In this document: piece after piece, positions 1 through 64,000 of the stretch | How positions within the stretch are numbered: the stretch's first letter is position 1 | Layout of the letters: each line of letters opens with the position of its first letter | Notes under the pieces: model-generated | What the model saw: the letters and a program-made list of their open reading frames with translations, nothing else | The model's database searches: none | Told to the model about the DNA's origin: nothing | Program-made: the position numbers and the translations under genes | Sequence record: PX418922.1 | Source: a phage | Length of the DNA: 64,000 nucleotides | Direction: 5' to 3' (one strand)

Positions 1-972
1 ATGTATTTCAGGGTTACAGTTTCATCTGAAAATCCTTATACAGCAAAACTTGGAGATTGTACAATACTGGACTACAAACTTGACAGTTTGAATTATACTC
101 CAGGAATCATTCCATTTTCCAATATTAGTGATCCTAACACAGCATTATATGACGGTTGGCGTGGTATTCCTTATCCAGGTTATCAATACCCATCCTTATA
201 TTGTTTTAAAGGGAGAGATATTGACTGGGTTCGTATGAACAACAGTATAGACTTTTTATATGATTCACAAATGTGGTTTTATAATAAGTTTGCCCCTGTA
301 ATGCCTGGGCCAATGGCACAAGCTTATGTTTGGGATCGTTGGGATGCTCATAAATATGGAAACAAAAATGAGTTCACAATGTATCATTGGAACGATAAAG
401 CTTGGGATGGTTATGAAGCACGAGCATTCTTCTGTGCGTGTCATACGGTATACGAACTAAAGCGACGAGGAGCCGAAGTTCCTGAAAAACTTTTAACAGT
501 TTGTAAAAACTGGATCAACTACCTGAAGTGGTTCCAAGATAACAACGAAGGAAGAACACCAACAATATTTTATCCCAACGGAGAAGTGGCTGCGCCTGTA
601 GATGACTTTACAAGTCACATGTCTGCGCTCTTTATGGCGGGATGTGCTATAATGGGGATGGCTGGATATGATTCAGAAATTCCTAACATTAAAATAGTAG
701 CAGACCGCTGTTTTGAACTTATTCAAGAAAACTATATTGTTCTTGGTCCTAATCACGTTATGAATGGTTGTTGGAGTGCTGCTCCTAGACCAGACAGTGA
801 TAACGGAGTCTTCTTTGGCTTCCACGCTGGAGAGTTGTTACGTGGTTTTGGGTTGTATGCTTTATACAAAAAACTTAATCCCCAAAATGCATTACCTGTT
901 TTGGATTCGAGCAATATTCCTGCACTTACTGTTTTGACAATGGCAAACATTAGTGTGGACGTTACCGAGTAA
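1..972 (+). CDS. hypothetical protein, possibly virion-associated; may be truncated at 5' end by window edge
   Basis: 323-aa ORF starting at base 1, Trp/Tyr-rich, co-oriented with downstream tail genes; no recognisable motif. Confidence 0.45.
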   Translation: MYFRVTVSSENPYTAKLGDCTILDYKLDSLNYTPGIIPFSNISDPNTALYDGWRGIPYPGYQYPSLYCFKGRDIDWVRMNNSIDFLYDSQMWFYNKFAPVMPGPMAQAYVWDRWDAHKYGNKNEFTMYHWNDKAWDGYEARAFFCACHTVYELKRRGAEVPEKLLTVCKNWINYLKWFQDNNEGRTPTIFYPNGEVAAPVDDFTSHMSALFMAGCAIMGMAGYDSEIPNIKIVADRCFELIQENYIVLGPNHVMNGCWSAAPRPDSDNGVFFGFHAGELLRGFGLYALYKKLNPQNALPVLDSSNIPALTVLTMANISVDVTE

Positions 973-980
973 GGGGTAAA

Positions 981-3134
981 ATGAAACAAGCTATATTTAC
1001 TGTCACGCGAGACAAGAGAGTAAATGCGAGTTCATTTAACTACACGACTGTTGACGGAACAGCAGTCGCTGGTAGAGATTATATTGCAAAATCGGGAACA
1101 CTTGTGTTCCCTGATGATGCTGATTCTGCTACTATTGTGGTTGAAGTATTTGAACGACCAAAGAACTCAATAGATCTTAACTTCTCCCTCCAAGTTTCAG
1201 GGATTAGTCAAAATAACATGATGGTTGAAACAACCATCAATTGTATTATAACTACTATCCAAGAAAATACTACTCCAATAACTTGGACTACAAAAGACGC
1301 TAAAATGTTCTCTCCTATGTATTGGACAATAGATTCTCAAGCAACGGAAAGTTGTTCTATTGTATCTCATGGAGACTCTTTTACTGCAAGATTTGTAAAC
1401 AGAACAACAGCAGGTTTGGCAGGGGTTATCTGGAGCACAGTTGACAAATATGACCATAAAGGTGTTGGGTATTTACCCCACACAGATTTAAGTTCAGAGA
1501 AACTTTGGTTTAAAATGGAAATTAGTCAAAACATGCCAGGTTTTAAAGAAGAACCTTTGGTGCCGACTTTGACTGTAACTCTCCTGGATAAAAGTGTTCA
1601 TTATGTCAGTTTAGGATTCTACGCTTCAGATATTTCAGAAGATGGTAAAACAGCTACAATCAAGTTAGATTTTGGTAATATCTTTTCTGGCCCTAACAAT
1701 GATATTCCTTTAGATATGAGTGCTGTAGATAATATTTTCTTCTCTTTGATTACAGCAAGGTATGAAGAAATAGAAGAGATTGTACCTATTGCCAGTCAAG
1801 AGGCTTGGTTTACTTTCACTCTTCTTGAACCTACTTCTGGTTACAGTATGATGAAAGTCAGCAACCTTGTCCAGCCTGAACATGATATTCGCATGTGCAC
1901 ATCTTATGATGATATGTATAACCTGACTCCAGAGAGAGTTATTTATAATACATATGCGCTAGGTTATCGTGGAATGATTAACCATTACAACGGAATGTCT
2001 CACTATTATGAGTTCTCATGGAACGGAACATCTTGGGCTTTAAATAGATCTGTCTTCCTGAATCCAGCTACAGAAGCTTGGCTAAATAGTTTCCATTCTA
2101 TAGCGAACGAGAAGGGTTACACAATAATGAACTCTTTAAGTTTTGAGTTGATGAGCACAGTTTGTCCTGTTGAATGGGTCCAGCATGATTGGAACGATGC
2201 TCTTGCAGCAACAGGGTATAAGCCTCCTAGTTACGTGTTGTCTCCAACTATTGACGAAGGCATGGAATATTTGCAAAATGTTATTAACAAAATAGCATCT
2301 ATTTCTCAAGCTAACAATATTCCAATCGTCATTCAAATTGGTGAACCTTGGTGGTGGTATAATACAGCAAGTAAAATGCCTTGTATATATGATTACACTA
2401 CCAAACTGGCATTCAATACAGAAACAGGCTTATTTGCACAAGATGCGGGAACAATAGATAATTATAAAACAGGAACGCCATTTGACGAATACTATGCATT
2501 TTTGTCTCGTAAACTAGGGTTAAGAGTTACAAAGTTTGCAACAGATACTAGAGCAACTTATCCAGGAGCTAAAGTAACATTGCTTCCATTCTTACCATCA
2601 ATTATTGGCAACGGGTTGATGGAGAAAGTTAACTTTCCGTCTGATTACTACATTCCTGAAGCTTTTGATTTTTACTGTTCGGAGTGTTACGACTGGCTTC
2701 TGGAAGGTAAAATGATGAAAGCATTTGATGCAATTACCATACCACATGAAAAATTAGGTTTTGAATATTCTGATATTCACTATCTTGCAGGTTTTGTTCC
2801 AGATGCTACTCTTGCACCTTTGTATGGCTTTGATCCTGAATCAAACTACCGCACGTATCTTTGGAAAATGATTATAGGTAACATAGTGTTGAACGCCAAT
2901 AAGTTTGACGGACTTACACAATATATATGGGCCTATCCTCAAATAATGCATGATTCTATCACGGTAGTTAATTCTCAATCCCAAGTTTTCTATATGGGTA
3001 ACGTGCCTTTGAACGTTTATTTACAGGATATCACTCTTAAACAGGTAAATGTTGAGATTGCCACCATAAGTGGAATTACATTAGCCACTAAATCTGGAGA
3101 AGATTTAGTAACAACACAAAAATTTTATATATAG
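981..3134 (+). CDS. hypothetical large structural protein (tail/baseplate-associated by context)
   Basis: 717-aa ORF, purine-rich RBS-like 'aaggggtaaa' before ATG, tightly packed with fibre genes. Confidence 0.5.
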   Translation: MKQAIFTVTRDKRVNASSFNYTTVDGTAVAGRDYIAKSGTLVFPDDADSATIVVEVFERPKNSIDLNFSLQVSGISQNNMMVETTINCIITTIQENTTPITWTTKDAKMFSPMYWTIDSQATESCSIVSHGDSFTARFVNRTTAGLAGVIWSTVDKYDHKGVGYLPHTDLSSEKLWFKMEISQNMPGFKEEPLVPTLTVTLLDKSVHYVSLGFYASDISEDGKTATIKLDFGNIFSGPNNDIPLDMSAVDNIFFSLITARYEEIEEIVPIASQEAWFTFTLLEPTSGYSMMKVSNLVQPEHDIRMCTSYDDMYNLTPERVIYNTYALGYRGMINHYNGMSHYYEFSWNGTSWALNRSVFLNPATEAWLNSFHSIANEKGYTIMNSLSFELMSTVCPVEWVQHDWNDALAATGYKPPSYVLSPTIDEGMEYLQNVINKIASISQANNIPIVIQIGEPWWWYNTASKMPCIYDYTTKLAFNTETGLFAQDAGTIDNYKTGTPFDEYYAFLSRKLGLRVTKFATDTRATYPGAKVTLLPFLPSIIGNGLMEKVNFPSDYYIPEAFDFYCSECYDWLLEGKMMKAFDAITIPHEKLGFEYSDIHYLAGFVPDATLAPLYGFDPESNYRTYLWKMIIGNIVLNANKFDGLTQYIWAYPQIMHDSITVVNSQSQVFYMGNVPLNVYLQDITLKQVNVEIATISGITLATKSGEDLVTTQKFYI

Positions 3135-3142
3135 GAGTAAAA

Positions 3143-5644
3143 ATGTCAACTACAATTACTAATTTACCCGAAACATCAAAAGTTAATGGTTCAGATTACC
3201 TGGTTTTAGATCAACCTGATAAAACTGTTAAAAGCACAGTTTCCAACTTTCTTACTGACACTGGGGTGGTTTTAGCCACCCAGTTGAAAGATACAGGTGG
3301 AGCAGATTTAATACAATCCTCAAATGGTAATACTGTTCAGGAAGAGTTGAATAACAATCTTCTTAATGATCGTGAACAGTGGCGTCGTAGTCTTGCTGAA
3401 GCGGGGTTAACACTTGTTGATGGTAGCTTTGAGGAGGGTGCTACATTAAATAATAATACTGATGCTGTTTGGTATATTGCAGGTGGACAGTGCTATACAT
3501 GGGGTGGTGCTTTCCCTAAAGAAGTTCCAGCTGGGTCAACCCCAGAAACATCTGGTGGCGTTGGTTCTGGGGCGTGGGTGAGCGTTGGTGATGCTAATTT
3601 AAGACAGGAATTAGCATCTTCATCTGGGTTTAAATTAATTGGTTCAGTATCTAATGTTACTCAATTAAGAACCATTACCGGTTCTGCTGGAGATAAAATA
3701 TTCCTCAAAGAATATAATACTGGTACCGGGAAAGGTGGGGGAATATTGACTGGTGTTAGCAGTCCGACACTGGTCGATGATGGCGTGAGCTTTTTCAGGG
3801 TTAACTCATCTTTTGGTTGGGCGCGAGATATATCTAAAGGTGTTAGCTTTTTTGATGGTGGTGTTATTGGTGATGCTGTTATTTCTGGTCCAAGTGTAAC
3901 TGGAACAGATGATACTGCCGCGGTTCTTCGCGTTTTTTCTGCCAGATTACCGATTAGGCAGAATACGCCGTTAAAAATGCGTCTAACGTCTTCTGTAACT
4001 TTAGGTAACGGTATTGTTGACTTGGTTGGTGCGGGGTCCACACATGTAGTATTTGTATTTGATCATTTGTCTGCCGGTTTAACTTTTGGCTCTGAGACTA
4101 ATTCGGAAACAAAATACCAGGGAACAGTGAAAGGCGTTTCTTGCGTTCGCCCTAACTACCTTGCATATGCTGGCTCAGCAGGTCCAAAATCTCTCTCATT
4201 TGGTAACTTCTCCCCTATTATTTTAGAAGACGTTAGAGAAGAAAACGCCATAGGATTTGGTATTTTCTTTGTATTCTGCCGGTCGGTCGTGGTTAGGAAA
4301 TGTTACGCCGGTAATCACGTCGGAACTTACTCTACCCCTAAATCTGGAACGGATGGCATCCATTTTTATAAATGTAACGACGTATGGGCCTACGATAATA
4401 TTTTAGAGGAAATCGGTGACGATGCGATATCATCAGGGTCATTTGATCCCCTGTTCCCTTGCTCAAATATAAACTTCATCAGGAATAAGATTTCAAGAGT
4501 GCACGGAAGTATGAAACTTTATAGTTTTGTGGACGGTGCGGAGATAGCCTATAACCGATTCCGCGTAGGTCATGAAGGAGGAGTTTATCTTACAAATGAT
4601 GCTAACTCTCTCGATAACTCTTATGTGAAGAATATAAAAATTCATCACAATGAGTTTTTTGATATTATTGGGAGTGAACCCAGTAATAACACATCTGGTG
4701 GCGTGCGTCTGAGATTCTGGCCTGATAATTCAGTACCAAATTCACGGGCAATTATAGACCAAATCTATATAACAGATAACCTAATTAGTGGCTGTGGCGC
4801 TGGCATTGCGGCAATAACACAGGATGCATACAAAAGATTTTCTAATATGTTCATTCGTAATAACTCGTTTCGTGCGGCACCACTCGATCTAACGGGTAGC
4901 AGGCCTTATATCCGCATACATCAATTTGATTATGAACTTGAGATTAGCGGAAATACAATGGTTAACTCGCATTCAGGGGGTATTGTTATAGATCAGGTCA
5001 ACGGCTCGGTTACCGCCACTTTTACGGCTCCAAAAGCTAAAATCAGCGGTAACACTATCGATGGGTACAGCCTGGCGTCAACGTTGGGCCAACTGGCAAA
5101 CGGTATTCTGGTTAGACCGTCTGATTACAATATCCTCTTAGAGATGGTAGGTAATCAGGTAAGGGGCCAGGCTATTAGTGATACCCTACCAGCAACACAA
5201 GGCATTTTGGTTAACAACGTTAGCCCACTGTCTTTTATTGAAGCAAACCAATCCGATAACAACATTGCTATCGGTGCAGGTTCTGCTGCCTATAAAGGTA
5301 TAGGTAAGACTAAGTTGGGAGCACCGAATGCTGGTACTCACTACGCTGGCAGTACCATTACTGATTATGTTGGTGGGAATCGTTACACTATCCTAACCAA
5401 CGGAACCTTTGGTACATTAAACGGTGTAACAGGTACTACTGTAGCCGGTAGTAAAACAGTTACTCTTAATAGCATAGCTGATGTGTATAGAGGTTGTGTT
5501 ATAGCTATAGCTGGTGTCTCTGGTAACAAACGTGTCTTGGATATACAAGGCACTACTATTAAGGTCGATGTAGCTTGTGACACTTCTGTATCAAACGGTG
5601 CAGTTAGCTACGTTGCCCCTACCTTTAGGACAGAAGCTATGTAA
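3143..5644 (+). CDS. tail fibre / tailspike-like protein
   Basis: 833-aa Gly/Ser/Thr/Asn-rich ORF; carries motif 'WYIAGGQCYTWGGAFPKEVPAGSTPETSGG..AWVSVG' (nt ~3464-3613) shared with two other fibre ORFs. Confidence 0.55.
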   Translation: MSTTITNLPETSKVNGSDYLVLDQPDKTVKSTVSNFLTDTGVVLATQLKDTGGADLIQSSNGNTVQEELNNNLLNDREQWRRSLAEAGLTLVDGSFEEGATLNNNTDAVWYIAGGQCYTWGGAFPKEVPAGSTPETSGGVGSGAWVSVGDANLRQELASSSGFKLIGSVSNVTQLRTITGSAGDKIFLKEYNTGTGKGGGILTGVSSPTLVDDGVSFFRVNSSFGWARDISKGVSFFDGGVIGDAVISGPSVTGTDDTAAVLRVFSARLPIRQNTPLKMRLTSSVTLGNGIVDLVGAGSTHVVFVFDHLSAGLTFGSETNSETKYQGTVKGVSCVRPNYLAYAGSAGPKSLSFGNFSPIILEDVREENAIGFGIFFVFCRSVVVRKCYAGNHVGTYSTPKSGTDGIHFYKCNDVWAYDNILEEIGDDAISSGSFDPLFPCSNINFIRNKISRVHGSMKLYSFVDGAEIAYNRFRVGHEGGVYLTNDANSLDNSYVKNIKIHHNEFFDIIGSEPSNNTSGGVRLRFWPDNSVPNSRAIIDQIYITDNLISGCGAGIAAITQDAYKRFSNMFIRNNSFRAAPLDLTGSRPYIRIHQFDYELEISGNTMVNSHSGGIVIDQVNGSVTATFTAPKAKISGNTIDGYSLASTLGQLANGILVRPSDYNILLEMVGNQVRGQAISDTLPATQGILVNNVSPLSFIEANQSDNNIAIGAGSAAYKGIGKTKLGAPNAGTHYAGSTITDYVGGNRYTILTNGTFGTLNGVTGTTVAGSKTVTLNSIADVYRGCVIAIAGVSGNKRVLDIQGTTIKVDVACDTSVSNGAVSYVAPTFRTEAM

Positions 5645-5696
5645 ACCATAGGCCACGTAAGGTGGCCTATTAAAACTACAACATGAGGATTAACCC

Positions 5697-6002
5697 ATGA
5701 ATAAGATGTTTACCCAGCCAACAGGCTCGGTAGCAAAACAGACTAACAAACAATCCATAGCCCGTCACTTTGGAGTTAAGCAATCCGAGGTTGTTTATTT
5801 CTCAGTTGGTGCTCCGCTTACTGGTTACAAAGCCATTTATGACAAAGAATCGCAGCGTGCTTACTCCTTACCTGCTGATATTGCCCCAGGTACTACTGCC
5901 ATTAGTCTTAGTGCTGCTGTACTTGTGCATTCAGCGGGTTCTGTAGACCTTGGGGAATTAGCTGTATATCGTGATTTAAAAAGTAATGAGAACGCACTAT
6001 GA
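5697..6002 (+). CDS. small fibre-related protein
   Basis: 101-aa ORF; ~50% identical by eye to residues ~228-305 of the 10326-13379 product ('SIARHFGV..LTGYKAIYD..GSVDLGELAV' vs 'TIARKYGL..LTGIKALYD..GSVDLSALAV'). Confidence 0.45.
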   Translation: MNKMFTQPTGSVAKQTNKQSIARHFGVKQSEVVYFSVGAPLTGYKAIYDKESQRAYSLPADIAPGTTAISLSAAVLVHSAGSVDLGELAVYRDLKSNENAL

Positions 6003-6241
6003 GAAAATTTTTAATAGGTATGTTCTGTACATATCCTGATAATAAAGTCAGTTCTACTAAAGTCTGGAACGCTGTAGGCATGTCGGTTATGACAGGCATG
6101 TTTATCTTTTTAGGAATAGAAAAAGAAATTCCTGAATGGATGGGTTGGGCTTTTGTTTTCATGATAACCCCTTCTCGCCTCATGAAAAATCTTATTGATT
6201 TACGCTGGGGCAGATCACAATCTACCAAAGAGGATGACTAA
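5999..6241 (+). CDS. small hydrophobic protein
   Basis: 80-aa ORF with hydrophobic stretch 'VMTGMFIFLGI', ATGA-type overlap with neighbours. Confidence 0.35.
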   Translation: MRKFLIGMFCTYPDNKVSSTKVWNAVGMSVMTGMFIFLGIEKEIPEWMGWAFVFMITPSRLMKNLIDLRWGRSQSTKEDD

Positions 6242-7728
6242 TGGACGAATATGGTTTGACAGATGCGGGATTTGTAATCCCGACTTTTGACGATGTTTTA
6301 AACAACTACATGACAGCAGTAAAAAACACATTTGGTGCAGATGCAGCCACTTCGGAAGATACTGTGATCGGGCAACTGTTTAGAATAATTGCATACACAG
6401 ATTACACATTGTGGGAAGGTATGCAAGGTGTTTATAATACTCAAACACTGGATGGTGCAGAAGGTATTTATCTTGACGAAATCTTTTCTAAACGCGGTTT
6501 CTATCGAGCAGGGGCAGCAGCAAGTACAGGTTATGCATATGTTAAGAGTAATAACAAAGCAGCTTGGACTTATGAGTTAGGCACGGATATTTACTTCAAC
6601 TCTGACAGTGATATGAACTACTATGTTAGCACACCAACTATGTTGAATGCTAAGATTGCAGCTTATCAAATATCTCGTGCTAATGCAACTGCTACAGGTG
6701 TTCCAAATATTACTTTTTATGCACAAAGTGCGGTGGATGGAGGACTAAACAGTAAAACACTTGCACCTGGTTCTTCTACATTTATAACCGATCTTGAAAC
6801 TTTTATCAAGGCAAATTTAACAGAAGCTGATCGTAGTCTCGTATTTTCTGATTCGGGTAACTTATCAGTTGGTTTTACTTCTTTAACCAGTGATACTCCA
6901 GTGGGACTGGTAACTCCTATTAAATTTTATGCTAGTGTTCCGGTTGGAACCAAGTGGAGTGAGATTCCGGTAGTTGCAGCAGAGAAAGGATACAACCCTG
7001 TTGGCGTAGAGTCTATTACAGGGATATCTTCTACCTTTACAGGTTATCTTGACAGTGGTAACTTCTATTCATTTTCTCCTGGTCGGGATGTTGAGACAGA
7101 CGCAGAATTCCGCTCTCGTTTCAATGACAACGTTGATGAAGCTAACGCAGGGACACGAGCAGCTATTGTGAAAGCTCTGCTACTCACAGATGGTGTTACT
7201 AAGGTGAAGATTTATGATAACCCTACATTACATGATCAAGAACATGCTCCAGCTATGACTTTCCAGACTATAGTTTATGGTGGCAGTGCAGAAGAAATTG
7301 CAAATGTTATCTATAAAACCAAACCAATCAACACTTTGACACACGGAACAACTAACATAACAGTTACAACAGAAGACGGAGGACAAGAAATTATTCGCTT
7401 CTCTCCTGGTGCTTCTGCTATGTATTCCGTAAAACTTGTTTATCAAACTGTCAACGGAACAACTTTAAGTGGAACAGAAAAACAAAACATCGTAGAAGCT
7501 CTACAAAACCTGCAAGCTTACTTTGAGTTAGGTTCTTCAGTAACGAACGATCAAATCAAAGGTGTTATTTATGCAGCACTTGCTTTTGGACGCTTGACTT
7601 CTCTTCGTGTTTATGTTAAACTTAATACTGAGGATGACAGTAAATATACAGAGAATAATATAGTTCCTACTTATAATGTTGTCCCTTCTTTTGACCTTGA
7701 TAACATTTCTTACGAGTATGGAGTGTAA
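6241..7728 (+). CDS. baseplate J-like protein
   Basis: 495-aa ORF; position and order (J-like, I-like, fibre, chaperone) resemble P2-type baseplate module; weak similarity to gpJ-family proteins by eye. Confidence 0.5.
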   Translation: MDEYGLTDAGFVIPTFDDVLNNYMTAVKNTFGADAATSEDTVIGQLFRIIAYTDYTLWEGMQGVYNTQTLDGAEGIYLDEIFSKRGFYRAGAAASTGYAYVKSNNKAAWTYELGTDIYFNSDSDMNYYVSTPTMLNAKIAAYQISRANATATGVPNITFYAQSAVDGGLNSKTLAPGSSTFITDLETFIKANLTEADRSLVFSDSGNLSVGFTSLTSDTPVGLVTPIKFYASVPVGTKWSEIPVVAAEKGYNPVGVESITGISSTFTGYLDSGNFYSFSPGRDVETDAEFRSRFNDNVDEANAGTRAAIVKALLLTDGVTKVKIYDNPTLHDQEHAPAMTFQTIVYGGSAEEIANVIYKTKPINTLTHGTTNITVTTEDGGQEIIRFSPGASAMYSVKLVYQTVNGTTLSGTEKQNIVEALQNLQAYFELGSSVTNDQIKGVIYAALAFGRLTSLRVYVKLNTEDDSKYTENNIVPTYNVVPSFDLDNISYEYGV

Positions 7729-7730
7729 AA

Positions 7731-8360
7731 ATGGCAGTGAGTGTTGACCATGTAACAACTTGGGCCAGTATCAATGAAGATGTTAAAAACCTTCTGATTG
7801 AAGATTTTAAATCTTCTCCTAACATTGTCAAGCTCCTCTACATCGTATCCAGTGAAAAGCAAAAGATAGATCAGGCAATGATCTATCTTGCTAAACACCG
7901 CTTGATCTCCACAGCCACAGGCAAATACCTAGATATCTTAGGAGAAGAAATGGGGATCGAACGTAATGGCTCTGATGATGAAGAGTATAGAACAATATTA
8001 AAAATCAGGGCTTACCGCGTAGCCTCATCGGGGACTCGTGGTGACATAATTGATATCTTCGCCCGTTTCACAGGAACAGAGCGTGAAACGCTTAATACTT
8101 ACGTAGGTTTGAATAAAACCTTTGATGTGTTTTTCTACAACCTGTGTCTTCAATCTGATCAAGCTTTAGAGCAGTTGCTAAGTGTTTTCCCTATTATTAG
8201 TAGCTACCGTCTTGGAGCAAAAGCAGGATCAGCTTTTGGTTTTAGTTCTTATTATGCTACCAAACCGCCTCATGGTATTGGTGGTTTAGGTTCCCTGTAC
8301 ATGGAATCTACTGGGGATGAAACAGGACGCATGTGTACGCTTCTCAAGCAAATAGATTAA
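7731..8360 (+). CDS. baseplate / tail-fibre connector protein (gpI-like by position)
   Basis: 209-aa ORF immediately after J-like gene and before a fibre gene. Confidence 0.4.
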   Translation: MAVSVDHVTTWASINEDVKNLLIEDFKSSPNIVKLLYIVSSEKQKIDQAMIYLAKHRLISTATGKYLDILGEEMGIERNGSDDEEYRTILKIRAYRVASSGTRGDIIDIFARFTGTERETLNTYVGLNKTFDVFFYNLCLQSDQALEQLLSVFPIISSYRLGAKAGSAFGFSSYYATKPPHGIGGLGSLYMESTGDETGRMCTLLKQID

Positions 8361-8369
8361 GGAGTTTAA

Positions 8370-9431
8370 ATGGCGAAGCCAATATATTATCCTGACTGGG
8401 CTACACAAACTGTAACGCTCCCAGGAACTTTAAACACAAACAAAATTAGACCTAAAGAAACCATCCGCACAGTTGGTATGGATTATGGTCAAATCATGAC
8501 TTGCGAAGAAATGAACTGGATTCTTAATAATATCGGTTTATGGATTCGCTATTTGGTGGATGACTTTCTTCCAACTTTACCTGATACTTACTTGCCTTTA
8601 GTTGGGACTAAGATTACAATGGCAGGTGATGCTACTGGTGAGGTTACTTGGAATGGTAATAAAGAAGTTACTTTATCTATCCAAGTTCAAGATAACAGCC
8701 ATAATCACTTGTCGGCAAACATTACAGATGCCACTAGTTCAACAGTAACACCAAACGTGTTGGTAAAACGTGATGCGGGTGGTGCTATTTATGGTGGTGA
8801 TGTTTATGTTAACGGTACTTCCACAACAGATCCTGCAACACTGTTTTTCAAAAACTTTGCAGGACAAACTAATGGTGAGATTTCTGCCGAATACCAAAGT
8901 GGAGGTCAGCTTTATATTTATCGTAGAAATCCTAGCACAGGTAATGTATCGGCAGGTGTTCGTTTATATGATGCAGGTTATGTTCTAATAGACAGTCCAA
9001 GATCAAACAGTGGACAAGATACTTCTAACGGAAATGCTTTAGTTCGCTTAGATTATCTGAATTCTCGTTTGACTTCTCTTCAGAACACATTGCAGACGAA
9101 TATTAACACTGTTCAAAACAACCTGAATAGTGTTAACAGCAACCTCTCTTCCCGTATAAACAATGTAGAAAGTAATCATCAAAGTCAGATTACAAACAAC
9201 TACAATTATGCTAACGGAACCTTTGTAAGAGATATTCGTTACACTAGCCAAGGTGTGTATTATCCACCAGGGAACGAAGTTTCTTGGACTTATATCTGTT
9301 CTTCTGGTTATGTTCTTTCTGGTATTATTGTCCAGGAAACAGGGCGTAGTTCTGCGGATAACATCGGTGGGGTTTATTTCAAACGCCTCCAGCGCAACGT
9401 TAACGGAAACTGGTACGATATCGGAGGCTAA
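8370..9431 (+). CDS. tail fibre protein
   Basis: 353-aa ORF with Asn/Ser/Thr-rich heptad-like stretch 'NTLQTNINTVQNNLNSVNSNLSSRINNVESN'. Confidence 0.5.
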   Translation: MAKPIYYPDWATQTVTLPGTLNTNKIRPKETIRTVGMDYGQIMTCEEMNWILNNIGLWIRYLVDDFLPTLPDTYLPLVGTKITMAGDATGEVTWNGNKEVTLSIQVQDNSHNHLSANITDATSSTVTPNVLVKRDAGGAIYGGDVYVNGTSTTDPATLFFKNFAGQTNGEISAEYQSGGQLYIYRRNPSTGNVSAGVRLYDAGYVLIDSPRSNSGQDTSNGNALVRLDYLNSRLTSLQNTLQTNINTVQNNLNSVNSNLSSRINNVESNHQSQITNNYNYANGTFVRDIRYTSQGVYYPPGNEVSWTYICSSGYVLSGIIVQETGRSSADNIGGVYFKRLQRNVNGNWYDIGG

Positions 9432-9977
9432 ATGATATTTACAAATTTTAAAAGATATATTCCCGAAGATCCCGAACTAAAAGAATTGGTAGAAGTAGAG
9501 AACATTCTTTTTCTTCGTTGCGATCAAGGTTACGATTGGTATGATTTACGTAGCACAGAATTCAATAACGATAAAATGAAAGTCGTTTTTGACGATCAAA
9601 ATCGTATTGTGTTTTGGAACACTGATCCTACATTACTTTGCCCTGAAGATCTTTCTATAGCACAAGTGGACTTTAATATAGACACTTTTGAGGATATTAG
9701 AAACAAGGTTCTGGATTTAGAAACTTTGACTCTTAAGGATAAAGAGTATTCCCGTGAAGAGTTGATGACACAAGCTAGTGCAAAAATTCGCTCTTTACAA
9801 GAAACAGCGGTAGCACTTATAACACCTTTACAGTATGCTAAAGATTTAGAAATGGCTACTGAAGATGAATTAGCTTATCTTAAAAATCTTCAAGTTTATG
9901 TGGTTAAACTAAACCGTGTTCCGCTTCAAAAAGACTATCCTTACACTATAGATTGGCCTACATTACCAACGGAATAA
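9432..9977 (+). CDS. tail fibre assembly / chaperone-like protein
   Basis: 181-aa acidic ORF directly downstream of fibre gene (positional inference). Confidence 0.35.
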   Translation: MIFTNFKRYIPEDPELKELVEVENILFLRCDQGYDWYDLRSTEFNNDKMKVVFDDQNRIVFWNTDPTLLCPEDLSIAQVDFNIDTFEDIRNKVLDLETLTLKDKEYSREELMTQASAKIRSLQETAVALITPLQYAKDLEMATEDELAYLKNLQVYVVKLNRVPLQKDYPYTIDWPTLPTE

Positions 9978-9986
9978 GGGATCATT

Positions 9987-10322
9987 ATGGAATTTCAAGA
10001 AGCATGGGGACTTGCAAAGGATGCAATAATCCCTTTAATCGGAGTCATCTGGTTCTTTTTCAAACAAAAAATGGATAAATTCGGCTCTGATCTTGAGGAA
10101 ATGGAGGAGAAAAGTCGAGAGCTAGAGAAGAAGTTGGTCTTTGTTGAATCAACTTATGCAACTAAAGCCGAACTTACCCAGATGCTAAATCAAATTAACT
10201 CTACATTAATGGCAAATAATAACACTCTTGAGCAAAAAATTGAAAAGATTATGGACCTCAAGAATGCGACTATCCAAATGATGCTAGATGACATAGTTAA
10301 ACGTACACAGAATAAGGGGTAA
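9987..10322 (+). CDS. hypothetical protein with N-terminal TM helix and coiled coil
   Basis: 111-aa ORF, 'IIPLIGVIWFFF' hydrophobic segment followed by charged helical region. Confidence 0.4.
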   Translation: MEFQEAWGLAKDAIIPLIGVIWFFFKQKMDKFGSDLEEMEEKSRELEKKLVFVESTYATKAELTQMLNQINSTLMANNNTLEQKIEKIMDLKNATIQMMLDDIVKRTQNKG

Positions 10323-10325
10323 TTA

Positions 10326-13300
10326 ATGGCAACATTCCCAACGTATCCAGCAACGTCTCTTGAACAGGGCGTAGATCTGGTTATTTTCTCGTCCAATCAA
10401 CTTCATGATGTTATTAATGGAAGTGCGACAGAAAGTATTGAGACAGAATCAGGGTTGATACCAACCCTGAGAAAAGCCCTTGTTGATAACTTTTTCTTTA
10501 AAAGCCCATTGGATTGGGCGCAAGGCACAAATGAAACGGTTTTTAACCAACTACGTTATTTTCAGAATGGGGTATTGAGCGGTTATTATTATGCTCCTAA
10601 TGCTACATTGGTAAACCCAATCCCTATGCAAGGTACTCCAGTAGGAGATAACAACTGGGTATTGTGGGGATTGAAGACAGAACAATTGGCAACAGAAGTC
10701 ACACCTTGGGTATATTCTGGTGCAACTGGTTATGAAACAGTAATCAGTCCTCCTTACATCTTTGATAGTGCTATTGTTACGATCAATGGTGTTATTCAGG
10801 TTCTGGGGGAAGCTTTCCGTATAGAAGATAGTAAGATCATCTTATCTGAACCTTTGGGACACGATCCTGCAACAGGACTGCCAAACAAGCTTTTCGCTTA
10901 TATTGGTAAAATCGTAGCTTCAGCAGATACAGATCCTAATCTAGAGAACCGTCTTGTTAGTTTAGAAACAAAAACGGAAGAACTAACAGAAAGCATAGAT
11001 AAAGTCCCTCTGCAAACTATTGCTCGTAAATATGGTTTGTTAGATGATGAGGTGGCTTACGCAACAGCAGGTCAATCGTTAACAGGGATTAAAGCTCTGT
11101 ATGATCCGGTAGCACAGTCTTCCTACACATTACCTCCTAACATCACAGGAACTTTAACATCTTTGTCTGTTTCTGGAGTAATGACTTATTCTGGAGGGTC
11201 TGTAGATCTTTCTGCACTAGCTGTTGAACGTGGACAGTTTGTCCATTTGCCTACAAGCTTTGGTAATAATGTAACTCTGACAGCTAAAAATCAGACGATT
11301 GGACGTGGTGCTGGTCGTTATCGTTGGGCTGGAAGTTTACCAAAAAGTATTTTGGCCTCTGACACATTAGAGACAAGCGGTGGATTAGGTCCAAACGCAT
11401 GGGTTCTAACTAATACGGAAGGACTGTTAACCCCTCGTGGTGGAACATACAACGATTTATTCGATGTTGTCTACTTGTCAGAATTTGCTAACAATACAAC
11501 TACCTATACCACACCAGAAGCAGCTTTCCAGGCGGCACTGTTAGCAGCAAAAGCTTCGAAAAGTAAGATTCTCGATGCTTACGGTTGCGATATGACTTTC
11601 ACGACAAGCTCTTTTGATATTCAAGGTATCACTTTGCGTGGTGGTGTGTTCCGTGGTCAACGCGACTATCGTGTGCAGAATGCTACAGTAGAAGGCACAA
11701 CTTTCCGTAACTCTCGTGTTATGTATTGGGGTGGTGCTGTGCGCATGTTCGATTGTTTGTGGGACGGTGCTCCTCGCGCAGGTCAAGTTGGTAGCTTGGT
11801 ATTCCAAGGCAACCCAATATCAGGTACTTTTGAAATTGATAATTGTACTTTTAAAAACGGGTTATATGGCATCCTTCAACAAGGGACAGGAGAACCAGTA
11901 ACACGCGGTGTCTTCCGTAACCTTACCTTCATGGACATGCAAGGTGATGCGATAGAACTGAACGTCATCAATAAACATTATGATGATGGTTGTGTGATTG
12001 AGAATATTTACCTGTCTAATATCGATGGGACTAACGCTCCTATTCCTCTGTCCAACTGGGGTATCGGTATCGGTGTAGCTGGTAAAGGACCATATGGTTA
12101 CGGAATCCCTGATGATCAATATTGCAAGAATATTACAATTCGTAACGTTTTTGCAAAACGTTGCCGTCAGATTGTCCACGTAGAAGTTGGTCGTAATATT
12201 TCTATCGAAAACATTCATGGCGATCCAGATCAAACCGTATCTGTTGGGACAGGTTTGGCAACTGGCGCAGTTGTAATGTATGGAAGTAAAGATTTTACGA
12301 TTGACGGTGTTTATGGAGAGCCTAAAACAGACGGTAGCACACTTGCAAGTAATATCCGTATGATTTATTTGGAGTGGGGAACTAACGCAGTTCTGGACGA
12401 AGAGGGTAATCCGGTAGTTCCGGCACAGGGTAGACCTTCAAACCCATGCTTTAACTATTCTGTTCGTAATATTCACACCAAAACTGGGCGTGTTTTTGCA
12501 GGAGTTTCCGCTGGGCCAGGTTATGAAAACAGAGTTAGCTTTGAAAATATTCGTTGCGCTGCATTGCAGTTGTTCGGTATAGCTTCTTGGCTTTCAATGT
12601 CTAACATCACCTGTAATATCTTCGATTGTGTTGGTCAACCTGAATCTGGTCCAGGGACATTTTATGATGGATTCTTCCGTAGAGAAAAATCTGTTCTTGA
12701 AATGGTTAACGTGAACTGTTACCCAGATGGCAAGACGATGGTTACTGGTCGTCCACAGTGGAGCCGTTGCCGTTACTCGGATATTCATCGTGTCAACTGT
12801 AATGTTGAAGCTAATATGTATACCAATATCGCAGGTGGTATTGGAGCTATTGTAGGGACAACGGGCAAAGTTTATTACTTAGAGCCTAATCCTAGTCGAA
12901 ACATTGATGGAATGCATTTCCCAACAGGGAAAGAGTTTGACAAAGGTGATATGATAGTCAAGGCGGATAATACGTTCTTCCTTGTAACAACAAGTGGGGC
13001 ATATATTCCAGATATCCCAGCTTTCGGTATTCGAGCTACACAGGCAGGAGATACCTTCCTGACACAGAACTTGACTCCTAACGGGACAGCAACAAATGCT
13101 TCTTGGTTGTATCATTACCCTCTGTCAGCAGGGACACGTATCCGTATTCCTGGTGCTGGCGTAGGTGGAGCAGATTTGGACACAGTTATTACTCGTGCAC
13201 CTTATCAAGATAATGATACGTGGACTAACCCAGTTAAAATAGACATTGCAGATCCAATTGTAACGCCTACAAGTGCTGGAGTTAGAATTAAAACCATACC

Positions 13301-13379
13301 TAATGATTCCAGTAATGTTTCTGTAGGTAATACTGCGGTTATTCGCCCAACGCCAGTAGTAGATGTGCCAACAACCTAA
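10326..13379 (+). CDS. tail fibre / tailspike-like protein
   Basis: 1017-aa ORF; contains shared fibre motif 'YRWAGSLPKSILASDTLETSGGLGPNAWV' (nt ~11298-11420) and a segment homologous to the 5697-6002 product. Confidence 0.55.
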   Translation: MATFPTYPATSLEQGVDLVIFSSNQLHDVINGSATESIETESGLIPTLRKALVDNFFFKSPLDWAQGTNETVFNQLRYFQNGVLSGYYYAPNATLVNPIPMQGTPVGDNNWVLWGLKTEQLATEVTPWVYSGATGYETVISPPYIFDSAIVTINGVIQVLGEAFRIEDSKIILSEPLGHDPATGLPNKLFAYIGKIVASADTDPNLENRLVSLETKTEELTESIDKVPLQTIARKYGLLDDEVAYATAGQSLTGIKALYDPVAQSSYTLPPNITGTLTSLSVSGVMTYSGGSVDLSALAVERGQFVHLPTSFGNNVTLTAKNQTIGRGAGRYRWAGSLPKSILASDTLETSGGLGPNAWVLTNTEGLLTPRGGTYNDLFDVVYLSEFANNTTTYTTPEAAFQAALLAAKASKSKILDAYGCDMTFTTSSFDIQGITLRGGVFRGQRDYRVQNATVEGTTFRNSRVMYWGGAVRMFDCLWDGAPRAGQVGSLVFQGNPISGTFEIDNCTFKNGLYGILQQGTGEPVTRGVFRNLTFMDMQGDAIELNVINKHYDDGCVIENIYLSNIDGTNAPIPLSNWGIGIGVAGKGPYGYGIPDDQYCKNITIRNVFAKRCRQIVHVEVGRNISIENIHGDPDQTVSVGTGLATGAVVMYGSKDFTIDGVYGEPKTDGSTLASNIRMIYLEWGTNAVLDEEGNPVVPAQGRPSNPCFNYSVRNIHTKTGRVFAGVSAGPGYENRVSFENIRCAALQLFGIASWLSMSNITCNIFDCVGQPESGPGTFYDGFFRREKSVLEMVNVNCYPDGKTMVTGRPQWSRCRYSDIHRVNCNVEANMYTNIAGGIGAIVGTTGKVYYLEPNPSRNIDGMHFPTGKEFDKGDMIVKADNTFFLVTTSGAYIPDIPAFGIRATQAGDTFLTQNLTPNGTATNASWLYHYPLSAGTRIRIPGAGVGGADLDTVITRAPYQDNDTWTNPVKIDIADPIVTPTSAGVRIKTIPNDSSNVSVGNTAVIRPTPVVDVPTT

Positions 13380-13440
13380 TGGAATAGAGGGGGATTCCCC
13401 CTCTTCTTCCAATAGAATGGTCTAATGATAGGAGAGATAA

Positions 13441-15465
13441 ATGAATTTAACAAGACCTAATAGTGCGATAGCCGATCTGGTAGAAGCTACTTATCGAAAA
13501 CGTCGCAGCTTTGAGGCAGGTTTTACATTACGTAATTCCCGTGAAGTTTTGCTGTTAGCAGCAGAAGGGAATTATTACCAATGGAAAGGAACTTTTCCTA
13601 AAGTAGTTCCAGCAAACTCTACGCCAGCCACCACAGGTGGTATTTCTTCCCTTGCATGGCAAAGTGTTGGGACCGCTGATGATATAGCAATTATCAATGC
13701 CAAGTTTACGGCAATGCAGCAACAGATTGATGATCTGTCGGAAACAATACCTGAAGCTGGTAAATCGGCTTATCAGATCGCACTTGATAATGGTTTTGTT
13801 GGAACAGAAGCACAATGGCTTGCTTCTTTGAAAGGGGATACTGGTGCTCAACTTAATATTAAAGGATCATTAGCAAGCACTAGTGAACTACCATCCACAG
13901 GTAACGTTGCAGGGGATGGTTATATCGTAGGTGATGTAATCTACGCTTGGGATGGTTCTGTTTGGAAACTTATTTCTTCTCTTGGACCAGAAGGTAAATC
14001 AGCTTACGAGATATGGTTGGCAGATGGTAATACAGGATCTGTTTATGATTTTCTTACCTCTATAAAAGGTGATAAAGGCGATGTTGGTCCTACAGGGCCA
14101 CAGGGAGCACCTGGTGTTAACGCCAACGGTTTTGATTATCGTGGGGATTTGCCTTCTACAAGTAACTTACCACAACCTAACTCTGAAAACGTAAGCCAAG
14201 CTTATTCTATCAATGGTAATCTTTATGTCTCTAATGGGACAGCTTGGGTCAACATGGGTAATATTGTTGGTCCTCAAGGTCCACAAGGTGAGGCAGGTAA
14301 AGACGGTCTAGATGGAACAGATGGAGATGAAGGGAAATCTGCATATCAAAGTTGGCTGGATGCTGGTAACGAAGGGACAGAAGTAGATTTTATTGCCTCA
14401 CTTAAAGGTCCAAAAGGAGACAAGGGTGATCAAGGAGAGCGAGGTCCACAAGGTGAACTAGGTCCGCAAGGACCAGTGGGTGCAACAGGATCAGGTTTAG
14501 AGATTATCGGGGTTCTGAACAGCGAAGCTGAACTTCCTCCTACTGGAGAAGTAGGTGATGCATATAAAATTAATAATGATTTGTATGTTTGGGTTCAAGA
14601 TGCTACGGAATGGATGAATGTTGGCAGTCTTGGAGGAACATCAATTACAGCTAAAGGGCATGTTCCGAACAGTGAAGCTCTCCCTGTTTACAATAACTAT
14701 GGCGATGCCTACTTAACTGAAGACACCAGTAATCTTTACATCTATACCTACGATCAAGACACCAATTCCGCATCTTTTGTTGACATGGGAAGTATTAAAG
14801 GCGACAAAGGTGAAAAAGGGGATAAAGGAGATAAGGGTGATCCTGGAACAAACGGAACCAACGGTACTAATGGGACCAACGGTAAGGACGGCGCACAGTG
14901 GTTTGTAGCAACAACTAATCCAGTCGCAGGTGATGGTGTTATCAATGATTACGCTTTCAATACTACCACTGGAGCAGTGTTTAAGAAAACAGATTCTTCT
15001 ACATGGACACTTATAGGAACTCTTCCTAGTATACCAGAAGCACCTCAAGACGGCTTGACGTATGGTCGTTCTGATGGGAACTGGATCGAAATATCAGGAT
15101 CAGATCCTACAGAAGCTATAACACCAACTAAAGTTACAGCAGGTTTCATGGAACTTGAAACAACTACTGCCAACTCTGGAGCATCTTGGACTCCTTCTGG
15201 AACTTCCAATATGTATGTTGTTACAGTAACTGACGCTCTGACAGTTGGAGCATGGCCTGGTGTCACTGGCTCTACAAAACCTAAAGCGTTTTCAGCAATG
15301 ATTTATTTGATTCAAGATACAACGGGACACACGGTTACACTAGATGCGTCTTATGGAGCACTAAATGATACAGAAATAGCAACTACTGCTAACGCAGTAA
15401 CAATTTTGCAATTAACGTATCCTGGTGTGGGTAATATCGTGGACATGGTTGTTGTAACACGATAA
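13441..15465 (+). CDS. collagen-like tail fibre protein
   Basis: 674-aa ORF with multiple Gly-X-Y tracts (e.g. 'GPQGPQGEAGKDGLDGTDG', 'GDKGEKGDKGDKGDPGTNGTNGTNGTNGKDG') and shared fibre N-terminal motif 'WKGTFPKVVPANSTPATTGG'. Confidence 0.65.
   Translation: MNLTRPNSAIADLVEATYRKRRSFEAGFTLRNSREVLLLAAEGNYYQWKGTFPKVVPANSTPATTGGISSLAWQSVGTADDIAIINAKFTAMQQQIDDLSETIPEAGKSAYQIALDNGFVGTEAQWLASLKGDTGAQLNIKGSLASTSELPSTGNVAGDGYIVGDVIYAWDGSVWKLISSLGPEGKSAYEIWLADGNTGSVYDFLTSIKGDKGDVGPTGPQGAPGVNANGFDYRGDLPSTSNLPQPNSENVSQAYSINGNLYVSNGTAWVNMGNIVGPQGPQGEAGKDGLDGTDGDEGKSAYQSWLDAGNEGTEVDFIASLKGPKGDKGDQGERGPQGELGPQGPVGATGSGLEIIGVLNSEAELPPTGEVGDAYKINNDLYVWVQDATEWMNVGSLGGTSITAKGHVPNSEALPVYNNYGDAYLTEDTSNLYIYTYDQDTNSASFVDMGSIKGDKGEKGDKGDKGDPGTNGTNGTNGTNGKDGAQWFVATTNPVAGDGVINDYAFNTTTGAVFKKTDSSTWTLIGTLPSIPEAPQDGLTYGRSDGNWIEISGSDPTEAITPTKVTAGFMELETTTANSGASWTPSGTSNMYVVTVTDALTVGAWPGVTGSTKPKAFSAMIYLIQDTTGHTVTLDASYGALNDTEIATTANAVTILQLTYPGVGNIVDMVVVTR
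14845..14880 (+). repeat. in-frame 9-bp (Gly-Thr-Asn)x4 tandem repeat inside collagen-like fibre gene
   Basis: 'ggaacaaac ggaaccaac ggtactaat gggaccaac' read directly. Confidence 0.6.
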
Positions 15466-15466
15466 C

Positions 15467-15494
15467 AGAAGCCCCGAAAGGGGCTTTCTTTTTA
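15467..15494 (+). terminator. rho-independent terminator
   Basis: 'agaagccccgaaaggggcttct' hairpin followed by 'ttttt' immediately after fibre gene stop. Confidence 0.7.
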
Positions 15495-15506
15495 TGGAGG
15501 GTTTAA

Positions 15507-18182
15507 ATGTTTCCAATTCCAATATTTACTATTATGACCAGCACTGGTGTCGTTCCTCTGCCAGCAGGTATTGTTAAAAAAGTAATCACTTTAGATTACC
15601 CAGATAATGCTGGGAATTCTAATAGCAGTTTAGCAATTTTGCTTAATGATGGTAGATTGTTTACTCAAGGCGCAAACCTTTTTGGTGAGATTGCAGATGG
15701 AACTCGTAGTGCACGATTCAATAATTTCCACTTGGCTTCTACTGTAGTAGCGGATGTGTTTACCGCAGATCGTTGTTTTGTTATTAAAACTAACAGTGGA
15801 GGATGGCAATATTCAGGATTGACAGCAGGATTGGTAGGATCTATAGCAGCAGGTGGTACGGACGCATGTGTAACTACTTGGACCAGCTTTCCATCTGTAA
15901 TAACAGGGACTATCTCTTTAGCTAATCTTAAAGAGGTTAAGGGAGGATATAACAACACTCTCTGGTTAATGAATAGTGGTGTTCTTTATGGATCAGGTCA
16001 AAACACAGTAGGCAGTTTAGGTGCAAGTACTACTAACGAAGTTTCTACTCCTCGTCAGATAACAAGTGCAGCAGTTGCTTTTGATGCAGGTTACAACCAA
16101 TGCTCTTATGTCAACAATGTGGGAACCTTGCGTGTTTGTGGAGCTAGTAAAGGTTTAGCAGGTAATAATAACACAACAACAGCTTTTGTCAATGCTAAGA
16201 TATCCGCTACTGAAACAGTGTATGTCAAAGATTACATCAATACAGTTTCCCAGACAATAGTTGTAGGAGATACCTCCGGTGGCACGGGTACAGTAAACTA
16301 CTTATATGTTAGGTCTAATACAGAAACAACCTACACTAAACTGGATACCTTTGCAGCAGGTTTCTCAACATGGAAGTTTCCACCAAGCCGCCACTCTTTT
16401 TTCGTTGGGATCAATAATTCCTTGTGGGCTATTGGTAAGAACTACACTGCAAACTTAGGTTTGGGGTATGATTCTGCGAGCGGAGATCCACTCCAAGTGG
16501 GAAAACCAGTTAAACCTGAAGGAGTGGGTTCTTGGGATATAAACAAGCTCACAAGCGTTCATACGCTGAATATGGATGTTACTAACCAATTAGGTTATCA
16601 AGGAACCTTTTTCGTTTATAATGGAGATATGTATTATTCCGGTATTTGGAAAGATGGGAAAGCCTCGTATCTGTTCAATAGCGGTCTAAACTATAATAAA
16701 TTCACACCAATAGCAAGCTCCGTGATTACGGGTGATATTCTGGCAACTGGCTTAACTACAGATTCTTTAGGAATTTGTATTGTAGGTGGAACTAAACAGT
16801 TGACACATTCTGTTAGCCCAGAAGGAGGTAAACTTTTCAATATTAAATACACTTCTTCTGCCCCTGCAAACATGACAATATCATCTACTGGTTTAATGAC
16901 TTTCCATGCAGAAGGTGGTTTTGATGCAGGTATGACAGCCTTAAACGCTGAAGGAACAACTTTATCAGATACCTCTGGAGGATATGCTTCAACATTGAGT
17001 GTTTACACCCCTAGCTTATCTGCGATGGATGTAGGAACAACACAAACAATGGTAGCAGAAATAACGCCAACAGGAGCAGCAAGCTTACCTGGCATGGTTG
17101 TTGAGTATTTCTCTAATGACCCTACGGTAGCAACAGTTGACCCCGTTACAGGCGTTATTACAGCGGTTGCTGATGGAGGTTGTCGTATCGGTTGTAGAGC
17201 AACTTATCAAGGTGTGGTAACTGCCGAAGATAGTTCTTATCTCACAGTGAATGCTGTGGTGATTGTGATGGATTATGATTTGACGCAAGAAACTATTCCG
17301 GCGGATGTAAAGGTCAACAGGAGTAACCGTTATGCCAGGGCTTCTGGAGATATCCTTGTACCTACAGAGAGTTCTGCTCCCGTAGCACCTTTAGAATATG
17401 TTGGTACAACTCCACAAGGTAGACGTGTTGTAGCAGCCAACCGTACACATATCTTTATCAACAATAACTTGACAACAGCTTCCCCGTGGTTGAAGACGAA
17501 CTTGACAGTCACAGCATCAACAATCAACTCTCCGGTTGGAACTACGGCTAACACTTACAAGTTAACACCTTCTACAACTTCAGGACAACATATTTTATCA
17601 GCAGTGAATACAGCTTCTGATATTACAGCAGGTAAGCACTGGGCGGCATCCGTATTCTTGAAGCCAGATGGGATCACTAAAGTGAAACTCAAATTGACTT
17701 CAGGAGATGAGATTAACGAAGGGACTTATGATCTTGTAGCTGGAACATTTACAGGTGCAGATGCAAACATAATCGATATGGGGAATGGTTGGTATCGTGT
17801 AATTCTACACAAAGTGACAGTTGCCAAACAAGCATCTATAACCTATGAGATTATAGCTTTGAATGCAAGTGGATCAGACACTTTCGCAGGAGATGGTACG
17901 GCAGGTCTTATTGCTTGGGTTCCACAGCTTGAGATGGGGGATATGACAAATCCAGTTTGGGCGGGGACACCATTTGTTTGTTCTTATGCACGAGACACTA
18001 CCAGTGCTGTTACCTTCACTATTCCTAAGAATGGACATACTGGCGTGGACATTTACCACACTGATGGTACTGTGCAACGAGAGGTCTTCACTGGTACAGC
18101 TACAACTTGGATGTTGACGTTCACCGCCGCAAGTGCGGATTGGGGATCGAAGTTCATTACAGGTTTGAAATATTACGACTAA
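15507..18182 (+). CDS. tail fibre protein with Ig-like (Big_2-like) region
   Basis: 891-aa Thr/Ser/Gly-rich ORF; segment '..ATYQGVVTAEDSSYLTVNAVV' resembles bacterial Ig-like domains. Confidence 0.5.
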   Translation: MFPIPIFTIMTSTGVVPLPAGIVKKVITLDYPDNAGNSNSSLAILLNDGRLFTQGANLFGEIADGTRSARFNNFHLASTVVADVFTADRCFVIKTNSGGWQYSGLTAGLVGSIAAGGTDACVTTWTSFPSVITGTISLANLKEVKGGYNNTLWLMNSGVLYGSGQNTVGSLGASTTNEVSTPRQITSAAVAFDAGYNQCSYVNNVGTLRVCGASKGLAGNNNTTTAFVNAKISATETVYVKDYINTVSQTIVVGDTSGGTGTVNYLYVRSNTETTYTKLDTFAAGFSTWKFPPSRHSFFVGINNSLWAIGKNYTANLGLGYDSASGDPLQVGKPVKPEGVGSWDINKLTSVHTLNMDVTNQLGYQGTFFVYNGDMYYSGIWKDGKASYLFNSGLNYNKFTPIASSVITGDILATGLTTDSLGICIVGGTKQLTHSVSPEGGKLFNIKYTSSAPANMTISSTGLMTFHAEGGFDAGMTALNAEGTTLSDTSGGYASTLSVYTPSLSAMDVGTTQTMVAEITPTGAASLPGMVVEYFSNDPTVATVDPVTGVITAVADGGCRIGCRATYQGVVTAEDSSYLTVNAVVIVMDYDLTQETIPADVKVNRSNRYARASGDILVPTESSAPVAPLEYVGTTPQGRRVVAANRTHIFINNNLTTASPWLKTNLTVTASTINSPVGTTANTYKLTPSTTSGQHILSAVNTASDITAGKHWAASVFLKPDGITKVKLKLTSGDEINEGTYDLVAGTFTGADANIIDMGNGWYRVILHKVTVAKQASITYEIIALNASGSDTFAGDGTAGLIAWVPQLEMGDMTNPVWAGTPFVCSYARDTTSAVTFTIPKNGHTGVDIYHTDGTVQREVFTGTATTWMLTFTAASADWGSKFITGLKYYD

Positions 18183-18189
18183 TAAAAAA

Positions 18190-18218
18190 GGGAACCTTTG
18201 CGGGTTCCCTTTTCTTTT
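18190..18218. terminator. bidirectional rho-independent terminator between convergent gene blocks
   Basis: 'gggaacctttgcgggttccc' hairpin flanked by A-run upstream and T-run downstream. Confidence 0.65.
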
Positions 18219-18245
18219 ATAAAAACTCTTTATAAATCAATAAGA

Positions 18246-19133
18246 TCAGAATGGAATATCATCGTCGAAGTCCATTGGAGGTTCTTCTTGATTACTTGGA
18301 GTTGGTTCTGGTTGTGGTTCAGGTTTCTTAACTTCTTTCTTCTCTTCTTTCTTAGGCTGTTCTGCGGAACCACGAATGGCAGCAGCAACTTTATCAGACA
18401 GAGCCAGAACTTTACGAGCAGAATCAATCAGATCTTCTACAGATACAGTCTTAATAGTATGGTCTTTACAAGCATTGAGGATAGCGTGACCAACAGATGC
18501 CCCAAGATCATAATCATTAATATCAACGCCACGAGATTCAGCAATTTCCGATTTCAGCGTGACAGTTGCAGATTGAACAACCCCAGCGATATCGAAAGCA
18601 TCGCCTTTAACACCATTACGAATCAGTTCCAGTGCACCATTTACTGCGTGACCAGTTTCCAGACCTACAGTATCACGTTTTTTATAGGATTGCTTAGGAG
18701 CAGCATCGTTGGAACCTTTATTGCCAGAAGATTTGTTAGACTTCTGAACACCATCGGTAGACAATACTGTAATACGAGATTTTTTAGTATTGTAGTAAGT
18801 TTTACCGCCTTTATTATCAACGCGATCAATATCAATACTTACTTCTACACCTTTTTCAATAGTGATCCAATTATCGCCTTCTTTGACTTGCAGGTTTTCA
18901 TAACCTTCTTTCAGTTCAATGTCACCAAGAGAAATCCAAACACCTTTCTCATCTGGTTTAGCACCTTTCTCTTTCAGAACAAGAGAAGCTCGGTGAGTTG
19001 AAACAATCGTTTTTCCTTCCCAATGGAAGGTTTTAGGTTCAGCGAATTTATCCAGTTTAACGTAGTCTACGATACCAGTTGCATAAGTTACGGTTTTGCC
19101 TTTACGATCAGTTTCAGTATTAATTACGGACAT
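18246..19133 (-). CDS. ssb: single-stranded DNA-binding protein-like
   Basis: 295-aa ORF ending in 'MDFDDDIPF', the canonical acidic SSB C-terminal tip; adjacent to replication genes. Confidence 0.6.
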   Translation of the reverse strand: MSVINTETDRKGKTVTYATGIVDYVKLDKFAEPKTFHWEGKTIVSTHRASLVLKEKGAKPDEKGVWISLGDIELKEGYENLQVKEGDNWITIEKGVEVSIDIDRVDNKGGKTYYNTKKSRITVLSTDGVQKSNKSSGNKGSNDAAPKQSYKKRDTVGLETGHAVNGALELIRNGVKGDAFDIAGVVQSATVTLKSEIAESRGVDINDYDLGASVGHAILNACKDHTIKTVSVEDLIDSARKVLALSDKVAAAIRGSAEQPKKEEKKEVKKPEPQPEPTPSNQEEPPMDFDDDIPF

Positions 19134-19149
19134 TATTATCTCCTCTACA

Positions 19150-19542
19150 TTACATTAATTTTGCACAGAAAGAGCGGAGTCTTTCCATATCATCTTGCTC
19201 TAACAGGTATTTACCTTTACCTATTCCAACTCCAATTTCACCATTAGGAAAATGAACTATTTGCACTGGGAAACCTCCGAGTTTAATTGTGGCAGCTTTG
19301 CCTTCTTCGTCTATAACGTTTCGGATTGTATCTTGCAGTGAAATGAATTCTTTGTTTGTAACAGTGGTTTCAATTATTTCAGATGTTTCGACACGAGCAG
19401 TTAGCTTCTTGTTTCCACCTTGAATAACCAAAATTTGAAAATAAAAAGAGTTGTCAAGACCTACAACATTTTTCTCAACTAGTGTCAAACTGGTATAGTT
19501 TCCATAAACAGTTTCAACAGCTATCTTAGAACGTTCAGTCAT
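19150..19542 (-). CDS. hypothetical protein
   Basis: 130-aa ORF, no recognisable motif. Confidence 0.45.
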   Translation of the reverse strand: MTERSKIAVETVYGNYTSLTLVEKNVVGLDNSFYFQILVIQGGNKKLTARVETSEIIETTVTNKEFISLQDTIRNVIDEEGKAATIKLGGFPVQIVHFPNGEIGVGIGKGKYLLEQDDMERLRSFCAKLM

Positions 19543-19587
19543 TGAATGCTATCCTATCATAAAATGTTTAATATTGTCAAGCTTTAA

Positions 19588-20181
19588 TTACCAAGGAATA
19601 TCATCTTCTTCCAATCTGGTATCTACTTGAGGTGGACGTGGAACCTTAACCTCTTTCACAAAACGAAGATATGGGAAACGTGTAGCAATTTTAATAACAT
19701 GTTTGGCATCTTCTCTAACATCTTTGTGCAAGAAGCAGATCCCTGTTTCCAAGGTTGTTTCAAAATCTTTAGAATAATAACAGTCCTTCCCATCAAATGC
19801 AGCCTGGCAGATGGACAGATCGAACTCATTTAGAAAGGTTGTCATTACGCTTGGTTCCATAATCATAAGGTTGCAAAGCTGACCATCACGTTCAAACTCA
19901 AAAACGTGTTTAAGACCAGTAACACCTTCATAATTGTCAGAAGCCTCTTTGTTCCCTAGTTTACGAATATTGGTTCCCATTAAAGCAGATGCAATTAATC
20001 CTTGTATTTGTTCTTCAGTCCGATGTGCAGGAAGGGATGTATAGAAATCCAGATCACGTCCAGCAATATCAAGAATACGCCAATCACGAACAGCACCGCC
20101 AGCCAAGACAGAATTAGGATCAGCGATCTTTAATATGGTAAGAATTTCTTTGGCAATATTGATTTGTTTTGATTTAGTCAT
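19588..20181 (-). CDS. Pol-beta superfamily nucleotidyltransferase (CCA/poly(A) polymerase head-domain-like)
   Basis: 'GGAVRDWRILDIAGRDLD' matches GGAVRD..DxD motif of class II tRNA nucleotidyltransferase head domain; C-terminus 'EEDDIPW' resembles SSB tail. Confidence 0.5.
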   Translation of the reverse strand: MTKSKQINIAKEILTILKIADPNSVLAGGAVRDWRILDIAGRDLDFYTSLPAHRTEEQIQGLIASALMGTNIRKLGNKEASDNYEGVTGLKHVFEFERDGQLCNLMIMEPSVMTTFLNEFDLSICQAAFDGKDCYYSKDFETTLETGICFLHKDVREDAKHVIKIATRFPYLRFVKEVKVPRPPQVDTRLEEDDIPW

Positions 20182-20392
20182 TGATACGCTCCACAGTTAC
20201 TTTTACAACATCGTCCATATTAATCTCATCCCCTAAGACCTCAATAACACCTTCCTCATAAAGTCGAGCACATTCTTCCCACACTTCAGCTTCCGTCATT
20301 CCACCTGCAATCTTATTTGCAAGACCTTTAATAACATCTTCATTTTGTTCATCAACAAGAATTGAAACATTAAAGCTCACTAATTTACGCAT
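20174..20392 (-). CDS. hypothetical small acidic protein
   Basis: 72-aa ORF overlapping neighbour start by 8 nt. Confidence 0.4.
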   Translation of the reverse strand: MRKLVSFNVSILVDEQNEDVIKGLANKIAGGMTEAEVWEECARLYEEGVIEVLGDEINMDDVVKVTVERIND

Positions 20393-20569
20393 TGTTTTCT
20401 CCTTATACTTCTAAACGGAAAGTTTCTTTAGATACAAAATCGTATCCACCTTTTTCAAGCCAGTCATTGTAAACCTCATCGGCTTGAGACTCTATCATAA
20501 AATACCGAGTGGTAACTTCGTCTCCGACAATACGCACAATTTTATAGCAAATCATGATACCATTTCCCA

Positions 20570-20761
20570 TTAATCTTCCTCCAGATCAATTTCATTATAA
20601 CAATGTATGCAGAAACCATCATTGTGCATATGTTGTTCATAAGACATATCTTTACCACAAGACCAACAACGGATATCCCCATCGTCCCATTCACGTTCTT
20701 CTTCACCTTCGAATTCATCTGGTAGGTAAGGCATACCAAGACAATCTAAATCGTAATGCAT
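20570..20761 (-). CDS. small Cys-rich (zinc-ribbon-like) protein
   Basis: ORF track gives 20570-20866, but the upstream part lies inside the polymerase gene; internal ATG at 20759-20761 has strong RBS 'ggaggag'; CxxC..CxxC pairs. Confidence 0.45.
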   Translation of the reverse strand: MHYDLDCLGMPYLPDEFEGEEEREWDDGDIRCWSCGKDMSYEQHMHNDGFCIHCYNEIDLEED

Positions 20762-20810
20762 ATCTCCTCCTATAAAGGGGCAGAAGCCCCTTATAAAACA
20801 ATATGTTAGA

Positions 20811-23408
20811 TCAGTGACAGGACGCCCAAGAATTACCCACATCATATCCGGCAGTAAGCTGAACATTAAGATTGTAAAATTCTCCAGCCTTAGTAACAGC
20901 TAAGGCAGCAAGTTCACCTGCCCGACTATAGGCTGTAAACCATCCACCTTTAGGAGATTCATGAATGTTAGCCCAAATTTGCCCTGTCTCTTTTTCCTTA
21001 TTATGCTTCCATTCTTCGACTTTAGCAAGGCATTCTTTATCAATTTTCTTTTGTTCTTCAGGATCGTCTACTTTCTTCCAACCTAATGATTCAGGTGAAA
21101 ACCATTTAAATTCTACAAGGTTACGAGAAACTTCAAGCTGGGCTTCATCGTGATATGCAATCATTTGTTGCACGAAGTCTTTATTCTTCCAGTCATCTTT
21201 AAAGAAGTCAACACTTAGCCCTTCTTCTTCGATCATGTCGTCATAAATAACCATTGCACGTTTAGCACAGATAACCCCGCCGCTTTGGAATAGAGAGTTA
21301 AGAATCGCGTGAGCAGAACGAGTAGGAACCTTACGACCGTCAATACCCAAAACATATTGTTTACCAGTCTTAACCCAGAAATCGTTTAAACGTTCTTTAA
21401 GACGCGCCAATGGGAATGCAGCTTCCCAGAAAGCATCAAACACCAATTGACCTGTAAACTTATCGCTACCAATTGTTTTAGCAACCTTGTCGGCTTGTGC
21501 ACCATAGGTAATACCATACTTAACAGATTTAGCAGGACTACGTTCAAATTTACGTCCAATAGTTTCAGTGATACGTTTTGCCATCATTGTGTGAACATCG
21601 TTAGGTTTTTCTAACAACAGAGCGTTACAATATTCGTGTGGCTCCGGCTCGTACCGCCAACAGTAGTGTGATTCAATTTTTGCTTCCAAAGAGTCGAAGT
21701 CGTAGCCGATCTGGAAGTATTTAGGAACCTCTACACCAAACAAGTTACGCATCTCCCATCCAAACAAAGATGTGACACGAGGAATGTTAGCTACAGACCT
21801 ATGCTTCATACGAGAGGTTGCAGCATCACATGTAGCTGCTGGGGTAGGAATACGACCATCCGCCCTTACTGCGGCTAAGAAACCTTTATCGTATTCTTGA
21901 TCTTCTTCATCTTCTTCCCAATCAGCACCGCCACCTAAAATAGAGTTCCTACGATGCTTATACGTTAAGTATTCTACAATCTGTGTAGCATAAGGAAACT
22001 TCTCACCCAAAGCTTGCAGGTTAGGACAAATTTCTTTTTCCTGACCTTTGGTAAAACATGGGTTAGTCAATACTTTAAGACCGCGACCTTTACCTTTTGC
22101 TATACGCTCTTGAATCTTCCTTTCCAAGGTTTCCGGTGTGCACTCCAGATGATCACAACGATCCTGACAAAAATTAGAAGATAGAGTTTGCTCAACGTAA
22201 GCTCGAATGCCTTTCTGAAGTTCTTCCTCGCTCTTTTTAATCTTGGTGCCAGATTTAAGAGTCAAGTCTTTATCTTTATATTCAGACGGTACCCAACCTA
22301 ATCCTACAAGCCAGTTTTTAATATGGGTTGTATCGTTCAATGTTGCAGGAATGTTAGGATCACATAGAGGCTCATCTGCTGCAACTGGCAGTTTCCACTC
22401 TTTCCCCAACATAACTAACCACCAATCGCCATCCCTCTCTTCCAAATGACCATCATGTTTCTTAGCAAAATTGATCATATGGTTAGTTGGCTCTAAGTTC
22501 TTTTTAATTTGCAACTTAGGTGGAATAAAAGCTTTAAGATAACCTTTTGTTGCTGGTTTAGGTGGCAAAATAGGCTCAACGAGTAAACGAAGACGCTCCA
22601 TTTCTGCATCCAAAAAAGCAAGGTTCTCTTCTGCTTGTTTCATGTTAAAAGCAAACCCACGGTGTTCCTGGCGTGTAATAATGTCTGCTACACGTTGTTC
22701 AAGTTCAAATGGACCTTCCCATTTATCATAATCACCCCATTCTTCCATAAGGTAATTATATACGCTCGTATTGGCTTTGTTGTCATAGATACAGTAATAA
22801 AGCATATCCGCAGCAAAAGTCTTAAATCGATCTTCTTCTGGAATCTCTTTACGGAAATCTATTTTTACATCACCACCTGCTTTTCGAGAAAGTGCTGCCA
22901 AGCTATGTCCTGATTTGCCCTCAATCTTTCGATCTGGGTTTAACACTTTACTCAAAATCAAGGAGTCAATAAGTTTTACCTTATTTTTGCCCCACGTATT
23001 ATATTTAACACTGTAATCTAATCCATAAAACAGTTTTGTAGCCAACCAGTCGTAGTTGATACCGTTGTGAGCCACAGCCATTTCAACCAGATATTCAGGC
23101 TTGTCTTTAAAATAACCTTCATGATTAATAAAATCTGGGAAATCTTTTAGTTGAAAATGTGTGTAATCTTGCGCCACATACTCTTTAAGAACATATGTGT
23201 ATTTACCATCTGACTCTTCATAAGGACGCCCATCAAAGATGTATTTAGGGCCATCGTGGAAAGCTACTATTTCTCCTGTTTCATGGTTCTCTAAGACAAT
23301 ACAGTGCATTTGAAATGTGTCTTTGAGACGATAAGGACTAGCTAAATAATCAATAGTGTCATTATTCAACAATCCGTTTGCTTCAATATCCCATGTAAAC
23401 TTACTCAC
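20811..23408 (-). CDS. DNA polymerase, family A (T7 gp5-like) with 3'-5' exonuclease domain
   Basis: 865-aa ORF; N-terminal 'DIEANGL' exo motif, C-terminal '...GNSWASCH' closely resembling T7 polymerase C-terminus. Confidence 0.85.
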   Translation of the reverse strand: MSKFTWDIEANGLLNNDTIDYLASPYRLKDTFQMHCIVLENHETGEIVAFHDGPKYIFDGRPYEESDGKYTYVLKEYVAQDYTHFQLKDFPDFINHEGYFKDKPEYLVEMAVAHNGINYDWLATKLFYGLDYSVKYNTWGKNKVKLIDSLILSKVLNPDRKIEGKSGHSLAALSRKAGGDVKIDFRKEIPEEDRFKTFAADMLYYCIYDNKANTSVYNYLMEEWGDYDKWEGPFELEQRVADIITRQEHRGFAFNMKQAEENLAFLDAEMERLRLLVEPILPPKPATKGYLKAFIPPKLQIKKNLEPTNHMINFAKKHDGHLEERDGDWWLVMLGKEWKLPVAADEPLCDPNIPATLNDTTHIKNWLVGLGWVPSEYKDKDLTLKSGTKIKKSEEELQKGIRAYVEQTLSSNFCQDRCDHLECTPETLERKIQERIAKGKGRGLKVLTNPCFTKGQEKEICPNLQALGEKFPYATQIVEYLTYKHRRNSILGGGADWEEDEEDQEYDKGFLAAVRADGRIPTPAATCDAATSRMKHRSVANIPRVTSLFGWEMRNLFGVEVPKYFQIGYDFDSLEAKIESHYCWRYEPEPHEYCNALLLEKPNDVHTMMAKRITETIGRKFERSPAKSVKYGITYGAQADKVAKTIGSDKFTGQLVFDAFWEAAFPLARLKERLNDFWVKTGKQYVLGIDGRKVPTRSAHAILNSLFQSGGVICAKRAMVIYDDMIEEEGLSVDFFKDDWKNKDFVQQMIAYHDEAQLEVSRNLVEFKWFSPESLGWKKVDDPEEQKKIDKECLAKVEEWKHNKEKETGQIWANIHESPKGGWFTAYSRAGELAALAVTKAGEFYNLNVQLTAGYDVGNSWASCH

Positions 23409-24202
23409 TATTCCTCCTTTCTAATGTTCTCCAGAACCCACTGAAGTTCTTTTAAACTTAAACTTCTTACTCCCGCAGTTTTACTAGCTTCAGCTTTAAG
23501 TAACGGGTAAGCCTCAATGATACGCGTTTTAAGATCAGAAGTCAAGGCTTTTAAAAAGTAGGTAGATGCTTCAGATAAAGAATCTTCTTCTGATAACACT
23601 TTACCTGCACTTGCTCCCGCTCTCCTAACGGCTATATCGTAGTCTTTACTGTTACCTAATACGAATAGTCGATTCTCTCCTAAAACAACGGGAGAACGCT
23701 TCTCGTTGCGTTTAATCCATATCTGGAATACACAAGGAACATCCCAAGGTTCTCCATGAAGAATAAAAGATCCTTTTGGACATTCTTCTTCGTAAAGAAG
23801 ATGCATGTGGGGATTTAGTTTGTGTGCAAAAAAGATTTTTTGAAATGTGCGAGGCAAGATAAAACAAATACCACCTTCGTTATCCAACATTTCAGCACAA
23901 TGGTTAAAGAACTTAATGGCAAGACTAGCATTTTTTCCAAACGGAGGATTACCGACAAAAGCAGTTACACTACCAACAGACTCAACAGATTGAGCTAAAA
24001 AATCTGCCTCAATACAATCTTCAAACTTAGGGTCAATATCAAAAGAAGTTATGTTTTTAAAACAAGAAGAGAAAGCCCCTTCTCCCGCAGATGGTTCTAC
24101 GTAGTTAGCTTCCTCTCCAAAAATTTCTTTGATCTTATCACATAAGAACCCCGCATAAGCGGGGTTAGTGTAATATTGATCAAGTGTGTTCAACTTGCTC
24201 AA
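23408..24202 (-). CDS. DNA N6-adenine methyltransferase
   Basis: 'EPSAGEGAF' (SAM-binding motif I-like) and 'GNPPFG' (motif IV NPPF). Confidence 0.65.
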   Translation of the reverse strand: MSKLNTLDQYYTNPAYAGFLCDKIKEIFGEEANYVEPSAGEGAFSSCFKNITSFDIDPKFEDCIEADFLAQSVESVGSVTAFVGNPPFGKNASLAIKFFNHCAEMLDNEGGICFILPRTFQKIFFAHKLNPHMHLLYEEECPKGSFILHGEPWDVPCVFQIWIKRNEKRSPVVLGENRLFVLGNSKDYDIAVRRAGASAGKVLSEEDSLSEASTYFLKALTSDLKTRIIEAYPLLKAEASKTAGVRSLSLKELQWVLENIRKEE

Positions 24203-24211
24203 TAGTCCTCC

Positions 24212-24643
24212 TTAGTTGTTAGCGAACTCAATAGTGAGGTCAACTTTACCATCGTCAGAAATAACCATGTTTTTGGTATTTTTAAAGATGATATCTACTT
24301 TACCTTCACTTACACGACAGAATGCAACACCATCTGCAACTTTATCGATATAATATTTGTAAGAAAGAATACCCACTTTACTACGACCAGCACCTTTTGT
24401 GAAAGAAGGGCTTACATCGAAACGGAAACCTTTAGAAGAAACAACACGGTAAGAACGTCCAGTTGGAAGATGTTCAATAACAGAGACATTATTCTCAACA
24501 ACTTTTACAGCAAACTCTTCAGGATGATCCTCAACAATCATATGTGGGATGGCAAATGCCAACGCTTGTTTGTGTTTAATAACACCAGCACCCAGAGCAC
24601 CAGCAGCTTTAACTTTTGCATTCAGATCGATTGTCATACGCAT
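24212..24643 (-). CDS. hypothetical protein
   Basis: 143-aa ORF, no recognisable motif. Confidence 0.45.
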   Translation of the reverse strand: MRMTIDLNAKVKAAGALGAGVIKHKQALAFAIPHMIVEDHPEEFAVKVVENNVSVIEHLPTGRSYRVVSSKGFRFDVSPSFTKGAGRSKVGILSYKYYIDKVADGVAFCRVSEGKVDIIFKNTKNMVISDDGKVDLTIEFANN

Positions 24644-24735
24644 TTTTACTTCTCCTCTTGTTTGGTTGATGAGACAAGTATAAGTCCCTTCCGTAAAGTT
24701 GTCAACAGGTATTTTTAATAAAAGGGCCGAAGCCC

Positions 24736-26511
24736 TTAATAATTGCTATCCGTAGGCAAATTAGCAGGATTGTTGAAATACTGCTCTTTGTCATGCAGGG
24801 TTGCAGTTCTAATGTCATAGTAAAACTGCCCTGCCGGACCAGTTTCTGAGAACTCACGGTTTTTTAGGATAAAGCAATGAGTCGTATTGCGTTCTACAGG
24901 GTCTTCAGCGGCTTTATCTCGTTCCAAAGCCAAGGTAATACCAGCACCTTTAGCCAAGAAACTACTACCCATTGCATCGTCCTCTGTTAAGTGTTCATTG
25001 CCACCATTGGCCGATTTCTTAACGTGTGAGATGACAATAATAGTTATAGCATACTCTTTCATGATGCGCTTCAACCATGTTGCTAACTCTTCCTGGGCTT
25101 GAACATCCATACCAGAAAGCAAATCAGAATAAGGGTCGATAACAAGAATTGTTACTCCAAAATAGATGATCATCTCCAAAACTTTTTCTTTGATAGACTC
25201 CACATCTGCTCCACGATCATCACACACATAAAAACGTGGTGATCCATCTTCTCTTTCGTAAAAATCTAGGATTTTTTCTTTATTCTCTTCCAAGATTTGA
25301 AATTTCTCTTCCGGTGTTTTCCTGTGTAGAGGAATATGCAGGAACGAGGACAACAGGTTACGAGAATATTTCTTATAAGTTGCTTCCAAGGACAGAATAC
25401 CTAGGGTATGTTCTGGGTGCGCAACAATAATATGTTTGGTGATCTCGTTCACCATCAAAGTTTTACCGATACTGGTCTTTGCCAGGATAACTGTAATCTC
25501 TTCCTCTACTAAACCACCACCCAGCATATTTGCAGCAACACGCATAAAAGGAGGCAAGGTAATCATCTTGGATTCCAAGCATTCTAATGCGGCTTCATAC
25601 AAGACATTAGAAGCATAAACACCTGCTGGGGTGTATAGACGAGCACTCCAAAAAGCTTTTACGAAATCTTTTGCACGACCTTCTTCCAGATACTGATTGG
25701 CATCCTTAAGATCCATCTGCATACGATAGACTTTGTTACGAGGCAGCACCTTAACAATATTTTCAAATGCCTCATTACCTGCTTTGTCATTATCCATGCA
25801 AACAATAATCTTCTTAAATTTTTCAAAGAAAGGATATTGTGCCTGAACTTGTTTATACATACTGGTTTCACCAGTTGTGCCACTAACTACTGCTGGAAGT
25901 TCATACTTGTTGTCCAAGTTTTCAGATAGCATTTGATAAGCTGCCAGAGCATCGTGTTCACCACCTGTAATTACCACAGTATGAGAACGGTCTGCAAAAC
26001 GAATTTGTCCAAAAAGATCTACATCTTTACCTACTTGACCAATAGGTTTACTGAAATCTTTAGGATGAATACGACGCTTAAAACCAACCAATTCTTTACC
26101 GATAGTAGTTGGATATAAACAACTTTCTACTACCATCTGATCCCCTTCCTGACGGTATTCATAACGAACACCATAGAAAGATGAAACTTTTTCTTTAATG
26201 CCTCGATAACCACGTGGGTTGGTTGATGTTTCTTGAACAATTTTACGATGAATCTGTTTATTAAATTCCGAACCCACAATCTCCTCCTCTTCTAAAACTT
26301 CACCATTTTCTCGTAACCATTCTACGCTAGGAATAGTGTATTCACACGCAAAGCACTTAGCACCTTTATGCTCTCCATTAGAATCTAATCCATAAACCAT
26401 CAGGTTATTACGAGAGCGATCCTTGCCATTTTTCATGCAGCGCGGACAACCTGTATGCCCTTCCTTGCTAAGATCAACATCAAATCCATATTTAGTTATA
26501 ATGTGCGACAC
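24736..26511 (-). CDS. bifunctional DNA primase-helicase (T7 gp4-like)
   Basis: N-terminal Cys4 zinc finger 'CPRCM..CFACEY', central TOPRIM-like region, C-terminal Walker A 'TSIGKT'. Confidence 0.8.
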   Translation of the reverse strand: MSHIITKYGFDVDLSKEGHTGCPRCMKNGKDRSRNNLMVYGLDSNGEHKGAKCFACEYTIPSVEWLRENGEVLEEEEIVGSEFNKQIHRKIVQETSTNPRGYRGIKEKVSSFYGVRYEYRQEGDQMVVESCLYPTTIGKELVGFKRRIHPKDFSKPIGQVGKDVDLFGQIRFADRSHTVVITGGEHDALAAYQMLSENLDNKYELPAVVSGTTGETSMYKQVQAQYPFFEKFKKIIVCMDNDKAGNEAFENIVKVLPRNKVYRMQMDLKDANQYLEEGRAKDFVKAFWSARLYTPAGVYASNVLYEAALECLESKMITLPPFMRVAANMLGGGLVEEEITVILAKTSIGKTLMVNEITKHIIVAHPEHTLGILSLEATYKKYSRNLLSSFLHIPLHRKTPEEKFQILEENKEKILDFYEREDGSPRFYVCDDRGADVESIKEKVLEMIIYFGVTILVIDPYSDLLSGMDVQAQEELATWLKRIMKEYAITIIVISHVKKSANGGNEHLTEDDAMGSSFLAKGAGITLALERDKAAEDPVERNTTHCFILKNREFSETGPAGQFYYDIRTATLHDKEQYFNNPANLPTDSNY

Positions 26512-26523
26512 TTTGTTCTCCTG

Positions 26524-26802
26524 TTAAAATGGTTCGTTAGTCTCCATCATATATTCTGCTTCTAGTTCTTCCATGTGCTTTCTAAATTGGAAAGCAATTT
26601 CTGCTACAGTTACATTTAAATCTTTTTCAAAAACTTCTGTAGAGCCTTCATAAAAACGAATACCGTCAATTAAAAGCCCTCCGTGGTAATCCCAATCACT
26701 TTCACGAGAAAGCGGGTTAGGCTCTTCATAATAGTAATCCACCTCCACGACTAAAGCTTTCCCGTTACGAGTGGTGTATTCAAAATCAAAAGTGTTAATC
26801 AT
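26524..26802 (-). CDS. hypothetical protein
   Basis: 92-aa ORF. Confidence 0.4.
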   Translation of the reverse strand: MINTFDFEYTTRNGKALVVEVDYYYEEPNPLSRESDWDYHGGLLIDGIRFYEGSTEVFEKDLNVTVAEIAFQFRKHMEELEAEYMMETNEPF

Positions 26803-27746
26803 TATAGCTCCTCAAATAAAAGTCTACGACGCTCATTCAACACATCAATGTGATAATGAGTCCTGACATACTTAGCTAATGCTAATCCTTTCTCCATGCA
26901 AACATCGGGAGCACTTAATAAGTATTCCGTAATATCTTTCCACTCGGAAGGTGTTTCAGCAAAGAATAACAAATCTTTAAACTCTTGTGTATGATAATTC
27001 TCACGAGGAGAACAGATCAAAGGTAAACCCTTAGCACCTGCCTCAAGAATTTTAAGATTGCTTTTTGCATTATTAAACACGTTATCAAGCAATGGCGCAA
27101 GACTGATTTGATGACCATCGTAAGATTCCATGTAGTTGGCATATGGTCTTACACCTTCATAAACACAAGTTGGTGCTACATTTTCTCTGATCACAGACCA
27201 TTCACGACTACTTAAAACTTCAGAACCCCTACGAAAACCACATATTGTAAGATCTTTACCAAAATCGGGCAAGATAGCCAAATCTTGTTTATGTGTTTCA
27301 CTTCCAGCCCAGACTAATGGAGTTTTGGAGTAGCGATCACGGGTCAACACAAATTGACCTTCATCGTAAGGAAGACCATTAGGGATTATGTGCACATTAT
27401 CATTGTATTGTGAAAGTTCAACTTGCAAAGCAGGTGTCGTAGTTGTAACAAGATCGCTGTGCTCTAAAAACCATTTTAAATGTTCACGAATACCTGATTC
27501 AAAAATACCTTCTAACATGTGTCCTTTTGGAATAACTAAAGAGTCATCCAAATCCATAACCATTTTAAAGCCTAGGTTTTTAAGGGCTAAAAAGCCCTCT
27601 TTACCTTTTGTTGGCACTCCGTTAAAAACGAAAACGTTGTGTTTAGGTTGTGAAGAGAACTGCCTTGAGTAAGGCAGCACTACCCTATGGAAATCGCAGA
27701 CACTATAATTGATTCCATTACGATTGTCAAGAATTATTTGTCCCAT
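26802..27746 (-). CDS. glycosyltransferase-like protein (GT-B-like), paralog A
   Basis: 314-aa ORF; C-terminal 'NLKILEAGAKGLPLICS' resembles GT-B sugar-donor-binding region; paralogous to 27754-28701. Confidence 0.4.
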   Translation of the reverse strand: MGQIILDNRNGINYSVCDFHRVVLPYSRQFSSQPKHNVFVFNGVPTKGKEGFLALKNLGFKMVMDLDDSLVIPKGHMLEGIFESGIREHLKWFLEHSDLVTTTTPALQVELSQYNDNVHIIPNGLPYDEGQFVLTRDRYSKTPLVWAGSETHKQDLAILPDFGKDLTICGFRRGSEVLSSREWSVIRENVAPTCVYEGVRPYANYMESYDGHQISLAPLLDNVFNNAKSNLKILEAGAKGLPLICSPRENYHTQEFKDLLFFAETPSEWKDITEYLLSAPDVCMEKGLALAKYVRTHYHIDVLNERRRLLFEEL

Positions 27747-27753
27747 ACTTCAC

Positions 27754-28701
27754 CTACAAACTTTCAATAACCTGGCGTCGCAACTCGTTTGCATCTGCCA
27801 GATTATAATGTGTTCGAACATGTTCAGCCAAGAACAAGCCACGATCTTCCCGATAGTTTGGATTGCGAAGAAGCTTAACAATTTCGTAATGCCATTCTGC
27901 TTTATTCTCTGCGTAAGCAACAGCGCGAGCATCTACAGGGTTAAAATAAGGTAATACCTTAGAACAAACAATTGGAATACCTTTTGCTCCAGCTTCCAGG
28001 ATTTTGAGATTACTTTTACAATTATTAAAATCGTTATCTACCAAAGGAGCTATAGCAATAGCATGACTTTCGTAAACACTCATGTAATTATCTAAATCTT
28101 TTACAGCGGCTTTATATTTGGCATTTGGTAAATTTCTGCGAATCTTAATCCACTCTTGTCCCGTGATGCTTTGTGATGTTTCATATCCCGCAATAGTAAG
28201 AAGTTCATCATCGAAAGTATTAGAGACTAGTCGTAAGTCTGGTTCGTGACTAGCACCGCCAGCCCATACAACAGGGGTACCGGATGAACGATCATTTGAC
28301 AAAGTGAATTGTCCGCTATCAAAAGGAAGTGCATTTCGGATCACAACAACATTCCTATTTAAGTGACGGATCTTATATGCCAAATATTCCGTAGTCACAA
28401 TAACCACATCAGCAAGCTTAACCATAGCTACAATAGCATGAGTGTTTGACTCGTATAGACTTGCTAAATAATGTTCTGGATTAAGTTGGTAAAAATCATC
28501 TAAGTCTACAACAACCTTAACACCTTGACGTTTCAAAGATAAAACGTATTCTGCACCTTTAGAGTGGATACGGTTAAACACAACAACATCTTTCTTAGGT
28601 TGAATATTATTGTTGTTAAATGGTATAACAATACGATGATAGTCACAACCGCTGTGAGGTTTTGCATCAATTTTTAGTTTAGACCATTTTTTATTTGACA
28701 T
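27754..28701 (-). CDS. glycosyltransferase-like protein (GT-B-like), paralog B
   Basis: 315-aa ORF, 'NLKILEAGAKGIPIVCS'; clear paralogy with 26802-27746 over full length. Confidence 0.4.
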   Translation of the reverse strand: MSNKKWSKLKIDAKPHSGCDYHRIVIPFNNNNIQPKKDVVVFNRIHSKGAEYVLSLKRQGVKVVVDLDDFYQLNPEHYLASLYESNTHAIVAMVKLADVVIVTTEYLAYKIRHLNRNVVVIRNALPFDSGQFTLSNDRSSGTPVVWAGGASHEPDLRLVSNTFDDELLTIAGYETSQSITGQEWIKIRRNLPNAKYKAAVKDLDNYMSVYESHAIAIAPLVDNDFNNCKSNLKILEAGAKGIPIVCSKVLPYFNPVDARAVAYAENKAEWHYEIVKLLRNPNYREDRGLFLAEHVRTHYNLADANELRRQVIESL

Positions 28702-29374
28702 GTGCTAGTGCCTCCTCATAGGAAATTCGGATTTTCCCATTTTTAATATCCTCTAAAGATGCTTTATATTCTTCCCAGTTAATCCCAATAGCAGCCTCTT
28801 TCTCTTCTTTTGTCAGGTTAGCAAAAGGCATAGGATTGTTTCCAAAAACATCGTCTGGGTGGATATAAGCCATGATACGAAGTGGACAAGGTGTTGCCTG
28901 AATACCATGATTCAAACCAGCAGCTTGCAAACGGTGTCCCCATTCAGCATCTTCAAAACCATAACCGTGAGTGTAAGGACGGAAATAACCCATCTTCTCA
29001 ACAACGGAACGAGAATACATTGCAAATTGACACATTGCAAGTTCCCAGAGAATAACTTCTCCTTTGCTTCCAACAACTTTATCTTTGAAATACTCCGGCA
29101 TACCAAAGAAATCCCATCCTCCAGAGACAGCTTGATCTACAAAGTATGTTTCCCATCCCTCCATGACTGGGTAGCAATCATCGTCAAAAATAAACCAATA
29201 ATCATAACCTTCTTCATAAAACTGGTGCATAAGTTCATTCCTGGCATAAGCTACACCTTTACGATCTGGATCGTTGAATACTCGAAAATCTGCACGTGGA
29301 TCTGTTACAAGGTAGTCTTTAAGTGGACGGACACCTACAGTGATAACACCCACTCCGATTTTAATATTTTCCAT
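28691..29374 (-). CDS. glycosyltransferase (GT-A fold-like)
   Basis: 'FIFDDDCYP' DxD-type motif and 'GYGFEDAEWGHRL'. Confidence 0.45.
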   Translation of the reverse strand: MENIKIGVGVITVGVRPLKDYLVTDPRADFRVFNDPDRKGVAYARNELMHQFYEEGYDYWFIFDDDCYPVMEGWETYFVDQAVSGGWDFFGMPEYFKDKVVGSKGEVILWELAMCQFAMYSRSVVEKMGYFRPYTHGYGFEDAEWGHRLQAAGLNHGIQATPCPLRIMAYIHPDDVFGNNPMPFANLTKEEKEAAIGINWEEYKASLEDIKNGKIRISYEEALAHVK

Positions 29375-29382
29375 TTTCTCTC

Positions 29383-29946
29383 CTAAATAGTTTTACTGTG
29401 ATCATGACAGTGTAATAAATGATGTATAGACCGTTGAGGATCTGTTTGACCTAATCTGTAAATGTGAAACAGATACATTCCCCGCATCAATCCTAACCTC
29501 TTTCCTTTTTCATGTAAAGTGCGAGAGAAAATTAAGTCGAATTGGATAGATTTTTCTTCGAAAGGAATTTCATTCCACAATGATTTTCTAAAAAGCAAAA
29601 AGAAACCTGCCAGAGGTGTTCCGAAAGGAACTTCTTCAACACTTACTTTATGATATTCCCTTGCAATCTTAGCATATTCTATATGGTTTAGAATATCGGG
29701 ATCATCGTTAATTTGGTTAGAGAAAAGCTGATAACCACTACCTAACCTGTTACAAGTTGCACCTATTACATCAAAAGGCGGGTTTGACATAACAAGCTCT
29801 TCAAGCATAGATGGTTGATCAGGTAGGAGGAACATTGTATCGGTATCTCTTAAACACACCCAACTATCGTCTGGAAGAACGGCAATAGCTTCATTGATAG
29901 CCTTGCCGATATTTCCTGTCAGATAGGGAGTAATATAATAAATCAT
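29383..29946 (-). CDS. possible glycosyltransferase (GT-A-like) / hypothetical
   Basis: 187-aa ORF, 'CLRDTDTMF' DxD-like motif; weak. Confidence 0.3.
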   Translation of the reverse strand: MIYYITPYLTGNIGKAINEAIAVLPDDSWVCLRDTDTMFLLPDQPSMLEELVMSNPPFDVIGATCNRLGSGYQLFSNQINDDPDILNHIEYAKIAREYHKVSVEEVPFGTPLAGFFLLFRKSLWNEIPFEEKSIQFDLIFSRTLHEKGKRLGLMRGMYLFHIYRLGQTDPQRSIHHLLHCHDHSKTI

Positions 29947-29964
29947 TCTCCCCCCTCCGTTATA

Positions 29965-30156
29965 TTAACTGTCAGCTACAATCCCACGTTTAATCATTTC
30001 TTGTTGGATCTGAATCACACGATCTCGTGCTTCCATATATTCTTTAAAAGATTCTTGGAGATGGTCACGGGCTACGTCCCGTAGTTTAATCAGTTTGTCG
30101 TTTGTCACTTCTTGAAGAGAGATCTCGCCAGTTTCATTGGTCCCAAGCGTTTTCAT
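29965..30156 (-). CDS. hypothetical small protein
   Basis: 63-aa ORF. Confidence 0.3.
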   Translation of the reverse strand: MKTLGTNETGEISLQEVTNDKLIKLRDVARDHLQESFKEYMEARDRVIQIQQEMIKRGIVADS

Positions 30157-30412
30157 TTACAACCTCCTTAATAGCTACTGCACAGTTCTTACAAATACAT
30201 TGACCTTTGTTCTTAGAAATTTCAATGTAAGGTTCATTTTCGTTTTCTCCGCGTCGTGAGTCGTATATTACTGTATTGAAGCAGACAACGCAAATGTTTT
30301 TAATAACGACATATTTTTGCACTTTCTGTTTAGTGCGAAAATTGACTTCAATGACTTCTCCCATCAATGAATCTCCCCTAAAATGTTGTTTTGAGACATT
30401 ACTGCGGAGCAT
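30134..30412 (-). CDS. small Cys-rich protein
   Basis: 92-aa ORF with 'CVVC...CICKNC'. Confidence 0.35.
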   Translation of the reverse strand: MLRSNVSKQHFRGDSLMGEVIEVNFRTKQKVQKYVVIKNICVVCFNTVIYDSRRGENENEPYIEISKNKGQCICKNCAVAIKEVVNENAWDQ

Positions 30413-30711
30413 TCTACAGCATCATGAGTCCTTGCAAAACGCTCCCACAACACAGCATCTACTTTAAGAACCATACAAGGATAAATACTGTCGTTGATCA
30501 TGTCAATGCTATATTTATCTACATCCTTTTCATCTTCCATAAACAAAGTAGCGTATGCTTCTAAATGCTTACGGGTGTAGTATACATCCTCTTCAGTAAG
30601 ACCGACAACCAGGTAACTTGCTACAACAACAGTATTATCTTCTTGCATTTTAACTCCCCTTTGGTAGATAGAAACCATGCACTTTATCTCGATAAACAAG
30701 ACGCATATCAC
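30364..30711 (-). CDS. hypothetical protein
   Basis: 115-aa ORF. Confidence 0.35.
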   Translation of the reverse strand: MICVLFIEIKCMVSIYQRGVKMQEDNTVVVASYLVVGLTEEDVYYTRKHLEAYATLFMEDEKDVDKYSIDMINDSIYPCMVLKVDAVLWERFARTHDAVECSAVMSQNNILGEIH

Positions 30712-31171
30712 GTTCCCAGTGTGTTCTTATATTCCGTTTCTTGAAGTATAGAGCACCTTTAGTAACATCTAAAACAGACCGCAATTCAGGAAAATGTTTC
30801 TCTAAATAAAGTAAACGCTCCGCTATTGCTTTTGCTTCCTGCCACTTATCTTTCTCTGTTACGTTAAAAGTTTTCGCATATGAGAATTGCCCTTTCTGGA
30901 ACAAGACTCCTCTGACTGTGTTAGGGAAGTAGGTATCATTTCTTCTGTTGATTACCACATTCCCAACGGCATTCATTCCTTTTTTACCCAGACCGCGACC
31001 TTCTGCGTAAATTGCACAAGCTAATAGAATTTTATCATTATATTGCTTTGTACATTTGTGAACTACTTTAGCGGTTTTTACGTTTGCAGCTTCGGCTTTC
31101 GCCACAACAGGTGTAAATGTAAAAGCAGTTAAGGATAGTAACGCAACTGTTACAAAGTTTTTTATCAGCAA
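30650..31171 (-). CDS. cell wall hydrolase (SleB/CwlJ-like), candidate secreted endolysin
   Basis: N-terminal signal-like segment; 'LACAIYAEGRG...AVGNVVINR' matches SleB-type hydrolase motif. Confidence 0.6.
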   Translation of the reverse strand: MLIKNFVTVALLSLTAFTFTPVVAKAEAANVKTAKVVHKCTKQYNDKILLACAIYAEGRGLGKKGMNAVGNVVINRRNDTYFPNTVRGVLFQKGQFSYAKTFNVTEKDKWQEAKAIAERLLYLEKHFPELRSVLDVTKGALYFKKRNIRTHWERDMRLVYRDKVHGFYLPKGS

Positions 31172-31270
31172 ATTTTGCCTCCTTTTTAAGTTAACGAATT
31201 TCTAGTATAACACGATAGAGGCTTTATTGCAAGAGGGGGATTTCTCCCCCTCAAAATCATTTGTTAATTA

Positions 31271-31873
31271 TTATGGACATTCATACCATTCTTTTTTACC
31301 ACCGAAGGCCATCACCACATCGCAAATATCCAGACCAGCTTTACCTACACCATATGCTTTCAGCTTCCATTCTCCATCTTCACGAACCAAGGAAGCCACG
31401 TGGCAGATTGTGTTACCAGCTACTTCAGGAGCCAGGAAGTCAAAATCCAGAATTTCCACATTGCGCTCGGAGTCGAAGATTTTAAGCATACCTTCAGAAG
31501 CATGACCAAAACGTTTCAGACCTGTATCATCATCAATGGTCAGAACAAAGGCAATCTCTTGTGCATCAGGAGAGATTTTAGCCAGAGTAATATCAATCTG
31601 CTCCATGCTGCCAGTGCCATCACGAACATCGTCACCAGCGAAGGTAGAACGTTCAGGATCAAACTTGTTAGCATAGCAAACAAGATGACGTGCAGACAGC
31701 ATTTCAGGATTGCCAGCGGCATTGTGACGACAAACCAGTGCACTTACATCCAGATCCAGTTTAGAATCAGACTTCCAAGAGAATTCCAGGCGCAGTTCTT
31801 TCAGAGCCGGAGCAACCTTCTTCAGGGAAATTTTTTCGCTAGAGCCTTTTTTCAGGGAAATTTTATCAGTCAT
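31271..31873 (-). CDS. terD: TerD-domain protein
   Basis: 'LDLDVSALV', 'GDDVRDGTGSMEQIDITL', 'IAFVLTIDD', 'VASLVREDGEWKLKAYGVG' match TerD family hallmarks. Confidence 0.7.
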   Translation of the reverse strand: MTDKISLKKGSSEKISLKKVAPALKELRLEFSWKSDSKLDLDVSALVCRHNAAGNPEMLSARHLVCYANKFDPERSTFAGDDVRDGTGSMEQIDITLAKISPDAQEIAFVLTIDDDTGLKRFGHASEGMLKIFDSERNVEILDFDFLAPEVAGNTICHVASLVREDGEWKLKAYGVGKAGLDICDVVMAFGGKKEWYECP

Positions 31874-31888
31874 CTTTTGTCTCCTCTA

Positions 31889-32158
31889 TTATTTAAGTGT
31901 AATACCAGTTACAGTCAATTCTACTTCCAAAAGCTTAGATGTGTTTTGGATTGATACTAATTGTGCATGATGGTTTAGTTCTACAGCAGAATAATCATTT
32001 TCCCCATCATCTACTTTTAAATAAACAATGATTTCACTAAGGTCTAAACCATTTTCGTCAAATGCATTTTCATAGACGAAAGTATCTCCTACATCCAAAT
32101 CTTTAATGGTAAGGCATCGTTTATTTACTTTTTGCTCATCAATTTCGAAGTTTAACAC
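31889..32158 (-). CDS. hypothetical small protein (paralog of 33180-33458)
   Basis: 'DLDVGDTFVYENAFDENGLD...VELTVTGITLK' vs paralog 'DLDVGATFMYYDAYEDAGLD...VDLEVTNITLK'. Confidence 0.4.
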   Translation of the reverse strand: MLNFEIDEQKVNKRCLTIKDLDVGDTFVYENAFDENGLDLSEIIVYLKVDDGENDYSAVELNHHAQLVSIQNTSKLLEVELTVTGITLK

Positions 32159-32387
32159 TTCTTCCTCCTAATGTTATCTCCGGTTTGTATATACGAAGAA
32201 TTATAGCATTTTCATTTTCTTTGTCAACCCATTCTTCATAATCAGGCCATACATGAATCTCTACTCTACTTACAATATCTTCCATTCGCACAGTCCCAAT
32301 GAAATACTCTTTGAGACTGCGCATAATGAAAGCTTCTCTCTCGCGCCAATAATTTTCTATGACTTGAGAGGCAAGCTCGTCGATCAT
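32139..32387 (-). CDS. hypothetical protein
   Basis: 82-aa ORF. Confidence 0.35.
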   Translation of the reverse strand: MIDELASQVIENYWREREAFIMRSLKEYFIGTVRMEDIVSRVEIHVWPDYEEWVDKENENAIILRIYKPEITLGGRSVKLRN

Positions 32388-33178
32388 TTTTTAGCACCTA
32401 CTTTAACAACCCACTCTCCGAACTCTTCAGATAAGAGTTTGTCATAAAGCTCTGAATCTGTCAAGTCTAAATCTTTAATGCCAATAAAACCAACATTATC
32501 ATAAGCATTTGCCAGTTCTTTCAGGAAGCCAAACTTCTCATTACCAACACCAACCATGAACCAATAAATAGGTTTATTCTTATTCTCTTCGATAAGACGA
32601 CGAACAGCACTAGGATCACCATTCTCACCATCCGTCTGGAAGAATACAACACCAGGGGTAATGTCAGCACCTGGTTCAGATACAGCTACAACTTTTTCAC
32701 GCTCTACAGACACTGTTTCAGTTTTACCAAGCAGACGATTAAAGAAGCCTTTCTTTGGAGCCTCCTCTTGTACCACTTGTTTAGTGGTAATATATTTAGT
32801 AACAGTGCCAAAATACTCATCGTAGATATCCGCCATTACAGGGGCGTAATTTGTTCCACCTCCGATACGAACATTACGCATACATTTACCAACATAGTCA
32901 TCGTAAACATCTGCTGTTGCTGGAGTAAGCTCTTGGGAACTCGTATTGAAGGCCCACATATCAATTTGTTGATTATCGTCGAACAGCATACCAAAAGGAA
33001 GCAGTTTACCTACAAAATCACTCACTACCCCATTAGAATATAGACCATGCATACTACCAGAAATATCTAGAGCACATGCTACACGAAGAACAATCTTACC
33101 TTCATTCAGGTTCTTATTCTTTTTCAGAGAGAAAGCAAGGTTTTCTTGACGTTTTTTCAGGCTGATTTTCTCGGACAT
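32384..33178 (-). CDS. von Willebrand factor A domain protein (TerY-like)
   Basis: MIDAS motif 'DISGSM', 'FFQTDGENGD'; N-terminus 'MSEKISLKK' echoes TerD N-terminus. Confidence 0.6.
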   Translation of the reverse strand: MSEKISLKKRQENLAFSLKKNKNLNEGKIVLRVACALDISGSMHGLYSNGVVSDFVGKLLPFGMLFDDNQQIDMWAFNTSSQELTPATADVYDDYVGKCMRNVRIGGGTNYAPVMADIYDEYFGTVTKYITTKQVVQEEAPKKGFFNRLLGKTETVSVEREKVVAVSEPGADITPGVVFFQTDGENGDPSAVRRLIEENKNKPIYWFMVGVGNEKFGFLKELANAYDNVGFIGIKDLDLTDSELYDKLLSEEFGEWVVKVGAKK

Positions 33179-33179
33179 A

Positions 33180-33458
33180 TTATTTCTCCTTCTTAAGTGT
33201 AATATTGGTAACTTCTAAATCTACTTCCACCATATTTGTATCTGGTGGGATGCAATGAGTATAGCCTCGTTGTGCTAGTGATCCATTAATACAGATCGCA
33301 CTGTTTGTGGAATTTTTAATGAACACCAAGTTACGGTAGGTATCCAACCCTGCGTCTTCATAGGCATCATAATACATGAATGTGGCCCCTACGTCAAGAT
33401 CTTCGAAAGCAATAGGTAAATCCTGACTTTTTTCTTCTTGAATATTGAATCTAAACAC
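33180..33458 (-). CDS. hypothetical small protein (paralog of 31889-32158); start inferred at GTG
   Basis: Track ORF is 33180-33524; RBS 'gaggagg' sits 5 nt upstream of in-frame GTG at 33456-33458, giving a length matching the paralog. Confidence 0.35.
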   Translation of the reverse strand: MFRFNIQEEKSQDLPIAFEDLDVGATFMYYDAYEDAGLDTYRNLVFIKNSTNSAICINGSLAQRGYTHCIPPDTNMVEVDLEVTNITLKKEK

Positions 33459-34014
33459 GCATACCTCCTCTACCAATTTTGAAGCCCAAATCGTAAGCTT
33501 CCTTGGTGATCTTTTGTAACTCACTTATAGGAAGTGTTACAAGAGGATCATCTTCTTCAATTTCCATCTTATCATCTTCTGTTTCAATGAGAGTATTATG
33601 CACTTTGTGATAAGGGTTGTCAACACGTTTAAACTTATTCTTTTCTGTGCTGAAAAAACAATCTGGATCTTCTTCGCCATCACCCCAACCTTGGTTAGGA
33701 TCTCCGTCAGATTGTTCTGTAGGGATTTCACCTGTAAAGTACTCTTCCAGCACCATAGCGATACCGTCCCTTGGATTTGAGGAATGCATCAAATCACAAA
33801 CCTTACCCCAATCCATAGCCCATTCGAACCGTTCACGAACGCCGTTTTCATCCTCCTTTCCAGAGAAAACACAACCATAACTATCATAGTTGCCATACAT
33901 CTCTTCAATAACAACACCGTCCTTCAAAAGAAAGAGATAACAAGGTGATCCGTCGAAAGAAGTAGAAAGGGCAGCTTTGCCCGATTCTTTGCACAAAAAG
34001 CTAAAACAACCCAT
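33451..34014 (-). CDS. hypothetical acidic protein
   Basis: 187-aa ORF. Confidence 0.4.
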   Translation of the reverse strand: MGCFSFLCKESGKAALSTSFDGSPCYLFLLKDGVVIEEMYGNYDSYGCVFSGKEDENGVRERFEWAMDWGKVCDLMHSSNPRDGIAMVLEEYFTGEIPTEQSDGDPNQGWGDGEEDPDCFFSTEKNKFKRVDNPYHKVHNTLIETEDDKMEIEEDDPLVTLPISELQKITKEAYDLGFKIGRGGMRV

Positions 34015-34412
34015 TACAAACCCTCCTTCAGATTATCAAGAGCTACAGTGGTTTCACAAAATTCTCCATAAGCTTTATGATGTTCCAGAAAAGCTTCGGG
34101 TCCACCCCAGTCATTATCTTGTGTATTCCAGCCATCAATAAAAGCATCTTCAATGATTGTGATCAGTTCCTGTCGAGTCAACGTAATGGTATCAGGTTTC
34201 TGCGTAGTTTCCACACGGAACCCTGGTTCTTCATAAAAACCTTTAGTTACAATGGATTCTAACTCTTCTGCATCACAGAGGAAGTAGCCACAAAGATAAC
34301 ACCAACCGTCACCATCTTTCATTACTTCATAAACTTCACCACTTGCTAACTTGGTGAAAAGAGTAGGGTCTGTTACTGTAAGTTTTAAAAGAATACCTGT
34401 TGGATTATACAT
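34014..34412 (-). CDS. hypothetical protein
   Basis: 132-aa ORF with RBS 'gaggagg' before ATG. Confidence 0.4.
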   Translation of the reverse strand: MYNPTGILLKLTVTDPTLFTKLASGEVYEVMKDGDGWCYLCGYFLCDAEELESIVTKGFYEEPGFRVETTQKPDTITLTRQELITIIEDAFIDGWNTQDNDWGGPEAFLEHHKAYGEFCETTVALDNLKEGL

Positions 34413-34578
34413 CTTCTTCCTCCTCTAAAATATGGAACCCGTAATTACAATAATCCTGAAAGGTTTCGTGCGCAAGATCTTCTATATCCTCTTGAGACAT
34501 ATCATCTTCAATTTCGATATCCACAACCTCATTGCATCCACACCAAGCAGTTTCAATATTCACTCGTAATATTTTCAT
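34405..34578 (-). CDS. small acidic Cys-containing ORF not in supplied track
   Basis: 57-codon ORF 'MKILRVNIETAWCGCNEVVDIEIEDD...' filling an otherwise empty gap, with overlapping stop/start at both ends. Confidence 0.3.
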   Translation of the reverse strand: MKILRVNIETAWCGCNEVVDIEIEDDMSQEDIEDLAHETFQDYCNYGFHILEEEEDV

Positions 34579-34775
34579 TACTCCTCCTCCTCATTGAAGT
34601 CAATATCTGCAAGGAGTTCGAATTTACGGAAGTTACGACAACCTTCATAAATATAACAATCACGACAAACTGCTAGAACACTTGGGGGATATATACCTCC
34701 CATCGGTGCGAATCGTTTTTCGTCATCATAACGGACACCAATGTCTTCATCAATTATATAGATACGGATTCTCAT
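34578..34775 (-). CDS. hypothetical small protein
   Basis: 65-aa ORF. Confidence 0.3.
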   Translation of the reverse strand: MRIRIYIIDEDIGVRYDDEKRFAPMGGIYPPSVLAVCRDCYIYEGCRNFRKFELLADIDFNEEEE

Positions 34776-35884
34776 TTACCAAGCCCTCGTTTCACAGCAG
34801 CTACCATCCCGTCTTCCAGAGATTGAACTTCATTAATATAATCAACACGAGCAGCACGGGCTTCCGTATTGATGCGGTTAGTTTCTTCCAACATCTTAAC
34901 CAAGTTTTCCTGATCGTGACGCAGAGTTTCAATATCCAACACTTGACGGTTAGCCAGTGCTGCTGCTTCGATCTGATTCTGTGTGGCAAGATCGCTACCC
35001 AGTTTAATTGCCAGGTTAAATTCATCAAGAACGTTATTCTGCGTCTCTGCTGCTTTCATTTGACGTAAGCTCTCGATATACATTGAGAAGTTAGCAGAGT
35101 AAGCAGGAATAACATTATTTACTATGTTACGCGCAGATCGCATTAAGCTTGCAGAAACTTTTTGCATACCTTGTACACGCGGTCCCATTTGGACACACAG
35201 TAGGCGCAATGCTTTTAAATCTGCAATACGAATCTCCAGAAGATCCAAAGTATCTCGGATCACTTGTCGCTGTTCTACTGCATCTTCTGGAAGAGCAGCC
35301 AAAGCTTGTTCTTCTTTTTCATAGGTTGTTGTTAGAAGCTGCATATCTCGGTTCAAACTTGCAGCATATTGTCCAATAGCTTGATGTAGCTTTTCAAGAT
35401 ATACCAAAGAATCTTCTTCTTTGCGAATATCCATTTGAAGGTTCTTTACCAACTCTTCAATACGGTTATTAACATTATCAAACTCCCCAAACAGGTCTTC
35501 TTTCATACCCATAACTTTTTTAATGAGTTTAGTAATACCCTTGCTTTGTTTAATAGAGTTTGGATCAAGTTGTTTTGCCTGTTTAATCAAAGCTGTGAGT
35601 CGTTCACTCATCTGATCGCCTTGATTACTACGTTGATGTTTTAATACCTCGGCATTCAAGGAACGCAAGGTTGTTCCTGCCTCTGCCCCAATCTCTTCGA
35701 TCTCTTGTCGGGTCATAGAAGGCAAAACTGGAACTTCTTGCGGTGCGGCTGGTGCATAAACAGGACTGGCATCTAACACGCTTGGAGCGAATACAGATTT
35801 ACTTGCATCTGTTGTTGCAGCAAATACGCTCATTTCAGGCTTCTTCTGACCGCCAGTAGCTGCTTTTAAAAATGGACTTGTCAT
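34772..35884 (-). CDS. TelA-like (toxic anion resistance family) coiled-coil protein
   Basis: 370-aa largely helical ORF of TelA-like size, located between TerD/vWA and TerC genes; assignment mainly contextual. Confidence 0.45.
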   Translation of the reverse strand: MTSPFLKAATGGQKKPEMSVFAATTDASKSVFAPSVLDASPVYAPAAPQEVPVLPSMTRQEIEEIGAEAGTTLRSLNAEVLKHQRSNQGDQMSERLTALIKQAKQLDPNSIKQSKGITKLIKKVMGMKEDLFGEFDNVNNRIEELVKNLQMDIRKEEDSLVYLEKLHQAIGQYAASLNRDMQLLTTTYEKEEQALAALPEDAVEQRQVIRDTLDLLEIRIADLKALRLLCVQMGPRVQGMQKVSASLMRSARNIVNNVIPAYSANFSMYIESLRQMKAAETQNNVLDEFNLAIKLGSDLATQNQIEAAALANRQVLDIETLRHDQENLVKMLEETNRINTEARAARVDYINEVQSLEDGMVAAVKRGLGK

Positions 35885-36471
35885 TCTTCATTCTCCTCTT
35901 CTGCATCTCTTATATATGGTGAAACACCGTACTCTTTAGCTACTTTAACCCAATCGTCCCATTTATACAACCATAATTTTCCTTCGGTCCCTTCTTTATC
36001 TGATTTCAACCACATATTAGGTTGCTTACCCGGGTACATGCGATTAGGTTTACGATTATAACCTCTAACACATCTTGTCGCAAACCTATCTACCAGAACA
36101 AGAACATATTTATACTCGTGGTTCAACGGCTCTTTGGAAGTGGCTTTAGGATTAGCCCCTAATTCTGCTGCCAGTTTTTGCCAATGAGCACCGTGCCTAC
36201 TAAACTTACCCATACAACCATCAATAGCATGAGCAATTTCGTGCTTCATTGTATCCACGATCATATCTCTTGTGGAGTTCTTATGCAAGTGCCAATTTAC
36301 AACAACAATTTTATCTCGGTAGTTGCACCAACCGAAAGAGTTATTCACTTTGTTTCTAACACAAGCTTTATATCCTGCTTCACGTAACATGTTGTAGTAA
36401 ACAGGAAAATCTTCTTTTATTTCCTGCATCACTTCCCACCACAAGAGTTGCAAGTCTCTCTCGGTATGCAT
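35881..36471 (-). CDS. SprT-like zinc metallopeptidase-like protein
   Basis: 'MKHEIAHAIDG...RHGAHW' HExxH motif in SprT-like context. Confidence 0.45.
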   Translation of the reverse strand: MHTERDLQLLWWEVMQEIKEDFPVYYNMLREAGYKACVRNKVNNSFGWCNYRDKIVVVNWHLHKNSTRDMIVDTMKHEIAHAIDGCMGKFSRHGAHWQKLAAELGANPKATSKEPLNHEYKYVLVLVDRFATRCVRGYNRKPNRMYPGKQPNMWLKSDKEGTEGKLWLYKWDDWVKVAKEYGVSPYIRDAEEENEE

Positions 36472-36474
36472 AAC

Positions 36475-37068
36475 TTACACCTTAAAAGCGAAATGCGTGG
36501 TCGTGGCTTCAAAATCAGGGCCAGATAAACTTGCACTGAAATCTGAAATATTTGTAATTAAAAAGCTTTTATGCATACCTAACACAGCCACGCTTTCAAT
36601 ATCTTCTACTAACATTTCAATCATGTTAGAAACATGGCTGAACGTATAGTTTTGTTTTTTGATGGTGTAGAAAGAAAGACTCCCACCTGCTGTATAAGAT
36701 ACCTCTTCAAAATCTTTAATCGTATATTGTGTGCCATCAGTAAAGAAAATGGTAGCTTTATTAGTAGCACGTTTCTTGTTTTTTGGTCCTTTTTTACGTT
36801 TACTGCGAGTAGGCAAACCGTTTGGGAACACCATAGCTACAAATTCTTCAGCAGAAACCTCCTTACCGAAATCATAACCATAAGAAACAGCGTCTATAAA
36901 CTCGTCATCTTCATTTTTAAAATAATGGAAATAGGGCCGATTTGAAAGATTATCAAGCATCTTATGCTCGTCCACAGCAGAGAATGTATCCCTCAAAGCG
37001 CGTGTGATTTGCAAAGCATTAGGCAACCTTTTAACACCTACGATGGAAGTACGAATAGAAATTGTCAT
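36475..37068 (-). CDS. hypothetical protein
   Basis: 197-aa ORF. Confidence 0.4.
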   Translation of the reverse strand: MTISIRTSIVGVKRLPNALQITRALRDTFSAVDEHKMLDNLSNRPYFHYFKNEDDEFIDAVSYGYDFGKEVSAEEFVAMVFPNGLPTRSKRKKGPKNKKRATNKATIFFTDGTQYTIKDFEEVSYTAGGSLSFYTIKKQNYTFSHVSNMIEMLVEDIESVAVLGMHKSFLITNISDFSASLSGPDFEATTTHFAFKV

Positions 37069-37082
37069 TGTTTTTCTCCTTA

Positions 37083-37520
37083 TTAACGCCGCTTGCTACG
37101 AGATGAACTCTTTTTACTTAAAGGGCTATTGTAAGATTTACGAGTTGTATAGCTACTATTTGTTTTAAAAGTTTGTCTCGGCTTTTCATAAGTTTTTATC
37201 TCTTGTTTAGGCTTACCATAAAAATTAGTTTTCGGTTTAGGTGTATTATAATGCTTATTAATAATCGTTCTGTTATCGTTATAATCCCCACTGCTACGAT
37301 TACTACCACCACTCATCATATGCCCTAACAACATACCTGTAGCAAACTCACTAACACCGCTACTACTAGAACCGCCACCATTGTTGATAATAGTTGTATC
37401 TCCGTCAGATCCTTGTTGAGCGTATTGTTGAGGAGGTTGTTGGTATTGTGCAGGATTTGTTTCATCCTCGCAAGCTGTTAAAAAGATACAACCAATTAAA
37501 ATCAGGGCTAGTTTTTTCAT
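37083..37520 (-). CDS. lipoprotein (Gly/Ser- and Lys-rich)
   Basis: Track ORF extends to 37595; likely start 'MKKLALILIGCIFLTAC' with lipobox LTAC (ATG at 37518-37520). Confidence 0.5.
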   Translation of the reverse strand: MKKLALILIGCIFLTACEDETNPAQYQQPPQQYAQQGSDGDTTIINNGGGSSSSGVSEFATGMLLGHMMSGGSNRSSGDYNDNRTIINKHYNTPKPKTNFYGKPKQEIKTYEKPRQTFKTNSSYTTRKSYNSPLSKKSSSRSKRR

Positions 37521-37707
37521 ATTTGCTTTCCTCGTTTTGGCTATTAATACATCTGTGTTTGAAATCTCCAGAGAAGCAATAAAGTTGCTCTCCATCTCGG
37601 TATAAACTCACTTTACTGCCGTTGATTACGCTTGTCAATACAAAAATTACAACAAACAACCCTATTGCAAAACAGATATTTTCAAACACAACCAACAAGT
37701 ATTTCAT
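37462..37707 (-). CDS. small membrane protein
   Basis: 81-aa ORF with N-terminal TM segment; overlaps lipoprotein gene start out of frame. Confidence 0.3.
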   Translation of the reverse strand: MKYLLVVFENICFAIGLFVVIFVLTSVINGSKVSLYRDGEQLYCFSGDFKHRCINSQNEESKYEKTSPDFNWLYLFNSLRG

Positions 37708-38054
37708 TTTAAAAACACCTCATCATCAGTCTCATTATCCCAGAAGAACAAATCCCAACCATTTGGATCATTCCATTTGGCTGCTGGAGAAGTCCATATT
37801 TGCTCAATATCAATATTCAAAACTTCACCGTTTCGTTTTGAAACAGCTTTAGTTAATTCCCAACGAGATACAGGCTCTACTTCTCCTGAACCACTTCCAC
37901 AACAAGCTACAACATTAGGAGGCAAATTAATTGGATCTTTGGTCACAATCATAACGCTTACCCCAGGGTAAACTTTTGAAAGATAATCTAAAACGTAATC
38001 CACATCACCAGATAAATCCCAAACAAGTTCTTGAATTTCATCAAAATTATTCAT
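37704..38054 (-). CDS. hypothetical protein
   Basis: 116-aa ORF. Confidence 0.4.
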   Translation of the reverse strand: MNNFDEIQELVWDLSGDVDYVLDYLSKVYPGVSVMIVTKDPINLPPNVVACCGSGSGEVEPVSRWELTKAVSKRNGEVLNIDIEQIWTSPAAKWNDPNGWDLFFWDNETDDEVFLK

Positions 38055-38065
38055 AAGTCTCTCCT

Positions 38066-38090
38066 ATAAAATAGCCTCCCGAAGGAGGCT
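38066..38090 (-). terminator. possible terminator hairpin after TerC gene
   Basis: 'agcctcccgaaggaggct' hairpin; on minus strand followed by 'attttat'. Confidence 0.4.
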
Positions 38091-38096
38091 CATCTA

Positions 38097-39071
38097 TTAA
38101 ACAGCAGCTTCTTCTTTTTCAGGGAAGATAAAGCTTGCAATAACACCAAGAGCTAATGTGCCTAGAACAATCATCAGACTTACGTTAGGGGAAATATCAT
38201 GCGGGAGGAATGACCACTTGGCATGAAGTGTTTCACCGAACGGGTGATACATAAGTTTAGCACCGACAAATACCAGAACCACAGCAACAGCTTTCTCTAA
38301 GTGAACCAGATATTTCACAGCTACACTTAACACAAAGAAAAGTGCACGTAAACCAAGAACAGCCATCAGCATTGCAGAATAAACTAGCAGAGGTTCTTGT
38401 GTCACACCGATCACAGCCGGAACTGAATCAAAAGAGAAGACAATATCTGTAAGCTCAATAACAAACACACAAAGAAGAGCAGGAGTTGCATATTTAATAC
38501 CATTCTTAATGGTGATGAACTTTTCACCATCCAGTGCATTGTGCACAGGCAGAACTTTACCTACTAAACGAACAGCCCAATGCTTAGAGTAATCAATATC
38601 CTCTTCTTCGTCACCACCTTTGATGATAGCCACGGCAGACCAAGCTACAATCAAACCGAACAACACTTGGACCGACCAATGAAGGTTAAACAAAGCGGTC
38701 CCTGCTGCAACAAAAATACCTCGGAAGACAATGGCTCCTGCAATTCCCCAAAGTAAAATCTTATGTTGGAGATGTGTGCTCTTAATTCCAAAGCTTGCAA
38801 AAATTGCCATGAACACCATCAGGTTATCTACAGAAAGACTCTTTTCCAACACATAGCCACTTAGGAAAAGCGCGGCAAACTCTTTACCATGTTCTACCCA
38901 AATGAATGCGTAATATCCTAAAGCTAAAGCAATCCAAAAAACAGACCAAAGCAAAGCAGATTTAATTCCAATTTCTTTATTCTCTTTATGACCAAAGAAA
39001 TCAATACCAATAGACAATGCTAAAATACCAACTAAAACAACTACATCAATAATGGGGAAACCAAGTTGCAT
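38097..39071 (-). CDS. terC: TerC-family integral membrane protein
   Basis: multi-TM ORF with 'EKSLSVDNLMVF' and 'FSFDSVPAVIGVT' motifs characteristic of TerC/Alx family. Confidence 0.7.
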   Translation of the reverse strand: MQLGFPIIDVVVLVGILALSIGIDFFGHKENKEIGIKSALLWSVFWIALALGYYAFIWVEHGKEFAALFLSGYVLEKSLSVDNLMVFMAIFASFGIKSTHLQHKILLWGIAGAIVFRGIFVAAGTALFNLHWSVQVLFGLIVAWSAVAIIKGGDEEEDIDYSKHWAVRLVGKVLPVHNALDGEKFITIKNGIKYATPALLCVFVIELTDIVFSFDSVPAVIGVTQEPLLVYSAMLMAVLGLRALFFVLSVAVKYLVHLEKAVAVVLVFVGAKLMYHPFGETLHAKWSFLPHDISPNVSLMIVLGTLALGVIASFIFPEKEEAAV

Positions 39072-39090
39072 TATTTTCTCCTTTCTCTTT

Positions 39091-39149
39091 GCGGGGAACC
39101 ACTCCCCGCCTCATGTGATACATCTTACTCTATTCTAAAACTTTGTCAA
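39091..39149 (-). promoter_or_regulatory. sigma70-type promoter plus 5' hairpin driving TerC gene (same architecture as 60.7-64 kb array)
   Basis: minus strand reads 'TTGACA-16nt-TAAGAT gtatcacatgaggcggggagtggttccccgc ...aaaggagaaaataATG'. Confidence 0.6.
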
Positions 39150-39152
39150 CAC

Positions 39153-39374
39153 TTATTTTGAAGAACTTGAGGAAAAGATCCCACGTAGTACAGCCATGAT
39201 AAATGCCACACACACCACAGTCCAGAAGGTGACAGGAACAGTGATATCTGTGTGACCCATCATTTCAACAACGTAGTTATAAGCCAGCAGCAGAAGCCAT
39301 GCTGGAATCATACTAATCAGAAAAGCAATAACAAACACAATAATCACTGCAAGAATACCTGCTAAAACGCCCAT
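39153..39374 (-). CDS. small membrane protein
   Basis: 73-aa ORF with two hydrophobic helices. Confidence 0.4.
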   Translation of the reverse strand: MGVLAGILAVIIVFVIAFLISMIPAWLLLLAYNYVVEMMGHTDITVPVTFWTVVCVAFIMAVLRGIFSSSSSK

Positions 39375-39387
39375 AATATTTCTCCTC

Positions 39388-39861
39388 TTAAAGTTTATAA
39401 ATAGTCACATCGTGACCTGTTTTTACTAAAGTTTCTTCAATCATCACTTCAATGATAGCCCAATTACCTCCTGCCAACCCTGCTCCAATCATAGGTAAGC
39501 CGATCTTACATTTTTGGTCACGGAGAAGCAAATCATTAGCCATAGCTATTAGTGCATCGTACAAGGCATCATAGTCCAACTGACGACCTTTAGCATTGTA
39601 TCCATAACGATACTGCCCGTATAGATTATATACCAAAGGATCTGATTGTTCGTCTGGCACCCCTAAACTAAAACAACCTAGTTTACTTTGATCACCAGCC
39701 ATTGTGTCTAAATCTGCCGCATATGCATAAGGGAATGCTCGTTTAATTTGCGGAGCAATTCCTGCTCCCATATTACACATACAATTGCAACAATGAGCAA
39801 TAACAGTTACTTCACCTGCTTTAGCGGCATCGATAAGATTACCTGTTTTCATTTTAAGCAT
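39388..39861 (-). CDS. macro-domain-like protein (ADP-ribose binding/processing)
   Basis: 'GNLIDAAKAGEVTVIAHCCNCMCNMGAGIAPQI' and 'IGLPMIGAGLAGG' resemble macro domain motifs; start moved to internal ATG with RBS 'aaggag' (track: 39388-39927). Confidence 0.4.
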   Translation of the reverse strand: MLKMKTGNLIDAAKAGEVTVIAHCCNCMCNMGAGIAPQIKRAFPYAYAADLDTMAGDQSKLGCFSLGVPDEQSDPLVYNLYGQYRYGYNAKGRQLDYDALYDALIAMANDLLLRDQKCKIGLPMIGAGLAGGNWAIIEVMIEETLVKTGHDVTIYKL

Positions 39862-39874
39862 TTTTAGCTCCTTA

Positions 39875-40702
39875 TTACAGAATGTGTTGTTTTGTGTAAC
39901 GATCCAAGAATTCAAAGTTTTCAGCATACTTTGAAATTCGGTTGTAACCTTCTCCCAAACATCCGAAGAAAAGTTGCTCTACATAGTAGTGTGGCAATTG
40001 GCTAAGAATGATTTTGAAGTCTTCGTGATTTTGGCCCATAAGATACTTAATAGGACGAACAAGACACTGTGCATCACGTTCTTCATTAATCATTTTAACA
40101 AAAGCTTCTGGTGTATTAATATAATTAAAATTCAGTTTAGCTTCGGTATCTGCTTGATTACCTTCATATTTTGCAAAATACAGGAAGTAAACATCATTTT
40201 TAACTTGATTTTCATCAAGGATCTCAATCAGTTTGTCTTCGTGCGTTCCAGTGATATTTACATCATCAATGAATACAAGCTTCTTATCACCCCAGAATTC
40301 TTTGTTGCAGTAGAATGTATCCCCATCAATAAGTTTCTTACGACTAGCTTTATCCAAGAAGCCATAATCATTAATATAGCTAACTTTACGATGAATAATA
40401 TCCAGTTCTGCTGAACGACCTTGATCATATTGTGCTTGCAACATATTAAAGTAATTAATAAAATGATCTGTCATCATTGTGGCAGCATTATGCACATGGT
40501 TGTAAGGAGAAGGAATGATAACAAATTGTTCCCCAATATGTTTCATTGCCACTTGAGCAAAAAACTGAAGTGCCAATTCTTTACCCATACGACGCGCGGC
40601 TTGGTTACTACCAAATTTCAATTTTGAATAATCTTGGATATCAAAAGTAGCAGTTTCCAGGTCATCAAATTTATTTGCAAAAATTTGAGTTTGATTACGC
40701 AT
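39875..40702 (-). CDS. phosphoribosyltransferase-domain protein
   Basis: 'KLVFIDDVNITGTHE' matches PRPP-binding motif of type I PRTases. Confidence 0.45.
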   Translation of the reverse strand: MRNQTQIFANKFDDLETATFDIQDYSKLKFGSNQAARRMGKELALQFFAQVAMKHIGEQFVIIPSPYNHVHNAATMMTDHFINYFNMLQAQYDQGRSAELDIIHRKVSYINDYGFLDKASRKKLIDGDTFYCNKEFWGDKKLVFIDDVNITGTHEDKLIEILDENQVKNDVYFLYFAKYEGNQADTEAKLNFNYINTPEAFVKMINEERDAQCLVRPIKYLMGQNHEDFKIILSQLPHYYVEQLFFGCLGEGYNRISKYAENFEFLDRYTKQHIL

Positions 40703-41351
40703 TTACAATTTCTCCTCTTTTAAGTTTCTCTAGTAAGTCGTTAGGGTTCTTAATATGACAGAAGTTAAATCCTAAGTCAACACATTTTCCATCATATTCT
40801 TCACTATCGCCTACGTGCAATACTTCGTGCCCTAACAGAGGGATCGGAGAATACGTGAGCGTGCGAGCAAAGAATCGCGGATCTGGTTTACAAAGTAAAG
40901 CTTCATCCGAGAAATGGGTGAACTCAAAACAATTCCAACTATCAAACTTACAAGCACGACGCAGGATATCCCCTGATATAAAGTTGGTATTGCTCTTAAT
41001 ACTCAAATCATAACGTCCCGAAAGATACAGCAAGTACATCGGCAGATCCACGGCTACGTGTGGTGGAAACTTAAGGAACCACTGTTCACACTCGAAACGA
41101 AGCTTTGCAGACTTCCAAGGTGTTATCCCAAGTTCAGAACCAAGTTTTTCCCAAGCGTATGCTGCACACTCGGCTTTGCCTTGAAGTGCTGCATTATCCA
41201 GTTCCTTTTTGATCTTCTTATAAGCTGCTCTTGCTTCCACTTCCGTAATATCTCCATATTTTGCGATAGTCCAGGCTCGCATGTCTGCGTAATTGGAGTT
41301 TGCTGTGATCAGTGTGTTCCATACATCAAAAGAGATATGTTTAATAGTCAT
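40695..41351 (-). CDS. HAD-superfamily hydrolase-like protein
   Basis: N-terminal 'FDVWNTL' (motif I-like) and C-terminal 'VGDSEEYD' (motif IV-like). Confidence 0.45.
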   Translation of the reverse strand: MTIKHISFDVWNTLITANSNYADMRAWTIAKYGDITEVEARAAYKKIKKELDNAALQGKAECAAYAWEKLGSELGITPWKSAKLRFECEQWFLKFPPHVAVDLPMYLLYLSGRYDLSIKSNTNFISGDILRRACKFDSWNCFEFTHFSDEALLCKPDPRFFARTLTYSPIPLLGHEVLHVGDSEEYDGKCVDLGFNFCHIKNPNDLLEKLKRGEIVNA

Positions 41352-41352
41352 A

Positions 41353-41958
41353 TTAAGCCCACCATGCGTCTAAGTTAAGATTACTGTCCACTACCACTTG
41401 TTCTATGTGGTAGCCTTTTATCTGTATCCCACTGTTCAAGAGCATATCATACGCTTCATTGAAACGCAACTTATCTTCTGCGGAATATAAGCGAGCATTA
41501 TAAAATCGGTAATCAATTTCTTCAGCATTAGAAGAAATACGGAAGAAGTTTGTTTCTACTTCGGGATCACTTGCTGAAGTCTTAATGTGAACTTCTCCGT
41601 AATTTTCTTTACTTAGATCCATGAAAAGAACACAGGCAACATGTTTAAACATTCGTTCCAGTTTGTAACGAACAACATTGAAACCTGCATTCTCAAGTTT
41701 TTCTACACACTGCAACATTAAAGTAGTGTCGAGATCGCTTTGATACTTTGTTAACATACGATCACGTTGAGACTTTGTATCCCGATGTAAATCAATTGTT
41801 GTGCATTTGGCACCAATAATCTTAGCTGCTTTCATCAACTCTTCAGAACTAACGTTAGATAAAGTAAGATGAAAATGGGCTTTCCACACTTTTTTAGCAG
41901 GGACACCAAAAGATTTATCCCCACTATTCGGCATGCTGACTACTACACTATGTTGCAT
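41353..41958 (-). CDS. hypothetical protein
   Basis: 201-aa ORF; 'HFHLTL' could be a 2H-phosphoesterase-like motif but unconfirmed. Confidence 0.4.
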   Translation of the reverse strand: MQHSVVVSMPNSGDKSFGVPAKKVWKAHFHLTLSNVSSEELMKAAKIIGAKCTTIDLHRDTKSQRDRMLTKYQSDLDTTLMLQCVEKLENAGFNVVRYKLERMFKHVACVLFMDLSKENYGEVHIKTSASDPEVETNFFRISSNAEEIDYRFYNARLYSAEDKLRFNEAYDMLLNSGIQIKGYHIEQVVVDSNLNLDAWWA

Positions 41959-41973
41959 TACTTATCTCCTCAC

Positions 41974-42198
41974 TTAAAATGGAAGTCTTTGAAGTTCATC
42001 TCCTCCGATATCAAGTAATTTAGCAACATCTCGATCAGAAAGCAACTCTTTTCTTTGTAAAATATCCACAAGGGTTGCAAGAATGTCCTTAACGTCCCGA
42101 TCACTGTTCTTCAAAAGTTCTCCTGCCGTCCCTACTCTATCTCCTACAGCAAAATATGTAACCATGAAACCTCCTAAGTTAATCTGATTGCCAACCAC
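41974..42198 (-). CDS. hypothetical small protein
   Basis: 74-aa ORF. Confidence 0.35.
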   Translation of the reverse strand: MVGNQINLGGFMVTYFAVGDRVGTAGELLKNSDRDVKDILATLVDILQRKELLSDRDVAKLLDIGGDELQRLPF

Positions 42199-42649
42199 TT
42201 GCCGTTTTGGTCCATAATCTTTGATTATCTGACCCTCTGAAAGGTTTTGTAGTTGGATTGTTTATTTCATACTTTCCGTCTACAATAATGTCAACAATAT
42301 TTTTAATATACAAAGGCACTTCCTCAAAAGTATATCCTGTATACACCATTATATCTTTGCTTGACCCATAAACATCTCTAACCTTTTCTATAAGGTTTTT
42401 AACATTGTAAATATTCTGCGGATCTAATGGCTCTCCTCCTAAAATTGTTAAACCTTTTACAAACGGTCTTGACAAATCTTTTAAAACTTGCTCTACATTT
42501 TCGTGAGTAAACGGTTTCCCATAAGAATAAGACCAGGCTTTTTGGTTAAAACAGCCACGACAACCGTGGCTACAACCACTAACCCAGAGGGAGCACCTAA
42601 CTCCCTCACCATTAATAAGATCTACAGGTTCGTATCCTGCAAAATTCAA
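42179..42649 (-). CDS. nrdG: anaerobic ribonucleotide reductase activating protein (radical SAM)
   Basis: 'CSLWVSGCSHGCRGC' CxxxCxxC cluster; 4-nt overlap with NrdD gene. Confidence 0.75.
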   Translation of the reverse strand: MNFAGYEPVDLINGEGVRCSLWVSGCSHGCRGCFNQKAWSYSYGKPFTHENVEQVLKDLSRPFVKGLTILGGEPLDPQNIYNVKNLIEKVRDVYGSSKDIMVYTGYTFEEVPLYIKNIVDIIVDGKYEINNPTTKPFRGSDNQRLWTKTASGWQSD

Positions 42650-44460
42650 AAATGTTTCTCCCTTTGCAAAACTTCCTGCATTTTACCTTTGTTATAAGGC
42701 CGTGAATTAGGGGCAGAAAGATACCCTGATACACGTCTAACTACAGAAATAGTTTCTTCTTCATGGTTGCCACAATCAGGACACTCAAACCCTTTAGCCG
42801 TTGCCTTAAATTCCCCATGAAAACCACACTTAAAGCATTGATCCACGGGCTGATTAATACCAAAATAGTGAATATGTTCATAAGCGTAGTCTACTAAAGT
42901 CTCCAAAGCTTCTAAGTTATTCTTTAAGTTTGGTGTTTCGACATAACTTATGTTACCACCATTACTAATCTGTGCAAAACCTGCTTCATAATCCCATTTT
43001 TCAAAAGGATTTGTTACCAACCATACAGGTTGATGAAAAGAGTTAGTAAGATAGTCTCTTTCTACCAAACCTGGGTATTTTTCATTTAAAGCTGTTGCAA
43101 ACTTATAGCACAAAGATTCTGCTGGAGTTCCATAGAGACTAAACGCCAGCTTAGATCGTTCTTTAAACACAGCACACACATCTTTCATATGTTGCAGAAT
43201 GCTTTTACCAAGTTCCTTTTTATCTTTTTCTTCTGGATAAAGGATTTCCAAAGCTTCGGCAAGACCTACATAACCAATACTAATAGAAGCATAACCACCT
43301 TCAAACAAAACACCAATTTCATCATTGGCATTTAAACGCGCTAAAGCCCCTTCCATGAAAAGAATAGGGTTTTCAGATGCTTTGGTATGTCTGATACGGT
43401 TTACACGTAGCATGTGAGCATCGTAGGCTATCTCCATATGTTTATTAAGAAGATCGGTGAAAGATTCTCCTTTACTTCTCGCTTCCGCAGCGATCAGAGG
43501 TAAGTTGATAGAAACTACTCCAAGGTTGAATCGTCCATCGTATTTTTCTCCTTGTTCGGTGGCATAGTACGACAAAAAGGAACGACAACCCATACTCGTA
43601 ACAGTACCATCTGCTGATCCCGTAACTTCTTTGTTCAAAGGAACAGAAATAAAATCTGGATAAATACGATCAGCACAACATGCCAAAGCTTGTTGCTTAA
43701 GGTCATAGTTAGGATCACTAGGTTTCATGTTAACACCTTCTTGTAAAAAGAAAATAACTTTAGGGAATACAGGTGTTACATGATCTTTGCCTAGACCGTT
43801 ACTATGCACTTTAAGATAGTTAGCTGTGATCATTCTGCCAAAAACAGAGGTATCCAGACCCATACTGATTGTAATAAAAGGAGATTGTCCATTAACACTC
43901 ATTAAAGTATTAACCTGATACAAGAGAGTTTGCATAGCATCGTATACATCTTGTTCGGTCATTTCTAGGGCTTCTTTCCTTGCATAACAACCGTAGCGAC
44001 GTTTGGTTATCTCCATGTTTTTAAGGAAACTAGCTTCAACATAAGGACTAAGACCTTTATCAATGTGCGCACACGTCTGACCTCCATACTGACTGGAGGC
44101 AACAGCTTGGATGATTTGAGTTAGCACTGTGGTAGCTACTCCAATAGATTTTGGTTTTTCTATCTGTGCAGCACCGATCTTAAAACCATTTTCTAACATA
44201 TCTTGATAATTAACAAGACAACAGTTTGTAAGAGGAGAGAGCAGATAATCCAAGTCGTGAATATGTCCAAAACCTTCTGTATGCCATTCTGACAAGTTTT
44301 TTGGCAGTATCTGTGTCATTGCCATATGTTTGCTTAAAATCCCAGCCAAGAGATCCCTATGCGTGTTAACGAGGTGGGAAGGTTTGTTTGCATTCTCTCT
44401 AGTGTATGTTTCTGAAGTACGATCTAAAAAAGAAAAAACATCTTGGTACAAATCTTTCAT
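42646..44460 (-). CDS. nrdD: anaerobic ribonucleoside-triphosphate reductase (class III)
   Basis: 604-aa ORF with C-terminal Zn ribbon 'CFKCG...CPDCG' and glycyl-radical motif 'RVSGYL'. Confidence 0.85.
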   Translation of the reverse strand: MKDLYQDVFSFLDRTSETYTRENANKPSHLVNTHRDLLAGILSKHMAMTQILPKNLSEWHTEGFGHIHDLDYLLSPLTNCCLVNYQDMLENGFKIGAAQIEKPKSIGVATTVLTQIIQAVASSQYGGQTCAHIDKGLSPYVEASFLKNMEITKRRYGCYARKEALEMTEQDVYDAMQTLLYQVNTLMSVNGQSPFITISMGLDTSVFGRMITANYLKVHSNGLGKDHVTPVFPKVIFFLQEGVNMKPSDPNYDLKQQALACCADRIYPDFISVPLNKEVTGSADGTVTSMGCRSFLSYYATEQGEKYDGRFNLGVVSINLPLIAAEARSKGESFTDLLNKHMEIAYDAHMLRVNRIRHTKASENPILFMEGALARLNANDEIGVLFEGGYASISIGYVGLAEALEILYPEEKDKKELGKSILQHMKDVCAVFKERSKLAFSLYGTPAESLCYKFATALNEKYPGLVERDYLTNSFHQPVWLVTNPFEKWDYEAGFAQISNGGNISYVETPNLKNNLEALETLVDYAYEHIHYFGINQPVDQCFKCGFHGEFKATAKGFECPDCGNHEEETISVVRRVSGYLSAPNSRPYNKGKMQEVLQREKHF

Positions 44461-44560
44461 TATTAATCCTTATTTTGTGAGTAGAACTATTATTCTACCT
44501 CTTCCAACCGAAAAAAGCTTTGAGGAAAATCAAAAAAGGCGCAAAGTGCGCCTTTAAGTT

Positions 44561-45907
44561 TTATCGTTTGGAGAGGAATTGTCTTCCCATGATCTTACCG
44601 TTCTTTACAGCGGTCCCATCGTGTCCATTATAATCCCAAGTTCCATCAATGTTACGCAAGAAACTATCACGAACAGTGTAGGCTTTACCGTTCTCTACTT
44701 TACTTTCTTCCACAATGATTGCCATAACAAGCTTATTTTCAATTTCGGTAGTAACCGATTCTTTAATACCCTCTGTAACTTCACGATCATATTGGATATA
44801 AACTCGCTCCTCGGTCACTTGCACGTCTACCACATTTTTAAATGTGTATGTCTGCTGTGTAGTGTAAAGGACACGAACGACACTCTTCTTACCTACTGGC
44901 GGCTTCTGACGACGCTTGCGGTAACGGGGAGACGGGTTAAGTTTAATATAACCTACAATATCTGATCCATCTCCAGAGTGGCTCCAATAAAACGTCTCTG
45001 CCAAACCTTTTCCTTGGTCCCCATTTCGAAAAAGAACATTAACAGGACCATCACAAGGGCGTCTACCTCCAATGTGGGCTTGGTATTTTGCTGTTCTTGG
45101 GAGAACAAAATATTCTTCAATCTGCCATTCACTATCGTATTTCTCCCATTCAAAGTGGTTGGCTTTGCATACTTCTAAAACACCATTTTTGTAACGGACT
45201 TGAACAAAGTCCTCACAAGGTTGAATACCTGTATTAGGAATATAGGTAGGCTCTGTGTCTTCTGGTTCAAAAGTCTCTTTTTGTTGTTCCATATCTTCCA
45301 CTTTCCTTACATGCTTAGTATAAAACATATCTTTAAACTCCTGTGCTTCAACCTCAACTGCAAATTCATGTTCTCTGACAGCCGGAGGCACAAGGCTTCC
45401 ACACTCAAGATGCAGCGCATCCAGACCTGCCACTTTATCGTAAAAGATAACTTTTCGATACTTCTTACCGTTTTCTGGAAAAGCAGGGTCTACTCGTTTA
45501 AGACGGGAAGCATCACTTTTAGTCCAAAAACTCTTCCCTGTTGTATTATTGAAAGTAGTAATCATCTCTCCAATTTCTTCTTCAGAAAGGTTACTAGTGT
45601 CTGTGTAAACATCTTCAATTTTTAGCATTTTAGTTTTCTTAAGAATTAAATCTAGCATTGCATCTCCTGTAAAACGTAGCTCATTATCTCCTACTGTCGG
45701 CTCTCCAGAAAATTCATTGGTCCCGACTGTGTGACAGACGTATGGAAAATTTGTGCAACCGTGTAAAAGAGCATATTGTCCTGTAAGTTTAGGATCTGTC
45801 TCTTTAGTCCAACCATATGCAATTTCAATAGCTTTGCAAAGCCTATCGAACAAGCCCCGATTGTTTGCCGCTGTTACCAAATCTTGCTTATGTGTATATA
45901 CATTCAT
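44561..45907 (-). CDS. hypothetical protein
   Basis: 448-aa ORF, no recognisable motif. Confidence 0.45.
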   Translation of the reverse strand: MNVYTHKQDLVTAANNRGLFDRLCKAIEIAYGWTKETDPKLTGQYALLHGCTNFPYVCHTVGTNEFSGEPTVGDNELRFTGDAMLDLILKKTKMLKIEDVYTDTSNLSEEEIGEMITTFNNTTGKSFWTKSDASRLKRVDPAFPENGKKYRKVIFYDKVAGLDALHLECGSLVPPAVREHEFAVEVEAQEFKDMFYTKHVRKVEDMEQQKETFEPEDTEPTYIPNTGIQPCEDFVQVRYKNGVLEVCKANHFEWEKYDSEWQIEEYFVLPRTAKYQAHIGGRRPCDGPVNVLFRNGDQGKGLAETFYWSHSGDGSDIVGYIKLNPSPRYRKRRQKPPVGKKSVVRVLYTTQQTYTFKNVVDVQVTEERVYIQYDREVTEGIKESVTTEIENKLVMAIIVEESKVENGKAYTVRDSFLRNIDGTWDYNGHDGTAVKNGKIMGRQFLSKR

Positions 45908-46458
45908 AATAACCCTCCTCGTTTTATTGCAATAGATGCCCTAGGCTCTGCGATACCAGTGGCGTATAAATACGGATGACCTTGTGGAGAAGTTCTCATC
46001 CCAAACGAACCTAATTCTAACCCATACATATCTTCCACGTCAAGACCAATATCTGTCTCTATGATTTGAGTTTGAACTTTGTAATACGTCCAAAAGAAAT
46101 AGCGCATAGTTTCGGCATATTCTTTGACGGACGCTCCTGGATAAAACTCAATAATTTCCAACTTTAAGAAAATGTTAAAATGAGCATCATCCAACTCTTC
46201 TTCTGTTCGGTAGCAAGGTGTTAGAGCCATATAAGGATGATCTGTTGAAAATTCAAACCCGTCTTTCTCCATTTGGAGGAAAGACTGCTCTGCACTGGCT
46301 ACGTAGAACTTACCATTAGGATGCCCCAAGGGGCGATCCTCTTTACCTTCTGGTAATGTATATGCAAGGATATCCGCATCTACAAGATAAGGGACTTCCA
46401 ACATCTCCGCAAATCGCCCATAGTAATCAATAGCTTGAGCAATAACAGCTACGTTCAT
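45904..46458 (-). CDS. hypothetical protein
   Basis: 184-aa ORF. Confidence 0.45.
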   Translation of the reverse strand: MNVAVIAQAIDYYGRFAEMLEVPYLVDADILAYTLPEGKEDRPLGHPNGKFYVASAEQSFLQMEKDGFEFSTDHPYMALTPCYRTEEELDDAHFNIFLKLEIIEFYPGASVKEYAETMRYFFWTYYKVQTQIIETDIGLDVEDMYGLELGSFGMRTSPQGHPYLYATGIAEPRASIAIKRGGLL

Positions 46459-46706
46459 GATCTCCCTCCTGTGCGGAAAGCGCGTTTAGTAATGTTGGAC
46501 ATAATGATTAAATCTTGTAAAGTCATATCTGGGAACTGTTGTTCTAAAACTCCCTCGACAGCACCTATAATATCAGATAGTTCAACAAGTTGCATTATTT
46601 TGCAATCCTGTTCAACAGCATCGAAAAGTTCTTCCACTTCCTCTTTAATCTTTTCTATGCTTCCGTAAGATTGTTTCTTAATGTCTGTTATGTGATACCC
46701 TGCCAT
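46455..46706 (-). CDS. hypothetical small protein
   Basis: 83-aa ORF. Confidence 0.4.
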   Translation of the reverse strand: MAGYHITDIKKQSYGSIEKIKEEVEELFDAVEQDCKIMQLVELSDIIGAVEGVLEQQFPDMTLQDLIIMSNITKRAFRTGGRS

Positions 46707-48299
46707 TTAACGATCCTCTCTGATTTGATTAATCTTACGAGCAAGGGCAGCTATAAGTTTATCTTCTTCAGATACAGGAGCTGTGCTCTTACCTAAACGA
46801 TGCATGTCTAAAATCTCTTGAACAGTTCGGTTCCATTGCAGGCATTTAATACAACGTGTATGTGCAACATACAGAAGATTTCGTTCTGATTCTTCAAGAC
46901 CTACCCACTCACCCTTCTTATCATAATTGGAAGGAAAGTCATTTGCAACAATAACCTGATCCCATTCCAAACCTTTTGATTTGTGGGCTGTAGTTAAAGT
47001 AACTTTAGCCGTTGGAGAGTTACGGTGCATACGTAAAGTATATGCAATATTATTAGCTTTACCAGAAACAACAATATTTAAAAGTCGTTTTGCATCAGGA
47101 TCTGATTCTGCACACTCTACAAATTCTTCCCAAGAAGTGTAAGGGAGAACTGTCTCATGCTTAACTTTGTCCAAATCGCCTCTACGTAAAGCATTAACAC
47201 TATCAACCATAGAAATGAAATCTTTGGTATCTACGTTAATAATAATCTCTTCTCCGTTAGCGATTCGGTCCATAGCTTCGAGCAACAGGGTCAAATTCTT
47301 ACGGAAAATAATGGTGTAAGGTTTACTATAATCTACCACATCAGAATGAAAACTTCCAGTGACAGTATCATAACCTTTGCCTACCAGCGGATGCTTCAGA
47401 GGTGAACGATCAGAAAGGATCGCATTAGCAATGTCCGCAACTTTAGGACCAAAGCGAAAACAAGCTGTCAGAGGCAACTCAACCCCATATGTAGCCGTTT
47501 GCTTCATCATGTTCTGGCTTCCACGGAACTGATAAATACTCTGAAATTCATCACCCACAACAACAATACGTTTAGCCGATTTAGCATTGCGAAGGATAGA
47601 CAGGAATGCAGGGTTAACATCCTGGAATTCATCTCCAAAAATAATATCGTATCCTAAATCTTCTTTACTCAATTCAAAGAGTTTCACATAGGTGTCATGA
47701 GTCATAATGGTTTCTGATTTAGGATCAATACGCTCACGCCAAAGTTGCTTCGCATATTTAACAACTTCGTTAATAAGTTTTTGTTCGTTGATGTTCTTAC
47801 GTTTAAGATCTGACATATGCACTTTAGGAAAATGTTTATGTCCAATATGTTCATCGTCAGAAAACTCATATTTAGCTAAAGTTTGTTTTACCATTAACCC
47901 GATCATTGCACGAGTCAGTAGCACTTTACCATTCTTATCAATCAAGTTCTGAATCTTGAATTTTTTGGCAATCTCGCTACCAGTTCCAGCTACGTTAACA
48001 TATTGACCTTCTGGACGAGACAATTTGTGTCGAAGGTTTTGTGGAAGACGCTGGTAACAGATTGAATGTAGCGTTCGGCACATAACGTTAGGCGGCATTT
48101 TACGTCGAGCTTCCTCTGCCATACTTTTGTTAAACGCCAAGTATAGAATACTATCATTTGTGCCATTAGCCAACATATACAGTGTTGACGTTTTACCTGA
48201 TCCAGATTTAGCTTGAATTGTAACGAAACGATTTTCTTTATACCCGCTTTCAATAGCGTATTGTTCATCAGTAGGTGTAAAACTCAATTGTGTAGACAC
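46707..48299 (-). CDS. UvrD/Rep-family DNA helicase-like protein
   Basis: Walker A 'AKSGSGKTST' and motif II 'GDEFQDVN'. Confidence 0.6.
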   Translation of the reverse strand: MSTQLSFTPTDEQYAIESGYKENRFVTIQAKSGSGKTSTLYMLANGTNDSILYLAFNKSMAEEARRKMPPNVMCRTLHSICYQRLPQNLRHKLSRPEGQYVNVAGTGSEIAKKFKIQNLIDKNGKVLLTRAMIGLMVKQTLAKYEFSDDEHIGHKHFPKVHMSDLKRKNINEQKLINEVVKYAKQLWRERIDPKSETIMTHDTYVKLFELSKEDLGYDIIFGDEFQDVNPAFLSILRNAKSAKRIVVVGDEFQSIYQFRGSQNMMKQTATYGVELPLTACFRFGPKVADIANAILSDRSPLKHPLVGKGYDTVTGSFHSDVVDYSKPYTIIFRKNLTLLLEAMDRIANGEEIIINVDTKDFISMVDSVNALRRGDLDKVKHETVLPYTSWEEFVECAESDPDAKRLLNIVVSGKANNIAYTLRMHRNSPTAKVTLTTAHKSKGLEWDQVIVANDFPSNYDKKGEWVGLEESERNLLYVAHTRCIKCLQWNRTVQEILDMHRLGKSTAPVSEEDKLIAALARKINQIREDR

Positions 48300-48313
48300 G
48301 TATTTCTCCTCTC

Positions 48314-48829
48314 TTAATAAAAACTCTTGACAATCCTCATCATTTCCTTAGCTCTGCTGGCGTAAGGTTCTTTTAGATTAGGTGGCAAATGTGCATTAAT
48401 GTACCCCATTTGTTTTTCCCATGTCCACTTATCTTTAAATCTTGGCATGGTGTCTCCTGCTAAACTGTTTTCTTTTCGTGTTTGAATAATCCAATTACAT
48501 GGAAAATGCACACCACCTTTACGGAAGGGAATATAATGTCCCAATGTGAATGCCTTATTGTTCTTTAAACGTCCAGCTAAATTAAGATTAACAATAAGAC
48601 TACGAAACACGTAGTATTGATAAAGATTGTCAACAGTATATACAGAGTAGTATGCTCTAAGTGCATTATCTCGACTAAGATTACCAACATCCAAACTACA
48701 CCAGTTTAAATTACTTGGATCATAGTTGTGATTATCAATCCATTCTTCTCTTTCCTCAAATTCTGCATTAACAGCAGATTGCCCTGCTGTAGATACAAAA
48801 AGAGAATTTGCATCAAAGAACATACTCAC
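48314..48829 (-). CDS. hypothetical protein
   Basis: 171-aa ORF. Confidence 0.45.
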   Translation of the reverse strand: MSMFFDANSLFVSTAGQSAVNAEFEEREEWIDNHNYDPSNLNWCSLDVGNLSRDNALRAYYSVYTVDNLYQYYVFRSLIVNLNLAGRLKNNKAFTLGHYIPFRKGGVHFPCNWIIQTRKENSLAGDTMPRFKDKWTWEKQMGYINAHLPPNLKEPYASRAKEMMRIVKSFY

Positions 48830-48837
48830 TCCCTCCT

Positions 48838-49248
48838 TTAGTTTACATCGTTTAGAGCATTACCAATCTTTAAGATAATAACATCATTAAGAGCTTCTTC
48901 TCCATTAAGGCCAGAGAAAGCAGGAGTAACGAAAGTTATCATATAATAATGGTCTTCTTGTAGGATTGCGATAACGCCATCTAGTTTAACATCTCCTGTG
49001 AAACGAAAAACTTTCAACTTTTGTTCTAAAGGAAGATCTCCTTCAACATTTAAAACCATATCTCCGACACCAAACTTTTCTGCCCCGATGTAGATGTAAG
49101 CTTGGTCCTCTTTTTTATGATAATACAATGTTGCTTGTTTGTCTTGTAGTGTTGTGATACCAAACACATCTACATCAATAATATTTTTCAAAAATTCTCC
49201 TCCCAAATCCAATAATTGTCTACATAAGTAGGATGCCTTTTGTCCCAC
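48838..49248 (-). CDS. hypothetical protein (start uncertain)
   Basis: 136-aa ORF overlapping upstream gene by ~60 nt; true start may be internal. Confidence 0.35.
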   Translation of the reverse strand: MGQKASYLCRQLLDLGGEFLKNIIDVDVFGITTLQDKQATLYYHKKEDQAYIYIGAEKFGVGDMVLNVEGDLPLEQKLKVFRFTGDVKLDGVIAILQEDHYYMITFVTPAFSGLNGEEALNDVIILKIGNALNDVN

Positions 49249-49556
49249 TCTTTTCTAGCCCAAGCTACGGCTGCTACCAATACATCTCCATGACAAGGTT
49301 GAGGTGAGCAGTAGCAAACTAAATCTTTCCCTTCTAACTCTAATAAATCTTCAAGAGTGATCTTACCACAACGAATTTGCTCCCACAACCACTCTTTATA
49401 CCTTTGTATGGTTGATCCTCGTGGTTCATCATCTTTTAACTTAAAAGGATTTGCAAACTTAGAGGCTTTTAGTCCCATATGTGGCATTGCTCTACCAATA
49501 TAAACAGCACCCTCTGGGATTGTTTTGCCTAAATGGTAAAAGTTTAATACCTTCAT
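49188..49556 (-). CDS. hypothetical protein with conserved Cys/His motif
   Basis: 'CYCSPQPCHGDVL' motif; 122-aa ORF. Confidence 0.4.
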   Translation of the reverse strand: MKVLNFYHLGKTIPEGAVYIGRAMPHMGLKASKFANPFKLKDDEPRGSTIQRYKEWLWEQIRCGKITLEDLLELEGKDLVCYCSPQPCHGDVLVAAVAWARKEWDKRHPTYVDNYWIWEENF

Positions 49557-49557
49557 A

Positions 49558-49920
49558 TTAACCTAAACACATACGTGCGATCAGACCCTGGATGAGTTTA
49601 TCTGCTTCTTCGCGATCATAGTCGGTATCTTCTATACCACCATCTTCATCACGATAAACTTTACCTTCCAGGTACCCAGCATCGATCAAACCAATAATCA
49701 AATCGAACTGCCAGCAAGAGTTACCGAAAGGGCGTTTTCCACTGAAACTATCTTCTTCTTCCCAAAGCGTAGAGAGCAGTCGTCTGAAATATTCACGCAC
49801 AGTAACAGTGCCAAGATCATCGTCTTCAAAAACAACATCTAAAGCATCTGGTTCAGCTTTCTCTACAACAGGCACATAACGTTGACCATTAATAACAACA
49901 TCTACGATTGTTTCTCTCAT
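49558..49920 (-). CDS. hypothetical acidic protein
   Basis: 120-aa ORF. Confidence 0.4.
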   Translation of the reverse strand: MRETIVDVVINGQRYVPVVEKAEPDALDVVFEDDDLGTVTVREYFRRLLSTLWEEEDSFSGKRPFGNSCWQFDLIIGLIDAGYLEGKVYRDEDGGIEDTDYDREEADKLIQGLIARMCLG

Positions 49921-50279
49921 TTTTCCTCCTTTTTGTATTCAATGAACATATCTGCATAGTAAGCTTTACGTTCTTCAAATTTAGCAGGGTTTACCACAAT
50001 GAACAACACCTTTCTGTTGTCTTGTGGTTCTTTGACTGTAATATATAAATCTTTTGTGCAATAGAAACCTGTGGCTTTGTAAGCGTCACCCCAATTATCC
50101 ACTCCACGATCTATACGATCAAACTTGCAGTTATACTTTTTATCATCCACTTGGTAGACAGCCTCCCCACCATACCAAGTGAAGAATTGGCTACCTTCCA
50201 CCCCAATCTTGAAACCATCACGGGCGGCTGTAGCATTGGTGGCAATCATCAACATCAGGACACAAAGTAGCCTTTTCAT
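49917..50279 (-). CDS. secreted hypothetical protein
   Basis: signal-peptide-like 'MKRLLCVLMLMIATNATAA'. Confidence 0.4.
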   Translation of the reverse strand: MKRLLCVLMLMIATNATAARDGFKIGVEGSQFFTWYGGEAVYQVDDKKYNCKFDRIDRGVDNWGDAYKATGFYCTKDLYITVKEPQDNRKVLFIVVNPAKFEERKAYYADMFIEYKKEEK

Positions 50280-50585
50280 TTAGAATTCCTCTTCAGTCTT
50301 CTGTCGGTTTTTGAAGAATACTACGTCATATACCTCTCCGTAACCATCATTTACATAGAACATAATAAAACGATCATCTTCTGCTGTTGGTGCGCGATGT
50401 TCAAGTTCAAAACTTTCAATAAAACCGCGTGAATTTACGTAGTAGATTTCATCCTCGCCAGAGAACATCCAATCCCTGTCTATCAAATAGAAAGCTAAAC
50501 TCACAGGCGACAACTCATCCTTCACAGAATCATTGTACAGCATGTGGGCTGCAACTGCCAAGCTTAAAGTCGTATTGTGCTGCAT
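50280..50585 (-). CDS. hypothetical protein (tandem paralog 1)
   Basis: 'LSLAVAAHMLYNDSVKD...FIMFYVNDGYGEVYDVVFFK' paralogous to adjacent ORF. Confidence 0.4.
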   Translation of the reverse strand: MQHNTTLSLAVAAHMLYNDSVKDELSPVSLAFYLIDRDWMFSGEDEIYYVNSRGFIESFELEHRAPTAEDDRFIMFYVNDGYGEVYDVVFFKNRQKTEEEF

Positions 50586-50896
50586 TACATCTCCTCGTCG
50601 GACTTCAAGGCTTTAGAGAATACTACGTTAAACGTTTCACCGCAACCATTATTAACATAATACATGATGTAATTGTCATCTTCGTCTACAGGCGCACGAT
50701 ACTCCAGTTCATAACTGTATAAATTAGAATTACTTGTGCAACCTTGTGGATACCAAAAGTAGAGTTCATCCCCAGATTCTACCCATTTAAGACCAGTCCG
50801 ATCTTCAAATACTAATGTAGATGGATTTTCTGAATCTTTTACAGCTTCTTCGTAATACTGGTGCACCGTAACTGCTAATGATAATGTACTCATCAC
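50585..50896 (-). CDS. hypothetical protein (tandem paralog 2)
   Basis: 'LSLAVTVHQYYEEAVKD...YIMYYVNNGCGETFNVVFSK'. Confidence 0.4.
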   Translation of the reverse strand: MMSTLSLAVTVHQYYEEAVKDSENPSTLVFEDRTGLKWVESGDELYFWYPQGCTSNSNLYSYELEYRAPVDEDDNYIMYYVNNGCGETFNVVFSKALKSDEEM

Positions 50897-51109
50897 GCCT
50901 CCAAATAGTGTTTACAAATGACAAAACGCCATGTTTGTTTATAATAGTCTCTTTTTTCAAGAGCCTCTTTGTAAGAGGGTATACGTTGCGACAGAAGCAT
51001 CCATTCACAATCTGCACCCATTCTTCCATAAAGCGCGTAACGGATGTTACTTTGTTTATCTCCCATAAATGCCTCCTTAATCTTGTTTACAAGTATACCC
51101 TCTAATTAG

Positions 51110-51307
51110 TTACACTTTTTCCCAAGTACCAAAAGCACAGGAAGGGTAGATTCCAACTTGAGGGTTTCCGTTATCATCTTTGAAAGTAAAACTGTTGTTG
51201 TCTTTATCAAGAACTGTAGAATAAATCTTACCAACAGTAACGCAGTTGGAAGCTTGACCCAGTTCAGTGAGAGTAAGACATTTCATTTTCTGTTTCTTTG
51301 TAGCCAT
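51110..51307 (-). CDS. hypothetical small protein
   Basis: 65-aa ORF with RBS 'aaggag'; candidate promoter TTGACA-18-TAGAAT upstream (51338-51367). Confidence 0.4.
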   Translation of the reverse strand: MATKKQKMKCLTLTELGQASNCVTVGKIYSTVLDKDNNSFTFKDDNGNPQVGIYPSCAFGTWEKV

Positions 51308-51389
51308 TTATAAAATCTCCTTAGTAAGTGAATCTTTATTCTACACAAAGAGCTTTGCACATGTCAAGTAACTCTTTGTCAGATTAGTC

Positions 51390-51659
51390 TTAATGATTGG
51401 TGATGTTGATGACAATCTTAGTTTCAACCTTAGCCCAACAGTAATCTGCTTCATTAAAACGACTATTCACAATGTATTCTCCTGCACGAGAACCTGTTAA
51501 GCACACTGCACCTGTATCTGTAGCCAAATAGTATTCCCGTTCTTGTTCATCTACTTCTGCAATGTAATAGTAGAAAACAGACATAGGTTCAATTTCAGAT
51601 AAACGGTATAACTTTGGAACAGGGGATTTCTCGATAAACTCAACAGAAGTTTTACTCAT
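51390..51659 (-). CDS. hypothetical protein
   Basis: 89-aa ORF. Confidence 0.4.
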   Translation of the reverse strand: MSKTSVEFIEKSPVPKLYRLSEIEPMSVFYYYIAEVDEQEREYYLATDTGAVCLTGSRAGEYIVNSRFNEADYCWAKVETKIVINITNH

Positions 51660-51892
51660 TTGTTTTCTCCTAGATCTAAACTAATTAAGAAGTCACGAAG
51701 GATGATCATTTGTTCTGTAGACAATGATAATACACCTTCTCCATAAATATCACCAGACCATTCAGCAGTTAGATCTAGTGTACCAGTACCAGGAAACCAA
51801 TCAACAGTGATCTGATTACCATTAGAGTCAGGTAGTATTTCACTGACTAACATAACACACTCTCCTATTATTGTTCTTGATCTTACGATCAT
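51656..51892 (-). CDS. hypothetical protein
   Basis: 78-aa ORF. Confidence 0.4.
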   Translation of the reverse strand: MIVRSRTIIGECVMLVSEILPDSNGNQITVDWFPGTGTLDLTAEWSGDIYGEGVLSLSTEQMIILRDFLISLDLGENK

Positions 51893-52029
51893 CTACCGAT
51901 AAGAACAAGTACTTAAATCTCTGTTCTTCGAACATCTAACGATAGAGATTAATCTATTACATAATCTATACTCGCTATCGCTCGACCCTTCGGGGTTAGG
52001 GTAGCATATTTTTTGAAAAAAGTCAACAC

Positions 52030-52380
52030 TTATTTTTTGGTAAGTAGATAAATCAATTGTTCACCTGCTTCTGGTGCATATAGTGCTTTAGTATCGAAGT
52101 CAAAGAAGTGAGTGACTCCTGTTACTTTGGATGCATGAATAGATAATCGTGCAAGCTTAAGCAGATTATCCATTTCCGCAATCTTTGCACGAAATACTGC
52201 ACGTGTAGCGTCAAAAGCTGCATGTGGCATGTATTTACGATTTAGACTACTACGTTTAAATTTACGATAATCTGCAATGATCCTGTTACGTTCTTTGTTC
52301 AAGTGCTTTACCAGTGCAGTATATACATGTGGTTCTTTGTTAGCCATTGTTAATCTCCTCTTCATATGTTGGTAGTGCAT
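52030..52380 (-). CDS. hypothetical basic protein
   Basis: 116-aa ORF. Confidence 0.4.
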   Translation of the reverse strand: MHYQHMKRRLTMANKEPHVYTALVKHLNKERNRIIADYRKFKRSSLNRKYMPHAAFDATRAVFRAKIAEMDNLLKLARLSIHASKVTGVTHFFDFDTKALYAPEAGEQLIYLLTKK

Positions 52381-52552
52381 GGTATACGATCACAGGTGCC
52401 AAGTCAAAATAAAAATGACCATTGATAACAGCTATCGTGCCATTGCGTGTTTTGTTAACTTCACAGAATCCCTTCTTGCCGTTTGCCATGATTACAAGCC
52501 ACTCTCCGATAGGAACATCCTCGGTACCAGATACTTTAATCCATCCACTCAC
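52340..52552 (-). CDS. hypothetical small protein
   Basis: 70-aa ORF. Confidence 0.35.
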   Translation of the reverse strand: MSGWIKVSGTEDVPIGEWLVIMANGKKGFCEVNKTRNGTIAVINGHFYFDLAPVIVYHALPTYEEEINNG

Positions 52553-52809
52553 TTTACTTCCCCTTTGTAATCGGACACTATACCAGGTCTTACTTTTGCC
52601 TTAAGATGTTTCAACTCTGCCATAGGAGTTGCCACTTGTATAAGGTTAATAATTTCAACCTCGTAGATAGTATACTCATAACCCGCATACTTCCCGATGG
52701 AATGCAGGTATTTGATAGCATGTTCAGGTGAATCTGCTTCAACATACCCCAAATCTTTTGTAGTGCGGCCTTCACAGTCGCCTTCTGTAGTTACGTGATA
52801 AAGTGTCAT
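52549..52809 (-). CDS. hypothetical protein
   Basis: 86-aa ORF. Confidence 0.4.
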   Translation of the reverse strand: MTLYHVTTEGDCEGRTTKDLGYVEADSPEHAIKYLHSIGKYAGYEYTIYEVEIINLIQVATPMAELKHLKAKVRPGIVSDYKGEVK

Positions 52810-52917
52810 AAAACCTCCTCATAGTAAGGTAAAGCCTTGATCAGTTGTTCTGAAGTGCCATTTTGCACCCACGTAACACCCTTGTCAAGAGAAACATACC
52901 CTTTCTTATTGATAAAT

Positions 52918-53394
52918 TTACGGAGACAACCAGTGAACTTGTTTTTGTAGATCATTTCTTCTTTCCTTTTTTAATTTGTTGTGACCTTTACCCTTATAAA
53001 GCTTGTGATTACGAGCAGACGGGTTATTTTGGTTCTCCAGTCGGCTAACAGGTGTATTCCAAAGGTTTCCTGCTACAAAAGATGCTGCCACAAGTTCTTC
53101 CAGGTATACAAAATCTAAAGCAGGTATCTTTGTTTCCCTCATCTCGCGTTCTACATTAGACAACACGCCTTCTTCCTTACTATCTTCTTTTTCAATTACA
53201 GACCAACCCTCTTCCTGCCAAGCTTCCCCTCTGAACCAAGTTTCCATGTTATAACCTTGTTCGTCGAGAATAACACCATCTCGCATCTCAAACCATTCGC
53301 CACCACAAAAATGGCGGTGCTCAACACGTCTACCTTCCTTCATTGCTTCTTTAGCTTCGGGCCAAGTCAGTTTGATGTTTTGGATGTTTTGCAT
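52918..53394 (-). CDS. hypothetical protein (first gene of leftward block)
   Basis: 158-aa ORF with RBS 'aaaaggagaaaac' and upstream TTGACA-16-TAAGAT promoter. Confidence 0.45.
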   Translation of the reverse strand: MQNIQNIKLTWPEAKEAMKEGRRVEHRHFCGGEWFEMRDGVILDEQGYNMETWFRGEAWQEEGWSVIEKEDSKEEGVLSNVEREMRETKIPALDFVYLEELVAASFVAGNLWNTPVSRLENQNNPSARNHKLYKGKGHNKLKKERRNDLQKQVHWLSP

Positions 53395-53424
53395 TTGTTT
53401 TCTCCTTTTGTTTGGTAGGAGTTG

Positions 53425-53483
53425 ATCTTAACAAGATTAAAAAGTATGTCAATACTTGATCTGAAATTATTTTCAGGTATCAT
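53425..53483. promoter_or_regulatory. divergent sigma70-type promoter pair
   Basis: minus strand: TTGACA (53447-53452) -16 nt- TAAGAT (53425-53430); plus strand: TTGATC (53456-53461) -16 nt- TATCAT (53478-53483). Confidence 0.5.
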
Positions 53484-53508
53484 GTATGAACATTAACAAG
53501 AGAGGTAG

Positions 53509-53802
53509 ATGATGAACATTACTTTAGCAACTAAGAATATTTCTGAAACAATTAACGGTTTTGGTGTGATTGTAGCCTTGCACGGTAACAATGAGAAATG
53601 GTTGGCTTCTTTTGAAGAGGATCGTCAACACAACATTATTTTAGATGCCCCTATAAAAGTTATGCATATCGTTGGTGAAAACAAAGTGCTCACTTCCTCC
53701 CGTTCAAAGGAACAAATTACAAACGAATTAGTAAAACTGCTTGACAATGTTCTTAACATGTTTGATAATGCACCCATCGACACAAAACGTGTCTTAATGT
53801 GA
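53509..53802 (+). CDS. hypothetical protein
   Basis: 97-aa ORF. Confidence 0.45.
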   Translation: MMNITLATKNISETINGFGVIVALHGNNEKWLASFEEDRQHNIILDAPIKVMHIVGENKVLTSSRSKEQITNELVKLLDNVLNMFDNAPIDTKRVLM

Positions 53803-53814
53803 GAGGAGAACCAA

Positions 53815-54099
53815 ATGTATTATTCACAAAATGAAGCAGCAAACATTAAACTGGCAGTTGGCGATCTTATTGTGTCACCTAACTACCATTGGGATAACAC
53901 AGATTTGGTTGAAGTAGTAACTCATGTTGGGTTTGAGGGTGTTGTGCTCTACACATTAGGTGGAGGTGTTGTTGGGGAAATGGAACGTTATACAACAACG
54001 AAGAAACTGGTAAGCTCTTATCGCATGTTTTTACACCAAGGTTCGGAAGAGTATACAGCTTTCTTGTTGAAATTAGATGCAGATCGGGAGAAGGCATGA
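53815..54099 (+). CDS. hypothetical protein
   Basis: 94-aa ORF. Confidence 0.45.
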   Translation: MYYSQNEAANIKLAVGDLIVSPNYHWDNTDLVEVVTHVGFEGVVLYTLGGGVVGEMERYTTTKKLVSSYRMFLHQGSEEYTAFLLKLDADREKA

Positions 54100-54455
54100 T
54101 GAAAATTGTACACGATGAAATTCAAATAGAAGAAAGTGACCTGATGGATTTGGATGCAGCTTTGGGGAAGGTAATCTATGCAGGAATTAAAGCCTTCCGT
54201 GAGAAGGCAAACAATAGCACGTTTGTCATGATCCCCACTAAACTGATGCGTGTTTTGTATCCAAATAGAAGTGCGCCGTATACAGATGAAGAAGAGGAGA
54301 CAGGTAGAAGAGAGTGGTTAAATATTTTAGAAAAGATGGAGAATGCTTTTATTGATAGTGGTAATCCAGAAATCGTGTATGCTGAAGATCAAAGGAAGGC
54401 ACGGTTAGAGGGCCGTCTTTTATTCGCTAGTTATTTTGATAATCTTTGGAGCTAA
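54096..54455 (+). CDS. hypothetical protein
   Basis: 119-aa ORF. Confidence 0.45.
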   Translation: MMKIVHDEIQIEESDLMDLDAALGKVIYAGIKAFREKANNSTFVMIPTKLMRVLYPNRSAPYTDEEEETGRREWLNILEKMENAFIDSGNPEIVYAEDQRKARLEGRLLFASYFDNLWS

Positions 54456-54457
54456 AT

Positions 54458-54634
54458 ATGTCTGAATTCTTCACAATGGCTTTCTTAGGGATCTATCTGA
54501 TTATTAGTGCTGTTGGCTTAATCATGTCTCTAATAGAGGAAATGGGAATTAAGTGGAATTGTGCATTCGGTATAGCTCTTATGCTCACTCCGGTTTGGAT
54601 CTACATCTGCAAAGCAGTTGAACTAATTGGTTAA
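54458..54634 (+). CDS. small membrane protein
   Basis: start moved to ATG with 'ggag' RBS (track 54446); two hydrophobic helices. Confidence 0.4.
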   Translation: MSEFFTMAFLGIYLIISAVGLIMSLIEEMGIKWNCAFGIALMLTPVWIYICKAVELIG

Positions 54635-54645
54635 TAGGGGGTAAT

Positions 54646-54897
54646 ATGATTCAGTTTCAAAAAGGTCAAAAGATGACGGTATACGACGCAAAAGATATGG
54701 AATTTGCACTTGAACTTCTCGAAGATGCAGGTTTTGTGTGGATCAACGGCGGAGAGAAGCCTACGGCTTGGCTTCCACATGAAAAAGTAGTCAACCACAC
54801 CTTTCCTGACAGTATCAACTGGCATTCTGATGGTAAGATTTGCCGTGGAAGTTACCCAACAGGTGTCGAGTGGACCATTAAATTAGGAGGGCTTTAA
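54646..54897 (+). CDS. hypothetical protein
   Basis: 83-aa ORF. Confidence 0.45.
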   Translation: MIQFQKGQKMTVYDAKDMEFALELLEDAGFVWINGGEKPTAWLPHEKVVNHTFPDSINWHSDGKICRGSYPTGVEWTIKLGGL

Positions 54898-54898
54898 T

Positions 54899-55237
54899 AT
54901 GTTTAGTAAAGAGATGAGAGACGTAATTGCCACTCTGGTAGTTGATCATGGTGTTGAAGTTGAGCGTCACGTTTGGAAAGATGAGCCTCCTTTCTTTGAT
55001 TTGGCATCACGGGCTAAAAGTCACATGTATCTCCTTGAAGATGATAAGGATTTTATTCTGCGTATGCGTTATGATCGAGAGTTTAGAATTCCTCTTGACA
55101 CAGATCCTGATGATGTAGTATTGTGGTTGGCAGAGCATTTCGCATTTAACGCTCTACATGGAAGAAGTTTTGGTAATGAACGTTGGGATACCATTTGTCG
55201 TAAACATAATATTGAACCAGAATACGGGAGTATGTAA
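54899..55237 (+). CDS. hypothetical protein
   Basis: 112-aa ORF. Confidence 0.45.
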   Translation: MFSKEMRDVIATLVVDHGVEVERHVWKDEPPFFDLASRAKSHMYLLEDDKDFILRMRYDREFRIPLDTDPDDVVLWLAEHFAFNALHGRSFGNERWDTICRKHNIEPEYGSM

Positions 55238-55488
55238 TGTTAAGCATCAAACCTAAAATGATTACTGAAGATCAAAAAGATTACATTTATAAATGTGGTC
55301 GGGTGTGGAAAGAATACACTAAAGGTAATGAAGTTATTGTAGTTACGGAACATGCTATTTCTTTATCAGATCTTTTTGGTGATTATTTGCAAGTCATTAA
55401 AATTGGTATTGACAGAGGTTTGGTGCAGGTGTTAACATTATCCCAAGTTGAAGCAGAACACTTAGACAAAATCATTGTCGAGTTCTAA
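55237..55488 (+). CDS. hypothetical protein
   Basis: 83-aa ORF. Confidence 0.45.
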   Translation: MLSIKPKMITEDQKDYIYKCGRVWKEYTKGNEVIVVTEHAISLSDLFGDYLQVIKIGIDRGLVQVLTLSQVEAEHLDKIIVEF

Positions 55489-55501
55489 GAGGAGAAAGAA
55501 T

Positions 55502-55666
55502 ATGATCTCTTTAGAATCAATAGCTTTTAAGAAAGGGTATACCGCAGGGTTCAAGTTTGGTATGTTTAATAAAGTAAATCCATACTGTCCAATGACACAC
55601 AAAAAGGAATTTGAAGAATGGGAAGATGGATTTTCTAAAGGCTACCAGGCAAAGGGTTGGTTGTAA
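55502..55666 (+). CDS. hypothetical small protein
   Basis: start moved to ATG after RBS 'aagaggagaaag' (track 55475). Confidence 0.35.
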   Translation: MISLESIAFKKGYTAGFKFGMFNKVNPYCPMTHKKEFEEWEDGFSKGYQAKGWL

Positions 55667-55675
55667 GGAGAGAAT

Positions 55676-55840
55676 ATGATTTTAAACTTCATCATCAACT
55701 TGTGTTTGACATTGGGACTACTCTGTGCAATAGTATCCCCTCTGATTGGTGAATATTTTTCTGAACTGGCGATGTTTATAGTTCTTGGTGCGGCTGTTGC
55801 TAACATGTTTGTCGCTGCGATTTGTATGTTGTGGGAATAG
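55676..55840 (+). CDS. small hydrophobic membrane peptide (not in supplied track)
   Basis: 54-aa ORF 'MILNFIINLCLTLGLLCAIVSPLIGEYF...' with RBS 'taaggagagaat'. Confidence 0.35.
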   Translation: MILNFIINLCLTLGLLCAIVSPLIGEYFSELAMFIVLGAAVANMFVAAICMLWE

Positions 55841-55851
55841 GAGGGAAGTTT

Positions 55852-56208
55852 ATGAAAAAATTAATCTTAGCCACATTGCTGGCTACCGTAAGCTTCACCA
55901 CTTACGCTCAAAAATTTGTAGCAGTTAAAACAGATATTGGTAAAGATGTTGTGATCACAGGCAACAAGTTTTACTATACACCTGGAAATGGTGTTCTAGA
56001 AGAGTGTAAAGATGTTGAGGCATATACAGGAAAAGAAGATAACACGGAACGTCCTTTTTATTCGATTATAGCCACTTGCAAAAATGAAATAGTAGCTATT
56101 AAACAATATAAAGATGCCCCTGGAGGAGAATACTTATTAGTCAAGAATATTAAGAGTGAAAAAACTGCAAAGTTTACAGTAATTATTTTAAAAGGAGAAA
56201 CGTTCTAA
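55852..56208 (+). CDS. secreted hypothetical protein
   Basis: start at 'MKKLILATLLATVSFTTYAQ' signal peptide with RBS 'ggagggaag' (track 55822). Confidence 0.45.
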   Translation: MKKLILATLLATVSFTTYAQKFVAVKTDIGKDVVITGNKFYYTPGNGVLEECKDVEAYTGKEDNTERPFYSIIATCKNEIVAIKQYKDAPGGEYLLVKNIKSEKTAKFTVIILKGETF

Positions 56209-57347
56209 TGAAATACACTATTTTTGGAGATGTGGCTGTTGTAAATAAGGAATATGGTGTTGAAGCTAATAAACTTCCTGCTGGAGTTTGGGTTGTCAAC
56301 TGCGATCCGCACGGTAACTACTCTTTAGTGCGTGGCGAAAGTTTCTCTCTTCCGAACACTCTTTATGGGGAAACTAAAGACCGCGCCGCACATGTTATTA
56401 AAACATTTGCTCGTCGTAGTAAAGAAGGTAAAAATACTGGGGTGTTACTGACAGGCACAAAAGGCAGTGGTAAGACGATGTTAGCTAAACTAATTAGCAT
56501 GTCCCTAATGTCCACAGAAGGTTTAGGTATTCCAACCATTTTGGTTACACAGCCTTACACAGATGCTGGCTTCTTAGAATTTATGAGTAAAATTACAGAT
56601 CGTGCTGTTGTTTTATTTGACGAATTTGATAAAGTGTACGCTAAGAAAGAAGATCAGGAAGCACTGTTGACCTTGTTGGATGGAACAGGAAGTGGGAATA
56701 AACTTTACATCCTAACTAAAAATAGTGGTTATATCTCGGAATATTTTGTAAACCGTCCTAGTCGTATCTATTACAGTTTCAATTACGATAAACTGTCTAG
56801 TGAAACTATGTTAGATTACTTGGATAAGAACTTGGTAAATAAAAAACACGTAGATAACTTCCAACGTTTATGGGATGTTAGCACAGAGTTGTCTTTCGAT
56901 GTTATTCAAGGTATTGTAGAAGAATTGAATTTCTATCCAAAAATGACTTTTAAAGAATGTCTTGAAATGATGGGTATTTCTTTAGGCAACGATGCTAAAT
57001 GGAATGTGGCTTCTATCGTAGCTAATGGCAAAACTCTGAAGGTGAATTGGATCAATAACTGGCACGACTTCACCCCTACTAAGTTTTTGTCGGGTGCTTG
57101 TTCCCTGAACATCTATCTGCAAAGCTTGAAAGATGATGAAGTGGAAGCAATGGAAACCAACAGTTATGTTATCCTGGATGAAGATGGTGATCCACATATT
57201 GATCTATGTGCAACTGCTGATGGTCTAACTTGTGATCTGATTGAAGGTGGTAAGATCCTGGTGATGAGCACTACACCAGGAAACACTCTGCGAGTGGTGC
57301 TGGAGCCTGTAACACAACGTTCCACCACATTAGGTAGCGTGTTCTAA
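56208..57347 (+). CDS. AAA+ family ATPase
   Basis: Walker A 'GTKGSGKT', Walker B 'VVLFDEFDK'. Confidence 0.55.
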   Translation: MKYTIFGDVAVVNKEYGVEANKLPAGVWVVNCDPHGNYSLVRGESFSLPNTLYGETKDRAAHVIKTFARRSKEGKNTGVLLTGTKGSGKTMLAKLISMSLMSTEGLGIPTILVTQPYTDAGFLEFMSKITDRAVVLFDEFDKVYAKKEDQEALLTLLDGTGSGNKLYILTKNSGYISEYFVNRPSRIYYSFNYDKLSSETMLDYLDKNLVNKKHVDNFQRLWDVSTELSFDVIQGIVEELNFYPKMTFKECLEMMGISLGNDAKWNVASIVANGKTLKVNWINNWHDFTPTKFLSGACSLNIYLQSLKDDEVEAMETNSYVILDEDGDPHIDLCATADGLTCDLIEGGKILVMSTTPGNTLRVVLEPVTQRSTTLGSVF

Positions 57348-57363
57348 TAAGTTGAGATTTATT

Positions 57364-57390
57364 AAACCCGCTTCGGCGGGTTTTCTCTTG
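57364..57390 (+). terminator. rho-independent terminator
   Basis: 'aaacccgcttcggcgggttt' hairpin followed by 'tctcttg'. Confidence 0.6.
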
Positions 57391-57422
57391 TATGGATATC
57401 AGATTAATAAGAGGAGCAACAG

Positions 57423-58409
57423 ATGGCAGCACCAAAATCATGGGAACAATATAAAGAAGAGTGTCAACCAATAGCAGAGAGTAAGCAAATCCAAATCTTA
57501 GGATGGACGGGAGAATGGAAAGGGGTTAATACAAAACTTGATTTGTTGTGTCATTGTGGTTATAAATGGGATACTACAAGTATTAACAATTTTAAACGTG
57601 GTAGTGGTTGTCCTTTATGTGGATATGAGAATACAAGGAAGGCACAAACAATATCCGACGATCAACATATTGCAGATTTCTTTTCTACAGGGAAGTTTAA
57701 GGAAGGCACTATTTTCACCAATACGGGGGAACGTAAAGGGTGTGATCCAGTATGGATGATTCAGTGTCCTGTTTGTTCTCATGATGAATATGTTAAAGCT
57801 GGACTATGTGATGGTAAGTTTTATATGACGCGTGGCAATCTTAAATATGGATACTTACCCTGCCGTTGCTCTGCATCTTATAGGTATACAGCGGAACAGA
57901 TTACGTATAAAGTAAGAAAGAAAATAGAAAAGAAAGGGTATGTTTGGATAGGATGGATTACCAAACCATCTTCTATAGGTAAGTTTAAATATATATGTAA
58001 GAGTCATGGGGAACAAAAAGGAACTGCAAACAACCTTTTAAACATAGGACAAGGTTGTCCGCAGTGTGCTAACAAAAATCAACAACAAGCCTACATTAAT
58101 TATATTTACGATGAGCAAGATATTATCTGTGCACTGAAGTTTGGTATTGCTAATAATAGTAATCGCCGTATGAAAGAACAAAATAGTCATAATGTGTTCA
58201 CTATGAAACAACACCAAGTGTGGCACTTCCCTACTGTTAAGCAATGCCAAAACGCAGAGAAATATTGCAAGAAGGTGTTAAACACGGAAGCAGTGAGCAA
58301 ATATTCTATGCAAGATGGCTACACAGAAACAGTGGAGCTATCTTGCATGGCATCCGTACAGAATATTTATAAACTTTATGGTGGAACATTACAGGAGGAA
58401 ACATGTTAG
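57423..58409 (+). CDS. Zn-ribbon repeat protein
   Basis: 328-aa ORF with at least five CxxC/CxC pairs ('CHCGY','CPLCGY','CPVCSH','CPQCAN'). Confidence 0.45.
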   Translation: MAAPKSWEQYKEECQPIAESKQIQILGWTGEWKGVNTKLDLLCHCGYKWDTTSINNFKRGSGCPLCGYENTRKAQTISDDQHIADFFSTGKFKEGTIFTNTGERKGCDPVWMIQCPVCSHDEYVKAGLCDGKFYMTRGNLKYGYLPCRCSASYRYTAEQITYKVRKKIEKKGYVWIGWITKPSSIGKFKYICKSHGEQKGTANNLLNIGQGCPQCANKNQQQAYINYIYDEQDIICALKFGIANNSNRRMKEQNSHNVFTMKQHQVWHFPTVKQCQNAEKYCKKVLNTEAVSKYSMQDGYTETVELSCMASVQNIYKLYGGTLQEETC

Positions 58410-58768
58410 TTGACGTTCAAATTATGCGCAACGAAAGAATGGACTTCTTTGAAGCAGTAGAGAAACATCTGATCAGATGGGACTATGAATTTGTTCCTGC
58501 TGGATGTGGACCAGTAGAGCATTTAGCGGAAGACGACGATGTATACATGATCATTCGTCAAGTGTACCAGACAGACCAGTGTGAAGAAACGCCCGAACTG
58601 ATTTTGTTTGAGTGTAAAGATCTTGCAAAATATTTTGACTATGGCGGAAAAGAGGGTCATAATCTCTCCAGATACAATAAACGTCTACTTATCTTAGACT
58701 ACATGCGGAACAACAAACACAAACTCATCGACGCAGACGCAGTTTATGGCTACTGGTGGATGGATTAA
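58403..58768 (+). CDS. hypothetical protein
   Basis: 121-aa ORF. Confidence 0.45.
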   Translation: MLVDVQIMRNERMDFFEAVEKHLIRWDYEFVPAGCGPVEHLAEDDDVYMIIRQVYQTDQCEETPELILFECKDLAKYFDYGGKEGHNLSRYNKRLLILDYMRNNKHKLIDADAVYGYWWMD

Positions 58769-58781
58769 CAAAGGAGAAACT

Positions 58782-58970
58782 ATGGCACGTTTAGCAGATA
58801 ACCCTGTATTCTACCCCGTTCTTGATCTTTATGATGAATTGACATATGTTGTGGAGCGGTATAATTACAATGAAGACCTCTTGGAGACAAACCTTAAAGT
58901 AGTTCTGATGAAAGCCTATCAGCAAGGGCAACGTGAAATTTTGGAGAGTATGAAAAATGCGAATAACTGA
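58782..58970 (+). CDS. hypothetical small protein
   Basis: start moved to ATG after RBS 'aaaggagaaact' (track 58746). Confidence 0.4.
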   Translation: MARLADNPVFYPVLDLYDELTYVVERYNYNEDLLETNLKVVLMKAYQQGQREILESMKNANN

Positions 58971-59499
58971 TGATTATGTATTCTTCTTTTCACATAAAGA
59001 TGTTTTTAGTAATTGGTATATTGCACCCTTTACAGAAACCGAACCAGGTTACAATCAGACATTTAATTGTGTCGAACAATACATGATGTGGCGTAAAGCT
59101 TTGCTTTTTAATGACCACAACACTGCACAGGCTATTCTGACTCATAGTTTGATACGGAAAGATGAGAAGATCCAAGCTTATTACAAACGTATGGGTAAGG
59201 CAGTGTCGGATTTTGATAACAACGTATGGGAAGAGAACCGTGAGCGTATTGTTATGCGAGGTTTATGCTTGAAATATGTACAGAATCCAGATTTGTATGC
59301 AGACTTACACCTTTACCAATACAAAACGTTTGTTGAAGCAAGCCCCTACGATAAGGTTTACGGAATTGGAATGGGGATGTATGAACCAGGGGTGCTAAAC
59401 CCTGCCACCTGGAAAGGGCAGAATCTTTTAGGTAAATATCATAATAAACTGATCGAAATACTTTTCCCAGACAAAATACCGCAAAGACGATATTTGTGA
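58957..59499 (+). CDS. NADAR (YbiA-like) domain protein
   Basis: 'FFFSHKDVFSNWY...FNCVEQYMMWRKALLF...EASPYDKVYGIGMG' matches NADAR/DUF1768 signature pattern. Confidence 0.5.
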   Translation: MRITDDYVFFFSHKDVFSNWYIAPFTETEPGYNQTFNCVEQYMMWRKALLFNDHNTAQAILTHSLIRKDEKIQAYYKRMGKAVSDFDNNVWEENRERIVMRGLCLKYVQNPDLYADLHLYQYKTFVEASPYDKVYGIGMGMYEPGVLNPATWKGQNLLGKYHNKLIEILFPDKIPQRRYL

Positions 59500-59554
59500 T
59501 ATTTTAACTTTTTTCATTTTTAGAACAAAGGTGTCACTTTGTAGCACAGAAATA

Positions 59555-59590
59555 AGGCTCCTACAGCACCGTAGAGAGCCTGTTATTTTG
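59555..59590 (+). terminator. candidate terminator hairpin after NADAR gene
   Basis: 'aggctcctacagcaccgtagagagcct' stem-loop followed by 'gttattttg'. Confidence 0.45.
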
Positions 59591-59721
59591 TCCTATACAA
59601 ACCCTTGTCTTTTTCAGTTTGCATCACTAGGATTCGATCTAAGTAGGTTCCTGAAGGTCTACCAATAAGATTAAAGGTTATCTCAAATTACCACTACCTG
59701 TTATCTCAAAAATTCCTCAAA

Positions 59722-59919
59722 TTATTTAAACTTTTTAAGAATTTACAAAAGTGAAAGTTGAAAACCAAAATTTAAAGTTTAGGAAAATTATCTTAAAATG
59801 TCAGATACAAAACAAAACTCAAAAGTCAAGGAAAATTTTAAAAATTTTGCGCGCCCACAGTATTTAAAGTTTTTTTGCTTTTACAAAAATGAAAGTACAA
59901 AAGCAAAATTTAAAGTTTA
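59722..59919. repeat. two ~60-bp AT-rich direct repeats (iteron-like)
   Basis: 'tttacaaaagtgaaagttgaaaaccaaaatttaaagttta' (59742-59781) vs 'tttacaaaaatgaaagtacaaaagcaaaatttaaagttta' (59880-59919), each preceded by 'atttaaa[c/g]ttttt'. Confidence 0.6.
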
Positions 59920-59940
59920 CAAAAATTTATGCAGATGGGA

Positions 59941-59957
59941 ATGAGAAGAGTTCTCAT
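59941..59957. promoter_or_regulatory. perfect 7-bp inverted repeat
   Basis: 'atgagaagagttctcat'. Confidence 0.4.
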
Positions 59958-59962
59958 GTGGA

Positions 59963-59988
59963 AATGCAAATGATAATGATTCGCATTT
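59963..59988. promoter_or_regulatory. Fur-box-like palindrome 1
   Basis: 'aaatgcaaatgataatgattcgcattt' contains GATAATGAT matching first half of Fur consensus GATAATGATAATCATTATC. Confidence 0.4.
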
Positions 59989-60024
59989 AGGTTTATAAAT
60001 GAGATTGATTCTTATTTAATAAAG

Positions 60025-60047
60025 TAAATGATAATCATTCTCATTTA
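60025..60047. promoter_or_regulatory. Fur-box-like palindrome 2
   Basis: 'taaatgataatcattctcattta' matches Fur consensus at about 16/19 positions and is near-palindromic. Confidence 0.5.
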
Positions 60048-60304
60048 GAGAATGACGCGCAGGGGCGGTGTTTGTCTCGCGCTCCCGTGTCCCCTCGCCA
60101 TGTACTAAGAATAACAGATCCAGCCAGGAAAGCAAGCGATTATTTTATCTTTACATTTCTTTACAAATATATAGCGCCCAGCCTACCGGCGATCAACCTT
60201 CCAACCAGTGCCCCTGGTATGTTAGCCCCGCCTTTACGCCGTGGGGTGGCGCTTCCTCTTCTGTATGTAAAACAGTATAAGCCCTATCCCTGGGCTTGTC
60301 AAGA

Positions 60305-60571
60305 TTATTTTTTGTTTTCTTGCCAGGTCAGGACACCTAGCCAAAAATGAATATCACCTTTTCCCCAATGTGGTATATTGCTTTCTTTCCCACCTTCACG
60401 CGCCCAGGTAAAACCGCCCGTGTAACTTTGTAATTGATAACTATCCTCGACCTTATAATCTGATAGGTTGAGAACGGTTTCAACCTTTAAGCCCGTTGCG
60501 CTTGCTACCTGGTGCACCGTGCCGCCTTGCCAGCCCAATGAGTGCATAAGATGTAATGTAGTATTTGTCAT
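60305..60571 (-). CDS. hypothetical protein in GC-richer block
   Basis: 88-aa ORF; local composition visibly GC-richer than flanking phage DNA. Confidence 0.3.
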   Translation of the reverse strand: MTNTTLHLMHSLGWQGGTVHQVASATGLKVETVLNLSDYKVEDSYQLQSYTGGFTWAREGGKESNIPHWGKGDIHFWLGVLTWQENKK

Positions 60572-60680
60572 GGTGTCGCCCTTTCTTTGTTGTGCGCCCT
60601 GGTTGGCGCGGTAGAAAGATGATAGCCCTTTCCTTTATATATAGCAAGCAAAAAGAAAATAAAAAAGATTGAAAAAGTGG

Positions 60681-60738
60681 TTGACGTTCGCCAGGTGGCG
60701 GCATAATATTTACCACGTAGCGCGGCAATGGTGCCGCT
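60681..60738 (+). promoter_or_regulatory. early-type promoter P1 with 5' hairpin
   Basis: TTGACG-17nt-TAATAT then 'gcggcaatggtgccgc' hairpin. Confidence 0.6.
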
Positions 60739-60758
60739 CACTATTTGGAGTTAAGATC

Positions 60759-60956
60759 ATGGCAACATTGCACATTGTGGCGAAAGCTGGACAAATCAAC
60801 GTAATAGTAAACGGTTTTACTGAGTTCAGTCATCCCCAGGATGATCATGAAACGGTTTTATCTTTCATTGATTCCCTGTTAGAAATGGGAGTCATTACAG
60901 AAGACCAGCACGCTACAAAATGCAAGCGCGTTAATCAAATTGCAGGGATAGAATAA
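60759..60956 (+). CDS. hypothetical small early protein
   Basis: 65-aa ORF starting 'MATLHIV' after RBS 'ggag' (track start 60669 lies upstream of promoter). Confidence 0.5.
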   Translation: MATLHIVAKAGQINVIVNGFTEFSHPQDDHETVLSFIDSLLEMGVITEDQHATKCKRVNQIAGIE

Positions 60957-60962
60957 AAAGTA

Positions 60963-61017
60963 TTGACAACAAACAACAACCTGATAAGATGTATCACATA
61001 GGGGCGACAAGCGCCCC
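60963..61017 (+). promoter_or_regulatory. early-type promoter P2 with 5' hairpin
   Basis: TTGACA-16nt-TAAGAT 'gtatcacata' then 'ggggcgacaagcgcccc' hairpin. Confidence 0.6.
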
Positions 61018-61041
61018 GCCTAACAGAAGAGAGAAATCATC

Positions 61042-61314
61042 ATGGCATCATATAGCGCAACAATGATCGTAACTGGCACCACTGGTAAACCTATGAGCGG
61101 TGGCGGATCTTTCGCTAATATTAATATTGACGGGCGCTTATCCCTGGACGCAGCGATCACCGTGGCGCGGGAAACATTTAAGAAAGAATGTAAATTCAAT
61201 AAACAAGATTATCTCGGTTTCGCTATTGAAAAAACCGCGCGCTTTGTTGATTATAAAAGCCCGAAAATGGTTGATACTACACTGAAAGCGCAAGATGTAG
61301 CCTTTTTGCTTTAA
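61042..61314 (+). CDS. hypothetical small early protein
   Basis: 90-aa ORF 'MASYSATMIV...'. Confidence 0.5.
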   Translation: MASYSATMIVTGTTGKPMSGGGSFANINIDGRLSLDAAITVARETFKKECKFNKQDYLGFAIEKTARFVDYKSPKMVDTTLKAQDVAFLL

Positions 61315-61326
61315 GGCTTGACATTA

Positions 61327-61382
61327 ACGAATAATTTGTTAATATGTTACATAAAGCGGGAATAGTTCCCGCTATTTGTAAG
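61327..61382 (+). promoter_or_regulatory. early-type promoter P3 with 5' hairpin
   Basis: TTGACA-16nt-TAATAT then 'agcgggaatagttcccgct' hairpin. Confidence 0.6.
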
Positions 61383-61390
61383 GTGGTAGA

Positions 61391-61648
61391 ATGTTTTACA
61401 TCAAATTAAAAGGTCACGTGATCGCGTTCAAAGATAACGCTTTTTACAGATTAGCAAAATATGCGTTAATACATCCCCACTATGTTTATATAAGGGGGCG
61501 TGATGAAATAAATATTTTTGATCAAACAACATGCGAAAACATCGAGATCCGCAAGGTTGGCGTACGTGATTATCGTACATCTTTCTACCCTTGCAAGGAT
61601 TCAGCAAGTCTTTTTAAAGTATGCCAATTGTTGAAAAAAGGTGGTTAA
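61391..61648 (+). CDS. hypothetical small early protein
   Basis: 85-aa ORF. Confidence 0.5.
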   Translation: MFYIKLKGHVIAFKDNAFYRLAKYALIHPHYVYIRGRDEINIFDQTTCENIEIRKVGVRDYRTSFYPCKDSASLFKVCQLLKKGG

Positions 61649-61649
61649 T

Positions 61650-62207
61650 ATGGGCCGCGAATATGTGATCCAGTCTTGGGTAAAACATGAAGCAGATGAT
61701 CCGCGCATCATTCCCGATCATCTTATCGATGAATCCACGGGATATAGCGGTGAGCAAATAGGTAACAGATTAGCACGTAGTAACGGCAACGTAAAAGCGC
61801 GTTATGTGCGCCCTGGCTGGCTGGCAAATGGTAACGCTGATTTATCCAGTGCGGAAGATGCGAGCGACGGCGCGAAAGATAATCCTTTGTACAAAATTGA
61901 TCCGGCTTTTCGTGTCCTGGATGAATACCCCAGCAAGATAGCGGCGCTCGATCAGGCCCTGGAAAGTAAGCGCATCACCTGGACCGCTTACAACATGGCA
62001 AAAAACGTACTTGATGGTAAATTGATTCAAGCTGAAAGAAAATTAGCCAAAATTGCAGCCATAACCCAGGAGGAAGACGAGGAGACAACGGAAGAGGAAG
62101 AGTACGAAGAGATCCCGCCGTTGTTGTGTGTTGATGCTTTCCCTGATTATCAGCCGACAGAGGAAGAAAAAAGGATCGCACTAGAAAACTTTGAAAATAG
62201 TCTTTGA
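61650..62207 (+). CDS. hypothetical early protein with acidic C-terminal region
   Basis: start at ATG after RBS 'aaaggtgg' (track 61641); 'EEDEETTEEEEYEE' tract. Confidence 0.5.
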   Translation: MGREYVIQSWVKHEADDPRIIPDHLIDESTGYSGEQIGNRLARSNGNVKARYVRPGWLANGNADLSSAEDASDGAKDNPLYKIDPAFRVLDEYPSKIAALDQALESKRITWTAYNMAKNVLDGKLIQAERKLAKIAAITQEEDEETTEEEEYEEIPPLLCVDAFPDYQPTEEEKRIALENFENSL

Positions 62208-62259
62208 CATATCGCCGCCACTGGCATAATATTTACCACGTAGGGCGGCAATGGTGCCG
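62203..62259 (+). promoter_or_regulatory. early-type promoter P4 with 5' hairpin
   Basis: TTGACA-17nt-TAATAT, near-identical to P1 over ~40 bp, then 'ggcggcaatggtgccgc' hairpin. Confidence 0.6.
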
Positions 62260-62289
62260 CTCATAGTGAAATTATGCAAGAGGTTTGCA

Positions 62290-62388
62290 ATGATTAATAA
62301 AGAAAATAGCTTGACGGTTGGAACGATTAACGCTATCATTCTTGCCGTTCCATTTTGGATTGTATTAGCGGCTATTATTTTCTAAAAA
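62290..62388 (+). CDS. 32-aa hydrophobic peptide (not in supplied track)
   Basis: 'MINKENSLTVGTINAIILAVPFWIVLAAIIF' downstream of P4 with RBS 'agagg'. Confidence 0.3.
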
Positions 62389-62394
62389 ATATTC

Positions 62395-62455
62395 TTGACA
62401 ACGTTTTTTAATCTGATAAGATGTATCACATAGGGCGGCGGAATACTTCCCCGCC
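62395..62455 (+). promoter_or_regulatory. early-type promoter P5 with 5' hairpin
   Basis: TTGACA-16nt-TAAGAT 'gtatcacatagggcggcggaatacttccccgcc'. Confidence 0.6.
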
Positions 62456-62476
62456 AAAACAAAAAAGGGTAACACA

Positions 62477-62839
62477 ATGAGCAAGCAAATCAATACTATC
62501 ATGTTTAATCTGGTATCTTTCCGCGATGATATGAAAAATTTACCACGTGAAACGGTTGATATTCATGTTTCAGCTTATCGCGCCCTTATTGATATGTTAC
62601 CGCTAAAACGTGATCAACATGCCGCTAATATGATGCTTAATGCTATGCTTAAAAAGATGATTCAAACGGATCTCACCCTGGCGTATGAGTATCAAGGGCG
62701 CTTATATGCAACTTACAACAAGGCGGTACCTGGTCTGGGAAGTACCGAAGAGTTGCACGGCTTAAACCTGGATCAAAACACTTGGGATAGTATGCGCCGC
62801 GTTATGGTATGGGCCGAAAGCGGTAAAATTTACGAATAA
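62477..62839 (+). CDS. hypothetical early protein
   Basis: 120-aa ORF. Confidence 0.5.
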   Translation: MSKQINTIMFNLVSFRDDMKNLPRETVDIHVSAYRALIDMLPLKRDQHAANMMLNAMLKKMIQTDLTLAYEYQGRLYATYNKAVPGLGSTEELHGLNLDQNTWDSMRRVMVWAESGKIYE

Positions 62840-62845
62840 AAACGG

Positions 62846-62905
62846 TTGACATTGTTTAAAATTCTAGTATAGTTTACCACATAGGGCGGGAAGTGGTTTC
62901 CCGCC
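62846..62905 (+). promoter_or_regulatory. early-type promoter P6 with 5' hairpin
   Basis: TTGACA-16nt-TATAGT then 'gggcgggaagtggtttcccgcc' hairpin. Confidence 0.6.
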
Positions 62906-62927
62906 AACAATGAAAAAGGTTATCATC

Positions 62928-63293
62928 ATGGCTATTAATATTAATGTTTCCGCTTATGCTACCCTGGCTAACACGGCTAAAATTGAATTATCCAGCATTG
63001 AGGCGGTGCATATTAGCGCCCGTCGCTGGTTTCAACGGTCCTACGGTAACACATATTTTTCTTTAATGGTTGACGTTGAGATCGGCGGTAAACTGATCGA
63101 GGTGGTTAACGTTCCGTTTCAATATGGCTATGGTGATCATTTTGATACCGTCGCCCTAGAAGAGTTTAGCAAGGTTATCAACCTGGAAGGTAAAGAGTTT
63201 TCAAATTATGCCTACCTTTCCCGTTTTTGCCGTGACAATGGGATCACTGTATACAGTCATGCGAGCGATGTAAAACGTAAAAAAGATTTATAA
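62928..63293 (+). CDS. hypothetical early protein
   Basis: start placed at 'MAININ...' with RBS 'aaaaagg' (track 62910); N-terminus resembles 63713 ORF. Confidence 0.5.
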   Translation: MAININVSAYATLANTAKIELSSIEAVHISARRWFQRSYGNTYFSLMVDVEIGGKLIEVVNVPFQYGYGDHFDTVALEEFSKVINLEGKEFSNYAYLSRFCRDNGITVYSHASDVKRKKDL

Positions 63294-63299
63294 AAAGCA

Positions 63300-63358
63300 T
63301 TGACAGCACGAATAAAAAGAGTAAACTGTATTACATAGAGAGCGGGAACACTTCCCGC
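63300..63358 (+). promoter_or_regulatory. early-type promoter P7 with 5' hairpin
   Basis: TTGACA-16nt-TAAACT then 'agcgggaacacttcccgc' hairpin. Confidence 0.55.
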
Positions 63359-63382
63359 CTCACTGAAAAAGAGAGAAAAATC

Positions 63383-63622
63383 ATGGCTAAATCTAAAATG
63401 TACAACGGTCACAAAAACAAAACTCATTGGAATGTAAGCCTTTGGATTAATAACGATGAATCGTTATACCGGTTGGCCCAAGATTTTATTAACGCTAATG
63501 CTAATCGTAATGATGCGGCGCGGGATATGATGCTTTTTCTGGAACAAACTGGACAAGATAAAACGCCAGACGGTTTCAAATATAGCACTACTGCGATCCG
63601 TGCCGCGATGGTTGGAATGTAA
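63383..63622 (+). CDS. hypothetical small early protein
   Basis: 79-aa ORF. Confidence 0.5.
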   Translation: MAKSKMYNGHKNKTHWNVSLWINNDESLYRLAQDFINANANRNDAARDMMLFLEQTGQDKTPDGFKYSTTAIRAAMVGM

Positions 63623-63631
63623 TAAAAACAG

Positions 63632-63691
63632 TTGACAACGTTTAAAATTAGTGTAAGATGTATCACATAGGGCGGGAAGTGGTTTCCCGCC
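63632..63691 (+). promoter_or_regulatory. early-type promoter P8 with 5' hairpin
   Basis: TTGACA-16nt-TAAGAT then 'gggcgggaagtggtttcccgcc' hairpin (identical to P6 hairpin). Confidence 0.6.
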
Positions 63692-63712
63692 AAAACAAAG
63701 AGATTAAAGATT

Positions 63713-63940
63713 ATGGCTATCAATATTGTTCGCGTATCCGGCACCGTTGGCACTTCCCAGGTTATTGCAGTTGTAACAAACAAAAAGATTAATGATGTAT
63801 GTGAGATCTTGAATAAGTGGGCTATTGCTAATTTTGGGGAATATGCAAGCGTCGAGTACATCGAATCCTACCAGGTGCCAACCATCAGCCTAACCGATCT
63901 CAACGTTGATCGCCTGTTATGCCTGGATGAATTGATCTGA
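63713..63940 (+). CDS. hypothetical small early protein
   Basis: 75-aa ORF 'MAINIVRVSG...'. Confidence 0.5.
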   Translation: MAINIVRVSGTVGTSQVIAVVTNKKINDVCEILNKWAIANFGEYASVEYIESYQVPTISLTDLNVDRLLCLDELI

Positions 63941-63949
63941 AAAAGATTG

Positions 63950-64000
63950 TTGACACCGGAAAGAAAAAGAGTAAACTGTATTACGTAGGGCGGCAATGGT
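63950..64000 (+). promoter_or_regulatory. early-type promoter P9 (hairpin truncated by window end)
   Basis: TTGACA-16nt-TAAACT 'gtattacgtagggcggcaatggt'. Confidence 0.5.

Follow-up and report, generated by a model that had tools for sequence, protein, structure and literature searches.

Multi-spike "Swiss-army-knife" sets are already well known for coliphages of the phAPEC8/phi92 type, and the multivalent adsorption apparatus of phi92, a Justusliebigvirus, was reportedly described by Schwarzer et al. in 2012. By cryo-EM, phi92 virions show three fibre sets at once, with gp145 of the wedge carrying fibres I and III, and the base of fibre I carrying fibre II; no gene product is assigned to fibre II, whose density gp150 and gp151 do not fit (PMC13450770). 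Co-expressed lateral fibres together with a GpS-like short fibre have been described (PMC8594841), and Pas et al. 2023 reported recombination motifs flanking the receptor-binding domains across lytic coliphage genera, including Justusliebigvirus (PMC10408124). The principle of cassette exchange is as such already published.

The DNA analyzed here, called the window, is a 64,000-nucleotide stretch of phage record PX418922.1, and all features given below are on the plus strand. The phage is a Phapecoctavirus (Stephanstirmvirinae), i.e. a phAPEC8-like myovirus. The window DNA is approximately 98% identical to known phAPEC8-like phages, and Phapecoctavirus genomes show 97-98% DNA identity across 82-86% of the region studied (3143-18182), with the same flanking gene order. 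This region is syntenic gene for gene with gp143-gp151 of phi92, the published multivalent adsorption apparatus. When 12 proteins from the window were compared with phi92 gp141-gp152 by reciprocal BLASTP, their genes agreed with phi92 in order and strand, and the spike and fibre genes were interleaved with wedge genes in the gp141-gp151 block as they are in phi92. All open reading frames were found at the coordinates given by the first-pass annotation. We therefore regard it as probable that the region is a receptor-recognition gene cluster and the counterpart of the phi92 multivalent adsorption apparatus, with a chimeric first spike and a relic of a second tailspike gene in the form of a 101-aa ORF. 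Such a cluster decides which bacteria the phage can attack.

Two more fibre candidates lie directly upstream of the region. The first (1-972) is cut by the window edge and encodes the C-terminal 323 aa of a tail protein of approximately 958 aa, homologous to phi92 gp141 (84% aa identity to its residues 636-958) and matching phrog_2871, "tail protein", with an E-value of 3e-158; it is a candidate lateral-fibre component. The second (981-3134) is a homologue of phi92 gp142 (77% aa identity) with Calx-beta, NCTSP_N and TIM-barrel domains of the phage N4 tail-appendage type (Pfam PF23845, E 1e-78; PF23844, E 4e-16; PF03160, E 8e-11), and is a candidate glycan-binding or glycan-modifying lateral fibre. 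The annotation of the preceding gene in phage PaulScherrer is a lateral tail fibre containing glycosidase and deacetylase domains; that gene, partly cut in L014, is probably a homologue of 981-3134.

The first spike (orf3143, 3143-5644) is a variable tailspike that takes the place of phi92 gp143 (fibre I). Its first 54 residues are 94-98% identical to phi92 gp143 and to the phAPEC8 spike, and in an alignment of nine spikes the N-terminal anchor (aa 1-57, 3143-3313) was kept in all nine, including the endosialidase spikes of phi92 and phAPEC8, making it the universal anchor of the Stephanstirmvirinae spike. Two nested breakpoints follow, the first at aa ~54-57 and the second at aa ~152, and identity to other Phapecoctaviruses ends at nt ~3600. 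Between them lies a TD2 or Tail_spike_N domain (aa 93-150, 3419-3592; PF18668, E 1e-19) which ends in SVGDANLR and borders the exchangeable cassette on its left side. It matches aa 379-455 of G7C gp66 with an E-value of 1.5e-32 (77% DNA identity between the two TD2 domains). The break to foreign sequence falls exactly at the end of TD2.

The remainder of the protein (aa 151-833, 3593-5644) is a receptor-binding module from a Klebsiella-phage type spike family. In a tblastn search only 26 phage records matched this module, 20 of them Klebsiella phages, and in no other member of the Stephanstirmvirinae was it found. It is 87% identical to the Klebsiella siphophages ZC2, 6991 and ZCKP8, which at the DNA level show 87-89% identity overall (phage 6991: 87% over nt 3578-5515), and has 73% protein and 74.6% DNA identity to gp89 of the Gamaleyavirus Mimir124. 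The module has no Pfam match and cannot be assigned to an enzyme family, and the exact spike protein was not found in a collection of 15 billion proteins. The first spike is thus a three-part chimera, in which a subfamily-specific anchor (aa 1-57) is followed by a linker and TD2 of the G7C gp66 type up to aa ~152, and then by the Klebsiella-phage type module (aa 151-833). The presence of this module on an E. coli-phage chassis adds another case of cassette traffic, here involving a myovirus, siphoviruses and N4-like podoviruses.

The TD2 domain also explains a motif of approximately 40 residues that had been noticed in three fibre or spike proteins. The motif is found at aa 118-145 of the first spike (YTWGGAFPKEVPAGSTPETSGGVGSGAW), at aa 332-359 of the 1017-aa spike and at aa 45-72 of the collagen-like fibre, and it corresponds to Pfam PF18668; the bit scores of 70.7, 37.6 and 70.5, respectively, all pass the curated gathering threshold of 25 bits. 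By BLASTP, aa 95-152 of the first spike are 53% identical to aa 23-80 of the collagen-like fibre (E 3e-12), and the corresponding comparison with the 1017-aa spike gives an E-value of 1e-5. Smith-Waterman z-scores computed against 1000 shuffles were 27.4, 14.4 and 10.1, with the observed score reached by no shuffle, so that the shared segments are all far beyond chance similarity. The shared motifs are clearly TD1 and TD2, two docking or neck domains already catalogued from tailspike heads; in a spike, they have the virion-attaching part on one side and the receptor-binding part on the other.

The 1017-aa spike (orf10326, 10326-13379), placed by PDB homology and located at the position of the colanidase gp150, carries both neck domains. 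Its order is an N-terminal anchor (aa 11-127, matching 9cuy_g with E 3e-19), a weak gp10-like segment (aa 122-178), TD1 (aa 230-302, nt 11013-11231), TD2 (aa 302-361, nt 11229-11408) and a beta-helix (aa 426-1000), i.e. TD1, TD2 and a receptor-binding domain in one chain with TD1 internal. The TD1-TD2 part matches 4qnl, 6nw9 and 4oj5 with E-values between 1e-28 and 1e-30, and the beta-helix matches phi92 gp150 (6e0v, E 1e-79). Matches to the gp10-like segment are weak, both in the PDB (7y22_e, E 4e-4; 9k4a, 0.008; 23sh_r "tail fiber gp9", 0.02; CBA120 TSP2 6w4q, 0.06) and in the comparison with segments of G7C gp66 (domain E-values 0.2-0.4). Residues 1-215 are 75% identical to phi92 gp150, which has no TD1-TD2 neck. 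Degradation of colanic acid has been reported for phi92 gp150 only; since the beta-helix of our protein is only 33% identical to that of the phi92 colanidase, its substrate may differ.

The collagen-like fibre (orf13441, 13441-15465) is a homologue of phi92 gp151 (60% identity), has its TD2 at the extreme N-terminus (aa 12-77, nt 13474-13671; PF18668, E 1e-19), contains four G-X-Y runs (PF01391, E 3e-12) and ends in a C-terminal domain matching phrog_4549. Both internal repeat families proposed earlier were recovered: three GKSAY units start at aa 107, 185 and 298 (pairwise z 13-20), and four beta-rich modules of approximately 50 aa each occupy aa 137-184, 228-279, 352-400 and 401-456 (pairwise z 4.7-13.8). 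A pattern scan found an intrinsic-terminator-like hairpin 3' of the gene (15468-15487), at the same place where phAPEC8 has an annotated terminator.

The 101-aa ORF (5697-6002) is a free-standing TD1 domain at the right border of the cassette. It had been called homologous to an internal segment of the 1017-aa protein, and this holds: its aa 19-92 align with aa 230-302 of that spike with 47% identity (E 1e-17, z = 25). Still closer matches are found in the PDB with residues 1-95 of CBA120 TSP1 (4oj5, E 2e-36), G7C gp63.1 (4qnl, E 5e-35) and 6nw9 (E 3e-31), in all cases covering TD1 only. The alignments stop at query residue 92-94 or earlier in all 150 representative matches listed, and most of the homologues among them are proteins of approximately 500-900 aa with TD1 at residues 1-95. 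Homology thus extends to residue 93, which is the TD1/TD2 boundary, and the frame ends 8 codons past it; the ORF does not head a complete tailspike with TD1, TD2 and a receptor-binding domain in one chain. While the homology and the truncation are plain, the most likely interpretation is that the ORF is a recombination relic, the leftover head of a lost tailspike gene. It would be the beheaded 5' end of a gene of the gp63.1 type, which follows gp66 in Gamaleyaviruses and resembles Kuttervirus TSP1/TSP3. Its stop codon and the start codon of the next gene share bases (ATGA), and the ORF is probably translated only as a leader into the membrane-protein gene; a structural role would not be expected.

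Relatives also bear on this interpretation. The ORF is absent from phi92 and phAPEC8, variants of 49, 64, 67, 92 and 116 aa occur, those of W22 and ECGD1 being internally deleted copies of 49 aa, and in L018 the homologue is fused to an unrelated N-terminus. In our phage it is a mosaic with three discordant similarity segments within 303 nt. In its fixed part, 9 variant codons are nonsynonymous and 1 is synonymous, including R to C/W and L to P changes; with 10 variant codons only, all from the 3' 40 codons, the ratio fits neutrality (p = 0.3) and rejects omega <= 0.3 (P < 0.005). The adjacent membrane-protein gene shows purifying selection (7 nonsynonymous to 13 synonymous changes). Counter to a relic, most genomes seen have an intact ORF of 101-103 aa, its SD sequence is good, and in two of the deletions the frame is kept.

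A functional TD1 protein, either a small virion or assembly protein (for example a cap or adaptor in the TD1-docking, gp10-like/XD site of the 1017-aa spike) or an acceptor for capturing tailspike genes, is nevertheless unlikely in our judgment. It would fit with the intact length in many Stephanstirmvirinae of both genera, with the strong SD sequence and the ATGA overlap, with TD1 being a module that docks on XD3 in Ackermannviridae (PMC11414711), and with the domain order of the 1017-aa spike, which is the same as in G7C gp66 plus the gp10-like segment. However, phi92 and phAPEC8 do without the ORF, the 49-aa version of W22 and ECGD1 cannot fold as TD1, the L018 copy has its foreign N-terminus, nine of ten variant codons are nonsynonymous, and the gp10-like matches are weak (E 4e-4 to 0.4). 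About equally doubtful is a related proposal, in which the mini-gene is maintained as a "landing pad", the right-hand homology arm for capturing foreign receptor-binding cassettes. As a translated leader it could have its 5' two-thirds continually overwritten by recombination with the tailspike genes of co-infecting Kuttervirus or Gamaleyavirus phages, and its product might still occupy the TD1-docking site on the 1017-aa spike. If true, the mini-gene would be a device for evolvability, kept by selection, through which host range changes across phage families.

Returning to the relic as the preferred explanation, its position coincides with the borders seen in DNA comparisons. In all comparisons with Phapecoctaviruses, similarity breaks off at nt 3594-3604 and resumes at nt 5670-5742 (phAPEC8: 6004). 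The stretch from nt 5099 to 5762 is 90% identical to Mimir124 and runs from the end of gp89 through the intergenic spacer into gp88, of which it includes the first 22 codons. In five other Stephanstirmvirinae the TD2...TD1 units are colinear with the gp66/gp63.1 junction of G7C and with a Kuttervirus tsp gene, at 72-93% DNA identity. The breakpoints and the cross-family DNA identity of the TD domains are thus directly visible. Just 3' of the spike stop codon we read a 9-bp hairpin without a U-run (5648-5670), followed by the SD sequence GAGGA; relatives have a GC-rich terminator hairpin at this position, known as "motif three" among the conserved recombination motifs previously published for cassette-border positions (PMC10408124). 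The TD domains are conserved at the DNA level across Stephanstirmvirinae, Kuttervirus and Gamaleyavirus, which are unrelated but share hosts, and this suggests that TD1 and TD2 act as crossover points for swapping receptor-binding cassettes. The relic would mark the right edge of the cassette and offer homology for further exchange.

Three TD2 and two TD1 copies inside 10 kb, with 43-55% aa identity, could also have come from recent duplication inside the genome, i.e. true paralogy with fibres borrowing domains from each other, but we find this very improbable. No direct repeats at the DNA level link the TD copies, the identity of the 101-aa ORF is 75-79% with spikes of Kuttervirus and G7C but only 47% with the 1017-aa spike, and TD2 of the first spike is nearer to G7C gp66 (E 1.5e-32) than to its partners in its own genome. 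Furthermore, phi92 gp151 already has TD2 and phi92 gp150 is without the TD1-TD2 block, and the copies therefore have separate histories. Since each shared copy is nearer to tailspikes of other families and DNA repeats are missing, the shuffling is mainly horizontal. The domain shuffling proposed in the first-pass annotation is accordingly retained for a modular locus with shuffled receptor-binding parts, except that it took place mainly between phages and not within the genome. The cluster has further allelic parts, namely the tip of the short fibre together with the chaperone, and the last third of orf15507.

The remaining genes of the cluster also have phi92 counterparts. A small membrane protein (5999-6241) is a homologue of phi92 gp144 (81% aa identity, phrog_1322), and the baseplate wedge proteins (6241-8360; Baseplate_J) are homologues of gp145 and gp146 (80% and 87% aa identity). 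The short tail fibre (8370-9431; phrog_4465) corresponds to phi92 gp147 (fibre III) and is Mu GpS-like; it is 75% identical to gp147 over aa 1-267 only, the tip beyond aa ~273 is allelic, and similarity to phage ukendt ends at nt 9190. The tail-fibre assembly chaperone (9432-9977; PF02413 Caudo_TAP, E 3e-13) co-varies with the fibre tip and has only 24% identity to phi92 gp148. It is followed by a small conserved homologue of gp149, annotated as a lipoprotein (9987-10322; 76% identity, phrog_15210).

The last gene (orf15507, 15507-18182) encodes an 891-aa tail protein which starts with an RCC1-type propeller (aa ~20-400), continues with two Ig domains (aa ~410-583) and has an allelic last third (aa ~588-891). 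Pfam reported WD40_RLD and Big_2, pLDDT in the AF2 model exceeded 85 for the propeller and the Ig domains but fell under 50 for aa 584-692, and the best Foldseek matches were the UVR8 and RCC1 propellers (E 3e-15). Homologues have only the first 66% in common, and the Ig part is 62% identical to phi92 gp152. The protein resembles an adhesin more than a fibre or spike, and of the at least five fibre or spike-like proteins counted earlier, the first spike, the short fibre, the 1017-aa spike and the collagen-like fibre are the clear cases. A strong terminator hairpin with a 12-bp stem and a T-run (18186-18213) closes the cluster at a strand switch, where the sign of the GC skew flips.

From phi92 and from the BASEL work we infer the virion location, co-expression and enzyme specificities of these proteins. 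Several trimeric spikes and fibres together with the propeller/Ig protein would be made together and mounted simultaneously on the baseplate wedge, giving each virion several glycan-binding or glycan-degrading tools, and the short fibre of the Mu GpS type would make the terminal LPS contact. The shared orientation and tight packing of the genes suggest that they are co-expressed; the orientation and the small number of terminators would also be compatible with simultaneous display of the fibre sets. A broad host range, as had been proposed, is plausible only by analogy with phi92 and the BASEL phages (PMC13450770, PMC8594841). The proposed switchable host range is not borne out, with no invertible segment, flanking inverted repeat, invertase or reverse transcriptase in the cluster. 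It is true that several alternative receptor-binding proteins are encoded and that the short fibre and chaperone are homologous to the Mu S and U genes, which inversion switches in Mu. A host-range switch selecting alternative fibres per virion by inversion, phase variation or diversity-generating retroelements is nonetheless extremely improbable: the fibre genes are without flanking inverted repeats (the best pairs being 22-29 nt with 72-79% complementarity), all cluster genes share a strand, neighbours overlap or are 1-60 nt apart, only two terminator-like sites occur, every cluster gene (the 101-aa ORF aside) has a phi92 counterpart, none of these counterparts being a recombinase or reverse transcriptase, and phi92 virions carry three fibre sets simultaneously.

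For host-range engineering of therapeutic phages of the phi92/phAPEC8 type, the domain map is useful in that it gives sites in the first spike, after aa ~57 or aa ~152, where modules can be swapped without disturbing virion attachment, with the TD1 relic as the right edge.

Compared with phi92 and its relatives phAPEC8, rV5 and PVP-SE1, the locus has the same gp141-gp152 order with 60-87% aa identity in conserved parts, and shares the gp143-type anchor, the wedge proteins, the gp147 short fibre with its chaperone, the gp150-type beta-helix spike and the gp151-type collagen-like fibre with N-terminal TD2. It differs in that the first spike carries a Klebsiella-phage type module where phi92 has an endosialidase, that the first spike is followed by a TD1 relic absent from phi92, that the gp150 homologue has an extra TD1-TD2 neck, and that gp152 is 202 aa in phi92 whereas the propeller/Ig protein here is 891 aa.

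The branched complex of Ackermannviridae (CBA120 TSP1-4; PDB 4oj5, 5w6f, 5w6h, 6w4q) is built with the same two domains, TD1 and TD2; residues 1-95 of CBA120 TSP1 are approximately 75% identical to the 101-aa ORF, and in the 1017-aa spike the anchor, gp10-like segment, TD1, TD2 and beta-helix follow each other in a TSP2/TSP4-like order. In contrast to the branched complexes of Ackermannviridae and Gamaleyavirus, our locus has no second full-length TD1-headed spike, the sole free TD1 being the 101-aa relic. Unlike in Ackermannviridae, the XD domains are at best weakly detectable, and phi92 fibres attach to a wedge protein and not to a single TSP4 hub. In the Gamaleyaviruses G7C and Mimir124, gp66 and gp63.1 form a two-protein adhesin, and the junction from gp66 to gp63.1 is colinear with the unit of TD2, receptor-binding module, spacer and TD1 head (72-93% DNA identity to G7C across the subfamily, 90% to Mimir124 at nt 5099-5762), whereas here the second gene is cut after TD1, the anchor is of the Stephanstirmvirinae type and the virion is that of a myovirus with further fibres. 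In agreement with the recombination motifs of Pas et al., a hairpin lies 3' of the spike gene where motif three would be placed. The word "truncated" has 0 occurrences in the text of that paper (PMC10408124), and a right-hand homology block in the form of the TD1 relic seems to be a detail that we add to its scheme, here extended to Phapecoctavirus.

The fibre and spike gene cluster at nt 3143-18182 shows 97-98% DNA identity to many Phapecoctavirus genomes across 82-86% of the region, and judged from its sequence the phage is a phAPEC8-like myovirus of the genus Phapecoctavirus, subfamily Stephanstirmvirinae. The gene order is equal in the annotated loci of Ro121c4YLVW and phAPEC8, and the counterparts in phage phi92 could be matched gene for gene by BLASTP. 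With ORFs named after their first nucleotide and amino acid identities given in brackets, orf1-972 corresponds to gp141 (84%), orf981 to gp142 (77%), orf3143 to gp143 (match limited to the first 54 aa), the membrane-protein gene orf5999 to gp144 (81%), orf6241 and orf7731 to the wedge proteins gp145 (80%) and gp146 (87%), orf8370 to gp147 (75% over aa 1-267), orf9432 to gp148 (24%), orf9987 to gp149 (76%), orf10326 to gp150 (75% at the N-terminus, 33% in the beta-helix), orf13441 to gp151 (60%) and orf15507 to gp152 (62%, middle part only). By these matches the region is the cluster known in the literature as the multivalent adsorption apparatus or “nanosized Swiss army knife”.

Each item that the first-pass annotation had noticed in this cluster was recovered at its place. 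The 40-aa motif lies in orf3143 aa 118-145, orf10326 aa 332-359 and orf13441 aa 45-72 (BLASTP E 3e-12 and 1e-5; Smith-Waterman z 10-27, with 0 of 1000 shuffles as high as the observed score), and all three regions pass the Pfam gathering score of PF18668 (Tail_spike_N). The 101-aa orf5697 (nt 5697-6002) aligns with orf10326 aa 230-302 with 47% identity (E 1e-17, z = 25). That these similarities arose by chance was rejected by the shuffle tests and by the Pfam thresholds. By homology, the 40-aa motif is TD2 and orf5697 is TD1 of the two-domain tailspike head known from Kuttervirus CBA120 TSP1, TSP3 and TSP4 and from G7C gp63.1. In the Ackermannviridae a spike attaches through TD1 to the gp10-like domain XD3 of its partner (PMC11414711). 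The domain shuffling that had been proposed is real, but it is mainly horizontal: DNA repeats are absent and the nearer relatives of the copies are in other phage families, which speaks against within-genome paralogy and led us to reject a recent intragenomic duplication.

It is clear from the DNA comparisons that the first spike gene, orf3143, is a chimera. Its anchor (aa 1-57) is universal and common even to the endosialidase spikes of phi92 and phAPEC8, aa 58-152 comprise a linker and TD2 in common with Ro121c4YLVW, KKP 3954 and ECGD1, and aa 151-833 form the receptor-binding module. DNA similarity to six other Phapecoctaviruses ends between nt 3509 and 3604, for five of them within 3594-3604, and returns at nt 5670-5742; against phAPEC8 it ends at nt 3303 and returns at nt 6004. 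Between these breakpoints, nt 3578-5515 are 87-89% identical in DNA to the spike gene of the ~48-kb Klebsiella phages 6991, ZCKP8, ZC2 and ZCKp20p, and the module is 74.6% identical to gp89 of the Gamaleyavirus Mimir124. At the protein level the module was found in 26 of 50,697 phage records, 20 of them Klebsiella phages and none another member of the Stephanstirmvirinae, and the exact orf3143 protein had no copy in a collection of 15 billion proteins. The right-hand part, nt 5099-5762, is 90% identical to Mimir124, from the final part of gp89 through the spacer to codon 22 of gp88, a gp63.1 homologue that docks on gp89 (PMC11640937). In five other Stephanstirmvirinae the TD2...TD1 units are colinear with G7C gp66 TD2 plus the gp66/gp63.1 junction (72-93% DNA identity); a Kuttervirus tsp gene, together with the spacers on either side of it, could be aligned with them as well. 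Receptor-binding genes of Gamaleya-, Kutter- and Justusliebigviruses share conserved DNA motifs, at the anchor end and at the terminator downstream, which have earlier been proposed as recombination hotspots (PMC10408124).

Most of the receptor-binding modules (nt 3601-6000 and 10800-18000) have a G+C content of 0.41-0.44. In the tail genes upstream and in the block of wedge and short-fibre genes it is 0.35-0.41, for the most part under 0.39, a contrast compatible with a foreign origin of the modules.

At the right-hand border of the cassette lies orf5697. It matches PDB 4oj5 residues 1-95 with ~75% identity (E 2e-36), 4qnl with E 5e-35 and 6nw9 with E 3e-31. A word-indexed search yielded 27 matches, short proteins only, and the full-length spikes were seen by an exhaustive HMMER search of 1.84 billion representative proteins. 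This gave 218 homologues, nearly all proteins of 500-900 aa matching at residues 1-95 and a few internally. Among the 150 matches listed, every alignment stops at orf5697 residue 92-94 or earlier, and therefore orf5697 is a tailspike head cut off exactly where TD1 gives way to TD2; the final 8 codons (DLKSNENAL) show no relation to the spike head.

Many Stephanstirmvirinae from both genera, Ro121c4YLVW and PaulScherrer among them, carry an orf5697 of 101-103 aa, which without exception follows the first spike and precedes the membrane-protein gene. It is absent from phi92 and phAPEC8, which carry endosialidase cassettes, and occurs as a 49-aa version with an in-frame 52-codon deletion in W22 and ECGD1 and as versions of 64, 67 and 92 aa elsewhere. 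In one Phapecoctavirus (locus L018, 5001-5351) an unrelated N-terminus is in frame with the fixed last ~45 codons, giving a 116-aa ORF; the N-terminus of this form, seen on 10 contigs, is coiled-coil-like. No full-length second spike was found behind the first in ten Stephanstirmvirinae loci, which had only a relic (about 101, 49 or 116 aa) or nothing. A 165-aa TD1 plus TD2 ORF (P0036) was rejected as a member of the subfamily since it sits in an Ackermannviridae-like tsp cluster. Such a 165-aa ORF of TD1 and TD2 only precedes three full tailspike genes on an Ackermannviridae-like contig (L016 6001-6498, L017 557-1054), and the occurrence of truncated spike heads therefore extends beyond the Stephanstirmvirinae.

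At the DNA level orf5697 consists of three segments with discordant relatives. Codons 1-20 are closest to KKP 3954 (88%) and Mimir124 gp88 (83%), with 55-58% identity to the Ro121 type, and codons 21-59 to ukendt (86%) and G7C gp63.1 (84%), with lower identity elsewhere. Codons 60-101 are at least 97% identical in 8 of 9 Stephanstirmvirinae copies scored (anhysbys 91%) and 80% identical to a Kuttervirus spike; they are near-identical also in the 49-aa copies of W22 and ECGD1, although the two genera are only ~77% identical in the genes on either side. In the fixed stretch of 40 codons, 10 vary and 9 of these are nonsynonymous, including R to C or W, S to Y and L to P; the adjacent membrane-protein gene has 7 nonsynonymous and 13 synonymous changes. 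In this small sample neutrality fits the fixed part (p = 0.3) and omega <= 0.3 is rejected (P < 0.005). We interpret orf5697 as a relic of recombination which moves along with the cassette and would provide homology for crossovers. Its SD sequence (GAGGA) is good and its stop codon overlaps the start codon downstream (ATGA); its translation probably serves only as a leader. Because the sample behind the selection test is small, some weight is left for a functional mini-protein, which we nevertheless consider unlikely. The relic as right-hand border of the cassette is the sole detail that was not found in the literature consulted.

The first ~70 nt of the membrane-protein gene (nt 5999-6070) are near-identical between Phapecoctavirus and Justusliebigvirus (loci L005 and L006), the remainder is ~77% identical, and the 5' end differs in phAPEC8; cassette exchanges therefore sometimes extend into this gene.

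Other allelic parts are the tip of the short fibre, together with its chaperone, and the C-terminal third of orf15507. The genes orf8370 and orf9432 encode a short fibre of the Mu GpS/GpU type and its chaperone. A second exchangeable cassette at nt 9190-9977 comprises the tip beyond aa ~273 and the chaperone, and the similarity of phage ukendt to the short fibre ends at nt 9190. The first-pass count of five fibre or spike-like proteins is slightly generous for orf15507, which has an RCC1-type propeller, two Ig domains and a variable C-terminal third. In the AF2 model propeller and Ig domains are resolved confidently and the last third with low confidence, and Foldseek returned RCC1-type propellers only. 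This third (aa ~588-891; nt 17268-18182) is allelic: the protein of phage tuntematon is 98% identical over the first 66% only, and other alleles carry PF03382, PF22359 or PF26918 domains. No Pfam match even at E <= 1 was obtained for the orf3143 receptor-binding module or the C-terminal domains of orf13441 and orf15507.

In orf13441 TD2 stands at the extreme N-terminus, as in phi92 gp151, followed by repeats, namely three GKSAY units (z 13-20) and four beta-rich modules each ~50 aa long (z 4.7-13.8), and by four collagen G-X-Y runs. PHROG 4549 unites its C-terminal domain with the N-terminal domain of orf10326 in one family. The latter domain matches the baseplate-bound tail fibre 9cuy_g (E 3e-19) and is followed by a weak gp10-like match (aa 122-178; E 4e-4 to 0.06), a coiled-coil-like linker, TD1, TD2 (aa 226-399 against 4oj5, 4qnl and 6nw9, E 1e-28 to 1e-30) and the beta-helix (aa 426-1000 against the phi92 gp150 crystal structure 6e0v, E 1e-79). 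Since this catalytic beta-helix and the characterised colanidase have only 33% identity, the label “colanic acid degradation” may fail for the orf10326 allele.

Just upstream of the cluster, orf1-972 and orf981 are two further fibre or spike candidates. The latter (nt 981-3134, plus strand) encodes a 717-aa protein with Calx-beta, NCTSP_N and TIM-barrel_NCTSP domains of the phage N4 tail-appendage type, a further receptor-binding candidate and a link between this myovirus and Schitoviridae appendages. At the other end, GC-skew sign and coding strand switch at ~18.2 kb, with a strong hairpin terminator at 18186-18213, and again at ~53-54 kb; both switches are module boundaries of the phage genome. 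The 267-aa TTG-start ORF at 18198-19001 (plus strand) has a low-complexity, Phe/Ile/Asn-rich translation, overlaps the minus-strand gene 18246-19133 (conserved hypothetical in phAPEC8) and is almost certainly not a gene.

The cluster genes are co-oriented with only two terminator-like sites. By analogy with work on phi92, BASEL, CBA120 and G7C, all receptor-binding proteins would be produced together and carried either by the wedge or by one another; our literature search found no usable virion proteomics of Phapecoctaviruses. The spikes would bind or degrade surface glycans, orf3143 presumably a capsule-like polysaccharide, orf10326 a colanic-acid-like polymer and the gp142 homologue possibly ECA, and the short fibre would then touch the LPS core and by its rearrangement set off contraction. 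TD1 and TD2 would have a structural part as necks or docking modules and would also be the junctions at which recombination takes place. A broad host range can be suggested by analogy only, and the switchable host range of the first-pass annotation found no support, as a search of the cluster for invertible or switching systems gave no signals.

The apparatus belongs to a well-described kind. The domain order of orf10326 equals that of G7C gp66 and CBA120 TSP2 and TSP4, whereas phi92 gp150 lacks the TD1-TD2 block and has a different ~90-aa segment there; the neck region missing from gp150 corresponds to orf10326 aa ~216-454 (nt 10970-11600). On the phi92 baseplate three co-expressed fibre sets have been seen, where the wedge protein gp145 bears fibre I (gp143) and fibre III (gp147), and fibre II is attached to the base of fibre I (PMC13450770; PMC8594841).

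Follow-up and report, generated by a model that had tools for sequence, protein, structure and literature searches.

An SSB-type C-terminal tip on a minimal phage nucleotidyltransferase encoded beside an SSB-like protein with the E. coli SSB tail

Gene content of the replication locus

The window, a 64,000-nucleotide stretch of DNA, comes from a Phapecoctavirus, a phAPEC8-type myovirus infecting E. coli, with a genome of about 148 kb and 99% identity to phAPEC8. Its replication gene string runs from a primase-helicase through a family A DNA polymerase and three small genes to a minimal nucleotidyltransferase (NTase), a 130-aa gene and a putative non-canonical SSB (single-stranded DNA-binding protein). 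The NTase and the SSB-like genes lie 455 bp apart on the same strand. The following features are relevant here:

24736..26514, minus strand: primase-helicase, C-terminus ...NLPTDSNY (phAPEC8 gp076 annotation via 98.8% identity)
20811..23408, minus strand: family A DNA polymerase, upstream in the gene string (Pfam DNA_pol_A, 1.4e-13; PHROG 17; synteny)
19588..20181, minus strand: NTase gene, homologue of phAPEC8 gp083, minimal nucleotidyltransferase of 197 aa
19551..19580, minus strand: sigma-70-like promoter directly after the NTase stop codon, read from the sequence (TTGACA, 18 nt, TG-n-TAGGAT)
19150..19542, minus strand: 130-aa gene, homologue of gp084, between the two tailed genes (PHROG 16560, unknown function)
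18246..19133, minus strand: SSB-like protein gene, homologue of phAPEC8 gp085, 295 aa
18186..18213, no strand assigned: GC-rich hairpin with T runs, terminator-like, between the convergent SSB-like and tail-protein genes (phAPEC8 terminator annotation)

The primase-helicase homologue in a related locus (L006) is of the Toprim_2/DnaB_C type, and the TTGACA box and extended -10 element of the promoter align in all six syntenic loci compared. The 130-aa gene occupies the same position in syntenic relatives, and our searches returned no Pfam, PDB or informative PHROG relative for its product. We considered this neighbour as a partner of the NTase tail and rejected it because it is present both with and without the NTase tip and has no informative relatives.

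A probable non-canonical SSB ending in the E. coli SSB tail

The SSB-like gene shares 98.8-99% DNA identity with those of phAPEC8-type phages and falls into PHROG 4477 (2.7e-97); some GenBank records label it "single-stranded DNA-binding protein". The encoded protein is organized as follows:

18753..19133, minus strand: N-terminal beta-rich domain, OB-fold-like, residues 1-127
18375..18677, minus strand: residues 153-253, a four-helix domain in which the motifs GHAxNG and GASVGHA are conserved
18276..18374, minus strand: disordered K/E/P-rich linker, residues 254-286, of low pLDDT
18249..18275, minus strand: SSB-type tip MDFDDDIPF, followed by TGA at 18246-18248, matching the tails of E. coli and related SSBs (PDB 1eqq/7f2n)

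The C-terminus reads ...PSNQEEPPMDFDDDIPF, and its last 12 residues, EPPMDFDDDIPF, exactly reproduce the E. coli SSB tail in PDB 1eqq. Reading of the DNA placed the TGA codon directly after F295. The ORF and its MDFDDDIPF terminus were thus verified as described in the initial annotation, and the assignment of this end to the bacterial SSB tip type holds residue by residue. Residues 254-295 are modelled with pLDDT values of 46-70, and the linker, devoid of secondary structure, varies in length and sequence among homologues. The tip was kept in all 120 homologues, forming the true C-terminus in 103 and being followed by an extension of 15-17 aa in 17. Such an extension, of 15 aa, is present in the close relatives L002, Tr1 and phi92, where it would remove the free carboxylate, so that the rules of the SSB hub in these phages would not be the textbook ones.

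Pfam SSB gave no match for the 295-aa protein, and its PDB and PHROG matches to SSBs were confined to the tail (residues ~250-295). One Pfam match on the linker, to Ribosomal_60s (16.7 bits), was judged compositional and discarded. We take the protein to be a non-canonical SSB made up of an OB-like and a helical domain. Binding of ssDNA is probable in view of the fold, the tail, the replication context and the fact that no other SSB is annotated in phAPEC8.

A stand-alone nucleotidyltransferase head domain

The 197-aa NTase carries its catalytic motif near the N-terminus, where residues 26-46 read LAGGAVRDWRILDIAGRDLDF, and its tip at the opposite end:

20047..20100, minus strand: catalytic motif A, from GGAVRD (residues 28-33) to DLD (residues 43-45), conserved in 84 sequences
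19612..19650, minus strand: disordered linker, residues 178-190, VKVPRPPQVDTRL, over which pLDDT falls from 87 to 67
19591..19611, minus strand: SSB-type tip EEDDIPW, followed by TAA at 19588-19590

Here, too, the ORF, the GGAVRD..DLD motif and the LEEDDIPW terminus that had been reported proved correct, with TAA directly following W197 in the DNA. Throughout the alignment of 84 sequences, G28, G29, D43 and D45 of motif A are invariant and R32 and D33 nearly so; at position 95, the glutamate (E95) is shared by the majority. Sequence alignment of the NTase to CCA-adding enzymes and poly(A) polymerase I is confined to motif A, and sequence-only searches of the PDB returned this motif for the NTase, the tail for the SSB-like protein and nothing more. 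HMM confirmation, on which the initial annotation had made its reading depend, is split. The Pfam profile PolyA_pol (PF01743) does not confirm the NTase, which scores 13.9 bits and thus stays below the gathering cut-off of 23 (the best family member reaches E = 0.0011), whereas the fold, that of a class II head domain in a structure model with a pLDDT of 90.7, and the PHROG matches agree in supporting the assignment.

The closest known class II nucleotidyltransferases are the CCA-adding and A-adding enzymes, the poly(A) polymerase I of E. coli and the stand-alone head domain PDB 2la3. Only 140-160 residues of the NTase align with the enzymes of 370-420 aa, and in contrast to these it has no neck, body or tail domain and no nucleotide-templating motif D (EDxxR). 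Since the protein ends at residue 197 and its sequence similarity does not extend beyond motif A, a complete CCA-adding enzyme is not present. In cellular class II enzymes, tRNA specificity comes from the body and tail domains. Taken together, the data support the NTase being a stand-alone head domain of class II (CCA-adding/poly(A) polymerase type) whose catalytic motif is intact. The protein belongs to a family of proteins of about 190 aa with 1031 cluster representatives, recovered here mainly from phage and viral contigs, for which we found no characterised member in the literature.

Gad2, the anti-Gabija protein of SPbeta-like phages, is likewise phage-encoded with a predicted nucleotidyltransferase domain, but at 400 aa it is considerably longer than the NTase. 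Precomputed Pfam matches to PF26128 (Gad2), all of them faint or weak, exist for proteins P0009, P0136, P0238 and P0279. They were not reproduced in a local Pfam profile search, which gave no match at E values up to 10. A 400-aa member of the NTase family, P0201, was also examined as a possible Gad2 and dismissed, because its phage matches come from phages of Vibrio, Escherichia and others, and none of the phages listed infects Bacillus. We treat the connection between Gad2 and the NTase as a lead only.

Two SSB-type ends in one phage

The C-terminus of bacterial SSBs (...DFDDDIPF) has in common with both phage tails an acidic peptide at the extreme C-terminus, an I-P-aromatic end and a disordered linker. 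Measured against the consensus D-D-D-[IL]-P-F, the SSB-like protein is an exact match (DFDDDIPF), and the EEDDIPW end of the NTase keeps D-D-I-P-x in register with W replacing F. As both tips lie at the extreme C-terminus, the terminal aromatic residue has a free carboxylate in each. The carriers differ from bacterial SSBs: the NTase is no OB protein that binds ssDNA and presumably forms no tetramer, and the exact tail belongs to a non-canonical SSB-like protein that escapes the Pfam SSB profile. In the AF2 model of the NTase, no secondary structure is found past residue 176, and residues 178-197 have pLDDT values of 57-67.

To define how exceptional these ends are, all 401 ORFs of 50 aa or more, taken from stop to stop in the six frames of the window, were scanned for an acidic run followed by a terminal [ILVM]P[FWY]. 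Two ORFs were retrieved, namely those of the SSB-like protein and the NTase, and a whole-genome scan found no further such C-terminus in the remainder of the phAPEC8 genome. By our estimate from residue frequencies, about two in a million proteins would be expected to end in [DE][DE]IP[FW]. An origin of the NTase tip as a copy of the 3' end of the SSB gene was rejected, as the stretch common to both genes is only 11 nt long and is dictated by D-D-I-P.

Ten of ten NTase homologues with 58-97% identity end in DDIPW, while the linker varies in both length and sequence. L087 and Citrobacter phage Tr1, two more lineages with synteny here, have an NTase body of only 35-36% identity and yet retain DIPW. 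The SSB-like gene of L087 is 81% identical and its NTase body about 35%, and the NTase still ends in PDDIPW; the Tr1 NTase (36%) ends in KPKDIPW after a far longer linker. Phage phiWec188 has a synonymous change from GAT to GAC in the tip. Comparison of these sequences indicates that the NTase tip is under selection. It is missing, on the other hand, from the syntenic orthologues of phi92, L009, L010 and L013-L017, and tipless syntenic relatives including phi92 end in ...NEEFKI, ...FMDEI, ...WTDEI or ...PDVFNF. Hence, the tip is dispensable for the core role of the enzyme in this module. The one neighbourhood of an untailed distant homologue that was examined (P0011) lies outside any replication module.

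We also asked whether such ends are a trait of the NTase family as a whole and found that they are not. Acidic-aromatic ends occur in 6 of 145 family members against 36 of 854 neighbouring phage proteins (Fisher p = 1), and the strict tip motif in 5 of 145 against 13 of 854 (p = 0.16). Among the homologues compared, the tip of the NTase ends in W in every case and that of the neighbouring SSB-like protein, like the host SSB tip, in F in every case. The same partner specificity is therefore not guaranteed, and the two tips may differ in partner or affinity. The initial annotation had interpreted the NTase end as a mimic of the SSB tip. This proposal gains from the conserved end, the disordered linker and the presence of DDIPW on true SSBs described below, and has to be qualified insofar as the tip is neither a family trait nor present in all orthologues and carries W, not F.

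Related ends on SSBs and on other proteins

A search of IMG/VR for [DE]DDIPW followed by a stop gave at least 119 matches, and the motif was an ORF end in all 119 matches listed. Among these, viral SSBs ending in IPW include canonical SSBs (PHROG 44), SSBs of PHROG 9002 and PHROG 7364 and an SSB of the Enc34 type; bacterial SSBs with a ...DDIPW end were found as well. Several families of true SSBs, from phages as well as from bacteria, thus carry IPW, which shows that W is a natural variant at this position, and we conclude that ...DDIPW is a common natural form of the SSB tip. The same end was present on proteins that are not SSBs, i.e., phage SF2 helicases, bacterial Shedu nucleases (SduA_C), XPB-like helicases and a T5orf172 protein. 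The SSB-type tip is thus portable between unrelated proteins. A narrow exact-phrase search of open-access text retrieved no report of an SSB-tip mimic on a non-SSB enzyme.

The closest functional parallel is offered by phage T7, in which, as here, the SSB (gp2.5) and an unrelated replication enzyme, the helicase-primase gp4, share one type of terminal docking peptide. Both T7 proteins have acidic tails that end in Phe and are read by the polymerase, and the Richardson laboratory reportedly found the two tails to be interchangeable. The systems differ in their second carrier, which is the helicase-primase in T7 and the NTase here, the primase-helicase of the present phage ending in ...PTDSNY; moreover, the T7 tails (...DTDF, ...DGDF) are unlike the bacterial DDDIPF type. 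In a modelling study, the gp2.5 tail was placed on the site of the polymerase that holds a gp4-tail peptide in PDB 6P7E (PMC12339929).

Proposed role of the NTase tip and alternative explanations

We propose that a portable docking peptide of the SSB type tethers the NTase to proteins that read SSB tails, a reading whose chances we regard as evenly balanced. The SSB-like protein most likely coats phage ssDNA, and its exact host tip would engage the readers of the SSB tail of E. coli. In the NTase, a disordered linker of about 13 residues plus EEDDIPW would take the place of the body and tail domains, and the terminal aromatic residue, its free carboxylate and the acidic residues would dock in a pocket that reads SSB tails. 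The reader may be a phage replisome protein, a host SSB-interacting protein or both. Docking would hold the catalytic domain at SSB-coated ssDNA intermediates, where the tethered enzyme could add nucleotides at a nucleic-acid 3' end.

The tail could instead serve as a decoy that fills SSB-tail pockets of the host and displaces host SSB from repair, restart or defence factors, with catalysis being secondary or separate. The NTase tip closely copies the host motif, and a second tip-bearer could titrate partners in a phage whose SSB already has the exact host tail. A table in PMC12904381 lists several defence systems reported to sense phage SSBs or DNA ends, which would be in line with such a role. 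However, conservation of the catalytic centre would be superfluous in a decoy, and D43 and D45 do not vary within the family; this and the confident structure model suggest that the NTase is an enzyme and not a mere decoy. In addition, we reason that one tail per monomer would compete poorly with the abundant tetrameric SSB of the host, and the tip is missing in phi92, a close syntenic relative on the same host species. We consider the decoy function unlikely. Doubtful, too, appears the possibility that the resemblance is convergent and only chemical, with DIPW binding a protein that does not read SSB tails, such as the 130-aa neighbour or another phage protein. Ends that are acidic and close with an aromatic residue are indeed common among phage replication-region proteins (the 36 of 854 given above), and the R2 subunit of the phage ribonucleotide reductase ends in ...DDEELDF. 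The R2 tail of ribonucleotide reductase serves an unrelated interaction. The strict division between W on the NTase and F on the SSB-like protein would also fit separate partners. Nevertheless, D-D-I-P-aromatic-stop in register with the SSB tip is more than a matter of composition, IPW ends are found on real SSBs, and the 130-aa neighbour does not co-vary with the tip.

The acidic tail might also act within the molecule, folding as a substrate mimic onto the nucleic-acid groove of the NTase itself until it is freed by a substrate or a partner. The gp2.5 tail of T7 binds its own OB fold in this manner. A further parallel comes from E. coli SSB, the intramolecular binding of its C-terminus by the OB domain being the stated subject of PMC3936761. 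In favour of such a regulator, the ends of untipped orthologues (FMDEI, WTDEI, PDVFNF) are still acidic and hydrophobic. Arguing against it, the catalytic domain carries a net negative charge of its own (-4; pI 5.6), AF2 leaves the tail unplaced at the low confidence noted above, and plain charge mimicry would not need the exact order D-I-P-W, so that we hold self-regulation to be quite improbable. Finally, the tip might be without function, either a chance likeness or a by-product of a constraint acting on the DNA beside the downstream promoter. Lineages whose gene bodies differ strongly have the same tip codons, GAT ATT CCT TGG, and the NTase stop codon lies 8 nt from the conserved -35 box. 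Yet the distance between tip and promoter differs by up to ~45 nt between lineages, phi92 and L009 have the promoter without the tip, the common codons are those preferred by the phage (0.78, 0.66 and 0.55), the change in the phiWec188 tip is synonymous, and an end so rare by composition has been kept in every close homologue. An artefact of the promoter or of a shared recombination block was therefore rejected as the main cause, with a mild oddity remaining, and we regard a functionless tip as highly implausible.

Returning to the tethering of an active NTase, one may speculate further that the NTase, SF2 helicases, Shedu nucleases and XPB-like helicases form a hitherto unrecognised class of SSB-tip-tagged enzymes that enter the SSB hub. 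In the present phage, such an enzyme would deliver nucleotide addition to a host SSB-tail reader or to the DNA or RNA 3' end bound by this reader and thereby disable or mislead a repair or defence factor, a form of counter-defence as suspected for Gad2. We rate this extension as rather improbable.

Significance

Among the docking peptides of bacterial genome maintenance, the SSB tail is the central one, and it is usually treated as a property of SSB itself. If this peptide is borne by unrelated enzymes as well, the SSB hub has clients that join from the side of SSB and not from that of the readers. This would change how competition between SSB partners, the takeover of host repair by phages and the defence systems monitoring SSBs or DNA ends are modelled. 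The NTase is a favourable test case, since the enzyme is small, its linker short and its tip five residues long, and natural relatives with and without the tip share one host species. It would also give the first functional handle on the large, mainly phage and viral, family of minimal NTases.

Two neighbouring replication genes end in an SSB-type tip

Both open reading frames of the initial annotation, which had proposed that the nucleotidyltransferase (NTase) tail mimics the SSB tip, were found at the coordinates and with the C-termini reported for them. The features concerned are:

18186-18213: hairpin with T runs, between the tail-gene and replication-gene blocks
18246-19133, minus strand: SSB-like protein, 295 aa, C-terminus ...TPSNQEEPPMDFDDDIPF, then TGA
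19150-19542, minus strand: conserved 130-aa protein
19551-19580, minus strand: sigma-70-like promoter-like element (TTGACA, 17-18 nt, TATG-TAnnAT), between the NTase and 130-aa genes
19588-20181, minus strand: NTase, 197 aa, LAGGAVRDWRILDIAGRDLDF at residues 26-46, C-terminus ...VDTRLEEDDIPW, then TAA

An acidic run with a terminal [ILVM]P[FWY] was found in these two alone out of 401 ORFs that reach 50 aa in the six frames of the window. The remaining 83 kb of phAPEC8 gave no further ORF with such an end; apart from these two, only the ribonucleotide reductase small subunit has an acidic-aromatic tail (...DDEELDF). Over its final 12 residues the SSB-like protein is identical to the E. coli SSB tail printed for PDB 1eqq.

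Over positions 18000-24300 the window shares 98.7-99.0% identity with phAPEC8 and numerous other genomes of Phapecoctavirus, a group of ~150-kb E. coli myoviruses placed in the subfamily Stephanstirmvirinae. Near 18 kb the sign of the GC skew flips where the plus-strand tail-gene block meets the minus-strand replication-gene block. The order primase-helicase, PolA, small ORFs, NTase, 130-aa protein, SSB-like protein is common to rV5-like phages. Since the promoter-like element 3' of the NTase gene is strongly conserved (6/6 compared: window, L008, L087, Citrobacter phage Tr1 [L330], phi92 [L331] and L009), the 130-aa and SSB-like genes may have their own promoter.

Three further observations concern other genes of the window. 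The family A DNA polymerase (20811-23408) has 865 aa here versus 1099-1189 aa in some close relatives (L002 1-740, L011 2027-5341, L087 4285-7584), which suggests that an intein or a mobile element is inserted in the longer genes. A 92-aa protein directly upstream of the primase-helicase gene (26524-26802, minus strand) ends in ...EAEYMMETNEPF and its relatives in ...METNESF or ...MESNEYF; the replication module may thus have a further conserved tail with an aromatic end. The 674-aa tail-fibre protein (13441-15465, plus strand) carries collagen-like G-x-y runs (GPTGPQGAPG; GDKGEKGDKGDKGDPGTNGTNGTNGTNGKDG).

Identity of the two proteins

The initial annotation had named lack of HMM confirmation as a refutation of the nucleotidyltransferase assignment. 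On Pfam the assignment failed, because the PolyA_pol head scored 13.9 bits where the cut-off is 23, but it stood on PHROG 10174 (8e-63) and 1614 (2e-11), both annotated "nucleotidyltransferase". Among 1.84 billion representative proteins a profile search found 1031 relatives, mostly of 175-220 aa. In an alignment of 84 sequences G28, G29, W34, D43 and D45 were invariant and E95 was the majority residue of its column. The AF2 model was confident to residue ~177 (pLDDT 90.7, pTM 0.83), with no structure beyond, and in a profile search of PDB sequences CCA-adding enzymes ranked first, across motif A only. From these results we conclude that the NTase is a stand-alone class II head domain without tRNA-binding neck, body and tail. 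The name tRNA nucleotidyltransferase in some GenBank records is unjustified. We found no characterised member of this minimal family in the literature.

For the 295-aa protein, Pfam gave no SSB match, PHROG places it in family 4477, to which no function is assigned, and SSB-annotated PHROG and PDB matches span the tail only. The AF2 model (33 homologues, pLDDT 80) comprises a beta-rich domain (1-127), a disordered basic segment, a four-helix domain (156-253), a disordered K/E/P linker and the tip. The end ...[DE]x[ILVC]PF was kept in 120/120 homologues, at identities down to ~30%, and was the true C-terminus in 103; in the other 17 there comes after it a conserved extension, 15-17 residues long (APIGLQYGRNFLHCF and variants past ...DDDIPF), which would bury the free carboxylate of the tip. 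Divergence from the window sets in exactly past the Phe codon. Extension loci corresponding to window 18246 are:

L002: 3877-3933 and 3905-4399
Tr1: 3564-5001
phi92: 3526-4473

In L002 and Tr1 the gene for a 164-aa HNH endonuclease begins within the extension; phi92 has the identical extension and no HNH gene. The phAPEC8 annotation contains no second SSB. We conclude that the phage's SSB is most likely this 295-aa protein, which belongs to a non-canonical family, has a tail matched to that of the host and would bind ssDNA.

Conservation and limits of the NTase tip

In ten NTase homologues of 58-97% identity the C-terminus is DDIPW, save for one DSFPW, and the 10-20 residues before the tip vary in length and sequence. 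Locus L087, whose SSB-like gene fragment is 81% identical to that of the window across the first 122 residues, encodes an NTase (P0136) that matches at only ~35% and still ends in ...NFPDDIPW. The Tr1 enzyme (36%) ends in ...SKPKDIPW after a longer linker, and ...SSNDIPW ends an unrelated member of the family with 305 aa whose gene context is different.

The tip codons GAT ATT CCT TGG (19591-19602) are identical across NTase lineages with ~35% body identity, and SSB-like tips vary synonymously (CCA/CCG/CCC, ATT/ATC). This is only a mild oddity, because the codons are the phage's preferred ones and phiWec188 has a synonymous GAT-to-GAC change at D codons. A DNA-level origin was rejected as the main cause of the tip, since the distance from NTase stop to promoter varies by up to ~45 nt and the promoter is also kept in tipless relatives.

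Other clades with the same gene order have other NTase ends (phi92-like ...NEEFKI, L009 ...FMDEI, L010 ...WTDEI, L013-L017 ...ESPDVFNF). The tail is missing from two homologues at greater distance (31-34%), of which one lies outside any replication module, and acidic-aromatic ends were not commoner in 145 NTase-family representatives than in neighbouring phage proteins. The tip is thus a lineage-specific add-on, and the enzyme's place in the replication module is older.

IPW ends on other proteins

IMG/VR was scanned for DNA that encodes [DE]DDIPW and then a stop codon, and the same scan was run on bacteria with one genome per species. Among the matches listed, this end was very common in viral contigs: IMG/VR gave at least 119 matches (L090-L209), 119/119 listed were ends of in-frame ORFs, and these formed at least 21 protein clusters. 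The listed matches included at least four SSB families (canonical PHROG 44, PHROG 9002, PHROG 7364/18154 and Enc34-type), several unknown families (the largest with at least 25 sequences of ~197 aa), an SF2 helicase of ~600 aa (L114, L105, L102; one of 601 aa) and the window-type NTase. Bacterial SSBs with a DDIPW end, among the matches listed, came from Orbaceae, Methylibium, Novosphingobium and others. Non-SSB bacterial proteins among the matches listed were:

Shedu SduA_C nuclease, ~355 aa, ...DDDIPW, at least about seven Xanthomonadales (Stenotrophomonas, Luteimonas, related): L217, L233, L264, L297, L315, L317, L318
XPB-like SF2 helicase, ~511-538 aa, ...AKWG(x)DDDIPW, at least about twenty Oscillatoriales cyanobacteria (Microcoleus, Tychonema, others): L216, L220-L222, L232, L236, L238, L251, L261, L266, L280, L285, L309, L319, L321, L322, L328
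T5orf172 protein of Chromatium okenii, DDDIPW-type end: L214

L217 scored 58 bits against Shedu SduA_C (cut-off 27), and these ~355-aa proteins would be an anti-phage nuclease bearing an SSB-type tip. The L232 helicase matches XPB_DRD, ResIII, Helicase_C and ERCC3_RAD25_C. Both scans show that W naturally takes the place of F in some SSB tips, and that this phage is not alone in having such tips on enzymes other than SSBs.

A putative docking peptide

The best-supported reading of the sequences is that the NTase tip would be a portable docking peptide: the acidic terminal I-P-aromatic motif on its flexible linker would tether the catalytic domain to putative SSB-tail readers in the infected cell. 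The catalytic residues are conserved, and this speaks for a tail that directs an activity over one that is a pure decoy. Folding back of the tail to autoinhibit the enzyme is weakly argued against by the net acidic catalytic domain and by the unplaced tail in the AF2 model. The tip strictly ends in W on the NTase but in F on both the SSB-like protein and host SSB, so its partner or its affinity may be a different one.

Among worked-out systems T7 comes closest: its SSB gp2.5 and helicase-primase gp4 both have acidic tails ending in Phe. A recent modelling study put the gp2.5 tail at the site of the polymerase that holds a gp4-tail peptide in PDB 6P7E (PMC12339929). Phage readers of the host SSB tail are known as well, lambda Red-beta being one (PMC6393309).

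In the open-access literature searched we found no minimal nucleotidyltransferase described with an SSB-type tip, and likewise no account of the helicases and nucleases that bear one. For a phage SSB a host-type tail is nothing unusual; the finding would weigh more if the tag were a general route for enzymes into the SSB hub.

Follow-up and report, generated by a model that had tools for sequence, protein, structure and literature searches.

The window, a 64,000-nucleotide stretch of phage DNA, belongs to a Phapecoctavirus, a phAPEC8-type coliphage sharing 99% identity with phage tuntematon. Four closely packed glycosyltransferase (GT) genes occupy positions 26802 to 29946 of its minus strand. 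Gene 1 (29383-29946) encodes a 187-amino-acid (aa) GT-A-fold enzyme (phrog_14179) with an invariant RDxDT sequence, containing the DxD motif, at 29836-29850. Gene 2 (28691-29374) encodes a 227-aa GT-A-fold enzyme of the GT2/GT7/GT27-like type (phrog_2456), with FDDD at 29177-29188 and YGFED at 28946-28963. Gene 3 (27754-28701) encodes a 315-aa GT4-like GT-B enzyme (phrog_7162), and gene 4 (26802-27746) encodes its 314-aa paralog. All four are already annotated in public genomes under the RefSeq name "glycosyltransferase." A sequence-only reading of this DNA had described a cluster of four such genes, comprising two GT-B paralogs and two GT-A proteins with a DxD motif; classification by HMMs, profiles, and structures returned glycosyltransferase folds and confirmed both the cluster and the folds. 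NCBIfam gave no match for any of the four proteins. The searchable literature contained no nucleoside mass spectrometry, glycoproteomics, or genetics on these genes.

Small open reading frames flank the cluster at 26524-26802, 29965-30156, and 30134-30412. They were conserved only among large myoviruses and do not move with the GT genes, and they were therefore not counted as parts of the putative operon. Scanning for promoters and terminators did not define a transcription unit, since the result was not above chance (29 promoter-like sites, versus 21.2 ± 4.7 in shuffled sequences).

The two GT-B paralogs are 41% identical to each other. The protein encoded at 27754-28701 matched phrog_7162 with an E value of 1e-148 and scored slightly under the cutoffs of the Pfam models Glyco_trans_1_4 and Glyco_trans_1_2; the protein encoded at 26802-27746 reached 25.1 bits with Glyco_trans_1_2 (cutoff, 25), and PF13524 is precomputed on most homologs of the family. 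The family profile had its best matches in the solved GT4 enzymes TreT (2.6e-4), BshA, and MshA, with which it appears to share a C-terminal nucleotide-sugar-binding helix of the GT4 type. Together, the models and the solved enzymes place both proteins in the GT-B fold as GT4-like members of the Pfam Glycos_transf_1 clan, and the conserved KSNLKILEAGAKG motif of the family appears to resemble that nucleotide-sugar-binding helix. Related loci in a Serratia prophage, phiTE-like phages, and P22-like phages carry a single GT-B, to which the 27754-28701 protein is 40 to 52% identical and the 26802-27746 protein 35 to 39% identical. By this comparison, gene 3 is the ancestral-type copy and gene 4 a lineage-specific tandem duplicate of Phapecoctavirus and phi92-like phages. 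The duplicate keeps every family-invariant residue, and two GT-B copies were found only in Stephanstirmvirinae-type loci.

The two GT-A enzymes are unrelated to each other, and their DxD motifs are invariant. PDB searches with single sequences and with profiles returned nothing credible for either family, and the fold calls were resolved only by predicted structures, which show a Rossmann-like α/β/α domain with a DxD motif, as in GT2/GT7/GT27-like enzymes. The best structural matches were GlfT2, K4CP, TarP/TarS, RmlT, SpsA, and ppGalNAc-T (GT2/GT7/GT27), which have the DxD and ED motifs in common with the window proteins; SunS and AvpGT were also among the structural neighbors. In a Foldseek comparison with predicted structures of viral proteins, the matches were all GT2-like proteins with generic names. 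Sequence identity between the window proteins and their bacterial GT4 and GT2/GT7/GT27 relatives is just 10 to 17%, and unlike those relatives, each window protein is a minimal enzyme with a single domain (187 to 315 aa). Their families are phage restricted and range in size from a few dozen clusters to hundreds, nearly all on viral contigs.

Members of these families recur together in phages unrelated to the window. A Serratia HK97-type prophage carries an ordered cassette between its lysis genes and the TerS/TerL/capsid genes, and in a P22/Sf6-like phage the cassette is flanked by TerL and the portal gene. Pseudomonas prophages and small viral contigs carry it as well, most often next to genes for terminase, portal, the prohead protein DUF2213, and a cement protein. 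The wider GT-B family spans at least 565 IMG/VR contigs, and its commonest neighbors are terminase subunits, hexapeptide acyltransferases, GT2 enzymes, and TylF-type sugar O-methyltransferases. These comparisons indicate a cassette core made up of the 187-aa GT-A, the 227-aa GT-A, and a GT4-like GT-B that moves between unrelated phages, and the window operon is a lineage-expanded copy with a duplicated GT-B. In all rV5/phiTE-like large myoviruses examined, by contrast, the cassette directly adjoins the primase-helicase and PolA genes. Significance had been attached to this replication-block position, but because small phages and prophages carry the cassette next to genes for terminase, portal, and capsid, it reflects only synteny within the lineage.

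The same position underlay the earlier suggestion that the enzymes glycosylate DNA bases as an anti-restriction measure. Such counterdefense would require either a base hydroxylated by an unrecognized enzyme or sparse or sequence-specific modification, and several observations are in keeping with it besides the adjacent replication genes. The 227-aa family weakly matched Pfam TAGT in 11 of 17 members (best E value, 1e-4) and, again weakly, the PHROG of the T-even beta-glucosyl-HMC alpha-glucosyltransferase (8e-6). The R...DDD...ED motifs of this family resemble those of DNA-modifying GT-A enzymes, and epimerase-paired GTs occur in DNA pathways (10.1101/2023.12.21.572611). Olsen et al. speculated on rhamnosylation of hydroxymethylated nucleotides (PMC7552041). 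The TAGT match, however, amounted to 19.4 bits against a cutoff of 27.5 and covered only residues 32 to 68, about 37 positions around DDD, so the 227-aa GT-A falls outside Pfam TAGT, for which a score above the gathering threshold over most of the model is expected. In hhalign, the probability was 1% against T6 TAGT, 2% against T4 β-GT, and 0.9% against T4 α-GT, and no T-even DNA GT was among the best 50 viral structure matches. The T-even enzymes (T4 α-GT [GT72], T4 β-GT [GT63], and T2/T6 TAGT) are likewise phage GT-B and GT-A proteins encoded among replication genes; apart from the weak local TAGT match around DDD, their likeness to the window proteins goes no further than generic fold. Isoelectric point was considered as a proxy for DNA binding and dropped: the 227-aa family has a pI of 4.7 to 5.3, yet T4 α-GT is also acidic (pI 6.1).

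Enzymes that would activate a base for glycosylation were sought and not found. By tblastn, the window, the tuntematon genome, and more than 100 cassette loci contained neither a ThyA-like hydroxymethylase (T4 gp42) nor a T-even DNA GT, confirming the initial observation that the window has no base hydroxymethylase. The whole-genome search for hydroxymethylase and thymidylate synthase homologs, carried out on tuntematon, yielded only ThyX. Among ten candidate genes, Pfam identified only ThyX, NT5C, and a MazG-like domain and no TET/JBP domain; the "Dcm" annotation of one gene is not borne out by any methylase domain. Neither TET nor ThyS families were among the 25 neighbor families listed per scan around the cassette, and the small temperate phages carry the cassette with no adjacent base-modifying gene. 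Thus, neither a recognizable ThyA-like enzyme nor a recognizable C5-methyltransferase (C5-MTase) combined with TET/JBP accompanies these GTs, and the dCMP hydroxymethylase partner of the T-even system is missing here. The 5mYOX-associated DNA GTs of Burke et al. (10.1101/2023.12.21.572611) resemble the window genes in combining GT-A and GT-B enzymes, sometimes with a sugar epimerase and several sequential GTs; their GT-A enzymes share the R...DDD...ED motifs and have TarP as a common structural neighbor, but the window genes have no adjacent C5-MTase, TET, or ThyS-like gene. DNA modification pathways normally cluster GTs with base-activating enzymes, and GT contigs lacking C5-MTase/TET/ThyS-like neighbors were rated less likely to be DNA modifying (10.1101/2023.12.21.572611).

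The DNA of phages that carry the cassette is also restrictable. Within the ESCO collection, the Phapecoctavirus and phi92-like members are cut by HincII, whereas the HincII-refractory phages are T-even relatives (PMC10269720). The phi92-like BASEL phages Bas60-62, which carry an orthologous cassette, were described as "exceptionally susceptible" to restriction-modification systems (PMC8594841). No nucleoside mass spectrometry of virion DNA in this phage group was found in the searchable literature. Given the lack of activating enzymes and of T-even GT homology, the HincII cuts and restriction sensitivity, and a replication link that reflects lineage synteny, the DNA-base reading is unsupported. 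We consider DNA glycosylation by the four enzymes improbable, and sparse or sequence-specific modification that dispenses with any known base-activating enzyme very improbable indeed. Annotators and studies of defense systems should accordingly not presume glycosylated DNA in these phages.

The four proteins have neither a membrane segment nor a signal peptide (highest Kyte-Doolittle mean over 19 aa, ≤1.65), and the enzymes are predicted to be soluble and cytoplasmic. This bears on the host envelope as acceptor, with the enzymes acting at the inner membrane face on undecaprenyl-linked intermediates or the lipopolysaccharide (LPS) core and, in the course of infection, altering or diverting O antigen, enterobacterial common antigen (ECA)/NGR glycan, colanic acid, or capsule. 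Known phage seroconversion systems consist of membrane Gtr-type proteins encoded by temperate phages near the integrase. The window genes show no likeness to a Gtr-type O-antigen system (GtrA, GtrB, and a GtrC-type protein), having neither a hydrophobic segment nor matches to Gtr families in Pfam or PHROG. Moreover, the phages that carry the cassette are either strictly lytic or prophages that have it in their late (lysis/terminase) region, which is normally silent in the lysogen, and a lytic cycle leaves little time for altered glycans to reach the surface. On the other side, the solved enzymes most closely related to the four proteins work on polysaccharides or glycolipids (GlfT2, K4CP, TarP/TarS, RmlT, SpsA, AvpGT, and the GT4 enzymes TreT, BshA, and MshA). 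Rhamnose is also a sugar typical of O antigens, and Rml enzymes are encoded by the phage itself. The primary receptor of these phages is a wecB-dependent surface glycan (PMC8594841; PMC11990801), and an envelope role was proposed in the ZCKP1 genome paper (PMC6141743). Modification of host surface polysaccharide, which the sequence-only reading had offered as its alternative, thus stands as far as enzyme kinship goes and is weakened by the missing membrane segments and the late or lytic context. We regard action on envelope glycans as unlikely on balance, while counting it a serious rival to virion proteins. Its purposes, were this so, could include receptor masking, superinfection exclusion, or keeping progeny off debris.

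Protein-modifying GT-A enzymes exist in bacteria and phages, and SunS and ppGalNAc-T, which were among the structural neighbors, are of this kind. Together with the predicted soluble, cytoplasmic nature of the enzymes and the placement of the operon within an early/middle-type gene block in the large myoviruses, this would be compatible with another acceptor, such as a host or phage nonstructural protein modified for takeover or antidefense, a small molecule, or RNA. However, three or four sequential GTs accompanied by sugar-tailoring enzymes suggest a structural glycan of several sugars and not one regulatory sugar, and such an acceptor would not explain why small phages repeatedly carry the cassette next to their head and packaging genes. 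We judge this explanation to have only a slim chance of being correct.

Virion protein glycosylation ranks first among the acceptor readings, at a confidence that falls somewhat short of even. The four genes would form one operon of soluble cytoplasmic glycosyltransferases, each adding one sugar in sequence from a nucleotide-sugar donor to give an oligosaccharide only three or four residues long. The acceptor would not be DNA and would most likely be one or more phage virion proteins, which would thereby gain a coat of glycans comparable to the one reported on F1 mycobacteriophages. Among the latter, capsid glycans have been reported for Che8 and Rita (PMC11256854). The 227-aa GT-A matched mycobacteriophage PMC gp100 (E = 4e-20) and Rita gp101 (E = 1e-19) over 195 columns, with an hhalign probability of 99%, and these two proteins occupy the Che8 gp108 slot. 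The homologous part is their N-terminal GT-A domain, which is nearly the full length of the window enzyme; identity is only ~28%, and homology at that level does not fix the acceptor. The F1 locus (Che8 gp108-110, PMC gp100/gp103, and Rita gp101/gp103) and the window also have in common several genes for soluble GTs and no membrane component. Direct comparison with Che8 gp108-110, the virion GTs that have been studied by experiment, gave at best marginal similarity (best E value, 8e-4, not significant), so the mycobacteriophage link rests on the PMC/Rita-type enzyme and not on Che8's own. No counterpart of the 187-aa GT-A or GT-B families was detectable in Rita. Unlike F1 mycobacteriophages, the window-type phages have Gram-negative hosts, and their virion glycan is a predicted one. 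Capsid glycosylation in chlorovirus PBCV-1 (A64R and others) belongs to a eukaryotic giant virus and resembles the window system at the level of fold only.

Other features fit a virion glycan less well. GT4 and GT2 enzymes more commonly have lipid-linked or polysaccharide acceptors. The operon in large myoviruses is oriented with the replication genes and not with the structural genes. No Ser/Thr-rich tails or other obvious acceptor signature turned up in the capsid, decoration, sheath, tube, and tail proteins, whether from tuntematon or from small phages with the cassette. We propose only tentatively that the operon decorates virion proteins with a short glycan that probably contains rhamnose, drawing on dTDP-rhamnose from the phage RmlABCD enzymes. 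A step less firmly still, the window operon may be the coliphage representative of a widespread, mobile virion glycosylation cassette, found in phages of Gram-negative hosts (Enterobacterales, Pseudomonas, and Bacteroidota), that places a short rhamnose-type glycan on capsid or tail.

The donors would be NDP-6-deoxyhexoses, chiefly dTDP-L-rhamnose, supplied by the phage RmlBACD or by host enzymes. The phage's own dTDP-rhamnose genes (RmlB/A/C/D) are encoded outside the window (PMC7552041). In two phiTE-like lineages, an RmlB-like dehydratase gene is embedded in the cassette itself, and a DegT aminotransferase gene adjoins a related cluster. Phage ESCO37 has neither rmlA nor rmlB and keeps all four GTs, so the operon is not strictly tied to the phage's own Rml genes. 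A virion glycan, if confirmed, would account for the complete dTDP-rhamnose pathway, which two papers called puzzling.

In glycosylated mycobacteriophages, effects on antibody recognition, clearance, and stability have been reported, and a phage-built virion glycan here, if real, would affect the same properties. Phapecoctavirus and phi92-like phages infect a very broad range of hosts and have repeatedly been put forward as therapeutic agents for pathogenic E. coli and Klebsiella. If the glycan is real, therapeutic phages of the phAPEC8- and phi92-like kinds would be the first with glycosylated virions to be described beyond actinophages and giant viruses. The cassette, often together with genes for an NDP-sugar dehydratase, aminotransferase, acetyltransferase, or O-methyltransferase, beside terminase could serve as a marker for candidate glycosylated phages in metagenomes. 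The duplicated member of the cassette varies by lineage, being the GT-B here and the GT-A in another lineage, as would be expected for a diversifying glycan.

Four open reading frames were found on the minus strand exactly where the sequence-only reading had placed a cluster of glycosyltransferase (GT) genes: a 187-amino-acid (aa) GT-A protein (29383-29946), a 227-aa GT-A protein (28691-29374), and two GT-B paralogs (27754-28701 and 26802-27746). Packing is operon-like, with gaps of 7 and 8 nt; genes two and three overlap by 11 nt, and the following ORF overlaps the cluster by 1 nt. The flanks agree with that reading and hold primase-helicase, PolA, SleB-type endolysin, TerD, vWA-TerF, and TelA genes, as well as the nearby methyltransferase, an NPPF-motif enzyme 2.6 kb away. 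All four proteins matched GT-annotated PHROGs families end to end (E = 1e-78 to 1e-148). Pfam was weaker: one GT-B paralog barely reached the Glyco_trans_1_2 cutoff, the 227-aa GT-A gave only subthreshold matches, and the 187-aa GT-A gave none. FDDD and YGxED are invariant in the 227-aa family alignment (window positions 29177-29188 and 28946-28963), as is RDxDT in the 187-aa family (29836-29850); direct comparison detected no relatedness between the two GT-A proteins. By nucleotide comparison, 65 sequenced Phapecoctavirus genomes (phAPEC8-like, Stephanstirmvirinae) matched window positions 26500-30200 at 95 to 99.5% identity, the closest being phage SKA64 (99.5%); phage tuntematon matched at 99.3%. 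Since the tuntematon RefSeq record names each of the four genes (gp113 to gp116) "glycosyltransferase," the cluster was already public as a sequence feature; its observation is confirmed as correct, though annotated already. A near-consensus sigma-70-like promoter (TTGACA, 17 nt, TATAGT; 11 of 12 matches) lies at 27702-27730 (minus), just inside the 5′ end of 26802-27746, and may be due to chance, since promoter-like sites are no more numerous in this region than in shuffled sequence.

The proposal that these enzymes glycosylate modified DNA bases as anti-restriction was unsupported. Five lines of evidence stand against it: no base activator, no kinship to DNA GTs, HincII cutting, restriction-modification sensitivity, and a link to replication genes that is not intrinsic to the cassette. 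Known phage DNA glycosylation requires a hydroxylated base, via a ThyA-like hydroxymethylase or a C5-methyltransferase plus a TET/JBP dioxygenase, and the genes concerned usually cluster with the glycosyltransferase (10.1101/2023.12.21.572611). The window holds no base-hydroxymethylase, as had been noted, and a search beyond it was also empty (tblastn with T4 gp42 against the window, tuntematon, and >100 related loci). The complete genome of tuntematon has ThyX and no annotated hydroxymethylase; when ten candidate genes were scanned with Pfam, neither a TET/JBP nor a ThyA domain was found, and the gene annotated "Dcm" proved to have no methylase domain. The GT-B profile showed no kinship to T4 beta-GT or alpha-GT (hhalign probabilities of 2% and 0.9%). 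Weak Pfam matches to TAGT, the family that includes the T6 beta-glucosyl-HMC alpha-glucosyltransferase, were seen in 11 of 17 members of the 227-aa family (~37 residues around DDD; best E = 1e-4, all under the cutoff) and disappeared on direct comparison with the T6 enzyme (probability of 1%).

Published phenotypes bear on the same question. In the ESCO phage collection, HincII cut every phage but ESCO10, ESCO47, and ESCO58; ESCO47 and ESCO58, a Dhakavirus and a Tequatrovirus, are two of the three Tevenvirinae genomes described there (PMC10269720), and we infer the third to be ESCO10. It follows that HincII digests Phapecoctavirus isolates ESCO5, ESCO25, and ESCO37 and phi92-like isolates ESCO8, ESCO9, and ESCO32, and all six are among our cassette matches. 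Maffei et al. found "Vequintavirinae and relatives," including phi92-like Bas60 to Bas62, to be "exceptionally susceptible" to restriction-modification "despite a putative dTDP glycosylation machinery" (PMC8594841); the same four genes occur in EmilieFrey (Bas61) and PaulScherrer at 67 to 77% amino acid identity. We consider glycosylation of DNA quite unlikely, the weight that we leave it being mostly for a sparse or chemically novel modification invisible as restriction resistance.

We searched protein, viral-contig, and genome collections for cassette homologs. A Serratia sp. M24T3 prophage carries 187-aa GT-A, 227-aa GT-A, and GT-B homologs in the same order as the window (hhalign E = 3.5e-60 and 2.9e-54; GT-B identity of 38 to 51%), with holin/endolysin/spanin genes on one side and HNH-TerS-TerL-HK97 capsid-portal genes on the other. 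A 45.8-kb P22/Sf6-like contig has a GT-B and a 227-aa-type GT-A between its TerL and portal genes, and adjacent GT-A/GT-B pairs also occur in prophages of Pseudomonas and in a number of small viral contigs. Among 125 neighboring ORFs of eight small-phage or prophage loci, a bulk Pfam scan found portal (4 ORFs), prohead DUF2213 (3), terminase (3), antiterminator Q (2), and cement protein (2) to be the commonest companions; thymidylate synthase-like, TET, and DNA methylase families were absent from the 25 families listed. In large phiTE-like myoviruses, as in the window, the cassette is immediately upstream of primase-helicase and PolA. Because it adjoins head/packaging genes in small phages and replication genes in large ones, its replication-block position is synteny inherited within the rV5/phiTE/phAPEC8 supergroup. 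These comparisons show the window operon to be an enlarged version of a mobile module. The single GT-Bs of all other lineages are nearer to 27754-28701 (40 to 52% identity) than to 26802-27746 (35 to 39%), which marks the latter as the derived duplicate; in another lineage (L009/L010), the duplicated member is instead the 227-aa-type GT-A. The wider GT-B family spans at least 565 IMG/VR contigs. At 16 representative loci, its top neighbors were small and large terminase subunits, hexapeptide acyltransferases, GT2, and TylF-type O-methyltransferases, with C5 DNA methylase appearing only twice.

Other arrangements were also observed. On the phiTE-like contig L009, a CapR/DUF723 homing endonuclease-like gene (4849-5532) is inserted within the cassette, separating the duplicated GT-As from the GT-B. 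On three IMG/VR contigs (L018 to L020), whose GT-B shares 75% identity with that of the window, the two GT-B paralogs lie immediately beside the 187-aa GT-A, and an HMM scan of the contigs found no 227-aa-type GT-A. Klebsiella phage KP13-26 has 227-aa and 187-aa homologs at distant, scattered positions; cassette composition is thus fluid even inside the subfamily. The P22-like contig L012 carries an Nmad5 (nucleotide-modification-associated domain 5) gene (16754-17359, minus) in its structural module, ~5 kb from the GTs and on the opposite strand, the sole DNA-modification-flavored neighbor among the small-phage loci examined.

Several observations concern donor sugars. The phage genome encodes RmlA, RmlB, RmlC, and RmlD, the dTDP-L-rhamnose pathway that Olsen et al. 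termed "peculiar" (PMC7552041), ~45 kb from the cassette and beyond the window. In two phiTE-like lineages, an RmlB-like 4,6-dehydratase is inserted in the cassette between its two GT-A genes, and a related cluster adjoins a DegT-type sugar aminotransferase; these neighbors tie the cassette to NDP-6-deoxyhexose donors. Both rmlA and rmlB are missing from ESCO37, although it retains all four GTs. E. coli possesses its own enzymes for the rmlA and rmlB steps.

Predicted from homology, the operon belongs to the phage-encoded glycosylation systems. The presence of three or four GTs alongside sugar-tailoring enzymes suggests that a short heteroglycan is built step by step, in preference to a single regulatory sugar. 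The GTs, all soluble by sequence hydrophobicity, would assemble this glycan sugar by sugar, with virion proteins as the candidate acceptor. Virion protein glycosylation is our tentative first choice because of mycobacteriophage homology and the repeated position beside head/packaging genes. Over 195 of 227 columns, the 227-aa GT-A aligns with the N-terminal GT-A domain of PMC gp100 and Rita gp101, 478-aa glycosyltransferases of cluster F1 mycobacteriophages (hhalign 99.3% and 99.2%; E = 4e-20 and 1e-19), at 28% identity, which does not fix the acceptor; >330 mycobacteriophage records match it by tblastn. The PMC and Rita genes share the Che8 gp108 slot at the right genome end, and Che8 and Rita are reported to have glycosylated major capsid proteins (PMC11256854, citing Freeman et al. 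2023), although Che8's own enzymes lack significant similarity to the window GTs. Inspection of virion protein sequences revealed no acceptor signature, and the literature reports no glycosylated virions for this phage group. The main rival, action on lipid-linked or envelope glycans, is suggested by the structural neighbors of the GTs, was put forward by the ZCKP1 authors, and fits a wecB-dependent surface glycan serving these phages as receptor; we hold it to be rather unlikely. Our analysis delineates a mobile glycosylation cassette of three genes, separates it from replication genes, ties it to 6-deoxyhexose pathways, and connects it by homology to phages whose capsids are glycosylated. 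Phages of the group studied here are therapy candidates, which adds to the interest of the result.

Directly downstream of the endolysin is a tellurite resistance-like stress cluster (31271-36471, minus) comprising TerD (31271-31873), vWA-TerF-like (32384-33178), TelA (34772-35884), and SprT-like metalloprotease (35881-36471) genes, all on the minus strand; by tuntematon annotation, TerC is located farther along. Three tuntematon RefSeq "DNA methyltransferase" names outside the window look doubtful (L003:30604-31083, L004:22892-23575, and L004:15972-16481, on pieces of that genome): gp161, which adjoins the portal gene, is an XkdF-type prohead serine protease by Pfam, and gp211 ("Dcm") and gp229 have no Pfam match whatever. 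The product of 19588-20181 (minus), called tRNA nucleotidyltransferase/poly(A) polymerase in relatives, has no Pfam match at E ≤ 0.001, so that name is weakly founded. Phage genomes labeled Campylobacter (MG065656, MG065639, and MG065689), Acinetobacter (OP562383), or Pseudomonas carry Phapecoctavirus/phi92-like cassette genes, which suggests database contamination or mislabeled hosts; the 187-aa protein of OP562383 is at 99.5% amino acid identity, and the Campylobacter-labeled records match the window as closely as phi92 does (67 to 76%).
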